DNA of 64,000 bases from Monocercomonoides exilis PA203 (GCA_001643675.2 LSRY02000047.1:62001-126000), one strand, 5' to 3'; positions 1-64,000 are shown, counted from the stretch's first letter. The notes: generated by a model not told the origin, from the letters alone. Translations and numbers: made by a program.

Positions 1-1456
1 AGAATCAGAATCTGCTTTGCCTGCTCCATCTTTCTCGTTCTTTCCACGCATCGCCTTTCTCGCCTTCGCAACTTCCTGTGGTGGGTATGCTTCGATAGAA
101 TCGCTGACCTCCTTCAGCCTCTCCTTCAACTCGTCGCTGCGCAGAAATATGTCAAAGAACGTCCCGCGGTGCAGCTGCACTGTCTTCAACACATTCCTCA
201 TTCTTGGTTTCTTCCCTTTTTTGCCTCCACGTTTGGATGCTTTCTTGGATTCTTTAACTTCTTCTTTAACTTTCATGACAACCTCTTCATCGCCCAGTCG
301 CTTTCCTTCCTTCCATCGTATTGTCGGTCCCAATTTTGCAGCTTCCTCCAAAGCCTTCTTTCTCCTCTCTTCTTTCTCCTTCTTTTCTTTCTCTTTTTCT
401 TCTTTCTTCTTTTTCTTTTCTTTTTCTTTTTCTTCATCGTTTTTATCGCTGTCATCATCACTATCTTCTTCGTCATCTTCATCATCGTCTTCGTCATCGT
501 CTTCAAAGTCATGCGGAAGATGAACGCAAATATCACCATCTGAATCATAACTTATTATTAGCTCAGTCTTCAGAACTTCATTCTCAAAATATGGATTTGG
601 AGCGAAGTGAAATTCCAAAACAAGTTTGTATCGTTGGTCTGGTTTAATAGAAGATGTCTGCTGTTCTCCAGATGAAGTTTCTGATGAGGATGTCTCCTTT
701 TCTGACTTCAAAACACTTGGCTCAACCTCAGTTTTATCATCTGCTTTCTCTTCGGTAGGCTCATAGGCTAACTTTTGTGTTCGTATATCTGTTATGTAAT
801 CAAGAGCAGCAATATCTCTTTCGAATATGCACTGATTCAATGTTTTGCTGTTTATCAAACATAATTTCCAAAATGAAGGTATTCCTGAAAAAAATAAAAA
901 AATGGAAATTAATAAAAAAAAAATTGAACAATGAAATATTTATCTTGAAAAAAATAATACCTTTTTCGTCACGAACATTGCTTGGGCTTTCTGCTCCAGA
1001 AGATGGCTCAGAAAATGGAAGTTGTCCAACTGGAGCAAGATCTTCTTCTGTCGGTTCATATTCACCGCTAATAATCTTTTGCTTTTTCGCAATTGTTTCG
1101 TCAAATAATACTTCAAATTTTTGGCGAAGTAAAGCTTCTTCAACAAGAAACTTTTGATGCATTTTTTCATATTCTTCGTGAAGTTTTTTCACAGCTGAAA
1201 TTCTTTTTTTAACAGGGGCAGTGTACATGTGAAAAGATAAAAGCTTTTCGTCTTAAAGATTGAAATTTGATTTTGTCGGTCAATATATTTTTAAGATAAG
1301 GGATTTTGGAATAGTTTTATTAAGAAACTCATAAAATATAGAACGCAAACTAGTTATTTCATCGTTTGCATCATTTTCATTGACGCTATTTGTGTTATCA
1401 CTTTTTATATCGGTTTTTCCGTCGGATGTTGGTAATTGGGTTGATTCACTCGACAT
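1..1456 (-). CDS. NAP1: Nucleosome assembly protein (NAP1 family), intron-containing, 3' end runs off the window
   Basis: Spliced translation gives VKKRISAVKKL...KIISGEYEPTEED, GI|PSFWKLCL (intron ~886-958), LVLEFHFAPNPYFENEVLK, IRWKEGK and TFFDIF, all NAP-family motifs. Probable ATG at 1456. Acidic/EK-rich insert at ~350-510. Confidence 0.88.
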
Positions 1457-2115
1457 TATTATCGATCAAAATATGATCTTGTGTAATATTCCTATATTAG
1501 AAATCTCATTTATAAACTTTTTCATAAAAACAAAAAACACGTGAAGGAAAAAATAAAAAATTTATTTTTTAATGAATATGTTTTTTATTTTTGGTTCATT
1601 GTTAAAAGTTATTTAAAATGAAAACATATTGTTTCGTTTCTTTTTTTTTTTTTCTTATTTTTCTAAATGCATAAGTGAAGATATTCTTGAATTGAAAATA
1701 ACGTTCCATACAGCATAATTAAGACTTTTTCGAAATTCAATATTTAATAATAAATTTTTTCATTATTATGAAAGACTTAATTATATGACAACAAAAAAAA
1801 GTTGGAACAAATCGTAGTCTTTATCAAAAAAAGCAAAATTTTTGCTCCATATCCTTTATGAAGTCAAACAAAAACGATATTGCATTTCACTCGGGTGTTT
1901 TTGCACAATCTTCTTCCAATTTAAAAAATTAAACAAAGCATTAATAAAATTTCAAGTACAGATGAAAAAAAATTCATTTTGCATTCAAAAAGAATCTTAA
2001 GAAATGACAAGATCCTTTTATAAAAATAATATATGAATTATAAACAAATTTTTAGTAATAAAAATTAAAATTAAAGATAAAGTTCATGAAAAGAGCAAAG
2101 TACAAGACAATGAAT

Positions 2116-2666
2116 TTAATCTTCCATATCCAAATCTCTCAATCTTGAAACTACAACACTGCGACTTGTTTCCTGGATTTCTCCTCCAAGAAATATCTCA
2201 TCAATGATTGCGTAAGCCTGATTTAAACAGATAATTAATCTCAAAAAATCATGCAACATACATCGAGCAAACCTTGTAAAAAGTATACACAACATCCAAC
2301 TCACAAACGGTTCCGAAGTAATCATCAAGACACTCCACAAAAAGATGGATAACCTCGAGATATGCAAGTTCATTATCGTTGTAATCAACGCCAACAATAA
2401 AATACAATCCGGCATAACGGCGGAATATAAGCTTCATGCTTTTATACTAAATGCAACGATAAGTATTATGACAAAAAATTAAAAATTGTCACTTTCAAAA
2501 GCACCAATTAAACCTCGATAAAATGAGTGAAATCTTTTGGCCTCTTTGTTATCATTCTTAGTGTTTGTGACTCGAGCGAACGCTTTTCTTCATCTTCGTA
2601 TGGCACATAGTACTTTGCAACTCTAATTCTGCCCAAACGGTTAATAAGATAGAAAAAGTGGATCAT
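2116..2666 (-). CDS. AP2S1: Clathrin adaptor AP complex small (sigma) subunit, AP-2 sigma-like; 3 exons
   Basis: [28 protein letters not shown]...FTHFIE|[58 protein letters not shown]|[18 protein letters not shown] matches sigma-adaptin, with two GT-AG introns. Confidence 0.88.
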
Positions 2667-2942
2667 TTTGATCTCTTATGTATAAATTAATATTTTCTAT
2701 AATGTGAATTTTTTTGGAATTGATTCATGAAGAGATTTGATAATATTTCGTTTTAATTGGTTTTTTATCGTTTGTAACGGCACTGATTATAGAGCGCAAC
2801 AATAATAGCAACAAATCAACAATGAATTTAAAAAATTGAAAAGCATGCATTATAACATATTAAAAGTTTATATTCATGCTTTGTCTGAAGATAAAATTGA
2901 AGCATTCGAAAAATTTGTTGCGTCACAAACTCTTTGAGATGT

Positions 2943-3596
2943 TTTGACGTATTAAAGCAGTGGTCTGGGGAAATTTTTTATTCACGCAAACAATCGGCCT
3001 ATGGTTCGTATTGTGCTATTTAAACTTCAGTGGTCATTAGTGATCGCCTAAATAGTTATGCTTGTCCGAAGTGCATGCTATCTGTGCAATACCCTGTCTT
3101 ATGTGATACAACTCATTTTTATAATGAAAAAGGAAATGCAGCACTTGCATATAAATGGGTGATTGACCATGGTATTAGAATGGAAGTCCTCATTCCATAT
3201 ATTTCAGGCTCTGGAAGATTTCCTCAATGCTCTCAAAAATGCGTTAACGGAACTTTCATCAAAAGATATAAAGCAAAAAAATTACAACATTTCACAGTGA
3301 ATCAGACTCGTCAAGAATTATGTTCAAATGGACCTGTTTACTCTCGATTCATAATTTATCTTGATTTCACGAATTATGAAAAAGGAATTTATCAGCACGC
3401 ATCAAAAACAGCTTGTGATGGGCATGCTTTTCCTCTTCGATAATGAGTAGAAAATGGAATTCCTTATTATATATTACAAAATTCATGGGAAGAAGATTGG
3501 AGAAAAAAAGGATTTTTTAAAATGCTTAGGAAAGCTTATGAATGAAATGTAGAGAGCAATTTTGATTCGGTTGCAGTTGAATATTCATCATTTTAA
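2943..3596 (+). pseudogene. Cathepsin B-like papain-family (C1A) cysteine protease pseudogene
   Basis: One frame reads FDVLKQWSG...QSAYGSYCAI*...SDR...NGPVY...YLDFTNYEKGIYQH...[31 protein letters not shown]. In-frame stops at 3021, 3441, 3444 and 3543; catalytic GSCWAF reads GSYCAI. 5' limit uncertain. Confidence 0.85.
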
Positions 3597-4005
3597 AAAA
3601 TCGAATAGAATATCCATTTTTAAAGAATGCTATTTTCAAACAGTTTTATCTTCTTTCTCATTTCGTAAATATGCATTTATTTCATTCCACGCATAGCATT
3701 CTTTGAGTTCATTCTGTTTTTTTTTTTTTTTTTCTTGAGATACTATTTTAAAGTTGTATTTTAAAAAATTGTTAAATAAAAATTTTGCTTGTTTTTTGTG
3801 ATTCGACGTTCGTTTTTCATTCTTATTTTCATTTCCAAAATGGCATGTGCAGTATCTTTTTTTAGGAATGAACATAACTTCTCAAAAAAATCGTTATTAA
3901 TCCTCACTAACATTTTTTGTACTAACCCTTATTTCAAATTACGTATTTCAAACAGAACCTTTCTTTCAGTTATTTGAAACAACCTCAAAAACATCTCGAT
4001 TAAAT

Positions 4006-4839
4006 ATGTCACAATCAGCAAGAAAAACATCTGGATTTTCATTAGGAGATGGAGAATCTCATTTTCAAAGTAGCAGCCAAGCCGTATGAACTTTTTCTTT
4101 TAATCAACTTGAAAAAGAATTAAATGTTAAATAATGATCATAATTTGAACGTTTTTCTCCAGTCATACGCAGATCCAAGAACAGTTGATGTTGCACCAAC
4201 GAGGTATCAGCAGAAAGATATGCAAAAAGAATCTTTCAGTTTTGGAACTGATGAAGGGAGTTCTGATACATTTAAAACTACAAGTCAGTCAACTTACACG
4301 TCACATTCGAGTGAGGGAGATGCACAACCTTCTCGCTTGACGCAGGATGATAAAGACCGTTTGAGAAAATCTCATTTTTCACTCGGAAATACAGAAGAGG
4401 AAAGCCCGGAAAAACCTAGAGGGAAACAGTCAATTCGCCAACCAAGAACAAGTGATGTGATTGTTTCAATCGGAGATTCTGGCGAAGAAGGGAGATTTAA
4501 AACAACTTCATCAAGCTCTTACAAATCAGATTATACACCTTCTTCCAAATCTTCTTATGAAGAAGCACCTGCTGCTGGATATTCCAGTTTGTGAAAACTT
4601 TTCTATTTTTTTTTTTAAATAATTTCCCTATTTCCCTCCCCATTCTTGTTTATTTTTTATTGCGCAATATTTCAGCAAAAAGCAAAAGCAGTGAAGCTCC
4701 ATGGGCAAGAGATGATTCAGAAGGAAGTCGCCATCAAGGAAAAGGAACAGGAAGACAACAAAGAGAAGCAGGATTTGCTTTAGGAGATGATAAAGCACCA
4801 ATTCAATCATCGTACTCAGCTACTTATAATCAAAAATAA
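4006..4839 (+). CDS. Hypothetical repeat protein with F-S-[LF]-G...TTS..SY repeats, possibly a SAXO/TEX45-like microtubule inner protein; 3 exons
   Basis: ATG at 4006; introns ~4084-4162 and ~4587-4675. Repeats SGFSLGD..FQSSSQASY, ESFSFGTD..FKTTSQSTY, SHFSLGN, VSIGDS..FKTTSSSSY, AGFALGDD..SSYSATY. Confidence 0.6.
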
Positions 4840-4947
4840 CTTCAAGATTTTCGTTTTTCTTTGTTGAATGAGAAAAGAAAAAAATCTATATCATCAACAT
4901 TTCATTAAACTACTCTTCTGATTTGACTCAATGAGTTATTATGCTCC

Positions 4948-5006
4948 ATTTTGTTTTGTTTTGTTTTGTTTTGTTTTGTTTTGTTTTGTTTTGTTTTGTT
5001 TTGTTT
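4948..5006. repeat. (TTTTG)n microsatellite
   Basis: About 11 tandem TTTTG units visible directly. Confidence 0.95.
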
Positions 5007-5258
5007 AATTTTAGAATTTTAAAGACTTATTTTTCAAAAATGTACGGTTATAAAAATTTTGTTGGGAATTACAAATAATTTTCTTATTCATCTTTAAACA
5101 AAAGCAGAAAAATTACAACTGATATTTTTTCCCCCTATCTATTTACATTAATTTGAACTAGTTCCTAGAATTATTTTGAAAAATGCAACTTCAACAGAAA
5201 GATTTTATAAGAAGACATTAATTTTCAACATCCCAAATAAAAAAGAGACAAGAATTTC

Positions 5259-5268
5259 ACTCACTCAC

Positions 5269-5309
<41 letters not shown>

Positions 5310-5326
5310 TTTTTTTTTTTTTTTTT
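5259..5326. repeat. (ACTC)n/(CT)n tract followed by poly-T
   Basis: Seen directly, just left of the first foldback element. Confidence 0.9.
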
Positions 5327-5364
5327 CATTCTCATTAATATCCGTTTATTTATTCGTATAAATA

Positions 5365-6342
5365 GGGTCATAATTTTATTAGTATCCCGTTTTTATTAGA
5401 TCCTAAATTTTTTTCTCATATTGCTTCATATAGAAGCTTATACGCAATGAGAATAATTTTAAAACAAATAATATATTATTATAAGGTTGTATACCAAATA
5501 TTTTTGATTCTCATTTCTTTTAAAAAAAGATCTGAATTTTTTAAGTTTTATTTTTTGATCAATGTTTTGCTCGTGTTTCCACGAGTTTTTGAAACCAAGC
5601 ATTTTCCTTGTTAGCATTGTTTTTAAACTTCTCTTTTTAACATTTTTGGTTATTTTATAACTATAGAAACTCTTTTTTTTCACTAGTTTTCACACCTCAC
5701 CTTTTTTTCATAAAACTGAAATATAAACAAAGAGAATATTATTTACACCTTTTTCTTTTAATCAAATAATGTATTATTTAGTATAATATCATATAGTTAA
5801 GCTATAATATATGAATATTTGTGAATGACGAGTTTAACACGAAAAACAAAATATCGTCTTTTTCATTTTGTGTACCAAATGTTTTTGGTAAAATATTTTT
5901 ACCATATCACATATTTGTAACAAACAATAATACATTATTTGATAAAAAGAAAAAGGTGTAAATAATATTCTCTTTGTTTATATTTCAGTTTTATGAAAAA
6001 AAGGTGAGGTGTGAAAACTAGTGAAAAAAAAGAGTTTCTATAGTTATAAAATAACCAAAAATGTTAAAAAGAGAAGTTTAAAAACAATGCTAACAAGGAA
6101 AATGCTTGGTTTCAAAAACTCGTGGAAACACGAGCAAAACATTGATCAAAAAATAAAACTTAAAAAATTCAGATCTTTTTTTAAAAGAAATGAGAATCAA
6201 AAATATTTGGTATACAACCTTATAATAATATATTATTTGTTTTAAAATTATTCTCATTGCGTATAAGCTTCTATATGAAGCAATATGAGAAAAAAAAATT
6301 TAGGATCTAATAAAAAACGGGATACTAATAAAATAATGACCC
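5365..6342. mobile_element. Foldback/MITE-like non-autonomous DNA transposon with ~415 bp terminal inverted repeats, TA-flanked
   Basis: Arms 5365-5778 and 5926-6342 are near-perfect reverse complements (identical 74-aa ORFs at 5459-5683 minus and 6021-6245 plus), with a ~147 bp spacer. Ends read TA|GGGTCA...TGACCC|TA. Confidence 0.85.
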
Positions 6343-6616
6343 TATATGTATTGAAGATTTTCATTTTCGATTTTTTAATTTTAAAAAAAAGAATTTTCGT
6401 GAGATTTGTTCTGATGAACCATTTATTTTTTCAAATAATGTTAACATGCATTTCGAAATAAATCAAATTGAGTCTTTGATCATAAAAAAATTCTGAGATT
6501 AATTGATTTCTGGCAGAATGTCAAAAAAAAAATTATAGTGTGAGAAAAAATTACGTTCAAATGTGTTTGAAAATTGAACCTTCATTTTTAATAAATATCA
6601 TTAAACATGTGAATGA

Positions 6617-7980
6617 AGGTTGTTTTTTTTATCCGGATATTATTTTATATGGGAATGAAAAAATATTAAAATTTTATTTCACTATAGCATGTTTGTTTCT
6701 ATAAAAAGGACACTAGTTATAAATATAGTCAATCAACTCTCTCAAGATTATTTTTCGAGAATTTTCTTGTTTTCTTTCATCTACAGAATTATCATCAAAA
6801 AAAACTTTTTTTCGTGTAATTTTCCTTTTCTTTGGTTTTTCATCATCAAACAATTTTTTTCCACAGTTTTTTTCATTATCATCATTCCTTATCTTCTCTT
6901 CTTTCATTTTCTTTTGATTTCTCCATTCATCCAATAAATCTTTATCAGTAATTATTTTTCCATGAAAATCAAATCTGAGATTCTTTTTCATAAGTGTGAC
7001 TGAAGGCTCATCTGGCAACGTGGAAAGAACAGAATGCCATTGATTTGATAACGCTCCACTTTTAACAAAGGAAGAAACAATTGTTTCTGGTTATAATGCA
7101 GTTTGCAGAGCTTGAGGAAGTGAATCTGAAATTGCTTTTCTTCAAAGAGAGAAAGATGAAGAAGTAGGAACGACATATTTGGTGTTAAAACATTTTTTGA
7201 AGACGGCAAATACTCCACGGTCGAGAGGCTGAGTGTGGTGTGTGCTGTGAGGGATAAAAGTCACGAAGTCGATGGACGCATCAGCGAATTTTTGCCAAAT
7301 GTCGGGCTGAGCTCTCGATGGATGAGAGTTCAACAGAAGAAGGCATCTTTCTTTATCTTTGTTCAAAAGAGTTCGTCTTTCCACGATTTTTTGAAGGAGA
7401 GCATCTTCAGTATATCTTCTGAATATTGCGTCGGTCATCCAGCAATCGTTGTCTTCCCAATTATTTATTGGAGAACTGAGTATCACATGCAGTTCGGCTG
7501 GAATCTTCTTTTGAGGCTATAAAACGATGCTTGAAAAAGAATAATTTTATACAGAAGCTGCAACACTCAACGGGGCGTTTGACATGTTCATGGGTGTTTT
7601 GTTGAATCCAGTTTGTGAATCTGAAGGATGCACAACAAGCTTTTTGGTGGTATCCGTGAGGCGAATGGAAGATTCGTCGGGACTAAATATCAATGAAGAA
7701 GAATATTTGGTGGAAAATACGGACTTTCAAGCATTTTACGCACAAAGCACATAAAAATTGCTTTGCTCAAAACTAAATTTCGCTTTCTCAAATTTCAAAA
7801 TAAATCTGATTTTCATATCTGCACACAGACGTCGTTGAAACCAAAACATAAAGTTTTCCAATATATCTCGAATGTCAAAAAATGGACCCAATTTTTATGT
7901 GTTTTTTTTATCTCAAAAAGTCAATGAAAAGTCATTATTTTTCAAAGAAAATGCCTGAAGGAAAATGTTTTGTCCCATAT
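6617..7980 (-). mobile_element. Degenerate pogo/Tigger-like DDE_1 transposase remnant
   Basis: SLIFSPDESS (first D), WMTDAIF, CLLLLNSHPSR (D to N in the LLLLDxHxSH motif) and FIPHSTHHTQPLDRGVFAVFKK, with stops and frameshifts. TIR-like AGGTTGTTTTTTTTATCCGGA at 6617. Confidence 0.82.
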
Positions 7981-8299
7981 GTTGTATTTTTTCGAGTTCA
8001 ATTAATTTCTAATTTTGAACAATATAAACTGAAATTGAAATATGACTTTCGGTTTCAATTACTGGAAAACAATCATTGTGCCGCGTTTTTGGATTCTCAA
8101 AAATATCGTGTTCTACTAATCCTGGCCACAGATCGTTACAGGCTATCAGTTGGTAGAAGTGAAAGAGGAGATGGAACTCTTTTCTATGAAATTTTGCTTC
8201 TTTGCTAATTCTCTTTCTTCATTTTTAATTCGAAAAATTTCCGTTCATGCGTTTCTGTTCTAGACTTTCAATTTGTTTTCTTTTTAAATTTGCATTTTT

Positions 8300-9170
8300 T
8301 ATTCCATTGATTTATTTTCTATTTTCTCCTGCAAAACCGTTCATCATTTACTTACATGTGGGAACTGAATCATGCTGATTTCTTTCAGCTTGCTTGTGCG
8401 CTGATGTTTCAGAACCAAAGCAGCGTTTGGCACACAACAGCAGACAATGCAACTGCATATTGTTTTGTGTCAACCTTCTTTGGGAGTTGAGATATTATGC
8501 ACTTGCAAATATGCATATTGATAAACTATCTTGTCATTAAAGTCCATTTTCTATTTTATTTTTTGGCAACAACCTTTTTTTCTTCACAAATCCAATTTTC
8601 ACTCAAGAATCTGGACTATTGAAAGATAGAAAAAGTGTTTTTTTGTAGATCTTTGAAAATATTGAGAACTATATTTATTGTTTTTTTGAAATGGAATTAA
8701 ATGTGAAGTGAATGAGCAAGAAATGTCAAATTTAATCATGACTCCCTTGAGAAAAAAAGACAATCATTTTTAGGATGTGCTATTAAAGCAATAGAACTTT
8801 TGAGAATTTGTATTTTGAACTCAAATCCAAGCAAAGGCTGTTGACATTTTTTGTTTCCTGGACAAAATACAAACAAATTCCATTTTCATTGAGCTTGCAA
8901 AACGGGTAACATATTCAGAAATGAAAATGATATTATGAGAATGATCAGTAGAGTTACAACTTTTGACAATTATAATGATATGATTCCACATGATTCATGT
9001 AATTCTCTGTTGTAAAACCTTTTATTTCAAAAGCTCAAAACAACTTTCAGTAATGACAGTTCTATTAAATCTCATGTTTCATCTTCGAAGAAAATGCACT
9101 CTTGTGTCTTTTTGTCAATTTGAAAATATTGTTTCATTCATAAAATGTGCAAGAGGGAAATTCGCTTATT
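8300..9170. repeat. Conserved 3' flanking block, copy 1 (paralog at ~45130-45995)
   Basis: Direct comparison, e.g. GCAAAACCGTTCATCATTTACTTACATGTGGGAACTGAA occurs in both; roughly 85-95% identity by eye over ~870 bp. Confidence 0.9.
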
Positions 9171-12100
9171 TCAAGACTCTGATTGCCCACAGGTTTCGTT
9201 GTTGTCACTACCCACTTGTTCATCATCTGAATCTTCTTCATCGATAATGGCATCTGAAATAGTGATCATCACTGCATTTGCTGGGAAGCACTGGATAAAG
9301 TGACGTTTCAGATCAGCCAATGTGGGTCTGTCTTCAGAATTCCCTGAAGTGCACGAAATAACTGCTTGCAAATGCTTTGAGCTTTGAATTCCCTCCAAAC
9401 TTGGTCTCTCTCCTTTCACGATCTTGTCTCCAGCTATTTCTGCTTCATACTCCCCAAACGGGATCTCCAGTGTAAGACACTCCCATAGCATCATACCGAT
9501 AGAGAACACAACCGATTCCTTTGTTGCCTCCATTTTCTTGTTCATCAGCAGCTCAGGCGCCTTCCACCTCAAACACTCTTTTTTGAAGCCATTTTCATCC
9601 TCAAATGCCGATGAAGGAAGAGAGTCACTTTCATCATCACCACTGGTAGAAGTCACAACAGTTGATGAAGAGATGGATGATAAGTCTGAATCATCCGAAG
9701 AGAAGTCTGAATGCATCACGATGCAAATAACCATGTGTTCTGAAAACAATACAATATGAGGGCTAAGATTATCAAGAGATTGAAGAGGAGCTTCCATTTC
9801 ATCAAATGAATGTAATGCTCCATTTGCAACCCAGAACAGGATTTGAGCAGCTGTCATCTCTCTTTCTTTCAAGGAGCCAATCTCCATCTCCTTCTTCTCA
9901 TTCCTTCCATGAAGCAGCATGAACAGTGAATCCCTCAGATCCACAATCAGCTTCTCATGAGGGGATGAACAGGCCATTGCATCCACCAGATTCGACATCG
10001 ATGAAGTGGTTGGGCACAAATCCTCCCTTCGAACAAATGTGGATTCTGTATCTGAAGTGTCTGTAGTTGAAGTGGATGAAATGGAAGGTGATGGCGTTCT
10101 CTTCCTGAGCTCTTCTTCCTCCTCCTTTTCTAATGCCCAATCAGGAATCTTATCTGAGTCTTTTCCCAATATGTATTCAGTTGAGTCACTCTCGGAGAGA
10201 AGATGTTCTGATGACTCTGAGTGTCCCAAGCTTTTCGCATACACTCTCTTCTTTATCTTTTCTTCATTTTTCTTCTCAGCCTCCCTTTCTGCTCTCCTCC
10301 ATTGCTCCTCTGGAGACATCTCCATCGTCACCATCTCGAACGCCTTCGGATCCTTTTTGATGTTATCATTCACAATCTCTTCTAATTCTTCTGTTCTGTT
10401 CTTTGCTTTTCTCCATCGAACAAAAAAGATGATAAATCCAAGAAATACAATTAGAAAAAGTGTTGATAGCATTATAATAATTATAAATGCCCATGATGAC
10501 TTTTCTTCTTTTCCACCTTCAGCAACAATATTATCTCCCTTTGATTGGGGTTCACTTTTGTTCTTCAGAATGATTGCTTCAGTGGAAGATGGCGAATCTT
10601 CATTTTCAAAAAGAATGCACACTGACACTTCTGTTCCATCACCAGCTTTTCTGAAAAGCTCTGTTACAATCACTCCAACAACTGCATTTTCTGATACAAA
10701 GGCTGATTCTTCGAAGTTGAATGTTTCAATCAATTCCTCGTCACCTTCTTTGAACAAGACAGAGAATGACAAATTGCAAGGCAGAAGAAGCGATCCTTCA
10801 AATTTGAGATTTGTAATTGTTCCATTCTCTTCGCTTTTCACACTCTCCAGCACAGGAATGAAGAACGATGATTCCCTTTCAGAAACTATTCCTCCAAAGT
10901 TGCACCCATCATTCAACATCCAAAGTGATGCATTCGGCAACACTCCATCCCCTCCTTTCAGACTCATCACATTCAGCTCCCCTGCTCCTGCACACAGCAC
11001 ATTCCTCCGAGCTGATCCATACCCTGCAACCTCTGGATTGTTGTTCCGAAACTCACTTTTTTCAATGGAAACAATCCCACCCCATATGGACATCCCTCCT
11101 TTCCCAGAATTCGCCACCTCTGAGTATTTCACACAAATCGTGCTGTTTATCGTGTCAACAAGTGATCCATTCCACTTGCATAGTTCATCTCTTTTCCTTT
11201 CATCGTCAACCTCTTCTTCCTCTGCCATTTCCTTTTCTCCCTCGAAAATGCATGAGTCCAAATCAACCATTTTGCACAAGGACACACAAAGCTCATCGCC
11301 TTTCTCTTTCTTCATTCTGTTCTCCTTCACAGTGCAGTTTGCAAATCTCATTGCTCCTCTGAATCCATTGCACATAATGACTGCCGATTCTGAGTGACTC
11401 GATGTGATGTTCACAAATTCAGAAACACTCATCATGGCAACTGGCTCATTGTTCTCCTCTTCTTGCTTTCTTTTGGGTTTTGCTTCTTGAATATCAACAA
11501 TGCTTCCATTCCTCAGCTCAACATTTTTCATCACCATTTTTTCAATCGACACCTCGCCTTTCACACCTTGCATCTCAAAAATCGATGCTTCAGCAATGAT
11601 CCCTGAAATATTGATGCTATCAAGGGTCATCTTGCATTCTCTTGATGAAAGAAAACTCTCGCAAAGCACAGCATCAAAGCAGTTCAAACCAAGCACTTTC
11701 AAAGCAGATCCCTCTGAAAACACAAGAACAGACTTCTCAAATGTCAATCCTTCAATATTCACAGAGCTCATCAAAACACTTCCACCAACACATTTCACAG
11801 CCGAAAATGGAATGCTCAATCTGTTGTCACTTCCCTCTTCACTCACTTTCATTCTCCCAAATATACACGAGGCAACCGACAGTTCTCCATTTTCTTCACA
11901 CAACAGAACACTCGACTGCTTGCCAATCACCGATTGCTCAGAAAACACAACACTCAACCCTTGAAGCATCACATCTCCGCTGCAGCTAATCACACTTTCT
12001 GCTTCGTCTTCTGCTCCAATCATCAGAACAACCATCCCTTCTCCTTTCCCTTTTCTCTGAAGCACAACATTCTCTGCTCGCATCCACCCTTCAATCGGCA

Positions 12101-15100
12101 CACATCCCTCAATCAGTATCCTCCTGTCATAATCCCCCTGAACATGCTCATTCCCAACATCCACGGTTCGGCACGGTGCAGACGCAGACCCACACATCCT
12201 TGTCTCATCAAACGTTGTGGATGACACATAAACAGTATCCGATCGGTAAAACAGCACATATCCAATCAGGTTGATATCCTCATCCTCCTCCCCCAGCGTC
12301 GAGTCTCTCCCATACAGCGCATCTGTCCTGTTGAACACCCCTTCATCCATCCGGAACACAAACTGTCGCTCGTTGATCTGTGCACTTATCAAATAGCAAA
12401 CAACAAACACATCTCTCCCCTTCACAGCCATGTTGTTCCTGAACAGCGTGTTGTTCAGCAAAAACACAAGCTCCCCCTCCCCATGGCAGTCCAAGAACAA
12501 AAACCCTCCTTTTCCTTTCACTGCACTGCACAATGTTCCATTCGAGTCTTTGATCTCAAACTTCATCCATCTTTCATATTCGCAATGCAGCACTCCTCCT
12601 TCTCTCTCTTCTGCAGAGCTGCATCCTTCAAACGAGCTGTTCAGCACAACGAAAGAATACCCACTCCTCAACACATGTGAGCCAACAATGCTGGGCTTTC
12701 TCTTTTCTTCCACTCCTGTCTGCTGAACAGAAGAGAAAGTGCACCCTTCAATCACAACTCCAAGCTCCTCTGCTCCATTCTGTTTGCTTCCATCTTCAAT
12801 CTCCAATGCACATCCTTCCTCAAACTCCACTCTCATTGCTTTTGTCCTGTTCATTCCAAAATATGACGAACCGCCACCAACCACAAAAATTGAAGCTCCC
12901 ATCGTCAATTCATCAATCACACATCCGATTATTTCAACTTTGCCCGAGCTCTGCCGAATCAGATTAAAATTCATCCCTGATGCTCCACCCTGCTTTGCAA
13001 AATCGCATCTCTCAACACCCAGCTCGCTTTTCTGCTGATTCACTGCAAATAACACATATTTTCTCTCTGAAAGAGTGCTTCCAAGCAATATGCTCAGCAT
13101 CCTCAACCTCCCTTTTCCACTCACAAGCACAGCATCTTCTCTGCTCCCACTCACCTCACAGCTCACAACAAGAGCGGTCTTCTCATTTTCCAATCCCGAT
13201 TCAACCTGGTGATCGTCAAGCTCCATCTCTTCCTTCATCCAGTTCTCATCCATCAAATTGAGCATTTTCTGGCTTCCTTCGCTTTCACTGCTTGACAGCC
13301 GTTCCAGCCCAAACCCAACTGTCCCACACATCACTCTGTTGTCTCCACAGCCAATCGCATCATATCCGTTTTCTGATGATACCCATATCTCTGGTGCAAA
13401 ATGCTCAAACAAAAACAGACCCAAATCCACACCCTCACCAAAATGCTCATCACTTCCCACAAACGCATTTTGTTCCTCCTTCCAAGTGCAGATCCATTCT
13501 CCAAAGTGCAGCATGCTCACACTCGAATTCAGCTTGTCGCTCATCACAAACACATTCTTCCCTTGTTTCGCTTTGTTTGTGCCTCCAAATGCAACTGATG
13601 AAAAGAAATACTCCTCACCATCGCTTTTGCATTCAACATACACTCCCCCTCCTTTCCCACTCTCTGAACTGCATTCACACCCTCCAAACTGTGAATCATT
13701 CACCACACTCAAACTGCTGCCACATCCCATGCTCATTCCCAATGCCCCTCCTCTTTCTGACTTTGCTGATTTGCATCCCTCAAACACCACAGCATCCAGC
13801 TCAACAATCATTGTTGTCTGGACATTCGACATTGCACTCAGCACACACGCTTCGCCATTCGTGTTTTCAACAGAAGTGATCGTGCAATTCTGCATCGATA
13901 TCTTGCATTCACTTTGCGGAGATGAATAAGCAATGCACAGCACGCTCCTTCCTTCAACCTTCACGTTTTCCACAATACATCCAATCATTTTCCATTCCCC
14001 AACACTTGACGAACACACAAACGGAGAACTTGCAAATGAGAGAACTCCCTGCTTCCCAATCACTTTCACATCCATCATTTCAACACTGCCACCATCTGCC
14101 TTGAGAAGGCAAAACCCAACCTTCTGTTGAGGTGTCAAGCTCAAAAATGAAAAGGAATCCATCTTCAGCACTCCATCTCGTGAATTCAGCAGCGACTCCA
14201 CTCCTTCTGGAGATATGAACGAGCTCGGAAATAACAAATCCACGCTTTCCCATGCTGCGTCTGCTTCACTCACCAGCACATCCTTTTCGCTCCCACCAAG
14301 TGATCCACTCAAATTAATTCCAACTGCTTCCGAAGACCCAACCCCTTTCACAGACACACCAGAAATATTCAACTGCTTTCCACAAACCCCATTTTCCTTC
14401 ACAACAATTCTTCCATCTCCTTCAACAGAGCCCAAATGCTTCATGCTCTCATCCAGTGTTTTGCATGGATACAGCACATGACCACAATATGTTGCATCCT
14501 CTCCGCTCTGTCCAACATACACTTCTTTCCCCAAAAATCCTGAAAGAAACACAAACAAATCAACATCACATCCCCTTGCCACCTGGTTATCGCTCCCAAA
14601 CAGCGAATTCTCTTTGTTCTCAATCGAGCTCCAAAACGGAAACACCAGCTGAGTGACACTCATCCGAAGATCCTCACACACAAAATAGATATCTCTCCCA
14701 CATGTTGCCTTGTTTCCTGAAAACTGGAGTTCCATCATTCTTATCCCTGATCCGAGTGTTGCATCCAAATACATCCCACCACCTCTGCCACTTTTTGTTT
14801 CATCACCAGCCTCCGTAGATGCTTCGCATCCATCAAACGAAGTGCCATTCAGCAAAATCACTTCCTTGTCAGCATCCACAGTGATTTTCATACATCCGCC
14901 TTTTTTGCTCATTCTTCCCAAACATCCTTCAAAAACGCACTCAGAACATGATATCATCCCCTTTGATGCCAATCCATCAACAACACTTGGACAGTCACCG
15001 ACTGATTCGATGTTGCAGATGTTGCACAGATTCATCTCCAGCAACCCTCCCTCTGAAAGAGATAAAAGAGGAACTGAAGAGCGCATTGATGTGCATTCCA

Positions 15101-17270
15101 CGTTGTTCAGACTCATCTTTCCTCCTTTTGCCTCCAGAAGAGGAGCACTGAAGCTCAGCGATTCTGTTGCTTTTTCCCCTTCAATCCTCATATCATTCAA
15201 ATCTATCCTCCCATCTCCTGTTGCTGGTCTCAACACAATCATTCTCTGCATTTGATGTCGCTCCTCTTCACACACCCTCACAAAAGTCAGACTTTCCATT
15301 GCCAGTCGTCCCTCATTCACCAACCACAGCGCTTCTTTTCCATTCTCAAGAAGTTGCGAGCTGATTGTTGTGTCTGCTCTCCCTTTGCCCCGGATTCCAA
15401 TCCTCTTTTCTCCCACCTCAATCGTGGTTCCCTCTTGTTCATATCTTCCTCTCAGAAGATGAATGCTGCAGTCCATCCAGTTCACAAATTGACTGGTGGC
15501 ATATCCAATTGTCAGACATGCATCAGATTCACTTTTCCCGCACATGCTCTTGTTATCTGAACCAGATGTGCTCACATATCTTTCAATCAGAGTCTCACCG
15601 ATCCAATCAGAAAAATCATGAGTTAAATCGCTCATGCTCATTGCAGATTTCTCTGATGTGAAACAATTGAAAAATAATTCTGAAGTCAAAGGATATTCTG
15701 AAATGCGATTTAAATAAATATCATTTCCAATTCCTCCATCAGCAGAATTGTTGTTAAAATAGCAATAAGATAACCACGTTCTGGGAAGAACAAATCCTTT
15801 CCAAAGATATAATTCAATTGCCCCAGCATATTCACCGTTTGCTCTGTTGTGCTGAAAGTCACATTCTCTCAATGAAAAAGAACTATTGCAATACTGAATA
15901 GAACCAGCTCCTCCAACACCTGCTGCCATGCCATATCGAAACGAACATCTTTCAACCAGACTTTCTTCTTCTTCATTTCTTTTTTGAGGAATGATACGTT
16001 CAGTTTGTTCTTTTTTTGGTGAAAATCCTGTAATATCTGACGAAAATGAGCTCAAAGAGCTTGCACAATGCCTGGATTTCTCATTCGGGCAGACACAGTC
16101 AAAATTTGTTCCTCCAACATATGTTGTTACAATAAGAGCTTGATTTCCGCTTGTTGTTTTCCCGAATTCAAAATGGCAATCTCCAATATAGAATCCTGTT
16201 GAGACATTCAAAAATTCAGTTGTACCTCTATTAGCAGCTGAATTTCCAGAGAAATTTGATTTTTTGATATGCACGCACATAATGTTGAAGACAAATAATG
16301 CCCCAGCTTTTCCTAATGCTGTACACTTCTTGAATTTGCAGTCAACAATACAAAGAGCAAGTGATGGCTGGTCGTCTGCTGTTATTGCCCCTCCGTTTTC
16401 CCCTGAGCAACTTTCAAAATCTGTTGAGATGAAAGAAATAGAACTCGAAATGTCAGCATGACTCGATGTATTGCGTGTATTCGAAGAATGGAAACATCGC
16501 ACAAATGAGCAGTTGGTTGTGAAAAGCTGTGCTTGTTGGCTGTTCATGGAAGCAACAATTCCTCCATAGATCGCATCATCCACATTGCAAAACACACAGT
16601 TGCTCAGCATCGATGTGAAGGCATTTTCTGTGCAAATATTTGATTGTCTGTTTGTTACTACAGTGGAGATGTTGAAGAAGAGCGTTTGTGTGAGCGAAAC
16701 AGAAGAGATGCTTTCTGAGTGCAAAAATGGCCCTTGCTTCAGTTCAAAACACGAAAAAGCAGAATTCTCAACAATCAGATTCCCATCACCCACAGCCGAT
16801 GGATGAACACTTGGTGACAAAACAACTGGCTGAACTGAAAATGCCCGACAATCAGCGAAGCAAAACGATATGTTGCGCAAATGGATGTTCCCACCAAGAT
16901 GGAAAATCAGACTTTTCTGCAATGGTCCACAAAAAGTGATCTTGCAGTCATTCAGCACAAGCAAAGACTCTCCTTCCAGATGCACAACGTGTTCTTGTTC
17001 TTTTGGAGTGAAACCCCCTTTTCTCACTTCCAGTGATGCATTCCTCAATTGAATGCTTGTTTTCATCTCGCACCAATCAGAACTCTTGACACGCAATGAA
17101 AATAAGTTGCGTTTGTCATTGTAAAAGCTTCCACTTAAATAGAGTGAATTGTGGTGATTGATTTGCTCCAATAATCCAGGCGAGCTCAGCTGCTCATTCA
17201 ACTGAAGGGAGTGTTGCTGTGCGATGCAATAAGATTGCACCAGATACAGCACAAAACATTGCCATATCAT
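9171..17270 (-). CDS. Giant intronless type-I membrane receptor-like protein: beta-helix/pectin-lyase-like ectodomain, TM, TKL-like pseudokinase C-lobe (~2699 aa)
   Basis: Signal peptide MIWQCFVLYLVQSYCIA. GGA(I/L)/GGG..L and FxxNxA motifs; four VxVS..G.D..CG....C.T modules. TM WAFIIIIMLSTLFLIVFLGFIIFFV-RWRK; LRWKAPELL, VFSIGMMLWECLT..PF, RP...RPTL. Confidence 0.88.
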   Translation of the reverse strand: MIWQCFVLYLVQSYCIAQQHSLQLNEQLSSPGLLEQINHHNSLYLSGSFYNDKRNLFSLRVKSSDWCEMKTSIQLRNASLEVRKGGFTPKEQEHVVHLEGESLLVLNDCKITFCGPLQKSLIFHLGGNIHLRNISFCFADCRAFSVQPVVLSPSVHPSAVGDGNLIVENSAFSCFELKQGPFLHSESISSVSLTQTLFFNISTVVTNRQSNICTENAFTSMLSNCVFCNVDDAIYGGIVASMNSQQAQLFTTNCSFVRCFHSSNTRNTSSHADISSSISFISTDFESCSGENGGAITADDQPSLALCIVDCKFKKCTALGKAGALFVFNIMCVHIKKSNFSGNSAANRGTTEFLNVSTGFYIGDCHFEFGKTTSGNQALIVTTYVGGTNFDCVCPNEKSRHCASSLSSFSSDITGFSPKKEQTERIIPQKRNEEEESLVERCSFRYGMAAGVGGAGSIQYCNSSFSLRECDFQHNRANGEYAGAIELYLWKGFVLPRTWLSYCYFNNNSADGGIGNDIYLNRISEYPLTSELFFNCFTSEKSAMSMSDLTHDFSDWIGETLIERYVSTSGSDNKSMCGKSESDACLTIGYATSQFVNWMDCSIHLLRGRYEQEGTTIEVGEKRIGIRGKGRADTTISSQLLENGKEALWLVNEGRLAMESLTFVRVCEEERHQMQRMIVLRPATGDGRIDLNDMRIEGEKATESLSFSAPLLEAKGGKMSLNNVECTSMRSSVPLLSLSEGGLLEMNLCNICNIESVGDCPSVVDGLASKGMISCSECVFEGCLGRMSKKGGCMKITVDADKEVILLNGTSFDGCEASTEAGDETKSGRGGGMYLDATLGSGIRMMELQFSGNKATCGRDIYFVCEDLRMSVTQLVFPFWSSIENKENSLFGSDNQVARGCDVDLFVFLSGFLGKEVYVGQSGEDATYCGHVLYPCKTLDESMKHLGSVEGDGRIVVKENGVCGKQLNISGVSVKGVGSSEAVGINLSGSLGGSEKDVLVSEADAAWESVDLLFPSSFISPEGVESLLNSRDGVLKMDSFSFLSLTPQQKVGFCLLKADGGSVEMMDVKVIGKQGVLSFASSPFVCSSSVGEWKMIGCIVENVKVEGRSVLCIAYSSPQSECKISMQNCTITSVENTNGEACVLSAMSNVQTTMIVELDAVVFEGCKSAKSERGGALGMSMGCGSSLSVVNDSQFGGCECSSESGKGGGVYVECKSDGEEYFFSSVAFGGTNKAKQGKNVFVMSDKLNSSVSMLHFGEWICTWKEEQNAFVGSDEHFGEGVDLGLFLFEHFAPEIWVSSENGYDAIGCGDNRVMCGTVGFGLERLSSSESEGSQKMLNLMDENWMKEEMELDDHQVESGLENEKTALVVSCEVSGSREDAVLVSGKGRLRMLSILLGSTLSERKYVLFAVNQQKSELGVERCDFAKQGGASGMNFNLIRQSSGKVEIIGCVIDELTMGASIFVVGGGSSYFGMNRTKAMRVEFEEGCALEIEDGSKQNGAEELGVVIEGCTFSSVQQTGVEEKRKPSIVGSHVLRSGYSFVVLNSSFEGCSSAEEREGGVLHCEYERWMKFEIKDSNGTLCSAVKGKGGFLFLDCHGEGELVFLLNNTLFRNNMAVKGRDVFVVCYLISAQINERQFVFRMDEGVFNRTDALYGRDSTLGEEDEDINLIGYVLFYRSDTVYVSSTTFDETRMCGSASAPCRTVDVGNEHVQGDYDRRILIEGCVPIEGWMRAENVVLQRKGKGEGMVVLMIGAEDEAESVISCSGDVMLQGLSVVFSEQSVIGKQSSVLLCEENGELSVASCIFGRMKVSEEGSDNRLSIPFSAVKCVGGSVLMSSVNIEGLTFEKSVLVFSEGSALKVLGLNCFDAVLCESFLSSRECKMTLDSINISGIIAEASIFEMQGVKGEVSIEKMVMKNVELRNGSIVDIQEAKPKRKQEEENNEPVAMMSVSEFVNITSSHSESAVIMCNGFRGAMRFANCTVKENRMKKEKGDELCVSLCKMVDLDSCIFEGEKEMAEEEEVDDERKRDELCKWNGSLVDTINSTICVKYSEVANSGKGGMSIWGGIVSIEKSEFRNNNPEVAGYGSARRNVLCAGAGELNVMSLKGGDGVLPNASLWMLNDGCNFGGIVSERESSFFIPVLESVKSEENGTITNLKFEGSLLLPCNLSFSVLFKEGDEELIETFNFEESAFVSENAVVGVIVTELFRKAGDGTEVSVCILFENEDSPSSTEAIILKNKSEPQSKGDNIVAEGGKEEKSSWAFIIIIMLSTLFLIVFLGFIIFFVRWRKAKNRTEELEEIVNDNIKKDPKAFEMVTMEMSPEEQWRRAEREAEKKNEEKIKKRVYAKSLGHSESSEHLLSESDSTEYILGKDSDKIPDWALEKEEEEELRKRTPSPSISSTSTTDTSDTESTFVRREDLCPTTSSMSNLVDAMACSSPHEKLIVDLRDSLFMLLHGRNEKKEMEIGSLKEREMTAAQILFWVANGALHSFDEMEAPLQSLDNLSPHIVLFSEHMVICIVMHSDFSSDDSDLSSISSSTVVTSTSGDDESDSLPSSAFEDENGFKKECLRWKAPELLMNKKMEATKESVVFSIGMMLWECLTLEIPFGEYEAEIAGDKIVKGERPSLEGIQSSKHLQAVISCTSGNSEDRPTLADLKRHFIQCFPANAVMITISDAIIDEEDSDDEQVGSDNNETCGQSES

Positions 17271-17859
17271 GCGAACTTTCAAAATCAAGATTCTTTAACT
17301 GAAAAACTGAAACGGGTCTGATCAGCATTCGGAAGAACAAATTATGCTTTCACTTCAGCTTTAAAGGAAAATTTCTTATTTCAATGTGATAAAAATCGAA
17401 AAATGAAGATTTGGAAATTCCATTCCACGTCCAAGCGTAATCTTTCCAAAAATAAGTGTGCTCATCATAATTCTTCAACTTTTCATTTTTTTCAGTTTCA
17501 AAGCTCTTCAAAACAAAAATATCAGAATAAAATGAAACGATTATAAAAGATGTCAAATAAATCATAAAAAAAAAAAGGAAGCAAACAATTATTCATTCCA
17601 ATAATGATTAAAAGAATCAACGAATTCCGGTATTTCTTTTATATCTCTTTTGAAAGACAAGCTCTGTCAAATCTTCTTCACAAATGTCAAATGCCATCTC
17701 CAGAGGTTTTGCACAATCATCTTATAAAAAACTTTAATTGATTTTTCATCTCTTCTTTTTCTGATTGCATCTCCAAATATGTGAGAATTCTTTGCCAAAC
17801 TGCGATGCCATTCATTTGCTTCTTCCATTTTTTTCTTGTAAATTCCTTTTTTTCCCCTT

Positions 17860-19545
17860 TCATTGCACCTCTCTTCTCAACGTCTTTGCAAAATCTTTGG
17901 CTTTTCTTCGCTGCTTCTTTGTTTTGGCCAGAAATACTTTTGCTCGTTGGAAGCCGTGGAAATAATCAACAAGAACCAATTTCGAGTCTGCATTGGACTT
18001 CCAAAAAGAGTTGCGCTGTTCTTCATTCTGATGAATCTTGCTGGTTTTGCTGGTCTGATTTCCTTTCACCCCACTTCCATTCTGCCACAAACCACTTGAC
18101 CTGCTGCCCAAAGGAGAATGCGTGCAATCTTCCAGTGAACCTCTTTCCTGTCGATTTGTCACAGATTCATCTTTCAATCCACATGAAGAATTCTGAGCAA
18201 ATTTCATTCGTGATGCCTGTTTTGCAGCTATCACTCGAGAATCTCGCATTGCATCCCCTTTGCTTCCTGACTCTGCTTGTGCTCGCAGAAGCGTTGAATG
18301 AGCAAAAGCATCAAACTCATCCCCAGCAAATCTGTTGCTCTCTTCGCCTCTGTCATCTGCCATGCCTTTCGAAGGAGCACTTGCTGCACTGAATGTGTGT
18401 GGCTGTGCTGCTGATGGCGATCCAGGCGGAGTGCACGAAGAAGGCGACAGAGAGGCTCCTTCTCTCCATTTCCCAAACTTCCCCAGCAGATCGCTCTCCA
18501 AATCGCTCTGCTCCTTCCCGCTCTCTTTGCGAACTCTCCAAAAAAACGTGCTTGCATCCCCTGAAAACGATGGCTCAGGCTTCTTTGCAGCTCCCAAGCT
18601 CCCTTTATCTGCAATGTCCGAATTCGAATCAGAAGAAGAAGAAGAAGAAGAAGGCATCTCATTCAAATTTCTTTGCCCCTCCCACTTTCTGTTGCTGTCA
18701 AAAAGAGAGAACGGCGCAGACTGCCTCACTCCAAGTGTGCTGATGCTCCTTTTCGCCTGTCTTCGCCCGTTTAACGAGATGCTCTTTTCACCCCAAGCAT
18801 TGTTTGATAGCCTGTTCTCTGTGCCTATCGGATGTGCTGGATGATATTCCCATCCAGCTGAAGATGAAAATGATGCTTGCAGACGGAATTGTGCAGGATG
18901 CGAATGAGGCGTTGTGGCTGCTGGAAATGATGGGATCGATTGAAGACGCCTTTCTTCGTTCCATTCAATCGGAGCTCTTCCCCAGCTGTTTTTCGAAGAT
19001 TTCGCTTGTTCTTCACAAAAGCCAGATGGCATTCGATCTCTCAGATGCTCTCCAGACACAGGAAACGGAGAGAACGAGCAAAGACTGCCAGAAAGCGGTC
19101 GAGCTCTGCCTGCTGAAAGCGAACGAGACTCAAATCCAGAACTTGTTCTCAGATGCTGTTCATTTGAAAGCTTTCCTAAAATCGTGTTACGAGCAGTTTT
19201 ATCTGCAAAACTGAAGGATATGTCGACACTTGAAGGAGAAAGCGACCGACGGAGAAACACAGCACACGAAGGCAGTCGCGTGGAAGGAGAAATTGCACGA
19301 ATCAACGAAAATGAAGACCCAGAATTTGCAGGCGGAAAACCAAATCGACAAGTGCTTGGTGAAGCGCCACTTTTCTCTTGATGTGATCGCATCATTGGGG
19401 TAGGAGAAAAAAACGAACGCATTTTGCCTGAAGCACCACCTCTGCTGTTCAGAACAGACAAAACTGCTTGAGTCGGTGTGAGAGGTTTCCAAGGTAACAA
19501 TGCAATAATTTTGCTTGAATCAAATTTTCTTCGCAACATTTCCAC
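17860..19545 (-). CDS. Hypothetical Ser-rich, likely disordered protein; may continue via a small intron to ~17715
   Basis: 561-codon open frame with coding-like GC content, first ATG at 19539; no recognisable domain. Confidence 0.5.
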   Translation of the reverse strand: MEMLRRKFDSSKIIALLPWKPLTPTQAVLSVLNSRGGASGKMRSFFSPTPMMRSHQEKSGASPSTCRFGFPPANSGSSFSLIRAISPSTRLPSCAVFLRRSLSPSSVDISFSFADKTARNTILGKLSNEQHLRTSSGFESRSLSAGRARPLSGSLCSFSPFPVSGEHLRDRMPSGFCEEQAKSSKNSWGRAPIEWNEERRLQSIPSFPAATTPHSHPAQFRLQASFSSSAGWEYHPAHPIGTENRLSNNAWGEKSISLNGRRQAKRSISTLGVRQSAPFSLFDSNRKWEGQRNLNEMPSSSSSSSDSNSDIADKGSLGAAKKPEPSFSGDASTFFWRVRKESGKEQSDLESDLLGKFGKWREGASLSPSSCTPPGSPSAAQPHTFSAASAPSKGMADDRGEESNRFAGDEFDAFAHSTLLRAQAESGSKGDAMRDSRVIAAKQASRMKFAQNSSCGLKDESVTNRQERGSLEDCTHSPLGSRSSGLWQNGSGVKGNQTSKTSKIHQNEEQRNSFWKSNADSKLVLVDYFHGFQRAKVFLAKTKKQRRKAKDFAKTLRREVQ

Positions 19546-19914
19546 TTTTTATCAAGTCCTTTCGGTAGTTAGTTTTTGAAAATCTTCTACAATCCTTAAT
19601 TTTTTTTCTCTTTTTTAAGCATAAAAATTTTGTTTGTGAACTTACAGTTTCGTTTGGAAAAAGAATGCGCATTCTTGTTTTAAACGAAAAACACAACAGC
19701 AAACCTTGTTCTTTTTCATTATTCTTCAAAACAATATTTTCTATTTCCGCTAAATGAGAGAAGGAGAAGCACAATGTACGTATCATGTGAGTAATCTTTA
19801 AACTTTATTAATACAATTAAAGATAAAACAAAAGAGCTATAATTGAAATAACCTTGTTATTTCAAGGAATAAGCTGCAGAATAACTTTTCATACATAAAA
19901 ATGGCTTAGATCAA

Positions 19915-22900
19915 ATGAGTTCCTCATTTTTTAACATTTTTTCACGAGGAAAGCATCCAAAGAAACCAATTGGGGATCAGCCTTGTGCAACATTTGATGT
20001 TGTCAAGACAAATAGATACGGGAAAAGGCAAAAAAGGAATTTATGTTTCGCAGCTGATGGAGTGAGAAATATGGATGGTTCGAATGTCAAGTGGTTTATT
20101 GGAAAAGATGAAATTTTAGGATTCCATCGTGATGCACCAGGAAAGAATTCTTTTACGCTTACAACTATACAACGGATTCATTTTGATTCGCAAGATGCAG
20201 ATCAACTCGAAAAGATTTTTGAAACAATAAACAAATTTGATATAGGTAATGAAGAAATATCAAAAATGGTCTCAGAAAAAGCAGTTTGTGGCTTCATTCT
20301 TTTTGTTTATTTTTCAACTATTACAAAACAAATTAACATTTTTATAAAAATTTTGATTTTCGCGCTTCAGCCTGGACAGTCCTACGATGATGATGATGAA
20401 AATGCATTCGAATATAATGCTTTTGACGATGCAGAGGAGCAAATATCGTCTGAATCAAGCTTTGGAAACCAATCTTCAGGATCTCTTTCTATTTCACCTC
20501 ACTCGCATATCACATCACCTCCTTCTAGTTCAGCGAAGTCTGCAGGAGTTATTCCTCCCCCTCCAATATCTTTGTCGTTAAATCAAATGCATCAATTTGG
20601 CCTTAGCACAGGAACTGGTCCGGTTCCTACTGTCCCATCTGTATGATAGCTTTTAAAAATGATGTAATTTTTTATTTTATGATTTTGACAAAAACATCTC
20701 GATTCTTTTTACAATTTTATGAGAGGAGAATTGCATCGTGATTGCAAATTTGCAATCTTGATTTATTTGTTATGATTATGCTTTTATTTCACAATCAATT
20801 ACTCTCACATTTTTTTTTTTATTTTCACACAACATTTTTTTTCACTTTGTTGTTTTATTTTATTTTATTTTTTATTTTGTTATTCAATTGCCTTTCCTTC
20901 AGACGAGGCCATCTCCATTTGGCGGCAAAGCGCCCGGAAGCGGCAAAACCGGAGGCACTCTGCCTCAATCGGTGATGTCCTCCTACATGCTGATTCCTCC
21001 ACACGAAGCAGCACAAGCCGATGGCTCAGCGAGCCAAGGAGCAAATGCACCCCTCTCTGCTTTAGCATCTGCCCCAGGGCAAATGACCTCATCTTTGTCT
21101 TCTCCTTCCTCTTCTGCTTCTTCTTCTTCTTCTGCTTCTGCTTCTTCTTCCTCTCTTCAAGTGTCTGCACCTGTCCCGCCGTCTCTTCCTCCCCCTCGGC
21201 CAGATGTTCCGCTGGGCTTTTCCATCACTCCCTCTGCCAATACAGTCACCCTGTCACACTTCGATCTGCTTGCTGTTGTCGGAATGGGGTCTTTTGGGAA
21301 AGTGTGCAGAGATTGAGATGAGAAAGAGAGAAAGAGAAAGAGAGAAAGAAAAAAGAAAGAAAGGCATTTTGAATGAGCTTTAAATATATATAGGGGAGAA
21401 GCAATATCTCATGTTTTTTGAAAGATTTTCTGAGATGTTATTTGAAAAGAAAAAAGAAAAGGAAAGACAATTTCATGTTAAAATGATCATCTTTTTGATA
21501 CCTTTTATTCGTCTAATTGTTATTTTTTCAAAATCAATTGAAATCTTTTCCCAAATAAATACACATGATTCAATTTTTGCATATATCATTTTTGACTCCA
21601 TTCAATTTTTAGGTGTTCCAAGTGCGCTACAAGCACACCGGGCAGATATTTGCGATGAAGACGCTGCAGAAGAAGAAGATGAAGGAGAGGAAGCAAGAAA
21701 AACACACACTGACAGAAAGAACGATCCTTGCGCTGTTTTCATCGCCTGCCATCAGAGACGAAGAATTGGCTGATGATTGCAATGAAGACGAGTGGAAGAA
21801 GGAGGCAGGGGAAGGAGAGGGAGAGGGAGATGAGGAGGAAGAGGAAGAGGAGGAAGAAGAGAATGGGAAAGAGAATGAGCAAGAAAAGGAGCAGAAAAAG
21901 GATAAAGACGGAAATTCAGCTCAAAATGAAGAGGGACATTGCAACAGCAGCGGAGCTGATGAAGACAAAGAAGGGAAAGCCAGCAAACGCAAAGAGGAAG
22001 GCAAAAACGAGGAAGAAACAGAATCCAATGCAAATGCTGCCTCTGGAACAGCTGGAGTACAACGGAGCATATCCACTTCATCTGCTGCTTCGTCGTCTTC
22101 CACTTCTTCTGCATCTTCCTCCTCCTCCTCGTCCTCTTCTTCTTCTTCTTCCTCTTCTTCTTCTTCTCTCAAACGCACCTCCACTTCAGCGTTCCACCTG
22201 AACACAAACTTCACTTCCATCCCGTTCATCCCAAAACTTCACTTCGCTTTTCAAACACGCCGAAAGCTTTATGTCGTTATGGACTGGGCAAACGGCGGTG
22301 AACTCTTCTTCCACCTCAGACGGTTTGTGTATTTGTGTGCGACTCTTTATATTTCTTTTTCTTCCCTCTCCCTTTCTTTCTTGCTCTTTCTCTTTCTCTT
22401 CTCTCTCGTTCTCAATCTATTTATCTAAATTTGCTTTCATTCAGCTGAAGGAATGTTTATTTTTTTATGTTCGATTGAATTTTTTGCACATGTCTTTATT
22501 CCAATTTATTAATTTTCAATTATATCATGTTCTTTTTATCTCCCAAACACATTTATCTCATCTCTTTTCTTCTTTTCTTCTTTTCTTCTTTTCTTCTTTT
22601 CTTCTTTTCTTCTTTTCTTCTTTTCTTCTTTTCTTCTTTTCTTCTTTTCTTCTTTTCTTCTTTTCTTCTTTTCTTCTTTTCTTCTTTTCTTCTTTTCTTC
22701 TTTTCTTCTTTTCTTCTTTTCTTCTTTTCTTCTTTTCTTCTTTTCTTCTTTTCTTCTTTTCTTCTTTTCTTCTTTTCTTCTTTTCTTCTTTTCTTCTTTT
22801 CTTCTTTTCTTCTTTTCTTCTTTTCTTCTTTTCTTCTTTTCTTCTTTTCTTCTTTTCTTCTTTTCTTCTTTTCTTCTTTTCTTCTTTTCTTCTTTTCTTC

Positions 22901-24482
22901 TTTTCTTCTTTTCTTCTTTTCTTCTTTTCTTCTTTTCTTCTTTTCTTCTTTTCTTCTTTTCTTCTTTTCTTCTTTTCTTCTTTTCTTCTTTCTTCTTTCT
23001 TCTTCTTTATTCCCTTCCTATCAGAGCTGGCACCTTCCCTCTCTCGCTCTCTCTCTTCTACGTGGCTGAGCTTGCCCTCACACTCCACCACCTCCACTCT
23101 CAGAAGATTGTCTATCGCGATTTGAAACCAGAGAACATTTTAGTGCAGGAGAATGGGCATGTTATGCTGACAGACTTTGGCTTGGCGAAGATGGGGATAT
23201 CTGGAGTGGGGGGTGAGACAGCGAGGGAGAAGAAGAAGGAGAAAGAGAAGGAGAAAGAGAAAGAAAAAGAGAAAGATAAGGAGAATTCTGGTGCATCTAC
23301 ACAAAGTGGAGGAAAAGGAGGAGAAAGAGAGAGAGAAAGAGAAAAGGAGAAAGAGAAAGGAAGGAAGATTCAGACGCTGACGGGGCCTGGAATGATGAAA
23401 GGGATGATGAAGATTGAAGAGAAGGAGAACTGCACAGACACAGATCTAATTCCGACACTCACGTCTACTTTTTGTGGCACGCCAGAATATTTAGGTTTGG
23501 ATAAATGAATAAAATAATTGTGATTTTATGATTTATTTCAAATATTGTTTTTTTCGAACATTTGTTTGCTTATTTATTTTTGTATGTTTTCACTTATCAA
23601 CTGTGTTTATCTGACAAATCCTTTTTATAAATTCATTCTCATTTTATTTATTTATTTATTAATAATTTTTATTTTATTCAATACAAACAGCACCTGAAGT
23701 GATTCAAGGGCAGCCATATGGCACAGCAGTTGATTGGTGGGCGTTGGGCGTTCTCTTCTACGAGATGCTCGTTGGCCATCCACCTTTTTATTCATCAAAC
23801 AGGAACCAGCTGTACTGGAACACTCTGAATGTGTGATTGTGATTGCAATGATGTTTATGTTTTTGTTTTGATAGACATTAAATGGACATTTTTCTTTCCT
23901 TTTCTTTCAATTATTTTTGTTTTAATTTCAAAATTCATTTTTATCAACCATTTCTTTCGTATATTCCCTTTCATATTCTTCTCATTTACCGCCCTTCCTT
24001 TCCCATCTTCACAGTCTGCCCTCACCTTCCCCTCCTCCATCCCTTCCGTCGTCCAGAGCTTCATCTCCTCTCTGCTCTCGCGCAACCCCATCACCCGCCT
24101 CGGCTCAGGCCCCACGAGGGGAATGGAAGTGCTGTCACACCCGGTGTTTGCAGGGATCGACTGGGACAAGCTGCGGAAGCTGATGATTGCTCCGCCGTTT
24201 AAGCCGAATCTGAAGCTGGGCGTGATGGACATGTCAAACATTGACACGGCTTTCTTGTCGGAGCCTCCAATTGACTCGCCTGGGCCGGAGTTTGCGTCGG
24301 ATGCAGAGGCAGAAGAGGTGGAGAGAGAATTCGAAGGGTTTGACTACAACGAGGAGATGGTGCAGGAGGAGTGGGAGAAGGAGATCAAGGAGATGAAGGA
24401 GCAGAGGAGGAAGGAGAGGGAGAGGGAGAGAATCGAATGGGAGAGGAAGAAAAAGGAGGGGAAGACGAAAAAGACTGGGTAA
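19915..24482 (+). CDS. AGC-group Ser/Thr kinase (PKB/Akt-, SGK- or S6K-like) with N-terminal PH-like domain; 8 exons
   Basis: Exons ~19915-20283, 20371-20640, 20903-21301, 21613-22322, 23025-23494, 23691-23830 and 24015-24482 were resolved (the first 87-nt intron is in frame, so the count is approximate). Motifs [61 protein letters not shown]. Confidence 0.92.
22565..22990. repeat. (TTTTCTTC)n 8-bp intronic tandem repeat, ~53 copies
   Basis: Seen directly; lies inside an AGC kinase intron just upstream of the acceptor at 23024. Confidence 0.95.
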
Positions 24483-24704
24483 TATGGTGTTTTCTTCTAA
24501 TACTCTGAGAAAATCTAATTGTTTAATTACAAAATATTCTGTTATGATAAAAGAAGAAGAAAACCATATTGTTTGCGTAATATTCTATCTGAGCAATTTT
24601 TTTGCATTGATGGCTTATAAATGCATCTATTGGAGCATTTGATGATCAAACATGAAGAGATTTTATGGTTTGTCATTCTTCTATGCTTTGTCTTCTTTGA
24701 TGCA

Positions 24705-24895
24705 TTCTTCTTCTTCTTCTTCTTCTTCTTCTTCTTTCTTCAATAGTCTAGCTTACTCCTTCATTATTGTAATCATTATCTTCTTCTTCTTCTTCTTCTT
24801 CTTCTTCTTCTTCTTCTTCTTCTTCTTCTTCTTCTTCTTCTTCTTCTTCTTCTTCTTCTTCTTCTTCTTCTTCTACTTCTACTTCTTCTTCTTCA
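24705..24895. repeat. (TTC)n microsatellite tracts
   Basis: A short run at ~24705-24735 and a long run at ~24780-24895. Confidence 0.95.
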
Positions 24896-26669
24896 AATGT
24901 ATATTTTCCCTTTCTGCAAAGGTCAACTGTGTTATGTTTGCGTTCTCCTTTGTTCTTCTGCCCCATCCAATAAAATCATCCTTTTTTTTTTATGTTCAAT
25001 CTATTTTGCGATGAAATTTCGCAACGGGACTTTCGAAATGATCATGTTTGATAGCATCGCCAAAGGTTTTTTTATTTTTTTGACAGAAAACAAAAAAAAG
25101 GTGAAGAAAAAGTTATCAAACAAGGAAAAAAAAAAGGAAATGTGCTTCGAGTTGTGTGATTCGTTTTGTGTTATTTGCGTTTTTATTTTTTTATTTTGAT
25201 TTTTAATTTTTTTCGAGTGAGATTCATTGAACCAAGAATGGAAGAGAAACCAAATAAAAGATGTCTGTTTCATATTCTTTTTTGTTGAATGTTTTGATCT
25301 TATGACTTTATCATTTTTGGTTTATGTTTGTTTATGTTTGTTTTGTCTGTTTGCTTCCTTCCATTTTAAAAAGAGGATGAAGTCTGCGAAGATAGAAAAT
25401 GCAAGCCTTGTTTCTTGTGTGACGATTTTCATATCGCTCGCTGCTTCTTCAGTTTCTCTTTGCTTGACTTTCTTTCAAACCATCGTCGCAAAATGAAAGT
25501 GAAAGCATTTTTTGTTATGTTTTCTATTATTTATTTATTTTATTTATTTTATTTTTATTTTTATTTTTATTTTATTTATTTTTCTGTTCTTTTCTGTTCT
25601 TGTTTCAATGTGAAAATATTATAATCTGTCTGATGAACACACATGCTTCATCAGGCTCTTCTAAGCATGTTTTTTTTTTTTTCTGTGATTCTGTTTCTTT
25701 CTTCATCAAATTGTTGATTTCATTCTTCTCTTTTCTTGCGATTATTCTTTCGTTTTGTTCTTTTTATATATTATTTTTGATTGATTGATTGATTTTTTTC
25801 TTTCTTTATTGTTAGTTTTGTCTTCTTCCATTCAATTCCACTGTAATGATTCCTGTTATACGTCTCTTTCTTGCTTAGCTGATCCGTCACTGTTTTGTTG
25901 GAATAATCTTTGTCCTTCACAATGTTATTTTTCTGTTTGCTTTTTCTGTTCTGTTTTTATTGGACATCTCATTTTGTCAAGTTCGAGATGCGATTTGATT
26001 GCTCTCAACATGAAGGTTTTATTACATTTTGTTAAAGAAAAAATAAATAAATTGAGTTTCATCAGTTGACAATGATAAACAGAGAGGTGGGTGGATGATA
26101 TCTTTAAAAACAAAATAAAACATTATTATTCTTTGCTTTGACATATCCAGTGAACTAAGATGCTTCAAGAAATCTGAAAGTTATAAAAAATGCTAATTTG
26201 ATAACAAAATTGGATTATTGCAATCAAAATTGAAATGACTGAAAGCTTCTCAACTGAAAATCAGAAAATGAATTGAAAAAGAAAAAGAAAAACAATACAA
26301 AATTATAATAAATGTGACACAGAATTCGAAATATGAGGAAAAAAAGTAAGGAAAATACCAAAAAAAAAAAAAAAAAAAACTTAAATGTTCCACAAAGTTC
26401 AAAAAGAATTTGCTTCAACAAAACAACTGTCTAACAACATAAAACCGCAGATATTTCAAGACTTTTCTTTAAAAAAGAGAAATTGTAACAAAATAAACAG
26501 AACAATTTGAATGAAAGTGAAGCTCCACTCATTCCATTCTCGGTCGATAAAAAGAATACAAAAAAGATAAAAACATCAGAAAACATAAGGTCTTCAAGCA
26601 TATCACAGTATCAAATAGTGAACAAGTAAACAGAAAACATAGGGAATGGTGGAGTATCCATTGGAGAAT

Positions 26670-26840
26670 AGAGAAGAGAAGAGAAGAGAAGAGAAGAGAA
26701 GAGAAGAGAAGAGAAGAGAAGAGAAGAGAAGAGAAGAGAAGAGAAGAGAAGAGAAGAGAAGAGAAGAGAAGAGAAGAGAAGAGAAGAGAAGAGAAGAGAA
26801 GAGAAGAGAAGAGAAGAGAAGAGAAGAGAAGAGAAGAGAA
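26670..26840. repeat. (GAGAA)n pentanucleotide microsatellite
   Basis: About 33 tandem units visible directly. Confidence 0.95.
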
Positions 26841-27352
26841 AAGGAAAGCTCGAGATCAAACTAACATGAGCATTAGACGATTTATCGAGATTAAACATTT
26901 CAACATTAACGAGATTCACCAACAAGAAAGATTTCAGAGAAAAAAATGCAATAATTTTAGAAAATTTGAAAATATGTCTCAAATAAAAAGAAAGATTAAA
27001 GAAAAAGAAAAAAGAAAGAAAAGAAAAGAAAAGAAAAGAAAAAAGAAAGAAACATCAACAAAACTTTTAAAAAAGTATTCAAAATAATCCAAATGAAATA
27101 TTCAAAAAGATGAGACAAAATAATACTTACATAAAAAAAATTGAACAAGGAACAAAAGGTAAAGCTTTACCTTCACAAATGAAGAAGAGGAAGAGAAAGT
27201 GGAAGAGAAAGAGGAGGAGGAAGAATAAGAAGAAAAGATTATGAAAATTCATTGAAAATGGAGATTTAGAAGCAAATGACAATAATGAATTCATTAAAAC
27301 TTAGCTTTTTTTTGGAAAAAAAATGAAAAATGTAGTTATTTTTTTTTTAAGT

Positions 27353-29828
27353 TCAGATGTTTGAGAACTGTGGCAGTGTCCATCCAATCAGACTCATCAA
27401 ACACATCATTGCCTTGTCACACTCCATCATGAGAAACAGATCTCGTTCGCCTGAACATTCAACGGAATCAATGGGAAATAAAAAGAGATAATTATTATAA
27501 AGAAAAAAAAAAGTCAAGGAAATAAAAAGAGACAGAAAAAAAGAAAGAAATGCAATTTAAAAAACGAATGAACGAACGAAAAGCCAATTTCATTCGACAA
27601 TTATTCATTTTAATAAGCAGTCAAATAAATAAAATAGAAGAAATAATAAACAAACTGCTTCGAAAGTGCTTTGTCTGCTTTTGTGAATGTCCAGAAGAGC
27701 TATTCTGTGAAGCAGAAGACAGAGAAGAAGAAGAAGGGGAAGAAATGTTATGCTGTGAAGAAGACGAATTGGAAGAATTTAGCTGAATGTCTGATGAAGA
27801 TGAGGAATGAGGAGAAGAAGAGACAGAAGAAGAAGAGGAGGAGGAGGAAGAAGAAGAAGAAACATTCATTTGTGCTGATTGCTCAGTCACAGGCACAGTC
27901 TCCTGCTGTTTTTGCGTGTTTATCGAGCCAAATGACAAAAATGAAGGACTCTTCTCATTTGTTGCACTGGGAGATATAGAAACTGAATTGCAAGAAGAAG
28001 AAGAAGAAGAAGAAGAAGAAGAAGAACAAGTAGAAGAAGAAGGTGACTGCGACTGTGAAGAAGGCGGAGAGGGTGACGGAGAAGGTGAATAATCTCCGAA
28101 ATACGCCAGCGCCGGAAACTGAGACGCAGATGCTGGGTCAAAACCAGAACTTGAACTTGAATTTGAGACAGGCGACGAGCTCTTCCCCTTCGCAAAGGGC
28201 GACAGCGCACGAGGGATCTCCATTCCTTTCTTCAGCAGCGCAAAGAGCAGGCGGAAGTCAAATGGAAACACCGTCCAGTTCTCGCTGCTCGCGTCTGGGC
28301 CGAACAGATGCTCCCTCAGCGCATCCATCACGTCCCTTCCTGCGCCGATGTCGCTCCCGGCAACTGCAATGCGCCACTTCATCCGCATCTTCCGCTTCGC
28401 AGCCTCGCTCCGCCGCCGCAGCTGCTTCTGAAGCAGACGCAGTTCGCTCAGTCTGGGAGATGTGTGTGACGTGCTGGAATGAAGATGTTCTGTGGAATCA
28501 GAATGTTTTTGCTGTTCAGAGTGAAATGTGCTCGTGTGGATGGACAGTTTATCTTTCTTTGAATAGCTTTTTGAAGATGCTTTGGAATTGTCATTGGAAT
28601 AATCACGGCTTCCTTTTCCACTTCCATCTTTGCCTTTATTCAATGCATCCTCATTTTCTTTCTGAATATCTCCGTCTATTTCACTTTTTCCTTCCTCTCT
28701 ATTTTCGTCCCCTCTTTCAGCTTTCAAATCGTCGCCTGCATTTTCCTCCATCTCATTCAAGCTTAGCAGCTCCATATGCATCTCCCCTTCCTCGTCCTCT
28801 GCCGCCATCTCAAACAACGTCGGGATGTCTTGCACATCCCTGTTCATCTCGTCAATCACCTCCATCGGCTGCGCATCTGTCGAAATGATCACCCTCGGAG
28901 TGGTGCTCGGCACAAGCGACGGAAACGTGTTGAACGGATACACCTTCAGCGATGTCCCCATCACAAACAGCAGATCGCATTCTTCCAAATCCTTCGCACA
29001 CAGCTGCTGGCACCGCTGCGGAATCGGCTCTCCGAAAAAGACTAGGTCGGGCTTCATCTGCGTTTTGCACAGCGGACACCGTGGGCCTTCGTCATTGTCA
29101 TTCTCTTTCATAATCTGGTCAAGAATTTTTTCTCCATTTTTTTCAACAAAGCAGCACTTTGGATTGATGCAGTGTGCAGTCTTAAAAGATCCATGCACTT
29201 CAACTATCTTTTCTTCTGGAATGCCTGCTTTGCTTTCGAGTCCATCAACATTTTGAGTATATATCCTCCTCAAAATTCCTTTATCATTAAAAAGTTTCAA
29301 CATTTGATGTGTAAATGTTGGCTTAAGCGAAGATAAATCAAAAAATTTGCGAAGGCACGCATAAAATGGTTTTGGGTCTTCAGAAAAATAACTAAGAAAA
29401 AGAAATAATTGTTGAATTTATTTTTTCAAATGATTTTCAAACTTAACGTCAAATATTGCATATGGATTTGGGAGTTTTGTAAATAGTGGATTGTTATCTT
29501 GTGCAAGTTGATAAAACAATCCGGTTCCAGGAGAGCGAAAGTCAGGAAGGATTGAAGACGAAACACCTGCTCCCATCAAAACAACAATATTGTGATATTT
29601 CTCTGATTCGAGTCCATCTGCAACTTCTTCTAATGTTACCTTTTTTATGGGAAATTTTGAATATGGTAAAAACATGCGATGGAGCTCATTAACAGAAGGA
29701 AAAGTTCGAAGTCTAAATCGCTTTGAAAAAACGACTGAAAGGATAATGCAGATTGAAAAACAGCACCAAATTGTAGCTCCAAAAGCGTTGTTTGGATCTA
29801 GAATTTCAAATAAATTTTTTAAGTGCAT
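27353..29828 (-). CDS. NAD-dependent deacetylase, class I sirtuin (SIRT2/Hst2-like); 3 exons
   Basis: GAGVS, PDFRSPGTGL, IFDVNYFSEDPKPFY (spliced), YTQNVDGLE, HGSF, C..C/C..C zinc motif, KPDLVFFGE, GTSLKVYPF. Last exon ERDLFLMMECDKAMMCLMSLIGW (27353-27450). Start is at 29828 or 29675. Confidence 0.9.
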
Positions 29829-30101
29829 ATACTCGTCAAAAGACAAGTAAAACAAAAATGTGAGTAATTTGTTATGGAAAAATAAATTTTCAAATCATAC
29901 AAAAAAAAAATATCAAAATCACATAAAAATAATAAACTTTGATTTGCGTTTGATCAAGTACACAATGTTGAAACGATTATCATTTATATCAAAAGTTTTT
30001 TGATGTTTATTCTGTCGGAAAAAAAATCGAATGATTTTTCAGATCAAACTTGATAATTGTTTGAGGAGATTTGTTGTGGTGCGGTATATTGCATCTAACA
30101 T

Positions 30102-30767
30102 ATGGGAACGATTGTTAACGATATTTCACTAAATTCCTTTGGAGAAATGGAAAGAATTAAAATTGAACTCAAACGAGAAATCATCGAGAAATCAGCTTTG
30201 GTACCTTGCATGTATTTTATCAGCAATCCGCAATTGCCTTCACAACAATTTCTTGAAAAATCCTCGTTTTTTATTGCAAATATATTTCTTCAGACGTTGT
30301 ATTCCGTTGAGAGTTGCACCAAAGTCATTTCATCAGATGAACGAATGGAACCAGCAGAACAACTCATCGCACCAGAAACCATAAGCGTGTTTTCTGAGCA
30401 AATTCTTGACTTTTTCACATTTACACAACAGTATGCGCGAATGACTGTTGCTGAGATTATACACGCAGTGTCACTTTTTCAAGATCTTATGGATAGTCAA
30501 ACGAATGAAAATGAAGGAGAAAACGACTGCTTTATAAAACTTGACTTACTGGGAACATTGTTGATGATTAGTCTTCTTCTCTCTGTAAAATTTAATCGAG
30601 ATCATCCACTGAATAATAAGTGGTGGGCTGATGCTGTTGGAGTACCTCTCTCTGTTGTGAATGAATCTGAAATAGCTTATTTTTGTAGGATTCATTACAC
30701 TTGTTCAATTGATGAACACAAGGCAACTGATCTCTTGTATACAATTTTGAATTTTAAAATTATATGA
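30102..30767 (+). CDS. PHO80/P-type cyclin-box protein
   Basis: LLMISLLLSVKFNRDHPLNNKWWADAVGVPLSVVNESEIAYFCRIHY resembles the PHO80/PCL cyclin-box pattern L..K...D....N..WA...G.....N..E..F. Confidence 0.7.
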   Translation: MGTIVNDISLNSFGEMERIKIELKREIIEKSALVPCMYFISNPQLPSQQFLEKSSFFIANIFLQTLYSVESCTKVISSDERMEPAEQLIAPETISVFSEQILDFFTFTQQYARMTVAEIIHAVSLFQDLMDSQTNENEGENDCFIKLDLLGTLLMISLLLSVKFNRDHPLNNKWWADAVGVPLSVVNESEIAYFCRIHYTCSIDEHKATDLLYTILNFKII

Positions 30768-31735
30768 TTTTTTTTTTCATAAATATTGTAAACTTTTATA
30801 AATTTTCAGTTAAATTTTGTTTAAGAAAATGCACGGAGTTGTTGCATTTATATGAGTAATTCTTATTACTTTTTAATTATTTCTGTGTAAATTACGCTTT
30901 TTATTTTTGTTTTGTTTCCTTTTATTTTTTGTTGGTCTTTTTTTTGATCGGAGTTTTGATCAAATTTTTGTAAATTTAGCTTCATATTACGTTCTGAACA
31001 GAAGTGTACATGAAGTAATTTTATATATATATATTTATTGTTAAGACAGTATGTACAGTTTTCATTTGGTATAAAATTATTTTGTGGTATGTATTAAAAG
31101 AGAGAACTTTTTGTTCATTTTTCTTTTCTGTTTTTATTTCAAAAAACTACAGGAATAGAGAATTGACTATGAATAAAACATATCTTTAAAAAAATAAGCA
31201 ACTGAATATTTTAATTTTCTTGTTCGTTTTACGCAAAAAGATTACAACTTCACAGATGAATGGGAATATTATTTTCATATTGAAAAAAAGAGAGATAGAG
31301 TAGAGGGAGAAAAATGAAACTTCAGAAATGAAAAAACTTAGTCATTAGCCATGTTTGGTGAATGATAAATATTATTCAGAATTGAAATGCAAGATTCTTA
31401 TCGAAATGTCCAAAGGAAAATGAAGATTTTCATTTGCAGAAGTGTTTTGTCATTTCTCGGAATATTACAAAAAACGTAAATAAAATATGTATAAAAGCCA
31501 AGTATCACAAAGATAAATACAAAAATGTGATAAAAAATCAAGAGTTTCATTTGACTTTACTGTTATAAAGAAATACACCAACTTAAAGTCTGAGCAAAAA
31601 CATCAAAAATTATGAAGAATTAGAAAAGGCTTTTTTTTTATCACTTACCCAATTAATTCTGTAACACTTATAAAATCACAGATACAGAAAATAATTTGCG
31701 AAACATAAGAATAATCGACGTCTATAGTATCGCTC

Positions 31736-33179
31736 TTAACTACCTAATATTTGTTGGAAGCTCATCATGACGTCTTCATATCCTTTTTCCTCAAACTTTG
31801 AAAATATCTCCCTTTTTGTTATTTTCATCTCAGCTTCGGTTTTCTCTTTTTCGATTTCTTTTCCATTGTCCTCTTCATTTTCTTCATTATCCTCCATGCT
31901 TTCTTCTTCACTTTCTTCATCAAAAATTTCAAGCACCTTTCCGTTCAATCTTTTAGATAAATTTATTAAAAAATTCAAACAGCTCCTTATCAATTCATCT
32001 TTCAAAGTTGCATGTTCAATTTCCTCCAAAATTAGGTCAATGAACCCGCACTTCTTCAAATCATTAGCATTTACTGCTTTCCATTTACACATTAACATCA
32101 ACGTTTCGATGCAACTATCAGAAACATAATCATTGTTTTCTCTTGCCATTCTGAATAATCTTACGAGGCACTGAATGAACTCGTCGTATTCTACTTTAAA
32201 TTTGCATTCAGGGAAAAACTCACAGAGCATTTCACACCACTTGATGATGATATGCGTGATATCTTCAGCTCCCATCTCTTTCTTCTCCCAGGCAACATAT
32301 CTCGACAGCTCTTCCAACTCACTTGTTGCTTCTCTAAAAAAATGCAGCTCATTCGTCATCATGCACTCCACACTTTTTTCATTCTGCATTCGATTCATCA
32401 AGAATCTCCATGCTGATAGATAAGCAAGATGCGTGAGACTATGCTGTTGCTGGTAATGATGGATTATTTCTGTGATCTCAAAAATATATAGTTTTTTTTG
32501 AATTATCTTTCCAGAAATAAACAAATTCAATATTTACTAGGAATTGATAATATTCAAACTATGAACTCGTCAATTGTACTCAAAGCTAGCAACGCCAATT
32601 CAACTTCTTTTTGTCTTTCCTTGTTTTCCTCTTTTTCTAATGCAAGCTTCAAAAGATTAGGCACGCAAATATGATATAATTCGTTTGGTAAACATTCACA
32701 AAGCAACAGACAACATTTGCAAAGATCGATAAGAAGTTCAACATTCTTTCCTTCTTTTTTCTTCTCTTCTTCAAAAACCATCTTCACAAACTTTTTCATC
32801 AATAAAGAATTGTTCAAGAACAAACAAGATGTTTCATTCAATGCATTATGATATCCCATTTTCTTCGTCAAAAGGATAGCGTTTTCTTGTGATAATGTCT
32901 TTTCTTCAATCATATTGTCGATTTTGTTGAGTAATTCGGTTGATAAAACGGATTCTAATTCATTCCATCTCATATTTTTCATGATTTTGTTCATTTCATC
33001 AATATTTTGTATCTGTTTCTCCTTGGCACAACATTCAAGTTCAGAAAATTTTTCTTTCAAAAGAATTCTTTAAAAAACAATCTATCATCGAATTTTTTCA
33101 AATGAATACCTCTAAATTCAAGAGTCGAAAGTGTGGTCAGAAATTCATCAAAAGATTCGAAACTATTCAAATCATCCAT
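31736..33179 (-). CDS. Lineage-specific all-helical (ARM/HEAT-like) hypothetical protein; 3 exons
   Basis: ATG at 33179; short GT-AG introns near 33070-33109 and 32510-32559 join the two ORFs. Motifs LLIDLCKCCLLL, KEVELALLALS, EITEII.Y....SLTHLAYLSAW resemble an expanded oxymonad family (recalled, unverified). Confidence 0.65.
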
Positions 33180-33753
33180 GTTTTTTTGATATTTTCTCTA
33201 TAAGAGAATATAATAATAATGGTTTATGCTTTCAATAAATGCGAATTGTGGTTATGAAAAGTCAATGATTGAAATAACTGAATGGATTCTGAATATGTGA
33301 CCTCTTAAAGAACGTGAGAAAATATTGAAATTATGGAAAACGATTGTTTATTTATGATTTGTTAAGAAAAACGTGTTCCTTTTTCTTGGATGTAAATGAT
33401 TGAAGAAAAAGCAAATATGAAAAGTTATTGTCCATCAACAAGTTAGACATATTGACGCTTTCATCAATAATTATTTGTTTTTCACTATATGCAAATGGAG
33501 ATTAAAACAATCTCTTTTGAAAATAAATTTTGCATGAAAGAATGAGATAAAGAAAATTATAAATTTTCTTTAAATAAATCGTTGCCAATTTTGATAAAAT
33601 AGTATTTCATGTGACTTACAAGCAAAGCTGCATAAGCTTAAAAAAGAAAAGAAAAAGGAAGTGAACAACACTCGCTTGTCAGATAAAGCCTTTTTAAAAA
33701 AATAACATTCATGAACATTTTTCCAATTGTATAACACTCAACCGCAAAATAAA

Positions 33754-35170
33754 TCATTTTATTTTCTGAATTTGCTTTATAAGATCACCGCATTGCGCTT
33801 CTTTTGCTGAACATCTGCAAAATCTCACGGTTCTGTTAATTGTGGAAGGGCCAGAAGGAGAAAAAGGATGTCAGTTCAAATATACAGCAGTACATTTCAA
33901 TTTTGATTTCATTCAAAAATTACCATTTATAATTGCAAATAAAGCACAGATATTATAACAATACAATAATAATAAAGCAAATGCTCCAAAAAAAATCAAA
34001 CCTGTTCAGTTCGTCAAAGCGAAATGGCTCCTCCAAATCGCCAAGTGCTTCTAAATCCTCGTTACCTTCATCAGAGTCGCCACTGCCTGAACTTGAAGAG
34101 GAGCGCTTTTTGCCGCCAAGATGGGAGCGCCCGCTGCAACAGCAGAAGATGCGAGAAAGGAGAGAGCCGCGGGATGAGGAAGGGATTGCGGAGTGTGTTT
34201 TGATGTGTCCTGTTACGCTTGCACGGCTCTTTCGAATGGCAAAGCTAACAGAAAAAAAAAAGGAGAAGAAGATGTGTTGAACTTTTAAAAATATTCAAAT
34301 AATGGCAAACATTTCTTCTTCCAAAGCATTAATGTACTCATTAAGCTCGTTATCCTCCTCCTCATCTTCTTCATTTTCGTTATTCTTTGTTGATTTTAGT
34401 AGATCAATTTTGTTAAATGCTATTAACAAAGGAATTTTGTTTTCTGATAGTTGAACATTAACAAGAAGATCCACAATAAATCTACATTGAAAATAAGCGC
34501 ATATCAACATATATCATAAATCATAAAAAAATAAATATCAAACATTGCGATGTCATGTAATTGTGAACGGAATGTTGAAATATCAACAACAAAAACAAGA
34601 GCTGTAAGCTCGTCAAAGTGAGTATTGTGATAAAATCTACCACGAAGCCTAGAAGCTCCAGGAAAATCAATAAAATGAATAATATTCTTCTTCGTTCGTT
34701 TGTCCTAAAGAAACAATCACTTTTTTTGAACAGAAATCTTCAAAAAAAACAGACTGTATCAATAGCTATTGGGAAAAGACCTTCATTTTCAACCATTGAT
34801 GTTTGAGTTTCGACAAATTTTCCATGTTTCATCTTTACAATACTCATTATATATCAAAATAACAACAATTATTGCCAAACTTGAAAATATAAAACTGTTT
34901 TTCCTGAATCTGATAATCCGATGATCCCAACAGTTGGCTGCTTTGTTTTTTTACAGCAAAGAAGCACTATTTTAGCAAAAGCATTTTGTTAAAGCGTCAA
35001 TGAGTAATATTTATAACGATCAAACAACTCAAAAATAGTAAAACTATTAGTGAAAATGCTGCGATAGAAACAATCTGTAAAGTAATGTTGAGAGAAAAAT
35101 CTCCCACATTAACAGTTGTTAAAACATTTTCAGCAAGAAACCAATGCTTTATTTGATTGACGTACTCCAT
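33754..35170 (-). CDS. SRPRB: Signal recognition particle receptor beta subunit; multi-exon
   Basis: N-terminal TM (ITLQIVSIAAFSLIVLLF), IIGLSDSGKTVLYFQ, ETQTSM.EN, IDFPGA.RLR, LVFVVD, PLLIAFNKIDL, ALEEE..IRKSR, LG...EPFRFDEL, final exon VRFCRCSAK. Confidence 0.82.
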
Positions 35171-36553
35171 TACTGAATATGGTACATTTTGATCTTATAT
35201 TCTTGTCATTCTCTTTGTTTTTTCAATAATTATTAAATGAAGATGCAAGTCAAGTGCTCAACAAAATAATTTTCATTTTCATCATATTCATACTTTAAAA
35301 AGAGTTCAACAAAACATCAAACCTGCGTTGAGCCAAAGAACAGAACGCTTCAATCAATTCAATTTGAATCGAAACCAAAGTTCATTGTATCGAATGCATT
35401 CAATATTCAATAAAAGCCTCAACGCAAGGAGAATAAAACAAGCATCATGAATTGTTCAAGTGGTTGGAAAAAACTTGAAATGCGAATGATGACTGAAAGG
35501 TGAAAATATTCAGTGAAAAGGATAAATTTCCATGATGCTCTTTCTCAAAAAGCAAGCTTATTAATTGTCAAAAAATTGATAAAATGAAAGCTGAATAAAA
35601 GAAAAAATAATCAAAATATTTTGGCTCATATTCATTTATATGGTTAATATTCACTATTTTTCACTAAGATTATTGAGCAGCATTTTGTGATACAATTAGA
35701 AAATCGCAATATTGAAGGTTATTTAGTAAATAAATGAGAAACTACAGCTATTTTATATTCAAAAAAAAAATGAAAAACAAGCAAAGTGAAACATTGGAAA
35801 ATATAGGGCGAACATATAATCCAACGGTCTACAAATTTTTGAATTTAGAAAAAAAATAAAATAATAATAATAATATTAATAAGCAAAGAAAGGAATAAAA
35901 TGTTTGGAATAGAAAGCAGATATAAACACATCATCAGCATCAGAAGAGACGCAACGAGTTTTACAGTAATACAAAGCATACAATTGCTATGCACATAATA
36001 ACATGGTTAGATCAGAGTTTAATTACAATAAACAAAATGAAAAAAAAAATTACTAATTTTATAAAAGAAAAAGAAAAATGTATGAAATGAGTATAGAAAA
36101 TGTAGAAATGGCTTAAAATTTTCTGTGCAGCTTGTTCAATTTTTATTTGATTTCTCAATCCACATGTCATTCATTCGCAAGAAGAGGAGTGGAAAAACTT
36201 GAAGTTCTTCAACATCAGCAAACAAACAACTTATTCAATTGACAGTTGGATTCCCTGAATAAAATAAATTTTGACATATTGAAAGTTAATCGGAGATATA
36301 ATAATAATACAAAACACACAGAAATAAATAATTAAATAGAACTTTGATAGAACTAATCAAATAAATAAACCAATATAAAAGAGGAAAACATCTAAAAATT
36401 CATTCAGAAATACATTTCATGTTTCGTCAAATACCAACAAAAGCACATTGTCAAGCACCTCAAATTAAACGCCCATAACATTAGGAGAAAAAAAAATCTT
36501 CATCATATTCAAATAACCACACACATATATATACACGCACACATACTTTCAAT

Positions 36554-39500
36554 CTATCTTTTTATCAGTCCAATTTTTGTTGCCTCTGCTCCGCTTGCTT
36601 TCTTTCCAGAGCTTCCCAAGCTGCTTACACCAAAAGACGCAGAAGAAGAAGTTGTTGATGAAGAATTCGAAGAAGAAGAAGAAGATGATGATGATGATGA
36701 TGATGATGAATTTTGACTTGAAGAATTCGAAAAAATAGAAGTTGACTGTGATGAAGACGAGGGACTAGCAGACGAGAAAGAAGAAGAAAGAGAAGGAGGT
36801 AATGACGAATTGCCTGAAGAAGAAGAAGAAGACGACGAAGAAGCGAAAGAAGAAGTTGAAGAAGATGCACCCATCCCAACCCCAGACAGAATATTCGACG
36901 ATCGATGCGGGTGTGACAGGAGGATGGGCAAGACAGCGTGTTCTGAAGAGAGAGACAAAGGCGCCACAGACAAAGGCATCGCTGACGACGACCCCGACGC
37001 GAAAAGCGAGGAAGACGCGGCGCCAGACACAGAAGAGGCAGACGGCGAGCTCAAAAGAGAGGCCAAATGTGGATTGTCTGAACTCGACGTCATCGCTGGT
37101 GATTGCATTCCTCCCCCTCCTCCTCCCCCGCCTCCACCACCACCTCCTCCTCCTCCCTTCCCTTCCTTCCCTTCTTTCCTTCCTTTGCTCGCTCCTCCTT
37201 CTTTCCCTCCTTTCCCTCCTCCTCCTCCTGCCAATCGAAGAGATGGCAGTGTGATTGAAGGCACGGGCGATTCAGAAAGATTCCTCTCTTTTCCCGAAGA
37301 CGAAACTGCGCCATGTCTTCCTCTGTTTCCTCCTCCCCCGCCTCCTCCGCCTCCTTCTTTATCCTTCTCCTTCTCTCTCTCCCTCTCCTTTTCCCTCTCC
37401 CTCTCTCTTTCTCTCTCTCTCTCTCTTTCTCTCTCATCTTTCATTCTTGTCGTGCTGTCTGGTGTCACACGAGGCAGCAGCGACGGCAGCGTTGTGTGTC
37501 CAAACGCATCTTTCTCTTTCTCTTTCTCTCTCTCTCTTTCTTTCTCCTTCTCGTCTCCCCCTGCCAAGTGTGGAAGCTTCAAAGACACAGACGCCAAAGA
37601 CGATCTGTTCTCAATGTCCAGCTGCTCCATCTCTTCCTCCAACGTCTTCCCTTTCTCTTTATCTTTATCCTTCTCTTTCTCCTTCTCCTTCTCCCTCTCT
37701 CCTCTCTTCTCTCTCTCCCTCCCTTTCCCCGCCGCCTGCCCTGCCCCTTTCTTGAAGTCCTCGTCTCTCTCCTTCGCAAACTTCCCCCCCTTCGGCATCA
37801 TCGTCGGAGGAGACGAGGGAGAAGAAGGCGAATGCGAGGAAGAGCGGTGGGTGGATGTGGATTTGTGTGTGGAGGATGTTGAGGGGGGCGGAAGAGGCGT
37901 GCCTGACGTGGAAGACGAGGTGGCCATGCGCTGCGCCCGGCGGTCGGCTTCTCGAAGCTCTTTGAAGTAGGGATGGCGGAGACACTGGCTGGCATTGTAT
38001 CTGTTGATGATGATGATGTGGAAGAAGAAGAAAATGTGGAAGAAGAAGGAGGAGGAGATGATGATGATGATAGAGTTGAAAGAGAAGGAAAAATGAAGAA
38101 AGAAAGGGGAGTCATAAAGAGATAATTGAAAATGGAAATGAGAGAAAGCGAATGTTTGGAAATAATTTTTTTGAAAAGAAAAAAAAGTATCTTGAAATCA
38201 ACAAGAACTTATATTTATTTAAATATATATGCGTGTGTGTAATTTTCTATTGATTGTTTCTTTGAAAGCAGCGAGCAACACTCAGCACAATCTCATTTCT
38301 TTTCTTTTTTTTTTTTTTCATTCATTCTAATTTCAAGCAGCCCATCTTATTTTTTCATATATTCTTTCAATATCTTCCTAATCACCTCCCTAATTATCCC
38401 TCCACACACCTTTCATCTGGATCGTATGCCAGCATATGCTTCAGAAGATCCACAAGATCGCTAGGCGCATTAGGCAGGTGCTTCTCCAGCCCCGTTCCTT
38501 GCTGGTAAGGGAAGTTAAAGTCCATATGCTCCGATTTCTTGAACTTTGATAGTAGTTCCTTGGATGGCGTGCCCAGAATCGCATGAATGCGTGTTATCTG
38601 ATCCAGCTCGTCTGTTCCAGGGAAGAGAGGGTACAGCATCATAATCTGCAAAAAGAATATAAATGAATAATTATTTATAAATTTTTAATGTTTTTATAAC
38701 TTTAGAAAAATCATTGTATCATACCTCAAAGAATACACATCCAACACCCCAAATATCCATCTTATAATTGTAATAACCATCTGTCAGCAAACATTCAGGA
38801 GCGCGATACCTTAAAAATTAACATGGAGAATACAAATACATTAAACAGAAATTATAATTATGTAAATTATTAAAACTTATATGAATCAAAAAAACCATCG
38901 TGTTGATATGTACTCTGAAAACGGTTGTTTTGTGTACATCCCTCTGCAACTACCGAAATCTGCTAATTTTACAAGGTCTTCTGTAACGAGAACATTTTCT
39001 GGTTTGATATCTCTGTGAAATATTCCATTTCTGTGAAGATAATCCAGTGCTCGAAGAAGTTGATAAATGTACATTTTTACCTTTGATTCGGGCAAGTATT
39101 GTTGCCTTCCTCGAATAACCCTGATTGATTGGTTTCAGTTTTCGTTAATAAATTTTAATTTCGAAAAATATGCATACTCATAAAGATTGCACGTCATTAA
39201 TTCAAAGACAAGAGCTAAACGTCCAGTATTCCGATCATACAACACTTCATATAACTTTATAATATTTGGATGGTTAGAAAGTCGTTTGAGTGCTTGGATT
39301 TCGCGCAAATTGTTAACTTGATCAATACTTCGGAAAATGCTTTTCATTCTTTTAATAGCAACGAGCCTCCCCGTTTTTGTGCACAGCGCTTTTATAACCT
39401 CTATTGAAGTCACGAAAAAGTTATACAATTTATAAAAATAACATTGTTATTGCAATGAATGAAAAAATAATATAAAAAAGTGTTCAGGGAATCGAACTGA

Positions 39501-39579
39501 ATGACAATGCAAAATCAAATAAATGCAAACCTGAAAACGTTCCCTCTCCCTTCTTTGCTAATATTTTGTACTTGTGCAT
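36554..39579 (-). CDS. MOK: MOK/RAGE (LF4-like) CMGC RCK-family kinase with a long low-complexity tail
   Basis: [16 protein letters not shown]|[61 protein letters not shown]|[37 protein letters not shown]. Confidence 0.9.
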
Positions 39580-39748
39580 TGGATTTGTGCAAAATCCAAT
39601 AGAAAAAAATCAACCGTTAATGATCTGATACCCATTCACATTTATTCGATTAATTATTAATAGCCATTATAAATTTCATGTGATTGTTAATTTTTGTGTA
39701 AATAACCTGTTAGAATTTTATTTGTGCTAATCAGTTGATATTGGATTC
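39580..39748. promoter_or_regulatory. Candidate bidirectional promoter between MOK and the Rab-like gene
   Basis: Divergent ATGs at 39579 (minus) and 39749 (plus), only 169 bp apart. Confidence 0.45.
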
Positions 39749-41649
39749 ATGGATACTTATCACATTCCTACGTTCAAGGTTTTGAGCTATCTTTTTCAAA
39801 ATGTTTTTTATTTGAAACGCTTTTGTTTTTGAAGATTGTATTGTTGGGTGAAACAAATGTAGGGTATGCATCATTCTTCATGATAACATAACTTGAAGGT
39901 TGCTTTTTATGCAGAAAGTCCGCATTGCTGAATCGATATTTTGCAGATGAATTCAAAGAAGTTGTTAAGCCAACAGTTGGCCTTGATTGGCTCGATAAAG
40001 TTATTGAAACGGATGGTTTAAAAATTAAACTTCAAATTTGGGATACACCTGGATTGGAAACGCATCGAGGATTAATTGATATGTTTGTCACAATGTTTTT
40101 CACAATTTTATTGAAAACTTAAATGTTAAAAACAATTAGAATTCTAAAAGGAGCAGACGGATTTGTTTTTGTTTATGATATAACTAAAAAAGGAACATTT
40201 AAAATGATCAACTCATGGTATCAGATGGTTGAACCATTTATCGATGCTTTCTCAGTTTCTGGACTTCTCGGTAACAAAGAAGATTTGTCAAATCAGCGCG
40301 CAGTAAAGGCAACTGAAGGAGAGAAATTTGCGCAGAAGTATTCAATGACATTTTCCGAAGTTTCTGCGTTTACGGGAGCAAATGTGAATGAATTTATCGA
40401 TAAACTTTACAAATGTGTGTTATTGTTTTAAAAATTCATTCACACACGAAAAATACTTAAACCTTCTGAACTATTTTTATGAAACGAATATATGAAAAAT
40501 TCTTAGTAATTTTGATGAAGCGAAGAAGCGATACAGCTGAAAGCGACGGAGACGATTTGGGGTTTGGATTGTCTTTGAAATATACAACTGTTGAAAGAGA
40601 AGGAAGATTTGTGAAAGTTAAAGAAGATGCAGACGCAGATGAAGAAGAAAGCGAGGACATCAGCGAATATGATGGAATCGGTGAAAGTGATGCTTTTTAT
40701 GATAATGAAGAGGAAGATATTGAAAAAGATAAGTCGTTAAAAGATGATGATAATAATGAATCAACTTTCATTGAGAATTGTTTAGTTGAAAAGAAGAAGC
40801 ATTCTGCAAAAGAATTAAAAGAAAAGCGAGTGATTTTGCGAGTTGATGATGTAAATGTGACTCTGTGTGCTGATTTCTCACAATCTTCTTTGAGACTATA
40901 AAGAGATTTTTTTAGAAAAGAATTTATTTTTTATTTTTTCCTATGAATAAAAAAAGATGAGATTTCCAAAATTGTTTTAGAATTCAATTTTGTAACTTTT
41001 CCTCCTATCCTTTTGCCAATTTTCTTTCACTCCTCTCATTTTGTCTCTGAACCTGTTTTTCCCTTTCTGCTTAAAAGCCATGATGACCCCAGTTATTTTA
41101 GGACTTTTACAGCTGTCATAACCGATTCGTCCATCGACCTTGTGCCAAAAGCACAGCCTTTGTCAATACCAAGCCCGTCTTCTGTGTTGATTGATTTGCA
41201 ACATTCAATTCCATTCCACTCAATTATTTCAATAAGATTAGTGGTATGCATTTCAACCTTTGTTGAGGCTATTTTGAAATTTAGATTTTCCTTCTAATTC
41301 AATGTTTTTTAATATTGATGCATCTGATTTATTTTCCTCTATCTTTTATTTACATATTTTCTAATTTGCTTTCTTTTATTGTTGTTGTTATTTTCTGTCT
41401 AATGCTTAAAAGAAGAGATTTTTCAGGAAAAGCTTCATTTCAATCGACTTTAAAGAGAAAGAAGTTAAGTCTTGTGTTTCGCGAGGAATTGTTTTGAGCA
41501 GGAAAATTGGGGGCCTCGAGGAATTATATCAACCAATTGAAGCATCCTGGCAGAACTTCAAAAGAAGGAAAGAGTATGGGAGAAGAAGGAGAGAATTTAA
41601 AGAAAAAAAGAAAAATGATGAAATTACTTCAAAAGATAGCAAATGTTAG
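39749..41649 (+). CDS. Divergent Rab-like small GTPase with acidic linker and PH-like C-terminal extension; multi-exon
   Basis: FK|IVLLGETNVGKSALL, PTVGLDW, KLQIWDTPGLE, GADGFVFVYDIT, GNKEDL, EVSAFTG.NV. A phase-compatible GT-AG path continues through 40507-40863, 41079-41243 and 41413-41649, ending ...SKDSKC*. Confidence 0.75.
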
Positions 41650-41930
41650 TACATGGTTGTTTCCAACAGATTCAATAAAGAAAAAGGTGCTTCTTCTTTT
41701 ATGAACAATATTAATGAAAATGACGGGGTCAATTTGTAATTTTGTAAAGAATTCGTTGGAATTGCGAGGAAAGACGTAGGTATCAAAGAGGAAATTACTA
41801 GCGTTATGATTTTAAAAAATGGGGCAAATTTTTAGCAATCCTGACAAAAAAACTGAGATTTGTTCCAAACTTTTTTCTGCAATGTTATTATTACAGTGAA
41901 GCTCTGTAATAATCACAATCCATTTTTCAC

Positions 41931-41931
<1 letters not shown>

Positions 41932-41976
<45 letters not shown>
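41932..41976. repeat. Poly-T tract (~45 nt)
   Basis: Seen directly. Confidence 0.9.
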
Positions 41977-41977
<1 letters not shown>

Positions 41978-42989
41978 TGATTGTTACTGAACTTGATTAT
42001 AACCTAAACTGCTTTTTCATGAAAATTTTTTAGAAATTTATTTTTTCAAAGCGAAAAAGAAAGTTTTCAAATTTTATCAAAATCCACCATTTTTAAAAAA
42101 ATTGATATATTTATTATATTTCAATGAACTTTTTCGTTAATATTGAAGCAAAAAATTATAACTTTCATTTAGAAAAAATATTGAAAATTGACTGAAAAAT
42201 TCACATAATTAAAAAAAAATTGTGATTATTCTCTATTTTGATATGATTATTGGCAAAGAAAAAACACAAGAAAATGAGTAAATTTTATTTTTAATGAACG
42301 GAAAAATGTGATTTCTCGAGGTCTTGATAATAACCGAAGTGATAATTTCCGAACAAAACTGAATAAGTCTTCTATTTCAATGAATAAAAATTCAAAAATT
42401 TCAAAAATTTAAAAAAAAAGACTTGAAAACATAGTGTGGAACTTAATTCAAAAAGAAAAGGTACTTGTCCTAAATATTTGTATCTTTGAAAGAATTCTTT
42501 TATTTGAATTGGGTGTTTATTATTGAAATCATATATTTTTTCGGTATATGTGTGATCTTCTAATTCACAGTTATTTGCAAAAGAATTTTCAAAAAACTGT
42601 CACATGTTTTCAAATTATTATCTACTAAACACATATTGTCATTGAAAAACAGAGAAGTTCATTTATGATTTTTTCAATAACACAAAATTGATAATTAACT
42701 ATATGCAACAAATTGTTAATTCGAAAATCTCGATTGAAAAAATATGAAATCAATAAGAATGACACGATCAAAAATCTATGAATGAAATCAGAATAAGACA
42801 TTTTTATTGGAAAGAAAAGTGCTTATTGGAATATGCATCCAATATTTTGGTGATATGCTGTTTATTCGAATAAACAGCATGTGATTGAATAATGAGGTTT
42901 TTCATTTGAATAAAGGGAAAATGTCTCCTTTGGTTATCATCCTGTTTTCTGTTGAATGTTTATGTTTCATGAAAATAAACTTTATGTTA

Positions 42990-43195
42990 GGATAATTATT
43001 TTTGAAATCAAACTTTCGTTCAAGTTTTTATTTTATTTTTCATCTCAATGGGATTTTGAAAAATTGAACCGAAACTGTTCACACATTTTGTCCATGATGT
43101 TGTTGCTGCAGAAATATTATTCTTTCAAAAATTTCATTGAGATTTAAGTTTTGATCAAAACTTGAACAAAAGTTTGATTTCAAAAATTATCATCC
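42990..43195. mobile_element. Small MITE (~206 bp) with ~40 bp imperfect TIRs, TA-flanked
   Basis: TA|GGATAATTATTTTTGAAATCAAACTTTCGTTCAAGTTTT ... AAAACTTGAACAAAAGTTTGATTTCAAAAATTATCATCC|TA. Confidence 0.65.
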
Positions 43196-43694
43196 TAATG
43201 TTTATAAACTTGTTTAATATGTGCAAAAAAGGTCTTCAATCAAAACAAACAAACAAATAAATAAATTAATAAACAGATAAATGAATAAAATTAATAAAAA
43301 TTAATTAATAAAAATTAAATCAAATGGAACAAAAATAAAAAATATATAAAATCAAATTAAACCGAAAATTCAATGCAATTTATCTCATTATTTAAAAAGA
43401 AAAACGGTATTTTTTATAAGCTCAGGAATAATAACAATTGTTGTTTTCGAGATTTCGAATATTCACAATTTTCAAATAATAATGAGTGATTTTCAATTGA
43501 TTTAGTCATGATTTTTTTGAAGAAATGAATGCTGTAATATTTAATATCATTATCAATAAAGTGCACTTGAACGTGAAAAAAAACAAAACAAAAATGGAAT
43601 TGAAAAAACTTTTTTTTTTTTTTTTTTTTTTTGCAATTTCTAAAAAAAGTCTCTGCCTAAACCGTATTACATAATTAAAAAAAGAATAAATAAA

Positions 43695-43971
43695 TAAATG
43701 GGACAAATTATTTGACTTCAGGCATTTTCATTGAAAAATTATGCGCTTTCGATAAGCTTTTTGTGTTCGAAAAATTCAAAAAAATGGGTTCATTTTTTGA
43801 CATTCATGGAATGTCACAAAACTTTTTGTCATCACATGTATGATGGCTCTTTGCAAATAAGAAAAATTAATTTATATTGAAATCTGAGAATGATAGATAA
43901 AGTTATGAGTGAATCGATTTTTTCATTCTTTGTGCATGAAAAGCTTGAAAATCCGTATTTTTCCCCAAATA
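43695..43971 (+). mobile_element. 5' fragment of the same pogo/DDE_1 transposase family as 6617-7980
   Basis: Its reverse complement matches 7705-7980 in three blocks: GAAAATGCCTGAAG..TTTGTCCCAT, GAATGTCAAAAAATG.ACCCA, and AAAATACGGA.TTTCAAGC.TTT.A.GCACAAAG. Confidence 0.75.
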
Positions 43972-44932
43972 GTGTGGTTTTTTAATCCGGACATTTTTTT
44001 TATTGGCATATCTCACTAAATAAAAACAAAAAACAAAAAAAGCATGTTGCACCAGGTTTGAGCACGTATTAAATGTTCATACAAAAAATTTTTTTGTCAA
44101 TTATTGTTTTTGATGAAGATCTTGAGAATTTTTAATTTATTTTTGATCATTTGTTTTGCTCGTTTTTAATCGACTCTCTTTTTCTGTCAGTTTTTAGCTA
44201 TTGGACCATGAATCATTCATAATGAAGTTTTATTATTACAAATCTTTTTTGTTTTTTCTCATTTTTTCACGAGTTTTTCGCATTTCATTGTTTTTGAAGA
44301 AAATTATAAAAAACTCATATATTCTCAACTGTTTTTTGTTCTTTCCATAAAAATATTAAAATTTTGTGCAAATTAGATAAAAATGCATTGCTACTCAAAA
44401 TTGTTTGTCATATTTCATTAAATCAAAAACAAAATGAGCAATTTTGTCAAAATGAAAATTTGATTTGTACTGCTAAAAGCAGCAACATTTAACAAAAATT
44501 TTACGTTGTGCATATTTACTGCAAGTATTTATCATTTGGCTCATATCACAAAAAATATCTAATAAATATTGTGAAACTCATTATTTTCAGTTTTTTATAA
44601 TTTTCTTCAAAAACAATGAAATGCGAAAAACTCGTGAAAAAATGAGAAAAAACAAAAAAGATTTGTAATAATAAAACTTCATTATGAATGATTCATGGTC
44701 CAATAGCTAAAAACTGACAGAAAAAGAGAGTCGATTAAAAACGAGCAAAACAAATGATCAAAAATAAATTAAAAATTCTCAAGATCTTCATCAAAAACAA
44801 TAATTGACAAAAAAATTTTTTGTATGAACATTTAATACGTGCTCAAACCTGGTGCAACATGCTTTTTTTGTTTTTTGTTTTTATTTAGTGAGATATGCCA
44901 ATAAAAAAAATGTCCGGATTAAAAAACCACCT
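43972..44932. mobile_element. Second foldback/MITE-like element with ~344 bp terminal inverted repeats, TA-flanked
   Basis: Arms 43972-44315 and 44589-44932 are near-perfect reverse complements, with a ~273 bp spacer. Ends read TA|GTGTGGTTTTTTAATCCGGA...TCCGGATTAAAAAACCACCT|TA. Confidence 0.85.
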
Positions 44933-44987
44933 TAAAATAAAAATTGATAGAGTCAAAGTTGTTATGGGTTAGCAATCAAAATTTCTA

Positions 44988-44989
44988 TT

Positions 44990-45065
<76 letters not shown>

Positions 45066-45067
45066 TC
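44988..45067. repeat. (TTTC)n microsatellite
   Basis: About 20 tandem units visible directly. Confidence 0.95.
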
Positions 45068-45129
45068 AGTCTGTACGTCAAATTCGAATTTTTCCCTTTT
45101 ATGCGCTTCTCTTTCGCTCTTTTTATTTT

Positions 45130-45995
45130 ATTGAAATTTTTTTCTATTTTCTCTGCAAAACCGTTCATCATTTACTTACATGTGGGAACTGAAGCACACT
45201 GATTTCTTTCAGCTTGCTTGTGCGCTGATGTTTCAGAACCAAAGCAGTGTTTGGCACACAACAGCAGACAATACAACTGCGTATTGTTTTGTGTCAACCT
45301 TCTTTGGGAGTTGAGATATTATGCACTTGCAAATATGCATATTGATAAACTTTCTAGTCATTGAAGTCCATTTTCTATTTTATTTTTGACAACAACCTTT
45401 TTTTCTTCAACATATTCATTTTTCACTCAAGAATCTGGACTATTGAAAGGTGGAAAAAGTGTTTTTGAAAGACCTTTGAAAATATTGAGAACTATATTTA
45501 TTGTTTTGTTGAAATGGAATTAAATGCGAAGTGAATGAGCAAGAAATGTCAAATTTAATCATGACTCCCTTGAGAAAAAAAGACAATCATTTTTAGGATG
45601 TGCTATTAAAACAATTGAACTTATGAGTATTTGCATTTTGAACACAAATCCAAGCAAAGGCTGTTGACATTTGATGTTTCCTGCACAACTTTCAAACGAA
45701 TTCCTTTTTTCATTGAGCTTGCAAAACGGGTAATATATTCAGAAATGAAAATGAAATTATGAGAATGATTGGAATACAATACAACTTTTGACAATAATAA
45801 TTATTCAAATACCAATAATTTGTGTGATTCTCTGTTGAAAAACCTTTTATTTCAAAAGCCCAAAACAACTTCCAGTAATTGTTATTTTACAAAACAAAAG
45901 GTTTCTTCGACTAAGCAAATGCACTCTTGTGTCTTTTTGTCAATTTGAAAATATTATTTCATTCCAGAAATGTGCAAGAGGGAAAATTGCTTATT
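45130..45995. repeat. Conserved 3' flanking block, copy 2 (paralog at ~8300-9170)
   Basis: Direct alignment by eye with 8300-9170. Confidence 0.9.
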
Positions 45996-48900
45996 TCAAG
46001 ATTCCGATTGTCTACAGGTTTCGTTGTTGTCACTTGCAACCTGCGCATCATCAGATTCTTCTTCATCGATAATGGCATCTGAAATAGTGATCAGCATTGC
46101 ATTTGCTGGGAAGCACTGGATAAAGTGACGCTTCAGATCAGTCAATGTGGGTCTGTCTTCAGAATTCCCTGAAGTGCACGAAATAACTGCTTGCAAATGC
46201 TTTGAGCTTTGAATTCCCTCCAAACTTGGTCTCTCTCCTTTCACGATCTTGTCTCCGGCTATTTCTGCTTCATACTCCCCAAAGGGAATATTCAGTGTCA
46301 AGCACTCCCAGAGCATCATACCGATCGAGAATGAAACTGATTCCTTTGTTGCTCCCAATTTCTTATTGATCAGCAGTTCAGGCGCCTTCCACCTCAGGCA
46401 CTCTTTTTTGTAATAATCATCCTCTTCAAATGCAGATGAAGGCAGAGAATCATCATCATCATCACTGGCTGATGTCACAACAGTTGATGAAGAGATGGAT
46501 GATGAATCTGAGTCTGAAGATGAGAAGTCTGAGCGCATGACAATGCAGATCACCATGTGCTCAGAGAACAGCACAATGTGAGGACTGAGATTGGATAGAG
46601 AAGAGAGAGGATTCTCCATTTCATCAAATGAATGGAGCGAAAGATTAGCCACCCAAAACAGGATCTGGGCAGCTGTCATCTCTCTTTCTTTCAAGGTGCC
46701 AATCGCCATCTCCTTCTTCTCATTCCTTCCATGAAGCAGCATGAACAGTGAATCCCTCAAATCCACAATCAGCTTTTCATGAGGGGATGAACATGCCATT
46801 GCATCCACCAGATTCGACATCGACGATGTGGTTGGGCACAGGTCCTCCCTCCGAACAAAAGTTGAATCTGTGTCTGAAGTGTCTGTGGTGGAAGTGGATG
46901 AAATGGATGGCGATGGAGATCTCTTACTGAGCTCTTCTTCCTCCTCCTTTTCCAATGCCCATTCTGGGATCTTATCTGAGTCTTTTCCCAAGATGTATTC
47001 AGTGGAGTCACTCTCAGATAGAAGATGCTCTGATGATTCTGAATGTCCCAAGCTTTTCGCATACACACTCTTTTTGATCCTCTCTTCATTCTTCTTCTCA
47101 GCCTCCCTTTCTGCTCTCCTCCATTGCTCCTCTGGAGACATCTCCATCGTCACCATCTCGAACGCCTTCGGATCCTTTTTGATGTTATCGTTCACAATGA
47201 CTTCAAGTTCCTCTGTCCTTCTCTTTTGTTTACTCCATCGGACAACAAAAACAATAAAACCAACAAGTACAATTAAAAACAGAACAACAAGCACAATCAC
47301 AATCAACAACCAATAAGATTTTCCTTCTTTCACTCCTTCAACAATTCTTTCGTCTCCATTCGTTTTTGCTTCACTTTTGTTCTTCACAACAAATGAATCA
47401 GTTGATGATGGCGAATCTTCATTTCCAAAAAGAATGCACACTGACACTTCTGTTCCATCACCAGCTTTTCTGAAAAGCTCTGTTTCAATCACTCCAACCA
47501 CTGCATTTTCTGATACAAAGGCTGATTCTTCGAAGTTGAATGTTTCAATCAATTCCTCGTCACCTTCTTTGAACAAGACAGAGAATGACAAATTGCAAGG
47601 CAGAAAAAGCGATCCTTCAAATTTGAGATTTGTATTTGTTCCATTCTCTTCACTTTTCACACTATCCAGCACAGAAATGAAGAACGATGATTCCCTTTCA
47701 GAAACAATCCCTTCAAAGATGCACACATCATTCAACATCCAAAGTGATGTATTTTTTTCCCATCCATCTCCTCCTTTCAAACTCATCACATTCAATGTTC
47801 CAGAATCTGAACAGATGATGTTTCTTCTGAGTGATGGGTATTTTGTGAATCTTGGATTGTCATTTGTGAACAACCCCATTTCAATTGAAACACTTCCGCC
47901 ACTCACAGACAACGCTCCATCTGAGGCATTCGACATGATGGTGTCTTTCACTGCTGCTGATGAGTCTTTCATTTCCACCATTGATCCGTTCCATCGACAG
48001 ACCTCGTCTTGCCCAGCATTCGACTCATCCCTTTCATCGCCAACATTCATTGTCCCATCAAACAAACAGGAATCCAGAGCAATGTTTTGACATGAACTCA
48101 TTGTCAAAGCACTTCCTTTCATGTTTGCCACACTTTTGTGAACAAGAGATATATTTGCACAGCTGACACGACAGGAACATTTGTCAACATTGATCACAGT
48201 TGATTGCTCACCAGAAATGCTGATGTTTTCGAACTTTGAATGGAGAAAATCAAAAGATTCTCCAGCAAGATCAGTGTCAACATTTTCTTTTCCTTCGACA
48301 AAAACCACATTCTTCTCGACTTGCACAGAATTCGCTTTGACCTTGTCGAGAGACAAATTCCCACAAAACGAGTGAATGCAAATCAGAAAAGGGTGAGCAA
48401 CAGAGATGTTTTCAATCAACAGATCAAAGACACTCAATTCTGAATCAACAAGCTCCACAATCGCATATGAAATGTGGGACTCGTCAATGCTTGTCTTTCC
48501 TGAGAATTGACAACTTTCAATTGAGAGGGCTGCATGCTCTGAATACAAGAATGAGGAGTGAGCTGTTGTTATTTTTGTTGGTAAGCTGAAAGAAATCAGC
48601 TTAAGAGCAACTGAGCCAGAACAATTAACAATGCAGCTCTTTTCCATTTCTGTGATTTCCTCAATTTCAATTGAAGCTGTTGTCTTCTTTCGAGACATCA
48701 TCGTCACATCGCAGAGTTCGATTTCGCAGTCGATCACACTCTGCAAGTCAACAAGAAGCCTGCTGTCCACTTTGTGAGTCAGATGGATGAGGGAGTAGCC
48801 AATGGTGGCACAAGGAAGGGCAAGGGTTCCACACTGCTTTGTATCATTTCCTCCTTTGATCTGTTCTGAGCTCACAATAATTGTGTCTGACTGATAAATG

Positions 48901-51900
48901 AGAATAAAATCAAGAAGATTCACAGGCTCAGATGAAAATTCACTTCGGTCAATCCCATACAAAGCATTCAGACGAACAAAGACACTCGGATCAAAATCCA
49001 TTTTGAACATTGTCTCGTTCAGTTGTGTGTTCAGATCATTGCACTCAATAAATAAATCTCGTCCCACATGAGCTGTATTGGCCTCGAACTTCAATGGCTC
49101 GATGTGGATGCTGAGCTTTGTTGTGAGTTCTGTTCTCAAATACAGTCCACCTCCCCTTCCATTTGTTGTCGAGCACCCACACATTTCAATAATGCATTCA
49201 TTCAAGTTGAATGTGGCTCCCTCGCACAGCTCAATGAGGACACATCCTCCTTTTTGTGTTTCTGGTGACTGGCATCCAGAAAAGTTTGATTCCACAACAA
49301 ATATGTTTATGTTTGTCGAGTCGATGCAACTCAGAATGCGGCTCTCATCAGTCTTTCCGTTCACTGAAAGAAAAGAGGAAGAGTTGATTTGGATCTGTTT
49401 TTTCTCTTCATTTCTTTCACCTGTTGGAATAGAGACAACATTCACAAGACTTTCATCAGTCAGATTCACTGATTGGATTTTCATGTTAGTAATTCCAACA
49501 TTCACGTTGTTGGAAGTCTCTATCATGCTTCGCCCAATGTTTATTGATTCAACTTCCAAATCTTGAATCATCAAAAATCCCTCCAGAATTTGGATAAATG
49601 CAACTGAAAGGGGATTTGTATGTGGAGCAAGTGAGTGGAACTGGCAACTCATCATTGTGATGTTTCCATTTTGGCAGGCAATGAGAGCGTAATTCAGACA
49701 CACAAAATCTGACCCTGCGGATATTCGAACATGATTAATTGTCACTTTGCGATTAACGTTCAGCAACACATTTTTATCAGGAAGCACATTCTCAAACATC
49801 AAAGTGCTCATTTCAGGCTCATCGATTGTGCTTTTTGATGATTCAATTGTCAAATCAGAAATGCCAAATTCATCTCTGATTGCACACTCTCCTTTCAGTT
49901 TTATTTTCTTTTCTTCTGAATCGGACTTGATCTGTTTCATCCCTTTCCAAAAGGATTTGCAAGGATCTTTGTTGCTTCCACATCTCAAAACATCAGCCCC
50001 GTCTTCAGACACAAACACAGTTCCACTCTTAAACTTGATGAGGAATCGGAAAAGATCAGTATTCAAGAACTTTGTGTCACTTCCAACGAACAATGTTTCA
50101 TCACTCGCCATTTGTTTATATTCAAAGACGAATTTATCGTTTGTGACAGTGGAATTCAGATCAATGCACTTCAGAAACATATTCTTACCAAATTCTGCTT
50201 TGTTGTTTGAGAATATGGGATTTGTAATTGTGAATGAGGGATTCTCGCCAAACAAATCAAGAAACAGTGCACCACCTCTTCCGTTCTTTGTGATGCCTTG
50301 CTGAGACCAAGGTGCATGGCAAGAAGTGAAACTGCATTGCTCGACTGTTAATGAGCTTTGATCTCCTGAACTGACATAAATTCCTCCTCCTCCGTTTGAC
50401 TCTGATTCAACACCACAATTTTCAAACTCACAATTTGAAACATTGACAGACACAGCTTCTGAGTTGTCTTCGCTCGAAATGCAAAGACAAGCACCATTAT
50501 GCTTCTGACGCGTGATTGAATGAAAATCTGTGTTTGTGATATTCACAAAATTTCCATTTTTAATGAGCACGATGCTGCAATTGTCCAATGCACAGGATGA
50601 AAATTCAGAGTTTTGGATAGAAATGGATCCTCTTTCCTCTGCTGAAATCAGACCATCCTTTGAATTGCTTGTGACATTCCTCAGAAACGCTGTTTCCAGT
50701 GTTCCTTCTGCATTCTCTCCACACACGCAAATTGCTGGATAGTTCCCAAAGCACATGTCTGAAACTTCGAATTGATCAAGGCTCAATGCCCCACTGAGGG
50801 CACAGCAAAAGCTGTATTCAACAACCACATTGCTTTCAGATGGAACAACACAACAGTTGTGGATATTCAACGAATGTGAAGTGCAGCACAGAAATGGCTT
50901 GCTCTGAGGCAACGAGGATGGAAGAGAGAACGATATGTTTGAGAATGTTGCATTTATTCTTGTTTCAACAAATCCATTTTCAGGCGACGATGAATCCCCA
51001 ACAACTTCAATCACTGTCCCCTTCCTTTCAACAGAAATCTCACAATCTCTGGTTTCCAAAACAGATGAATGATCGAACTTGAAAGGAGAAACGATTTTGA
51101 TTTTTCTTGCGGAAGAGCCGAAATTTGTCTTTTCAGCATATTGCAAGGATCTGCATGGAGACACTGAAAATCCACATTTCAAATGATCAGAGCCAGTTGA
51201 ACCACTCACAACAACTACAGAAGGAAAAGGTTTCCAAAACAAAACCAGAGGGATTGCAGCACCTATTTCGCTTTCCTCAAATCCCATCAGCTCATCCAAT
51301 GAATTCTCATCAAGAGTAAACCCAAACTTTGAGCGAGAACACAACTCTTCAAGCTCTGTGGAAACCACAAATACATTCTTTCCGTAAACTGCTTGATTTC
51401 CTGTGAAGATGATATTTCCAAAATCAAAAGCCTTTCCTCCAGCTGTGCAGTCAATCATGATTCCCCCTCCAACGCCTCTTTCATTTGGTCCATTATTTGC
51501 CTTGCATTGTTCGAATCCACTTCCAAATTCATTTGAGCTTTTGTTGCCTATTGCCACTTCGCTTCCATCATTCATCTTCACCATCAATGCACCCCCATTT
51601 CCATCAAGACACGAGCAGTTACGCATCCTGAAATCCACAAGGCTCAATTTCTCCCCTTCATCCACAGTCACTTCAACCAATGAACCGTTTCCTGACTTTC
51701 GCTCAACACCATCAAACACTGATCCTGAGAAGGCAACATCATTCACAGATTCCATTGAGATCAAGGGAATATTCTCCATGCAGATGTTTTTGAACAAGCA
51801 ATTATTGATGACTGTTGTTGATCCGCCTTTTGCTTCAATCAAAGATCGACTGAATGGCTGTGCCTGGCTTTCAGATTCGCTTCGAATCTCGCATCCTTCC

Positions 51901-53804
51901 AGCTTTGCTGCGCCATTTCCATTCACAGACAAAAGGCTGCCACTGGCTGAGCTTGTTGAATCGTGGATAAGGGTGAATGCCTCCATGATGAGATCTCCAT
52001 TATCCACATAAATCAGAGACTCGCCCGAAGTCACATCTCTGGAGCGAACAACAGAGTTGTCGCATCTGTGGCCTATGAATTCCATTTTGAATGAATAAAT
52101 TGAAATGCTGCTTTCTTCATAATGCCCGCTGAAAACAACCACATTTTGTGTTGAACGCTTGATTAATGCATGTCCAATGGTTTTGAATGGTCTAGCCCGA
52201 TATCCACAGCCAGATTCATCTGCTCCTCTCAGCCAGGAAACAAATAACTCATCAAAGCCATTTTAAGATGTGACAGCATCAGGAAGCCAATAATCCTTGT
52301 TGTTTGTGCCATCAACTGCTCGAGGATGGCTGCTTGTTGAACAACATCCAACAACATCTGAATCAGATATTTTTCCAACCCAATTTCCGATGAGTGTAAC
52401 ATCTGTCCCATTTGTTGAGTTACTTGCCTTGTTTCCATTGAAAAAGCAGTATTTAATTGATCCTCCATGTTTTTCTCCAAAAGACATTGTGTATAGCAAT
52501 GCACCAAATAGACTAGAAACGCAGTTTTTTATGCAACAATCAGTTATATATCCTTTTCCGTTTGCTGCATAAAAGCAAGGACCTGCATTCACTGATGCCT
52601 TACATTCGGACACAAGCGATGAATCAATTATTGCTCCATTTGTTAACATTATTAAAATGGCTGCGTAGTGAATTGAATAACAATTGTAGAAAATACAGTT
52701 TTTGATGATTAATTGTCGATCAGAATACGATGCAACTCCACCACAGCAATATGATGCATTTGAATTAGTGAAATTTGAATCGAAAATTTCAACATTGCAA
52801 CATAATTTTGTCATGATTGATCCGCCATCGCAATTGATATCTGGTGTTCCACAAGAACACTCATTAAAATGACATCTTAAAATTAGGCAGACAACATTTT
52901 CAGATGAGAAATACAATGCTCCACCATCATCGTTTGGAGATGAGCATTTGAAGAAGCAATCAACAAACGTAATGTTTCCCTCATCGAAAAAGTTACTGGA
53001 ATTAAACGAATTGTTTCTGAAATTGATGCTATTTTGGCATGAATGGAATGATGAGTTTTTTGCAGTGAAAGAAATGCTGGATGGAGCTACAATTGATCCG
53101 TAATATGGCTGAACGCAGTTAATGAAATCTGAAGAAGAAACATCAACACACTCTGCTGATTGTTTTTTGTGACGGATATAAGCTGAATGATGAAAAGTTG
53201 AAATATTCTGAAATTGACAGTTGTGCATCACAACATTTGATGCCTTTCCAGAATACAACACTGTTCCGTTCAGTTTTCCCAATGCAACATTTTTCATCAT
53301 CGAGTTGCTCATTGTCAATGATCCGAACTTTGCTACATGAACAACTGATTGTCTGATTGTTTGTGAACGATCAACCAACACTTGTCTTATTTTTGACATT
53401 GCGACTTTGCCAGAAGATGTGATGAATGAACTCAAGGATGAAGATGATATGAAAAAACTGCAACTCGAGATATTAATCAATGAAAGTGAATCTCCACTGA
53501 GGGAGCATGTTTTGAAATTTGACAACAAGTTCATTTGATTGAAATCTACCGAAGAGTTAACAAGATTAAACAACTGCTGGTGATTCGATGAAGTTACACA
53601 TGTTTTTTCTTCCTCTTCACTTTCCTTATAAAAGAACTGACTTGCCAATGAACCCCTTTTTTCTTGACTGGATTTATGAAGAGAAGGGCTTGAAAATGGG
53701 ATATTCGTCTCATAATTCGTCAAAGTCTCAAAATGGTGATTGAAGCAATCATTTGACACACAAACCCCAAATAACAAGCTCAAATGGAAGATAGCTATTG
53801 ACAT
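45996..53804 (-). CDS. Second giant receptor-like pseudokinase gene, interrupted by one in-frame TAA at 52263-52265 (recent pseudogene, truncated secreted form or sequence error)
   Basis: Signal peptide MSIAIFHLSLLFGVCVS (ATG 53804). The frame continues past the stop (...DAVTS*NGFDELFVSWLRGADESGCG...) into the 2048-aa ORF, which carries the TM and a C-terminus closely similar to 9171-17270. Confidence 0.82.
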
Positions 53805-54494
53805 ATGTATGCAATAAATAAAGCAAAAAGAAACGAATTTTTTATTGTTTTGATTTGCGAATTTCTTTTGTTTTTTGATAATGTTAAAAATATTATGGGT
53901 CTGAGAGAAGAAATTATACATATAAATTCAAAAAAAAAATCGAGGTATTTTATTTATAAAAAAAGATAAATAAAAAACTGACAAAAATATTCAAGTTGGT
54001 CGTTTGTTTGGATGTGAATATTCTCTCATTTGAGATTTTTTTCAAACAAATTTGAAGATAATGATGTTGTTCTTTTTTAAATGTCAAAATCAAATGTGAA
54101 ACTTCATTTCACACTTGTTCATAGGTTGATGCTGAATGTTCAATGTGTGATGTTATCTGAATAATGTTATTTTATTCTTAATTTTCTTTTCAAGATAAAA
54201 ATTGATTTTACACACAAGTTTTTAAAAGACTATCATTAACAGGAACACTTTCGATATTTTTTGAAAAAAAAAAAAAATCAAATGATATTTATTTTTTTAT
54301 TGAAAAAAATTTTTTGTTTCTTTTTGAATGATTTTCTGATTTGAAAGATATTTCTAATTTTCGAATTTCATAACTGAAGTTTATTCAAAAACACTCGAAA
54401 GAAACAAAAAATATTTTTTAAAAACATTTACGATCGAACCGAAGATGTATTTTGGGTACTCTTTACTGGATTATTTTTATTTTTGTGTTTCTTG

Positions 54495-57400
54495 ATGGAA
54501 GCACCTGTTCTTCTTGAAGAACTTGACGAAAGCTTAGAAAGTTTATTACAGTCATGCTCTGGATGGAAGGATTTAGCGGGAGACACACCTCAAGCTGTGA
54601 GAAAGTCAGAATTTTATAATCGTTTGCTTTTTAAATGTTTTGACAAATTGTTTCATATTGTATACGCTTCATTTTATATTATTTCTTGTTGCGTTATAAC
54701 AAAGAAATTTTAACACTTCAACAGCATGTTGCTCATGTTTCTCAACAACTACAAGTTCAGCAAGCACTTGAAATACCTGATCTGGGAATTCTAAATATCG
54801 ATAAACAATTGGGCGATTTCGATGTTTGTATTGGCTAATTTACGCGTTGTAAAAATCTTTCATCCTTTCTTTAATTTCAAATAAAACAGCTTCAAAATAA
54901 AGTTGAGAGCACAGTTTTGAAATGGAATGTTCTTTTAACAAAAACACTTGAACAAGAAAAACAAAAGCAGCCGACTGAAACATCTGGGCTGATTTCCGAA
55001 ATAAATTATTGGAGAGCAAGATTAGCTTCATTGGCATCAATTTCTGAACAATTGAATACTGAAAAAGCAAAGAAGATAATTCAATTTTATGAAAAAGCTG
55101 AAGGACAATATTTTGGAGATTTTTCAAATCTTCAAAGCACTTTGGAGAAGGAATATACAGAGGCAAAGGAAATCTCAAAATTTCTAGGAACTTTAGAGAG
55201 GCATTTCTTTTTAATTGAAAAGGGGAGTTTTTCAATGATTGATTCGAACCTCCCTGCTTTGATGAATATTTTGCGTCTTCTGTGGCTGATATCAACACAC
55301 TTCAGCTCGATGGAGAAAATGGGAGGGCTTTTTGTGAAGATCTCTCACCAGCTTTGCAACCGAGCAAAAGATCATTTGGACATGAAGACGCTTTTCTCTT
55401 TGCCGGCACGGGATGCTGCCGCAGCGATTGGAGAGTCGCGGGATTTGCTGACGCGCTTCAAGCAATCGTACTTCAACGCGCGCCAGCAGATTGAGGATGC
55501 CGGAGACCAGCGGTGGGAGTTCCACCATCGGTTCAACTACTTCGAGCAGGTGGACTACATCGTCCGTGTGTGCGACGACCTGCTCTCGGTGGTGAACAAG
55601 GTCCACATGTTCGACCAGATCCTCGGCAACGAGCTGAAGGTCATCTCTGGCGATGCAGTGGGAGTGGAGAAGGTGCGCGTGAGCCTGAACGACCTCACAC
55701 GCCCGATGCAGACGCTGCCATTTGACCACTTCTCTACAGGGAACAAGACGAAGTGGCTGAAAGTGATGCAGACATTCAACGAAGAGGCAGAGGAGACCGA
55801 GCGCGAGACGGCGCTGCTGATTGAGTCCTCGTTCCGCAACCTGCGCAGCGTCGATGGCGCATTCGACTTCATCAGGCGGTTCTCAGGCGAAGAGTGCACA
55901 GCAGCGATTCAGCAGGTGTTTGACGAGCAGCTCACACGCATCCTGGACAAGTGCGACGAGCAGGTGAAGGCCACCCGCGCAATTTTCGAGGCGAAGAAGA
56001 ACAACCCGCCACGCCCGCATTCTGTTCCCCCCGCAGCCGGAGCCATTGCGTGGGCGAACTTCTTACTGGCATCGGTGAAGAAGCCCGTGGTGAGGTTCAA
56101 GATAATCGAGTTTGGCGAGCTGTGGAAAGGGAAGGACAGCTACGTGCAGCTCTGCAGGGCGCTGAAGCAGTACGGGAGAGAGCGGTTTGAGGCGTGGCAG
56201 AAGCAGATCACCACAAACATCATGGCGTATCTGAATGTGCATGTCTTTGCTGTGGACAACACCGTCTATCCGCCCGCACTGTCAGTCAACTTTGACCCGC
56301 AGCTGACGATGGCGATCAAGGAAGCGAAGTACATGGACCGTATTGGAGAGAAAATCCCTTCAATTGCGCTGGATGTAGCACTGCAGGAGGACAAGTTCCG
56401 CACGCGGCTGGAGTCGCTGAACATGGTCGTTGGTAACTATTCACGCGCTGTCGATTCCATCCGGCCGATTGAGAAGGACCTGCTCACCCAGCGCATCCGC
56501 CAGCTGCTGGTGGTGCTGCAGCCGGGGCTGGTGACGTTCAACTGGAACTCACTGGGGCTGGACGAGTTCATTCAGGAGGCGATGACAGAGATCGACCAGT
56601 TCCAATCAGTCATCACCCACGCTCACGACAACGAAGACGCCATCCACACCGTCATCGACCGCATCGCACGGGCGAAGCTGTTCACGCTACCAGACTACCC
56701 AGCCTCATCGGTGGATCTGAATGTGCCTGTAGGCGGTGGGAGTGCGGCGTCTGGGGGAATTGGAGGAGGAGAGAAAGGAGGGAGACAGAGAGGAAGAAAC
56801 GACAAAGAGAGAGAGAAGAGGAGGAGGAGAGGAGAAGATCTGGTGACAAGTGCATTGGGGATATCGCAGCTGAGAGGAGTGACTGATCTTCCCTCGTTTG
56901 TGAGACAACTGGAGACATCACGAGAAAGGACTGCAACTGAGTTATATCACACGTTCTCTCAGACAGCCAAGCTGAAGAACAACGAGATCGAAGCGAACAT
57001 CTTCAACCAGGTCGCATCGGGGAGGCATCCACGCATGAGCAACTTCTATCTCTACTGGGAGCTGAACCTGCTGAATGCGCTGAAGTGCATGGTGCAGAAG
57101 AACATCGCTCTCTTTGCGCGGATGCTCGGCGAGTCACAGCAGACTCCGTCGGGTCCGAGGAAGAGGTTGCTGTTCCAGATTGAGCCTCAGCTGGTGGCAG
57201 GGACGATTGTGGAGTCGCCCACGAGACAGGAGATCACTCGCCAGCTGCGCACGTTTGTGACAGCTATTTGTGAGACGCCGCAGAAGTTCCCTCGCTGGGT
57301 GAGGGGAACATGCGACGAGTGCCCGAGACAGCCGCAGTGGTCGTTCTACGTGGAGACGAAGGGCAGCCAGGAGCAGCTGGTGACGATCCCCATGCGCATA

Positions 57401-60400
57401 GTAGAGCGTACAATGACAAAGCTGGCGAAGTGCCTGGCACCGTGGAAGCGCGACGAGAAGCTGCTGGCGGCGTCGTCGGCTGACCGCGCGAAGCAGATCC
57501 AGCAATACGAAGCGCAATGCCAGCAGGCACTCAGCACAATCACGCAGACATCGTCAGCGCAATCATCAGCGTCGGTGAGTGTGGGCGACAGCGGAGAGGA
57601 CGGGAAAGGCGAAGGAGGAGAGCGGCCAGCGTCAGCTGGGGCAGACGGAGAGGGAGAGAACGAAAGCGGAGGCAGCGGAAGTGGAGCAGGGGAGAAGGCT
57701 GGGAAGAAGAAGACGACAGAGCTGTTCCAGGTGCCCATCCGGTTCTATGCACAACAGATGGGAGTGTATGCGCGGTTGATTGACACAGTGAGAGAGCGAC
57801 CAGACGAGGCGGTCATCGACTTTGTGGGAGTGAACTTCACTCGTCTGAAGGAGGCGCTGGTGGCGCGGGCGAAGGAGATCATTCTGGAGATCGGGAAAGC
57901 ATTACACGCATCGCCACACACAAAGCCGAAAGTGGCAGCGATGAACGAGGTCATTGCGAACTACACGAACGCCATCCACAAAGAGCCTCAGTCGCTGGAC
58001 GAGCTGAAGCAGCTGCTGTCGGTGATGGAGGAGATCCGCAGCGTGGCGATGGAGAAAGAGCTGGAGTACACAGCAATTACAGAGCGGTATGCGCTTCTGC
58101 ACCAGCACGGACTGGACCGCCCGTTCATCATGCGGGACAAGGAAACTGGGAAGGAGACAGAAGTGGAAGAGGAGGTGTCGGAGGAAGAGATGAATGATGC
58201 AATGTCACTGCCTCAGAAGTGGCAGGCGTTGATGGAGGAGGTGGAGACAGTGAAGAAGCAGCTGAACACGATCAAAAAGAACTTCTCGAAGGAGACGCAG
58301 AAGGACGTAGAGAAGTTCCGTGGGGATTTGGAGGAATTTGCGAAGGGATTCGAACAGGCAGCTCTGCAATTCACAAGAGAAGGAGCAGATTTGGACGCTG
58401 CTGCAGAAGAAGTGGCGAACTTCCAGCAGAAGCTGATGAACTTCAAAGCAGAAAGAGAACAGCTGCTGGAGGCTGAGCGTATGTTTGATCTGCCGATGAG
58501 CCAGTACCCAGTGATGAAGGAGATGGAGCTGCGACTGGCAGGGCTGAACCGCATCTACGACCTGCACAAGGAGGTGAAGCAGTCGATCGACCAGTGGTCA
58601 GGCATCCGATGGGAAGATTTGCACATTGACGAGCTGACACAGAGCATCGACGCATACAAGCTGCGGATGAAGCGTATTGGGAAGGACAAAGAGCTGGCGA
58701 GGTTGGCACCGTACCAGCAAGTGCAGCAGACAATAGACAACTTCGGAACATCACTGCAATTGATTGCGTGCTTCAAGAATCCCTCGCTCCAGCCACGCCA
58801 TTGGGAAGAGCTGATGGAGCGGACGAAGCAGAGATTTGACTTGTCGTCGATGACGCTGCGGAATCTGCTGGGAATGCAGCTGTACAACTACGAGAAAGAG
58901 ATCCAGGATATTGCTGCGATGGCAGACCGAGAGATGGGCATTGAGAAAGAGCTGGATGGAATTGCAGAGCTGTGGAGAGCAACCAGATTTGAGGTGGTGA
59001 AGCATTCGCTCCAGGGCATGCCATCGTCAGACAGAGGGTATGTGATCAAGGGAGTCGATCAGATTGAGGAGAAGCTGGAGGATCACGTGCAATCACTGCA
59101 GGCAATGCAGGCAAGCAGATATTATCGTCCTCACAGAGAGAAGGGAGCTGTTTGGGAGAAGAACCTGGGCTGCATATCAGCCGTGACAACACAATGGATT
59201 GCAGTGCAGAAGAAGTGGCTGTATCTGGAGAACATCTTCATTGGGAGTGAAGATATCCGGACGAGAATGCCAGAGCAGGCGAAGGACTTCGATGCGATGG
59301 ACAGAGACTTCCGGAAGATCATGACAGACACGTACAGACAGCCCAATGTGCTGGAGGCGTGTTCTGTGCCTGGGCGGGAGTCGCAGCTGATCAGCCTGAT
59401 GGCAATGCTCGAGCACTGCCAGAAGTCGCTGAGTGAGTATCTCGAAGGCAAAAGAGTCATCTTCCCCCGCTTCTTCTTCATTTCTGAGGATGACCTTTTG
59501 TCTATTTTGGGTTCAAGTGATCCGCAGGCTGTTCAAAGACATCTGCCGAACCTGTTTGACAACTGTCAGAAGCTCATTTTTGGCACAGGTGTGCACGCAA
59601 AGACGATCTCTGGGATGATTTCAGAGGAAGGTGAGGTGCTGCAGTTCCGCGCAGACACACAAGCAGAAGGGTCGGTGGAGCAGTGGATGACAGAAGTAGA
59701 GGCAGAGATGCGAAGATCGCTGAAAGTGAAAGTGAAAGAGGCGATTTACTACTACACATCGATGCCCCGTGTGAAGTGGATTGAGAAGTTCCTCGGCCTC
59801 GCCACAGTGGTTGGTTCGCAGGTGTGGTGGACGTGGGGCGTGGAGGATGCGTTCCAGGCGGTGCGAGCAGGAAACAAACACGCCCTGAAGAACTACAACG
59901 GAGTGCTGGGGCAGCAGATCAGGGATCTTGTGGCGACGATGCGAGGCGGGTCGAGTGTGGATGCGATGATGCGGGCGAAGGTGAAGAACATGATCATTCT
60001 GGATGTGCATGCCAGAGATATCGTATCCGATTTCATCAGAGATTCTGTGCTTGATGCACGAGAGTTCGACTGGGAAAGGCAGCTGCGCTTCTACTTTGAC
60101 AAGAACAAGGAAGGTGTGGTGATCAGACAGTGCACAGGAGAGTTTGACTATGGTTATGAGTACATTGGGCTGAGAGACAGGCTGATTATCACTCCCTTGA
60201 CAGACAGATGCTACATCACCCTCACCCAGGCGCTGTCGATGCGGTACGGTGGAGCACCAGCAGGGCCAGCTGGGACTGGAAAGACGGAGACAGTGAAAGA
60301 TCTGGCAAAAGGGCTGGCTTTGTTCTGTGTGGTGTTCAACTGCCAACAAGGGCTGAATGCAACGTTCATGGGCTCGCTGTTCACCGGGCTGTGTGAGATC

Positions 60401-63400
60401 GGTGCATGGGGGTGCTTCGATGAGTTCAACAGAATTGATCCAGATGTGATGTCTGTCATCTCCAACCAGATCAGCCGCATCCAGAATGCTCTTAGAGCAC
60501 AGGCCCCGCAGTTCAAGCTCGATGGGACACACGAAGTTGGGCTGGATCCAAAAGTGGGTATATTCATCACAATGAACCCAGGGTATGCAGGGAGAAGCGA
60601 GTTGCCTGATAACTTGAAGGCGCTGTTCAGACCATGTGTGATGGTTGTGCCTGACAAGGAGCAGATCTGCGAAATCCTGCTGTTCTCAGAAGGGTTCGAC
60701 ACAGCCAAGAACCTTGCAAAGAAGATGACTGTCCTGTACAAGCGAGCAGAAGGGCAGCTATCGCAGCAGAAGCACTACGATTTCGGGCTGCGTGCGCTGA
60801 AAGCTGTGCTGGCGATGGCTGGGTCGCTGAAGCGTGCCTCGCCAGACACAGCAGAAGATGTGGTTCTGATGCGTGCACTGAGAGACATGAACCTGCCGAA
60901 GTTTGTGTATCAGGATGTGCCACTGTTCATGGGCTTGATCCACGATCTGTATCCTGATCTTGAGCTGCCCAAGCAGAGCTATCCAGAATTCAATGAGGCA
61001 GTTGAAGAGGTGATGAGGAGTCATGATTATGTTGTGACAGAACAACAAGTGCTGAAGGTGATTCAGCTGTACGATACAATGTTCACTCGACACACCACAA
61101 TGGTTGTGGGACCGTCGGGTGGAGGGAAGACAGTTGTTATCCAGCTGCTGCAGGAGGCACAGACACGATTGGGATATCCGACTAAGCTGTATGTGCTGAA
61201 CCCGAAGAGCATCTCAATCAACGAGCTGTATGGTGTCTCTGACCCGAACACAAATGACTGGGAAGATGGGCTGTTGTCGAACATATTCAGGTACATCAAC
61301 ACAACACCGATGGAAAAGAGAGAGAGGAGGTACATTGTGTATGATGGAGATGTGGATGCACACTGGGTGGAGAACATGAACTCTGTGATGGACGACAACC
61401 GGCTGCTTACTCTTCCAAACAGAGAAAGAATCTACCTCCGCAGAGAATGTGCTATGCTCTTTGAGGTCGGAAACTTGGCACATGCCTCACCTGCCACTGT
61501 GTCTCGTTGCGGTATGGTGTATGTGGATCCTCACGATCTACCGCCACGTGTATACTTCTTACGCTGGCTGGCATCGCGCCCAAAGGAAGAACAAGATGCC
61601 CTGAGAACATGGCACGATCGCTATGTGCCAAAGTGCTTTGAGTACATCTTCGAAGGACTGATTGATGGAATCCCTGTGACTGAAGACGAGAAGAAGGGAG
61701 ATTCGTCATCGGCTGCTGCCAATGCGGCAGCACTCGACAGCGGCGAGCCGACAGAAGTGGATCCGATTGAAGCAGCGATGGGCAACCAGAAGACAGGAAT
61801 AGGCGAAGATGGACGTTTGCTCCAGGCTGTGCCACAGTCTGCCATCTCACTCACCGCCCAGCTGTGTGGATTGTATCAGGCACTTGTGCCACCAGAAGGG
61901 TTGGATGTCGTGAAGTATGATGAACCAGTGAGGCACATGCTTTTCATCTTTGCACTTGCATGGGCAATGGGCGGCTCATTGCTCGAGGGATCAAGACAGA
62001 AATTCGACGAGTTTTTGAAGCGAACAGTGGATCTTTCAGTCATTTCAGCACCCGAACACGATGCTGGTGTGAATCAACTGCCTGGTCAGTTACCGACTTT
62101 GTTTGACTTCTATTTCGATGTTGAGAAGAGAGCGTGGAAGGCGTGGGAGACACGTGTGACTCCGTATGAGCCTCCGCCTGATCGACTGTTCTGCAACATT
62201 CTTGTTCCCACCGTGGATACAGTCAGACACATTGCTATTCTGTCGCTTCTTGTGGAACAGAAGGTGCCTGTGCTGTTCATTGGAGAGTCTGGAACAGCGA
62301 AGACAGTGACCATTCAGAACTACCTCCGCTCACTGAACCCAGAAAGCACTGCATCGTTGAATATCAACTTCTCAAATCGCACAAACTCTCTCATTCTGCA
62401 GCGTACACTCGATGACAACTTGGACAGACCATTGATGGGAGTGATTCGCCCACGTGCAGGGAAGAAGATGATTGTGTTTGCAGATGACATCAACATGCCT
62501 CAGATGGACAACGAAGAGACACAACAGCCAATCGCACTGCTGAAGTTCCTGTTCGACCGCGGCGGGTTATACGGTCGCTCATCTGCTGATTTGTCATTCA
62601 GAAAGTATGCAGACATCCAGTTTGTGTGTGCGATGGGTCCACCTGGTGGAGGAAGGCACCCGACCGATGTGCGTTTCACTTCAAAGTTCTCAATCTTCAA
62701 TCTTCCTTTCCCAACTGTCTCTTCTCTTAAACGCATCTACGAATCTATCCTGAACCACCACTTCGAGCCATTCAGTCAGGAGATTAGACAGGCGGTGCCT
62801 GTGTTGGTGGAGAACACCCTCATCCTCTACTTCACCGTCACCAACCAGCTCCCTGCCACTCCAAAGAAGTTCCACTACATCTTCAATCTTCGCGACTTGT
62901 CTCGTGTGACTGAAGGGCTCACCCTCTCCACACCTGGCAAGTTCCCTTCGCTTCAGACAGTGCTGCGCCTGTGGTGCCACGAAATCCTGCGTGTCTTCCA
63001 GGACAGGCTGATCGACTACAACGACCGCGAACTTGTCAGAACAAAGATGAGAGAGCTGGTCACTCAATCGTGGCCAGAACTGGCTGAAAACGCATATTCC
63101 GAGCCACTTCTGTTCGGATCATACAAAAAGGCGAATCTTTCTGTGGGAGATCCAATCCCAGGCGAGCTGGATGAGAAGGAGAAGGAGGCAGAAGCAGCAG
63201 GCGGAGCATCAGCATCGTCGTCTGCAAGTGATGCTGGAGACGATCCGAAGGAGTATGAAGATCTGGAGAACTTTGATGCAATCAAGCCAGTTGTGGAAGA
63301 GTGCTTAGAGACATACAACGAGACGAGGTTGAGAATGAATCTTGTGATGTTTGCAGATGCACTGCAGCATCTGGCGCGTATCCACAGAATCATCCGAATG

Positions 63401-64000
63401 TGCCGAGGAAACGCTCTGCTTATCGGCTACGGAGGGTTCGGTAAGCAGTCGCTGACGAAGCTGGCGACGTTCATCGCTGGCTACAGCCTATTCCAGATCA
63501 CTTTGTCAAGAGGATATGGAGATGAGGCGTTCAGACAGGATCTGAAGAAGCTGTATCAGATGCTTGGTGTGCAGAATAAAGAAGTGGTGTTCCTGTTTAC
63601 TGATGCGCATGTGGTGAACTCGTCGTTCTTGGAGTACATCAACTCGATGCTCACGTCAGGAATGGTGCCAGCGCTGTATGCCGAAGACGAGAAGGATGCG
63701 ATCATCCGCGAGCTGAGTGAGGAGATGACGCGATTCGGTTTGTTCTCACGAGATGAGTGTTGGAACCACTTTGTGAACAAGTGCAGAAACAACCTGCACA
63801 TTGTGCTGTGTATGTCGCCTGCGGGTGACACTCTGCGTATTCGGTGCAGAAACTTCCCAGGGCTTGTCAGCAACACGTGCATCGACTGGTTCGAGTCGTG
63901 GTCTGACGATGCGCTTATCCCCGTGGCGAATGTGTTCCTGGCAGATGAGGATCTGCCTGACGAGCATCATGAGAACATCATCCTGCACATGGTGAGTGTG
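54495..64000 (+). CDS. DNAH10: Axonemal inner-arm dynein heavy chain, DNAH10 / I1(f)-alpha-like; start uncertain, runs off the window end
   Basis: Long exon from ~54890: EINYWRAR, FLGTLERHF, RHWEEL, QKKWLYLENIF, FPRFFFIS, P1 GPAGTGKTETVKDL, FDEFNRID, FITMNPGYAGRSELP, HYDFGLRALK, MRALRDMNLPKFV, RHTTMVVGPSGGGKT, GESGTAKT, G.GG.GKQSL. Confidence 0.92.

Follow-up and report, generated by a model that had tools for sequence, protein, structure and literature searches.

Two giant genes of Monocercomonoides exilis with 3′ ends that are probably mosaics of paralog gene conversion and with transposons as likely bystanders

Introduction

Plasmodium var genes, trypanosome VSGs, and Giardia VSPs are surface multigene families whose members evolve through ectopic gene conversion. 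Surface proteins built from β-helices include the polymorphic membrane proteins (Pmps) of chlamydiae and the Pmp-like proteins of Trichomonas. The transmembrane kinases of Entamoeba are an example of a receptor-like transmembrane kinase family in a protist. The gut protist Monocercomonoides exilis has been described to contain "protein tyrosine kinases" as its largest gene family, with 332 predicted members (PMC6759080), and its tyrosine kinase-like genes overlap "unclassified repeats" across the chromosomes (PMC8767320).

Here, we describe two loci in a 64,000-nucleotide stretch of M. exilis contig C44 (the window; Table 1). Genes A and B at these loci are ordinary members of the largest M. 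exilis gene family, which consists of approximately 1000 giant intronless genes. The published "PTK" or tyrosine kinase-like family is made up of these same genes (PMC6759080; PMC8767320).

Table 1. Positions of genes, protein-coding segments, and repeats in the window
Feature	Position	Strand	Description
Foldback element 1	5362..6345	.	984-bp near-palindrome, arms 91% alike; at least 40 dispersed copies, identity up to 96%; TA flank possible
Truncated pogo element	6617..7709	-	~1.1 kb of a ~2.05-kb element; transposase remnant 6719-7708 broken by stops
~280-bp dispersed repeat, copy A	7704..7993	.	1112 candidate places genome-wide
3′ block of A	8296..9170	-	non-coding flank, 85-93% identity among seven C44 genes
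Gene A	9171..17288	-	one intronless open frame, 2705 aa; 2699 aa from annotated start (P0001); giant type I membrane protein (predicted), M. exilis "PTK" family
Cytoplasmic tail of A	9174..10418	-	415 aa; ~340 residues near-invariant family-wide (alignment A1), then variable C-terminus
C-lobe after APE motif	9300..9584	-	sole part recognizable as protein kinase; Pfam profile positions 163-257 of 258
Transmembrane helix of A	10419..10499	-	P0001 residues 2258-2284
Juxtamembrane patch of A	10670..10975	-	partner switch: 96-98% identity to B, C, and two C19 genes; ~58% to genes sharing A's ectodomain (D-G)
Two tandem ectodomain modules of A	13311..15503	-	P0001 residues 590-1320; each a predicted right-handed parallel β-helix
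Weak palindrome	42987..43198	.	212 bp, 68% identity between arms
~280-bp dispersed repeat, copy B	43684..43971	.	inverted relative to A copy; not a transposase remnant
Foldback element 2	43974..44930	.	342-bp arms 100% alike, 273-bp loop; at least 40 dispersed copies
3′ block of B	45120..45995	-	same block as that of A, following gene B
Gene B	45996..53921	-	single frame broken by in-frame TAA 52263-52265; downstream part 2048 aa (annotated 2029 aa, P0002), upstream part 552 aa

Results

A sequence-only reading of the window had described an intronless receptor-like gene of approximately 8 kb at each locus. This description fits A, which is open from end to end, but B only in part, since its frame contains a stop codon. 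The same reading held that the two ectodomains are similar at the motif level only and that the last ~550 residues are highly alike. Pairwise alignment confirms this point: the ectodomains can be aligned over their length, but at only ~29% identity, and identity rises to 87% over 549 residues of the tails. For the whole family, the median tail identity is 74% and the median best ectodomain match is 28%. With 69–90% identity to the tails of 118 other family proteins, A and B both carry, after a single transmembrane helix, the tail of ~70% identity or more by which the giant "PTK" family is recognized. Both also combine a divergent ectodomain with a long intronless frame in the range of 2000–4200 residues, interrupted once in B; the open frames of further members reach ~4200 residues, and most fall between 2000 and 4200. 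The nearest annotated relatives of gene A are MONOS_ loci. Genome-wide, the invariant 111-residue core of the tail has 1064 candidate places, and the best 150 of these 1064 each reach 90% identity or more and contain no stop codons.

Each gene would encode a type I membrane protein with a signal peptide, tandem right-handed β-helix domains, one transmembrane helix, and a conserved cytoplasmic tail. Each of the two ectodomain modules of A starts with a cap motif (V-x-x-G-x-D-x3-C-G-x4-P-C in the module consensus). An AlphaFold2 model of both modules (pLDDT 88.4, pTM 0.80) was compared to known structures using Foldseek. Matches in the PDB were PL6 lyases, pectin methylesterase, and tailspikes, with a probability of 1.0 for PL6 lyases and pectin methylesterase. 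Matches in the Atlas were clusters annotated as Beta_helix, DUF1565, or NosD (TM-score by target 0.69–0.79 over 285–290 residues). In the predicted structure, each module thus forms one domain with the right-handed parallel β-helix fold of the pectin-lyase-like DUF1565/NosD type. The Beta_helix Pfam match to the ectodomain is sub-threshold (E 1.7e-4). Membership in the chlamydial Pmp repeat family (Chlam_PMP, PF02415), which is marked by recurring GGA[ILV] and FxxN motifs, was not supported: a Pfam search at E up to 5 returned no such match, and each module of ~370 residues has only about one G-G-[AG]-x and one F-x-x-N-x-A motif. The β-helix domains are most likely binding or sensing modules with a function that we infer to be at the cell surface.

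The cytoplasmic tail is kept near-invariant by purifying selection (dN/dS = 0.09–0.18). The segment W-K-A-P-E-L-L and the next ~95 residues match PF07714 (E 2.6e-9), and PDB profile matches of this C-lobe are chains of BTK, ZAK, ILK, and CTR1. The APE motif and the subsequent C-lobe helices are present. The glycine loop and VAIK lysine of an ATP-binding N-lobe do not appear in the family alignment A1, and Pfam and PDB profiles align at positions 163–257 only, also in searches restricted to this segment with an E cutoff of 5. The structural model of the tail was poor (pLDDT 47.6), and therefore the absence of an N-lobe is judged from sequence. In a register deduced from the spacing to APE, the catalytic loop of A1 reads L-x-N-L-S-P-H-I (Asp to Asn, Asn to Ile) and the DFG position reads S-D-[FL]-[SL]; by inspection in this register, neither the HRD catalytic aspartate, nor the lysine and asparagine of the catalytic loop, nor DFG was found in A1. 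Judged by these residues, the tail of the "PTK" family cannot count as an active kinase, despite the published label. The tail is a kinase remnant that most likely serves as a docking or scaffolding module rather than as an enzyme.

Genes A and B share a tract of 2684 bp (8296–10975 at locus A, 45120–47794 at locus B) with 87.9% identity. This tract consists of the final 1.8 kb of the coding region and 875 bp past the stop codon. The ~0.87 kb 3′ block that the sequence-only reading had noted at both loci is real, but it marks a seven-gene clade on C44 and is not peculiar to this pair. A genome search located the full-length block at seven places only, all on C44 and each directly behind a family tail. 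Contigs assembled from RNA of bulk cultures match the tail of A exactly and run from the coding sequence over the stop codon to position 9126, and further pieces fall in the 3′ block at 8893–9036 and ~8374. The 3′ block of A is probably a 3′ untranslated region. None of the RNA contigs lies on the transposon remnants or in the interval 7000–8266.

The closest relative changes along these genes, both in a sliding-window comparison of identity across the seven C44 genes and in a best-hit scan. In the ectodomain, the nearest kin of A are D, E, F, and G on C44 together with genes on C28, and those of B are C on C44 together with genes on C19. The ectodomain of A is 92–98% identical to those of D–G and ~50% identical to that of B. 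The juxtamembrane patch switches partners and marks a gene-conversion breakpoint. For the tail core, the closest relatives are scattered genome-wide among paralogs of many chromosomes. The C-terminus and ~0.9 kb of flank group the seven C44 genes alone, and the ectodomain relatives of B on C19 do not have the 3′ block. Since gene segments differ in their closest relatives, recombination between family members is real. Between A and D–G, dS is 0.09–0.12 in the ectodomain and 0.65–0.81 in the tail, and the 3′ flank is ~89% identical. This flank divergence (~11%) is lower than that of synonymous sites in the tail (proportion 0.25–0.45). Either the flank is constrained, or incoming conversions have raised the divergence of the tail; we favor the latter explanation.

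By these patterns, A, B, and their kin are mosaics that arose by ectopic gene conversion or recombination among paralogs. The ectodomain follows one genealogy and the juxtamembrane patch another, the tail core is scrambled among paralogs, and the C-terminus with ~0.9 kb of flank is homogenized among the seven C44 genes only. The long near-identical core of the tail-coding sequence, present in all paralogs, would supply the homology for these exchanges. We conclude that A and B most probably are members of a giant family of about a thousand copies, with 3′ ends made mosaic by gene conversion between paralogs and with transposons as incidental neighbors.

By analogy with known surface repertoires, segment exchange may instead be selected diversification, rather than a by-product of homology, within a programmed variant-surface system under regulated (for example, mutually exclusive) expression. 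A repertoire of this very large size, in which hypervariable ectodomains are combined with a constant tail and recombination is mosaic, would fit such a system. So would the animal gut as habitat, and the apparent transcription of many members with very high RNA depth on the conserved core. However, a membrane-proximal piece of the ectodomain gives dN/dS values of 0.2–0.45 between recent paralogs, with no sign of positive selection, and the RNA contigs from bulk cultures suggest, though not decisively, that many members are expressed simultaneously. Furthermore, the literature treats M. exilis as a commensal (PMC6759080). We consider a programmed system unlikely.

Very unlikely, in our view, is the explanation of both loci by one old segmental duplication followed by divergence without exchange between paralogs. 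Five of the seven clade genes have a convergent kinase-like neighbor gene 2–4 kb downstream, and therefore segmental duplication did happen in the clade; the coding 3′ end and flank common to all seven are in line with this origin. Yet a duplication predicts a single genealogy, whereas a 300-bp patch of A sides with B and C against the very genes, D–G, that share its ectodomain. Synonymous divergence also differs approximately seven-fold between adjacent parts of one gene pair, and the lack of the 3′ block in the C19 relatives of B is likewise at odds with this scenario.

Finally, the sequence-only reading had placed a pogo/DDE_1 transposase remnant and a TA-flanked foldback element of ~1 kb at each locus. 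The remnant is found at locus A, where PF03184 (DDE_1) matches at 7142–7486 (E 6.8e-13) and tblastn aligns the remnant to residues 73–402 of an intact 403-residue copy with 84% identity. This truncated copy does not amount to a complete pogo element, which would have both termini and a TA target-site duplication. Searches of locus B by tblastn with intact transposases found no DDE_1 remnant, the copy at A being the sole match; what the two loci share instead is the ~280-bp repeat. Foldbacks are indeed present at both loci; as in foldback/MITE-like elements, their terminal inverted arms are long, near-identical copies are dispersed in the genome, and coding capacity is lacking. A TA flank fits the first, but none is evident at the second, and the two show no mutual similarity and belong to unrelated families. 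The further claim of the sequence-only reading, that all other recognizable mobile DNA of the window is found in these two flanks, is not confirmed as a general statement, the check having covered these element families.

Some observations would agree with a cassette system driven by a pogo/foldback transposon family, with spread or recombination of the receptor genes or of their constant 3′ block. Repeat-derived DNA lies within ~3 kb downstream of A and B alike. Homology with paralogs stops ~0.9–1.1 kb past the stop codon, where transposon-derived DNA starts, and does not resume within the window; the repeats may play a role in setting this boundary. A copy of foldback 1 also lies 4.4 kb downstream of clade member E, and G has another foldback and two copies of the ~280-bp repeat. 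However, foldback 1 of A shares 96% identity with copies on other contigs and only 83% with the copy of E, and therefore the insertions at A and E are independent. None of the transposon pieces falls within the shared tract, whose limits are not element ends, and the pieces differ across the seven clade members. Their families have hundreds to a thousand places genome-wide, with ~1100 candidate places for the one repeat common to A and B.

The sequence-only reading had also named a test of its own, the enrichment of transposons downstream of family genes. We counted pogo and both foldback families within 5 kb of family genes on either side, leaving out the ~280-bp repeat. Near 77 genes of a first sample, we found two elements downstream and five upstream, compared to 1.1 (uniform) or 2.9 (non-coding only) expected per side. 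A second sample (n = 148) had three downstream and five upstream, with 2.05 (uniform) or 5.5 (non-coding only) expected. These counts are at chance level and reveal neither enrichment nor a 3′ bias in either partial sample, although weak enrichment would escape lists that cover 228 of ~850 element candidates (nearly 2000 counting the ~280-bp repeat) and 77 + 148 of ~1000 genes. Each of these elements (the pogo remnant, the ~280-bp repeat, and both foldbacks) inserted independently into non-coding DNA beyond the shared tract and comes from an abundant dispersed family. A transposon-borne cassette, largely refuted by the test that the sequence-only reading had set, is an extremely improbable account of these genes. 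Of the proposed variable receptor repertoire, the variable β-helix ectodomains, the constant kinase-remnant tail, and recombination stand, but help from transposons is not supported.

Discussion

Gene conversion between paralogs, our preferred reading, adds to what has been reported on this family. The two published accounts provide the kinase label and counts only, with no description of the giant β-helix ectodomain, the single transmembrane helix, the missing catalytic half of the kinase, or segment-wise gene conversion (PMC6759080; PMC8767320).

Among mobile elements, locus A contains a truncated copy of pogo (Tc1/mariner superfamily) with its DDE_1 domain, and the long-armed foldbacks of both loci, each from a dispersed family, resemble non-autonomous foldback/MITE-like elements. 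These copies are bystanders: they do not delimit the shared tract, the elements present vary from paralog to paralog, and no enrichment beside family members was seen in the two samples.

The M. exilis proteins resemble the receptor-like pseudokinases and transmembrane kinases of protists (Entamoeba), plants, and animals in that they pass the membrane once, are variable outside, and have a conserved kinase-fold module inside. As in receptor-like pseudokinases, signaling by the tail module probably relies on docking and not on catalysis, and integrin-linked kinase is among the PDB matches of the tail. In contrast to transmembrane kinase families, M. exilis retains only the C-lobe after APE, with N-lobe and catalytic loop unrecognizable. 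Its ectodomain consists of tandem DUF1565/NosD-like β-helices instead of cysteine-rich, LRR, or Ig repeats, and copy number (~1000) and gene size (8–12 kb, intronless) are far greater. The predicted right-handed parallel β-helix fold is the same as in chlamydial Pmps, Trichomonas Pmp-like proteins, bacterial DUF1565, Beta_helix, and NosD proteins, PL6 lyases, and phage tailspikes. A further likeness is the recurrence of G-G-[AG]-x and F-x-x-N-x-A motifs, once per module. The M. exilis proteins stand apart as eukaryotic proteins that are anchored in the membrane and joined to a kinase remnant. Like the var, VSG, and VSP families, they form a large repertoire in which the exposed parts vary, the anchoring end is conserved, and genealogies differ from segment to segment within mosaic genes, as judged for M. 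exilis from sequence; what sets M. exilis apart from these is its relation to the host, which is that of a commensal.

Results and Discussion

The two giant receptor-like genes of the window, A and B, belong to a family that takes up about one-tenth of the 82-Mb Monocercomonoides exilis genome, if about 1000 genes of 8–12 kb are counted. A search of the assembly (82.3 Mb, 101 contigs) with the C-terminal 549 aa of A gave 1602 first-look candidates, of which 79 places were scored; all 79 have at least 69% identity and lie in open frames of up to 4193 aa, mostly 2000–4200. An invariant 111-aa core identified 1064 candidate places, the best 150 of which are all full-length, at least 90% identical and without stops. 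In the protein database, 530 proteins match. The 118 that are named among the 120 matches listed all come from M. exilis, as "uncharacterized protein MONOS_..." or "putative protein tyrosine and serine/threonine kinase". Across 118 paralogs, the tails are 69–84% identical to that of A (median 74%), and the best ectodomain matches have a median of 28%. The variable ectodomain and constant tail that a sequence-only reading had described for A and B are thus true of the whole family.

Locations of the features discussed. Bare numbers are window positions; C1, C2 and so on are M. exilis contigs, and the window is bases 62001-126000 of C44.
Feature	Location	Remarks
Gene A	9171-17288 (-)	one open frame, 2705 aa
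Gene B	45996-53921 (-)	two listed open frames, 2048 + 552 aa
TAA between the two frames of B	52263-52265	
Direct match between A and B	8296-10975 and 45120-47794	87.9% over 2684 bp
3′ block of A	8296-9170	
3′ block of B	45120-45995	
Foldback 1, near A	5362-6345	
Foldback 2, near B	43974-44930	
Transposase remnant, near A	6719-7708	84% identity to an intact 403-aa copy elsewhere
Inverted match between the A and B flanks	7704-7993 and 43684-43971	73% identity
Repeat nested in a pogo copy	C2, fetched locus L036, 2692-2962	
Spaced arm pairs, foldback family 1	C1:2321632-2323638; C72:34420-38399; C34:248730-252584	arms ~380-510 bp, 1-3.5 kb apart
Inverted family-gene pairs	C32:695373-700303; C9:1472008/1491920; C5:1011768/1033949	C32 tail-to-tail, 1.7 kb between; C9 and C5 ~20 kb between
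Tandem array	22563-23008	copies 98-99% alike, offsets multiples of 56 bp
Protein kinase N-terminal fragment	21613-22428	
Sir2-family open frame	27621-29303 (-)	matches from profile position 69 onward only
G+C-rich segment	56001-64000	G+C 51-58% vs ~30-45% elsewhere in the window

Both parts of gene B, which were searched as two separate pieces, share one frame, and the TAA between them shows that the gene is interrupted; in the closest paralog of B the frame is intact (2616 aa). By BLASTP, A and B are 40% identical across 2177 columns with the tail included, and about 29% identical in the ectodomains by themselves. The most divergent part is the N-terminal domains: the 552-aa upstream frame of B aligns with the N-terminal ~600 aa of A at about 27%, in patches. 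Elsewhere in the genome, three inverted pairs of family genes with identical search scores look like recent inverted duplications.

The architecture of A emerged from family alignments and structure models. The protein starts with a hydrophobic signal-like segment. Self-BLASTP at E 1e-3 found no internal repeats in A, the Pfam scans were run on single segments of the protein, and the modules of A are apparent only from the family alignment and the structure model. An alignment of 69 paralogous segments (~22% identity) shows that residues 590-1320 contain one module twice. Each copy ends with G-x-G-G-G...F-x-x-N-x-A-x-x-G-x-D-x-F-V, after which comes the cap motif V-S-x-x-G-x-D-x3-C-G-x4-P-C; four cap motifs occur in A at a spacing of about 355–385 aa. 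From the 69-segment alignment, AlphaFold2 produced a confident all-beta model (pLDDT 88.4, pTM 0.80). Foldseek comparison of this two-module model with the PDB returned two-domain PL6 alginate lyases, pectin methylesterases, phage tailspikes and antigen 43; the Atlas returned Beta_helix, DUF1565 and NosD models that cover one module, with TM scores of 0.69–0.79 by target. A profile of the ectodomain found no match among PDB sequences, and the similarity emerged by fold comparison only. By this model and its fold matches, the ectodomain is built of serial right-handed parallel beta-helix domains.

The ectodomain is followed by one transmembrane helix and 415 cytoplasmic residues, about 340 of which are nearly invariant across 37 diverse paralogs. 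Pfam and PDB profiles match only the APE motif and the remainder of the kinase C-lobe after it (profile positions 163-257). By inspection, the alignment of the 37 tails contains neither a glycine loop nor a VAIK lysine, and the catalytic-loop register reads L-x-N-L-S-P-H-I. An Atlas feature search with the tail returned generic kinase fragments only. The alignment of the 37 paralogs varies too little for AlphaFold2, and the resulting tail model (pLDDT 47.6) was too poor to inform. Judged by these sequence features, the tail appears to be a dead half-kinase; its dN/dS of 0.09–0.18 shows strong purifying selection. Distant relatives (28–38% identity) occur in the sister oxymonad Blattamonas nauphoetae and match the kinase C-lobe only. 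In the large proteins P0255 and P0235 this segment is C-terminal and 28–41% identical to the M. exilis tail, and P0255 (2418 aa) has a transmembrane segment ahead of it. A kinase tail reduced to the C-lobe is therefore older than the expansion in M. exilis.

Self-comparison of the window yields one long direct match, which consists of the last 1.8 kb of coding sequence of A and B and 875 bp past the stop codon. The shared 3′ block noticed earlier is therefore real; rather than defining a two-locus cassette, it marks a clade of seven genes. The full-length block exists in seven places only, all on C44 and each directly after a family tail. Besides A and B, the carriers are genes C (at 146 kb), G (267 kb), D (322 kb), F (398 kb) and E (609 kb). 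Partial, weaker matches are found on C28, C12, C17 and C36. Comparison of the 6 kb 3′ of each gene showed that the first 0.9–1.1 kb are common to all seven (83–93% identity). Genes C–G are followed 2–4 kb downstream (fetched loci L037–L041) by a convergent gene with a kinase-like segment and low-complexity stretches. This neighbor is absent from A and B and has been co-duplicated with five of the seven clade genes.

A sliding comparison of the seven genes uncovered a mosaic. More than 1.9 kb before the stop codon, A is 92–98% identical to D, E, F and G, and B is 86–98% identical to C, whereas A and B share about 50%. Between 1740 and 1500 nt before the stop, A is 96–98% identical to B and C and only about 58% identical to D–G. 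Nearer the gene end, from about 1440 nt upstream to 900 nt downstream of the stop, the similarity among all seven is patchy, at 65–99%. A best-hit scan against 29 other family loci placed further A-type ectodomains on C28 and further B-type ones on C19; along the tail core, the closest match switches between many contigs. For the last ~90 codons plus the flank, the best match lies in the C44 clade, and the few other loci that align (C28, C17) do so less well.

Between A and D–G, dS is 0.09–0.12 in the ectodomain piece and 0.65–0.81 in the tail, and the 3′ flank is about 89% identical. Segments of such different age within one gene pair require exchange between paralogs, by gene conversion or recombination, and rule out a single duplication followed by simple divergence. 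The 3′ end common to A and B is a product of ordinary gene conversion inside a chromosome-specific clade. The examined ectodomain piece shows no sign of positive selection (dN/dS 0.2–0.45). The seven 3′ blocks are about 11% diverged, and in the tail next to them the proportion of differing synonymous sites is 0.25–0.45. This points either to constraint on the block or to ongoing conversion of the tail by distant paralogs. These segment-wise genealogies provide a concrete and testable picture of how the family evolves.

The central point of the sequence-only interpretation, that transposons helped to spread or recombine the receptors, fails. Its inventory was partly right: both genes, the shared block, the foldbacks and a single pogo remnant exist. 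By tblastn, the window contains no second pogo transposase remnant, and the DDE_1 remnant described for locus B was rejected. With A and B excluded, 228 places of pogo and foldback elements were checked for proximity to family genes, using coordinates from search results and partial lists of elements and genes drawn without regard to adjacency. Within 5 kb of 77 genes, two elements lie downstream and five upstream; the expectation per side is 1.1 for uniform placement and 2.9 for placement in non-coding DNA only. For 148 genes the counts are three and five, with expectations of 2.05 and 5.5. Neither sample shows enrichment beside family genes or a preference for the 3′ side. The useful outcome here is this negative one: the neighboring transposons are bystanders.

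The elements themselves are dispersed. At locus A a pogo element, ~2.05 kb when complete, is reduced to about 1.1 kb, which includes the DDE_1 domain; the pogo group has 715 candidate places in the genome. The repeat shared in inverted orientation by the A and B flanks corresponds to a ~270-bp insertion that is present in one pogo copy only, so its assignment as a pogo part was rejected. This ~280-bp dispersed repeat has 1112 candidate places, and it looked like a pogo part because it is nested in the copy on C2. Foldbacks 1 and 2 are from unrelated families; the searches gave 162 and 116 first-look candidates, and for each family at least 40 copies, spread over many contigs, were scored. The foldback of A shares 96% identity with copies elsewhere in the assembly, on other contigs, and 83% with the one near clade gene E, which indicates that these two inserted independently. 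Paired, spaced arms of foldback family 1 on three contigs may represent longer parents of the 984-bp foldback.

In four metatranscriptome runs of one study, assembled RNA contigs match the tail of A without differences. They run past the stop codon to 9126, with more pieces at 8893-9036 and near 8374. The same four runs gave no contigs over the transposon remnants (7000-8266), which argues against DNA carry-over. This pattern agrees with a 3′ UTR of about the same extent as the 3′ block, as far as can be told from contigs, which cannot show transcript ends. Rfam and tRNA scans found no known RNA genes in the window, and the block is therefore not a known RNA gene.

Three further features of the window were recorded. 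The Sir2 match lacks the beginning of the domain, which must be in another exon, consistent with the earlier remark that other genes in the window have introns. The near-perfect tandem array lies within or beside the gene with the protein kinase N-terminal fragment. The G+C-rich segment is purine-rich on the plus strand, with a GC skew that reaches +0.24 and an AT skew of +0.2. Its open frames do not exceed 303 aa, neither Pfam nor Rfam gave a match, and it has no tandem repeat.

How might conversion shape the family as a whole? The tail-coding core (about 1 kb, nearly invariant and of high identity in ~1000 genes) could serve as a genome-wide recombination handle. Through exchanges via this core, ectodomain types would acquire new transmembrane, tail and 3′ UTR ends, and gene ends would become homogenized inside each chromosome. 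If true, the family would be a self-shuffling repertoire of beta-helix surface receptors, all feeding one conserved non-catalytic signaling module. We consider this reading rather unlikely. As a description of the family's general character, a diversifying surface repertoire is a reasonable interpretation.

Tyrosine kinases are described as the largest gene family of M. exilis, with 332 predicted members, 320 of them "tyrosine kinase-like" (PMC6759080). These kinase genes overlap 28.9 Mb of "unclassified repeats" (PMC8767320), much of which is probably accounted for by the family genes. A literature search found no description of the protein architecture of the family. The published "tyrosine kinase" label is misleading, as these proteins appear to be surface binders whose tail is a dead half-kinase. 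Relabeling them alters the reading of both the kinome and the surface biology of M. exilis, a model amitochondriate.
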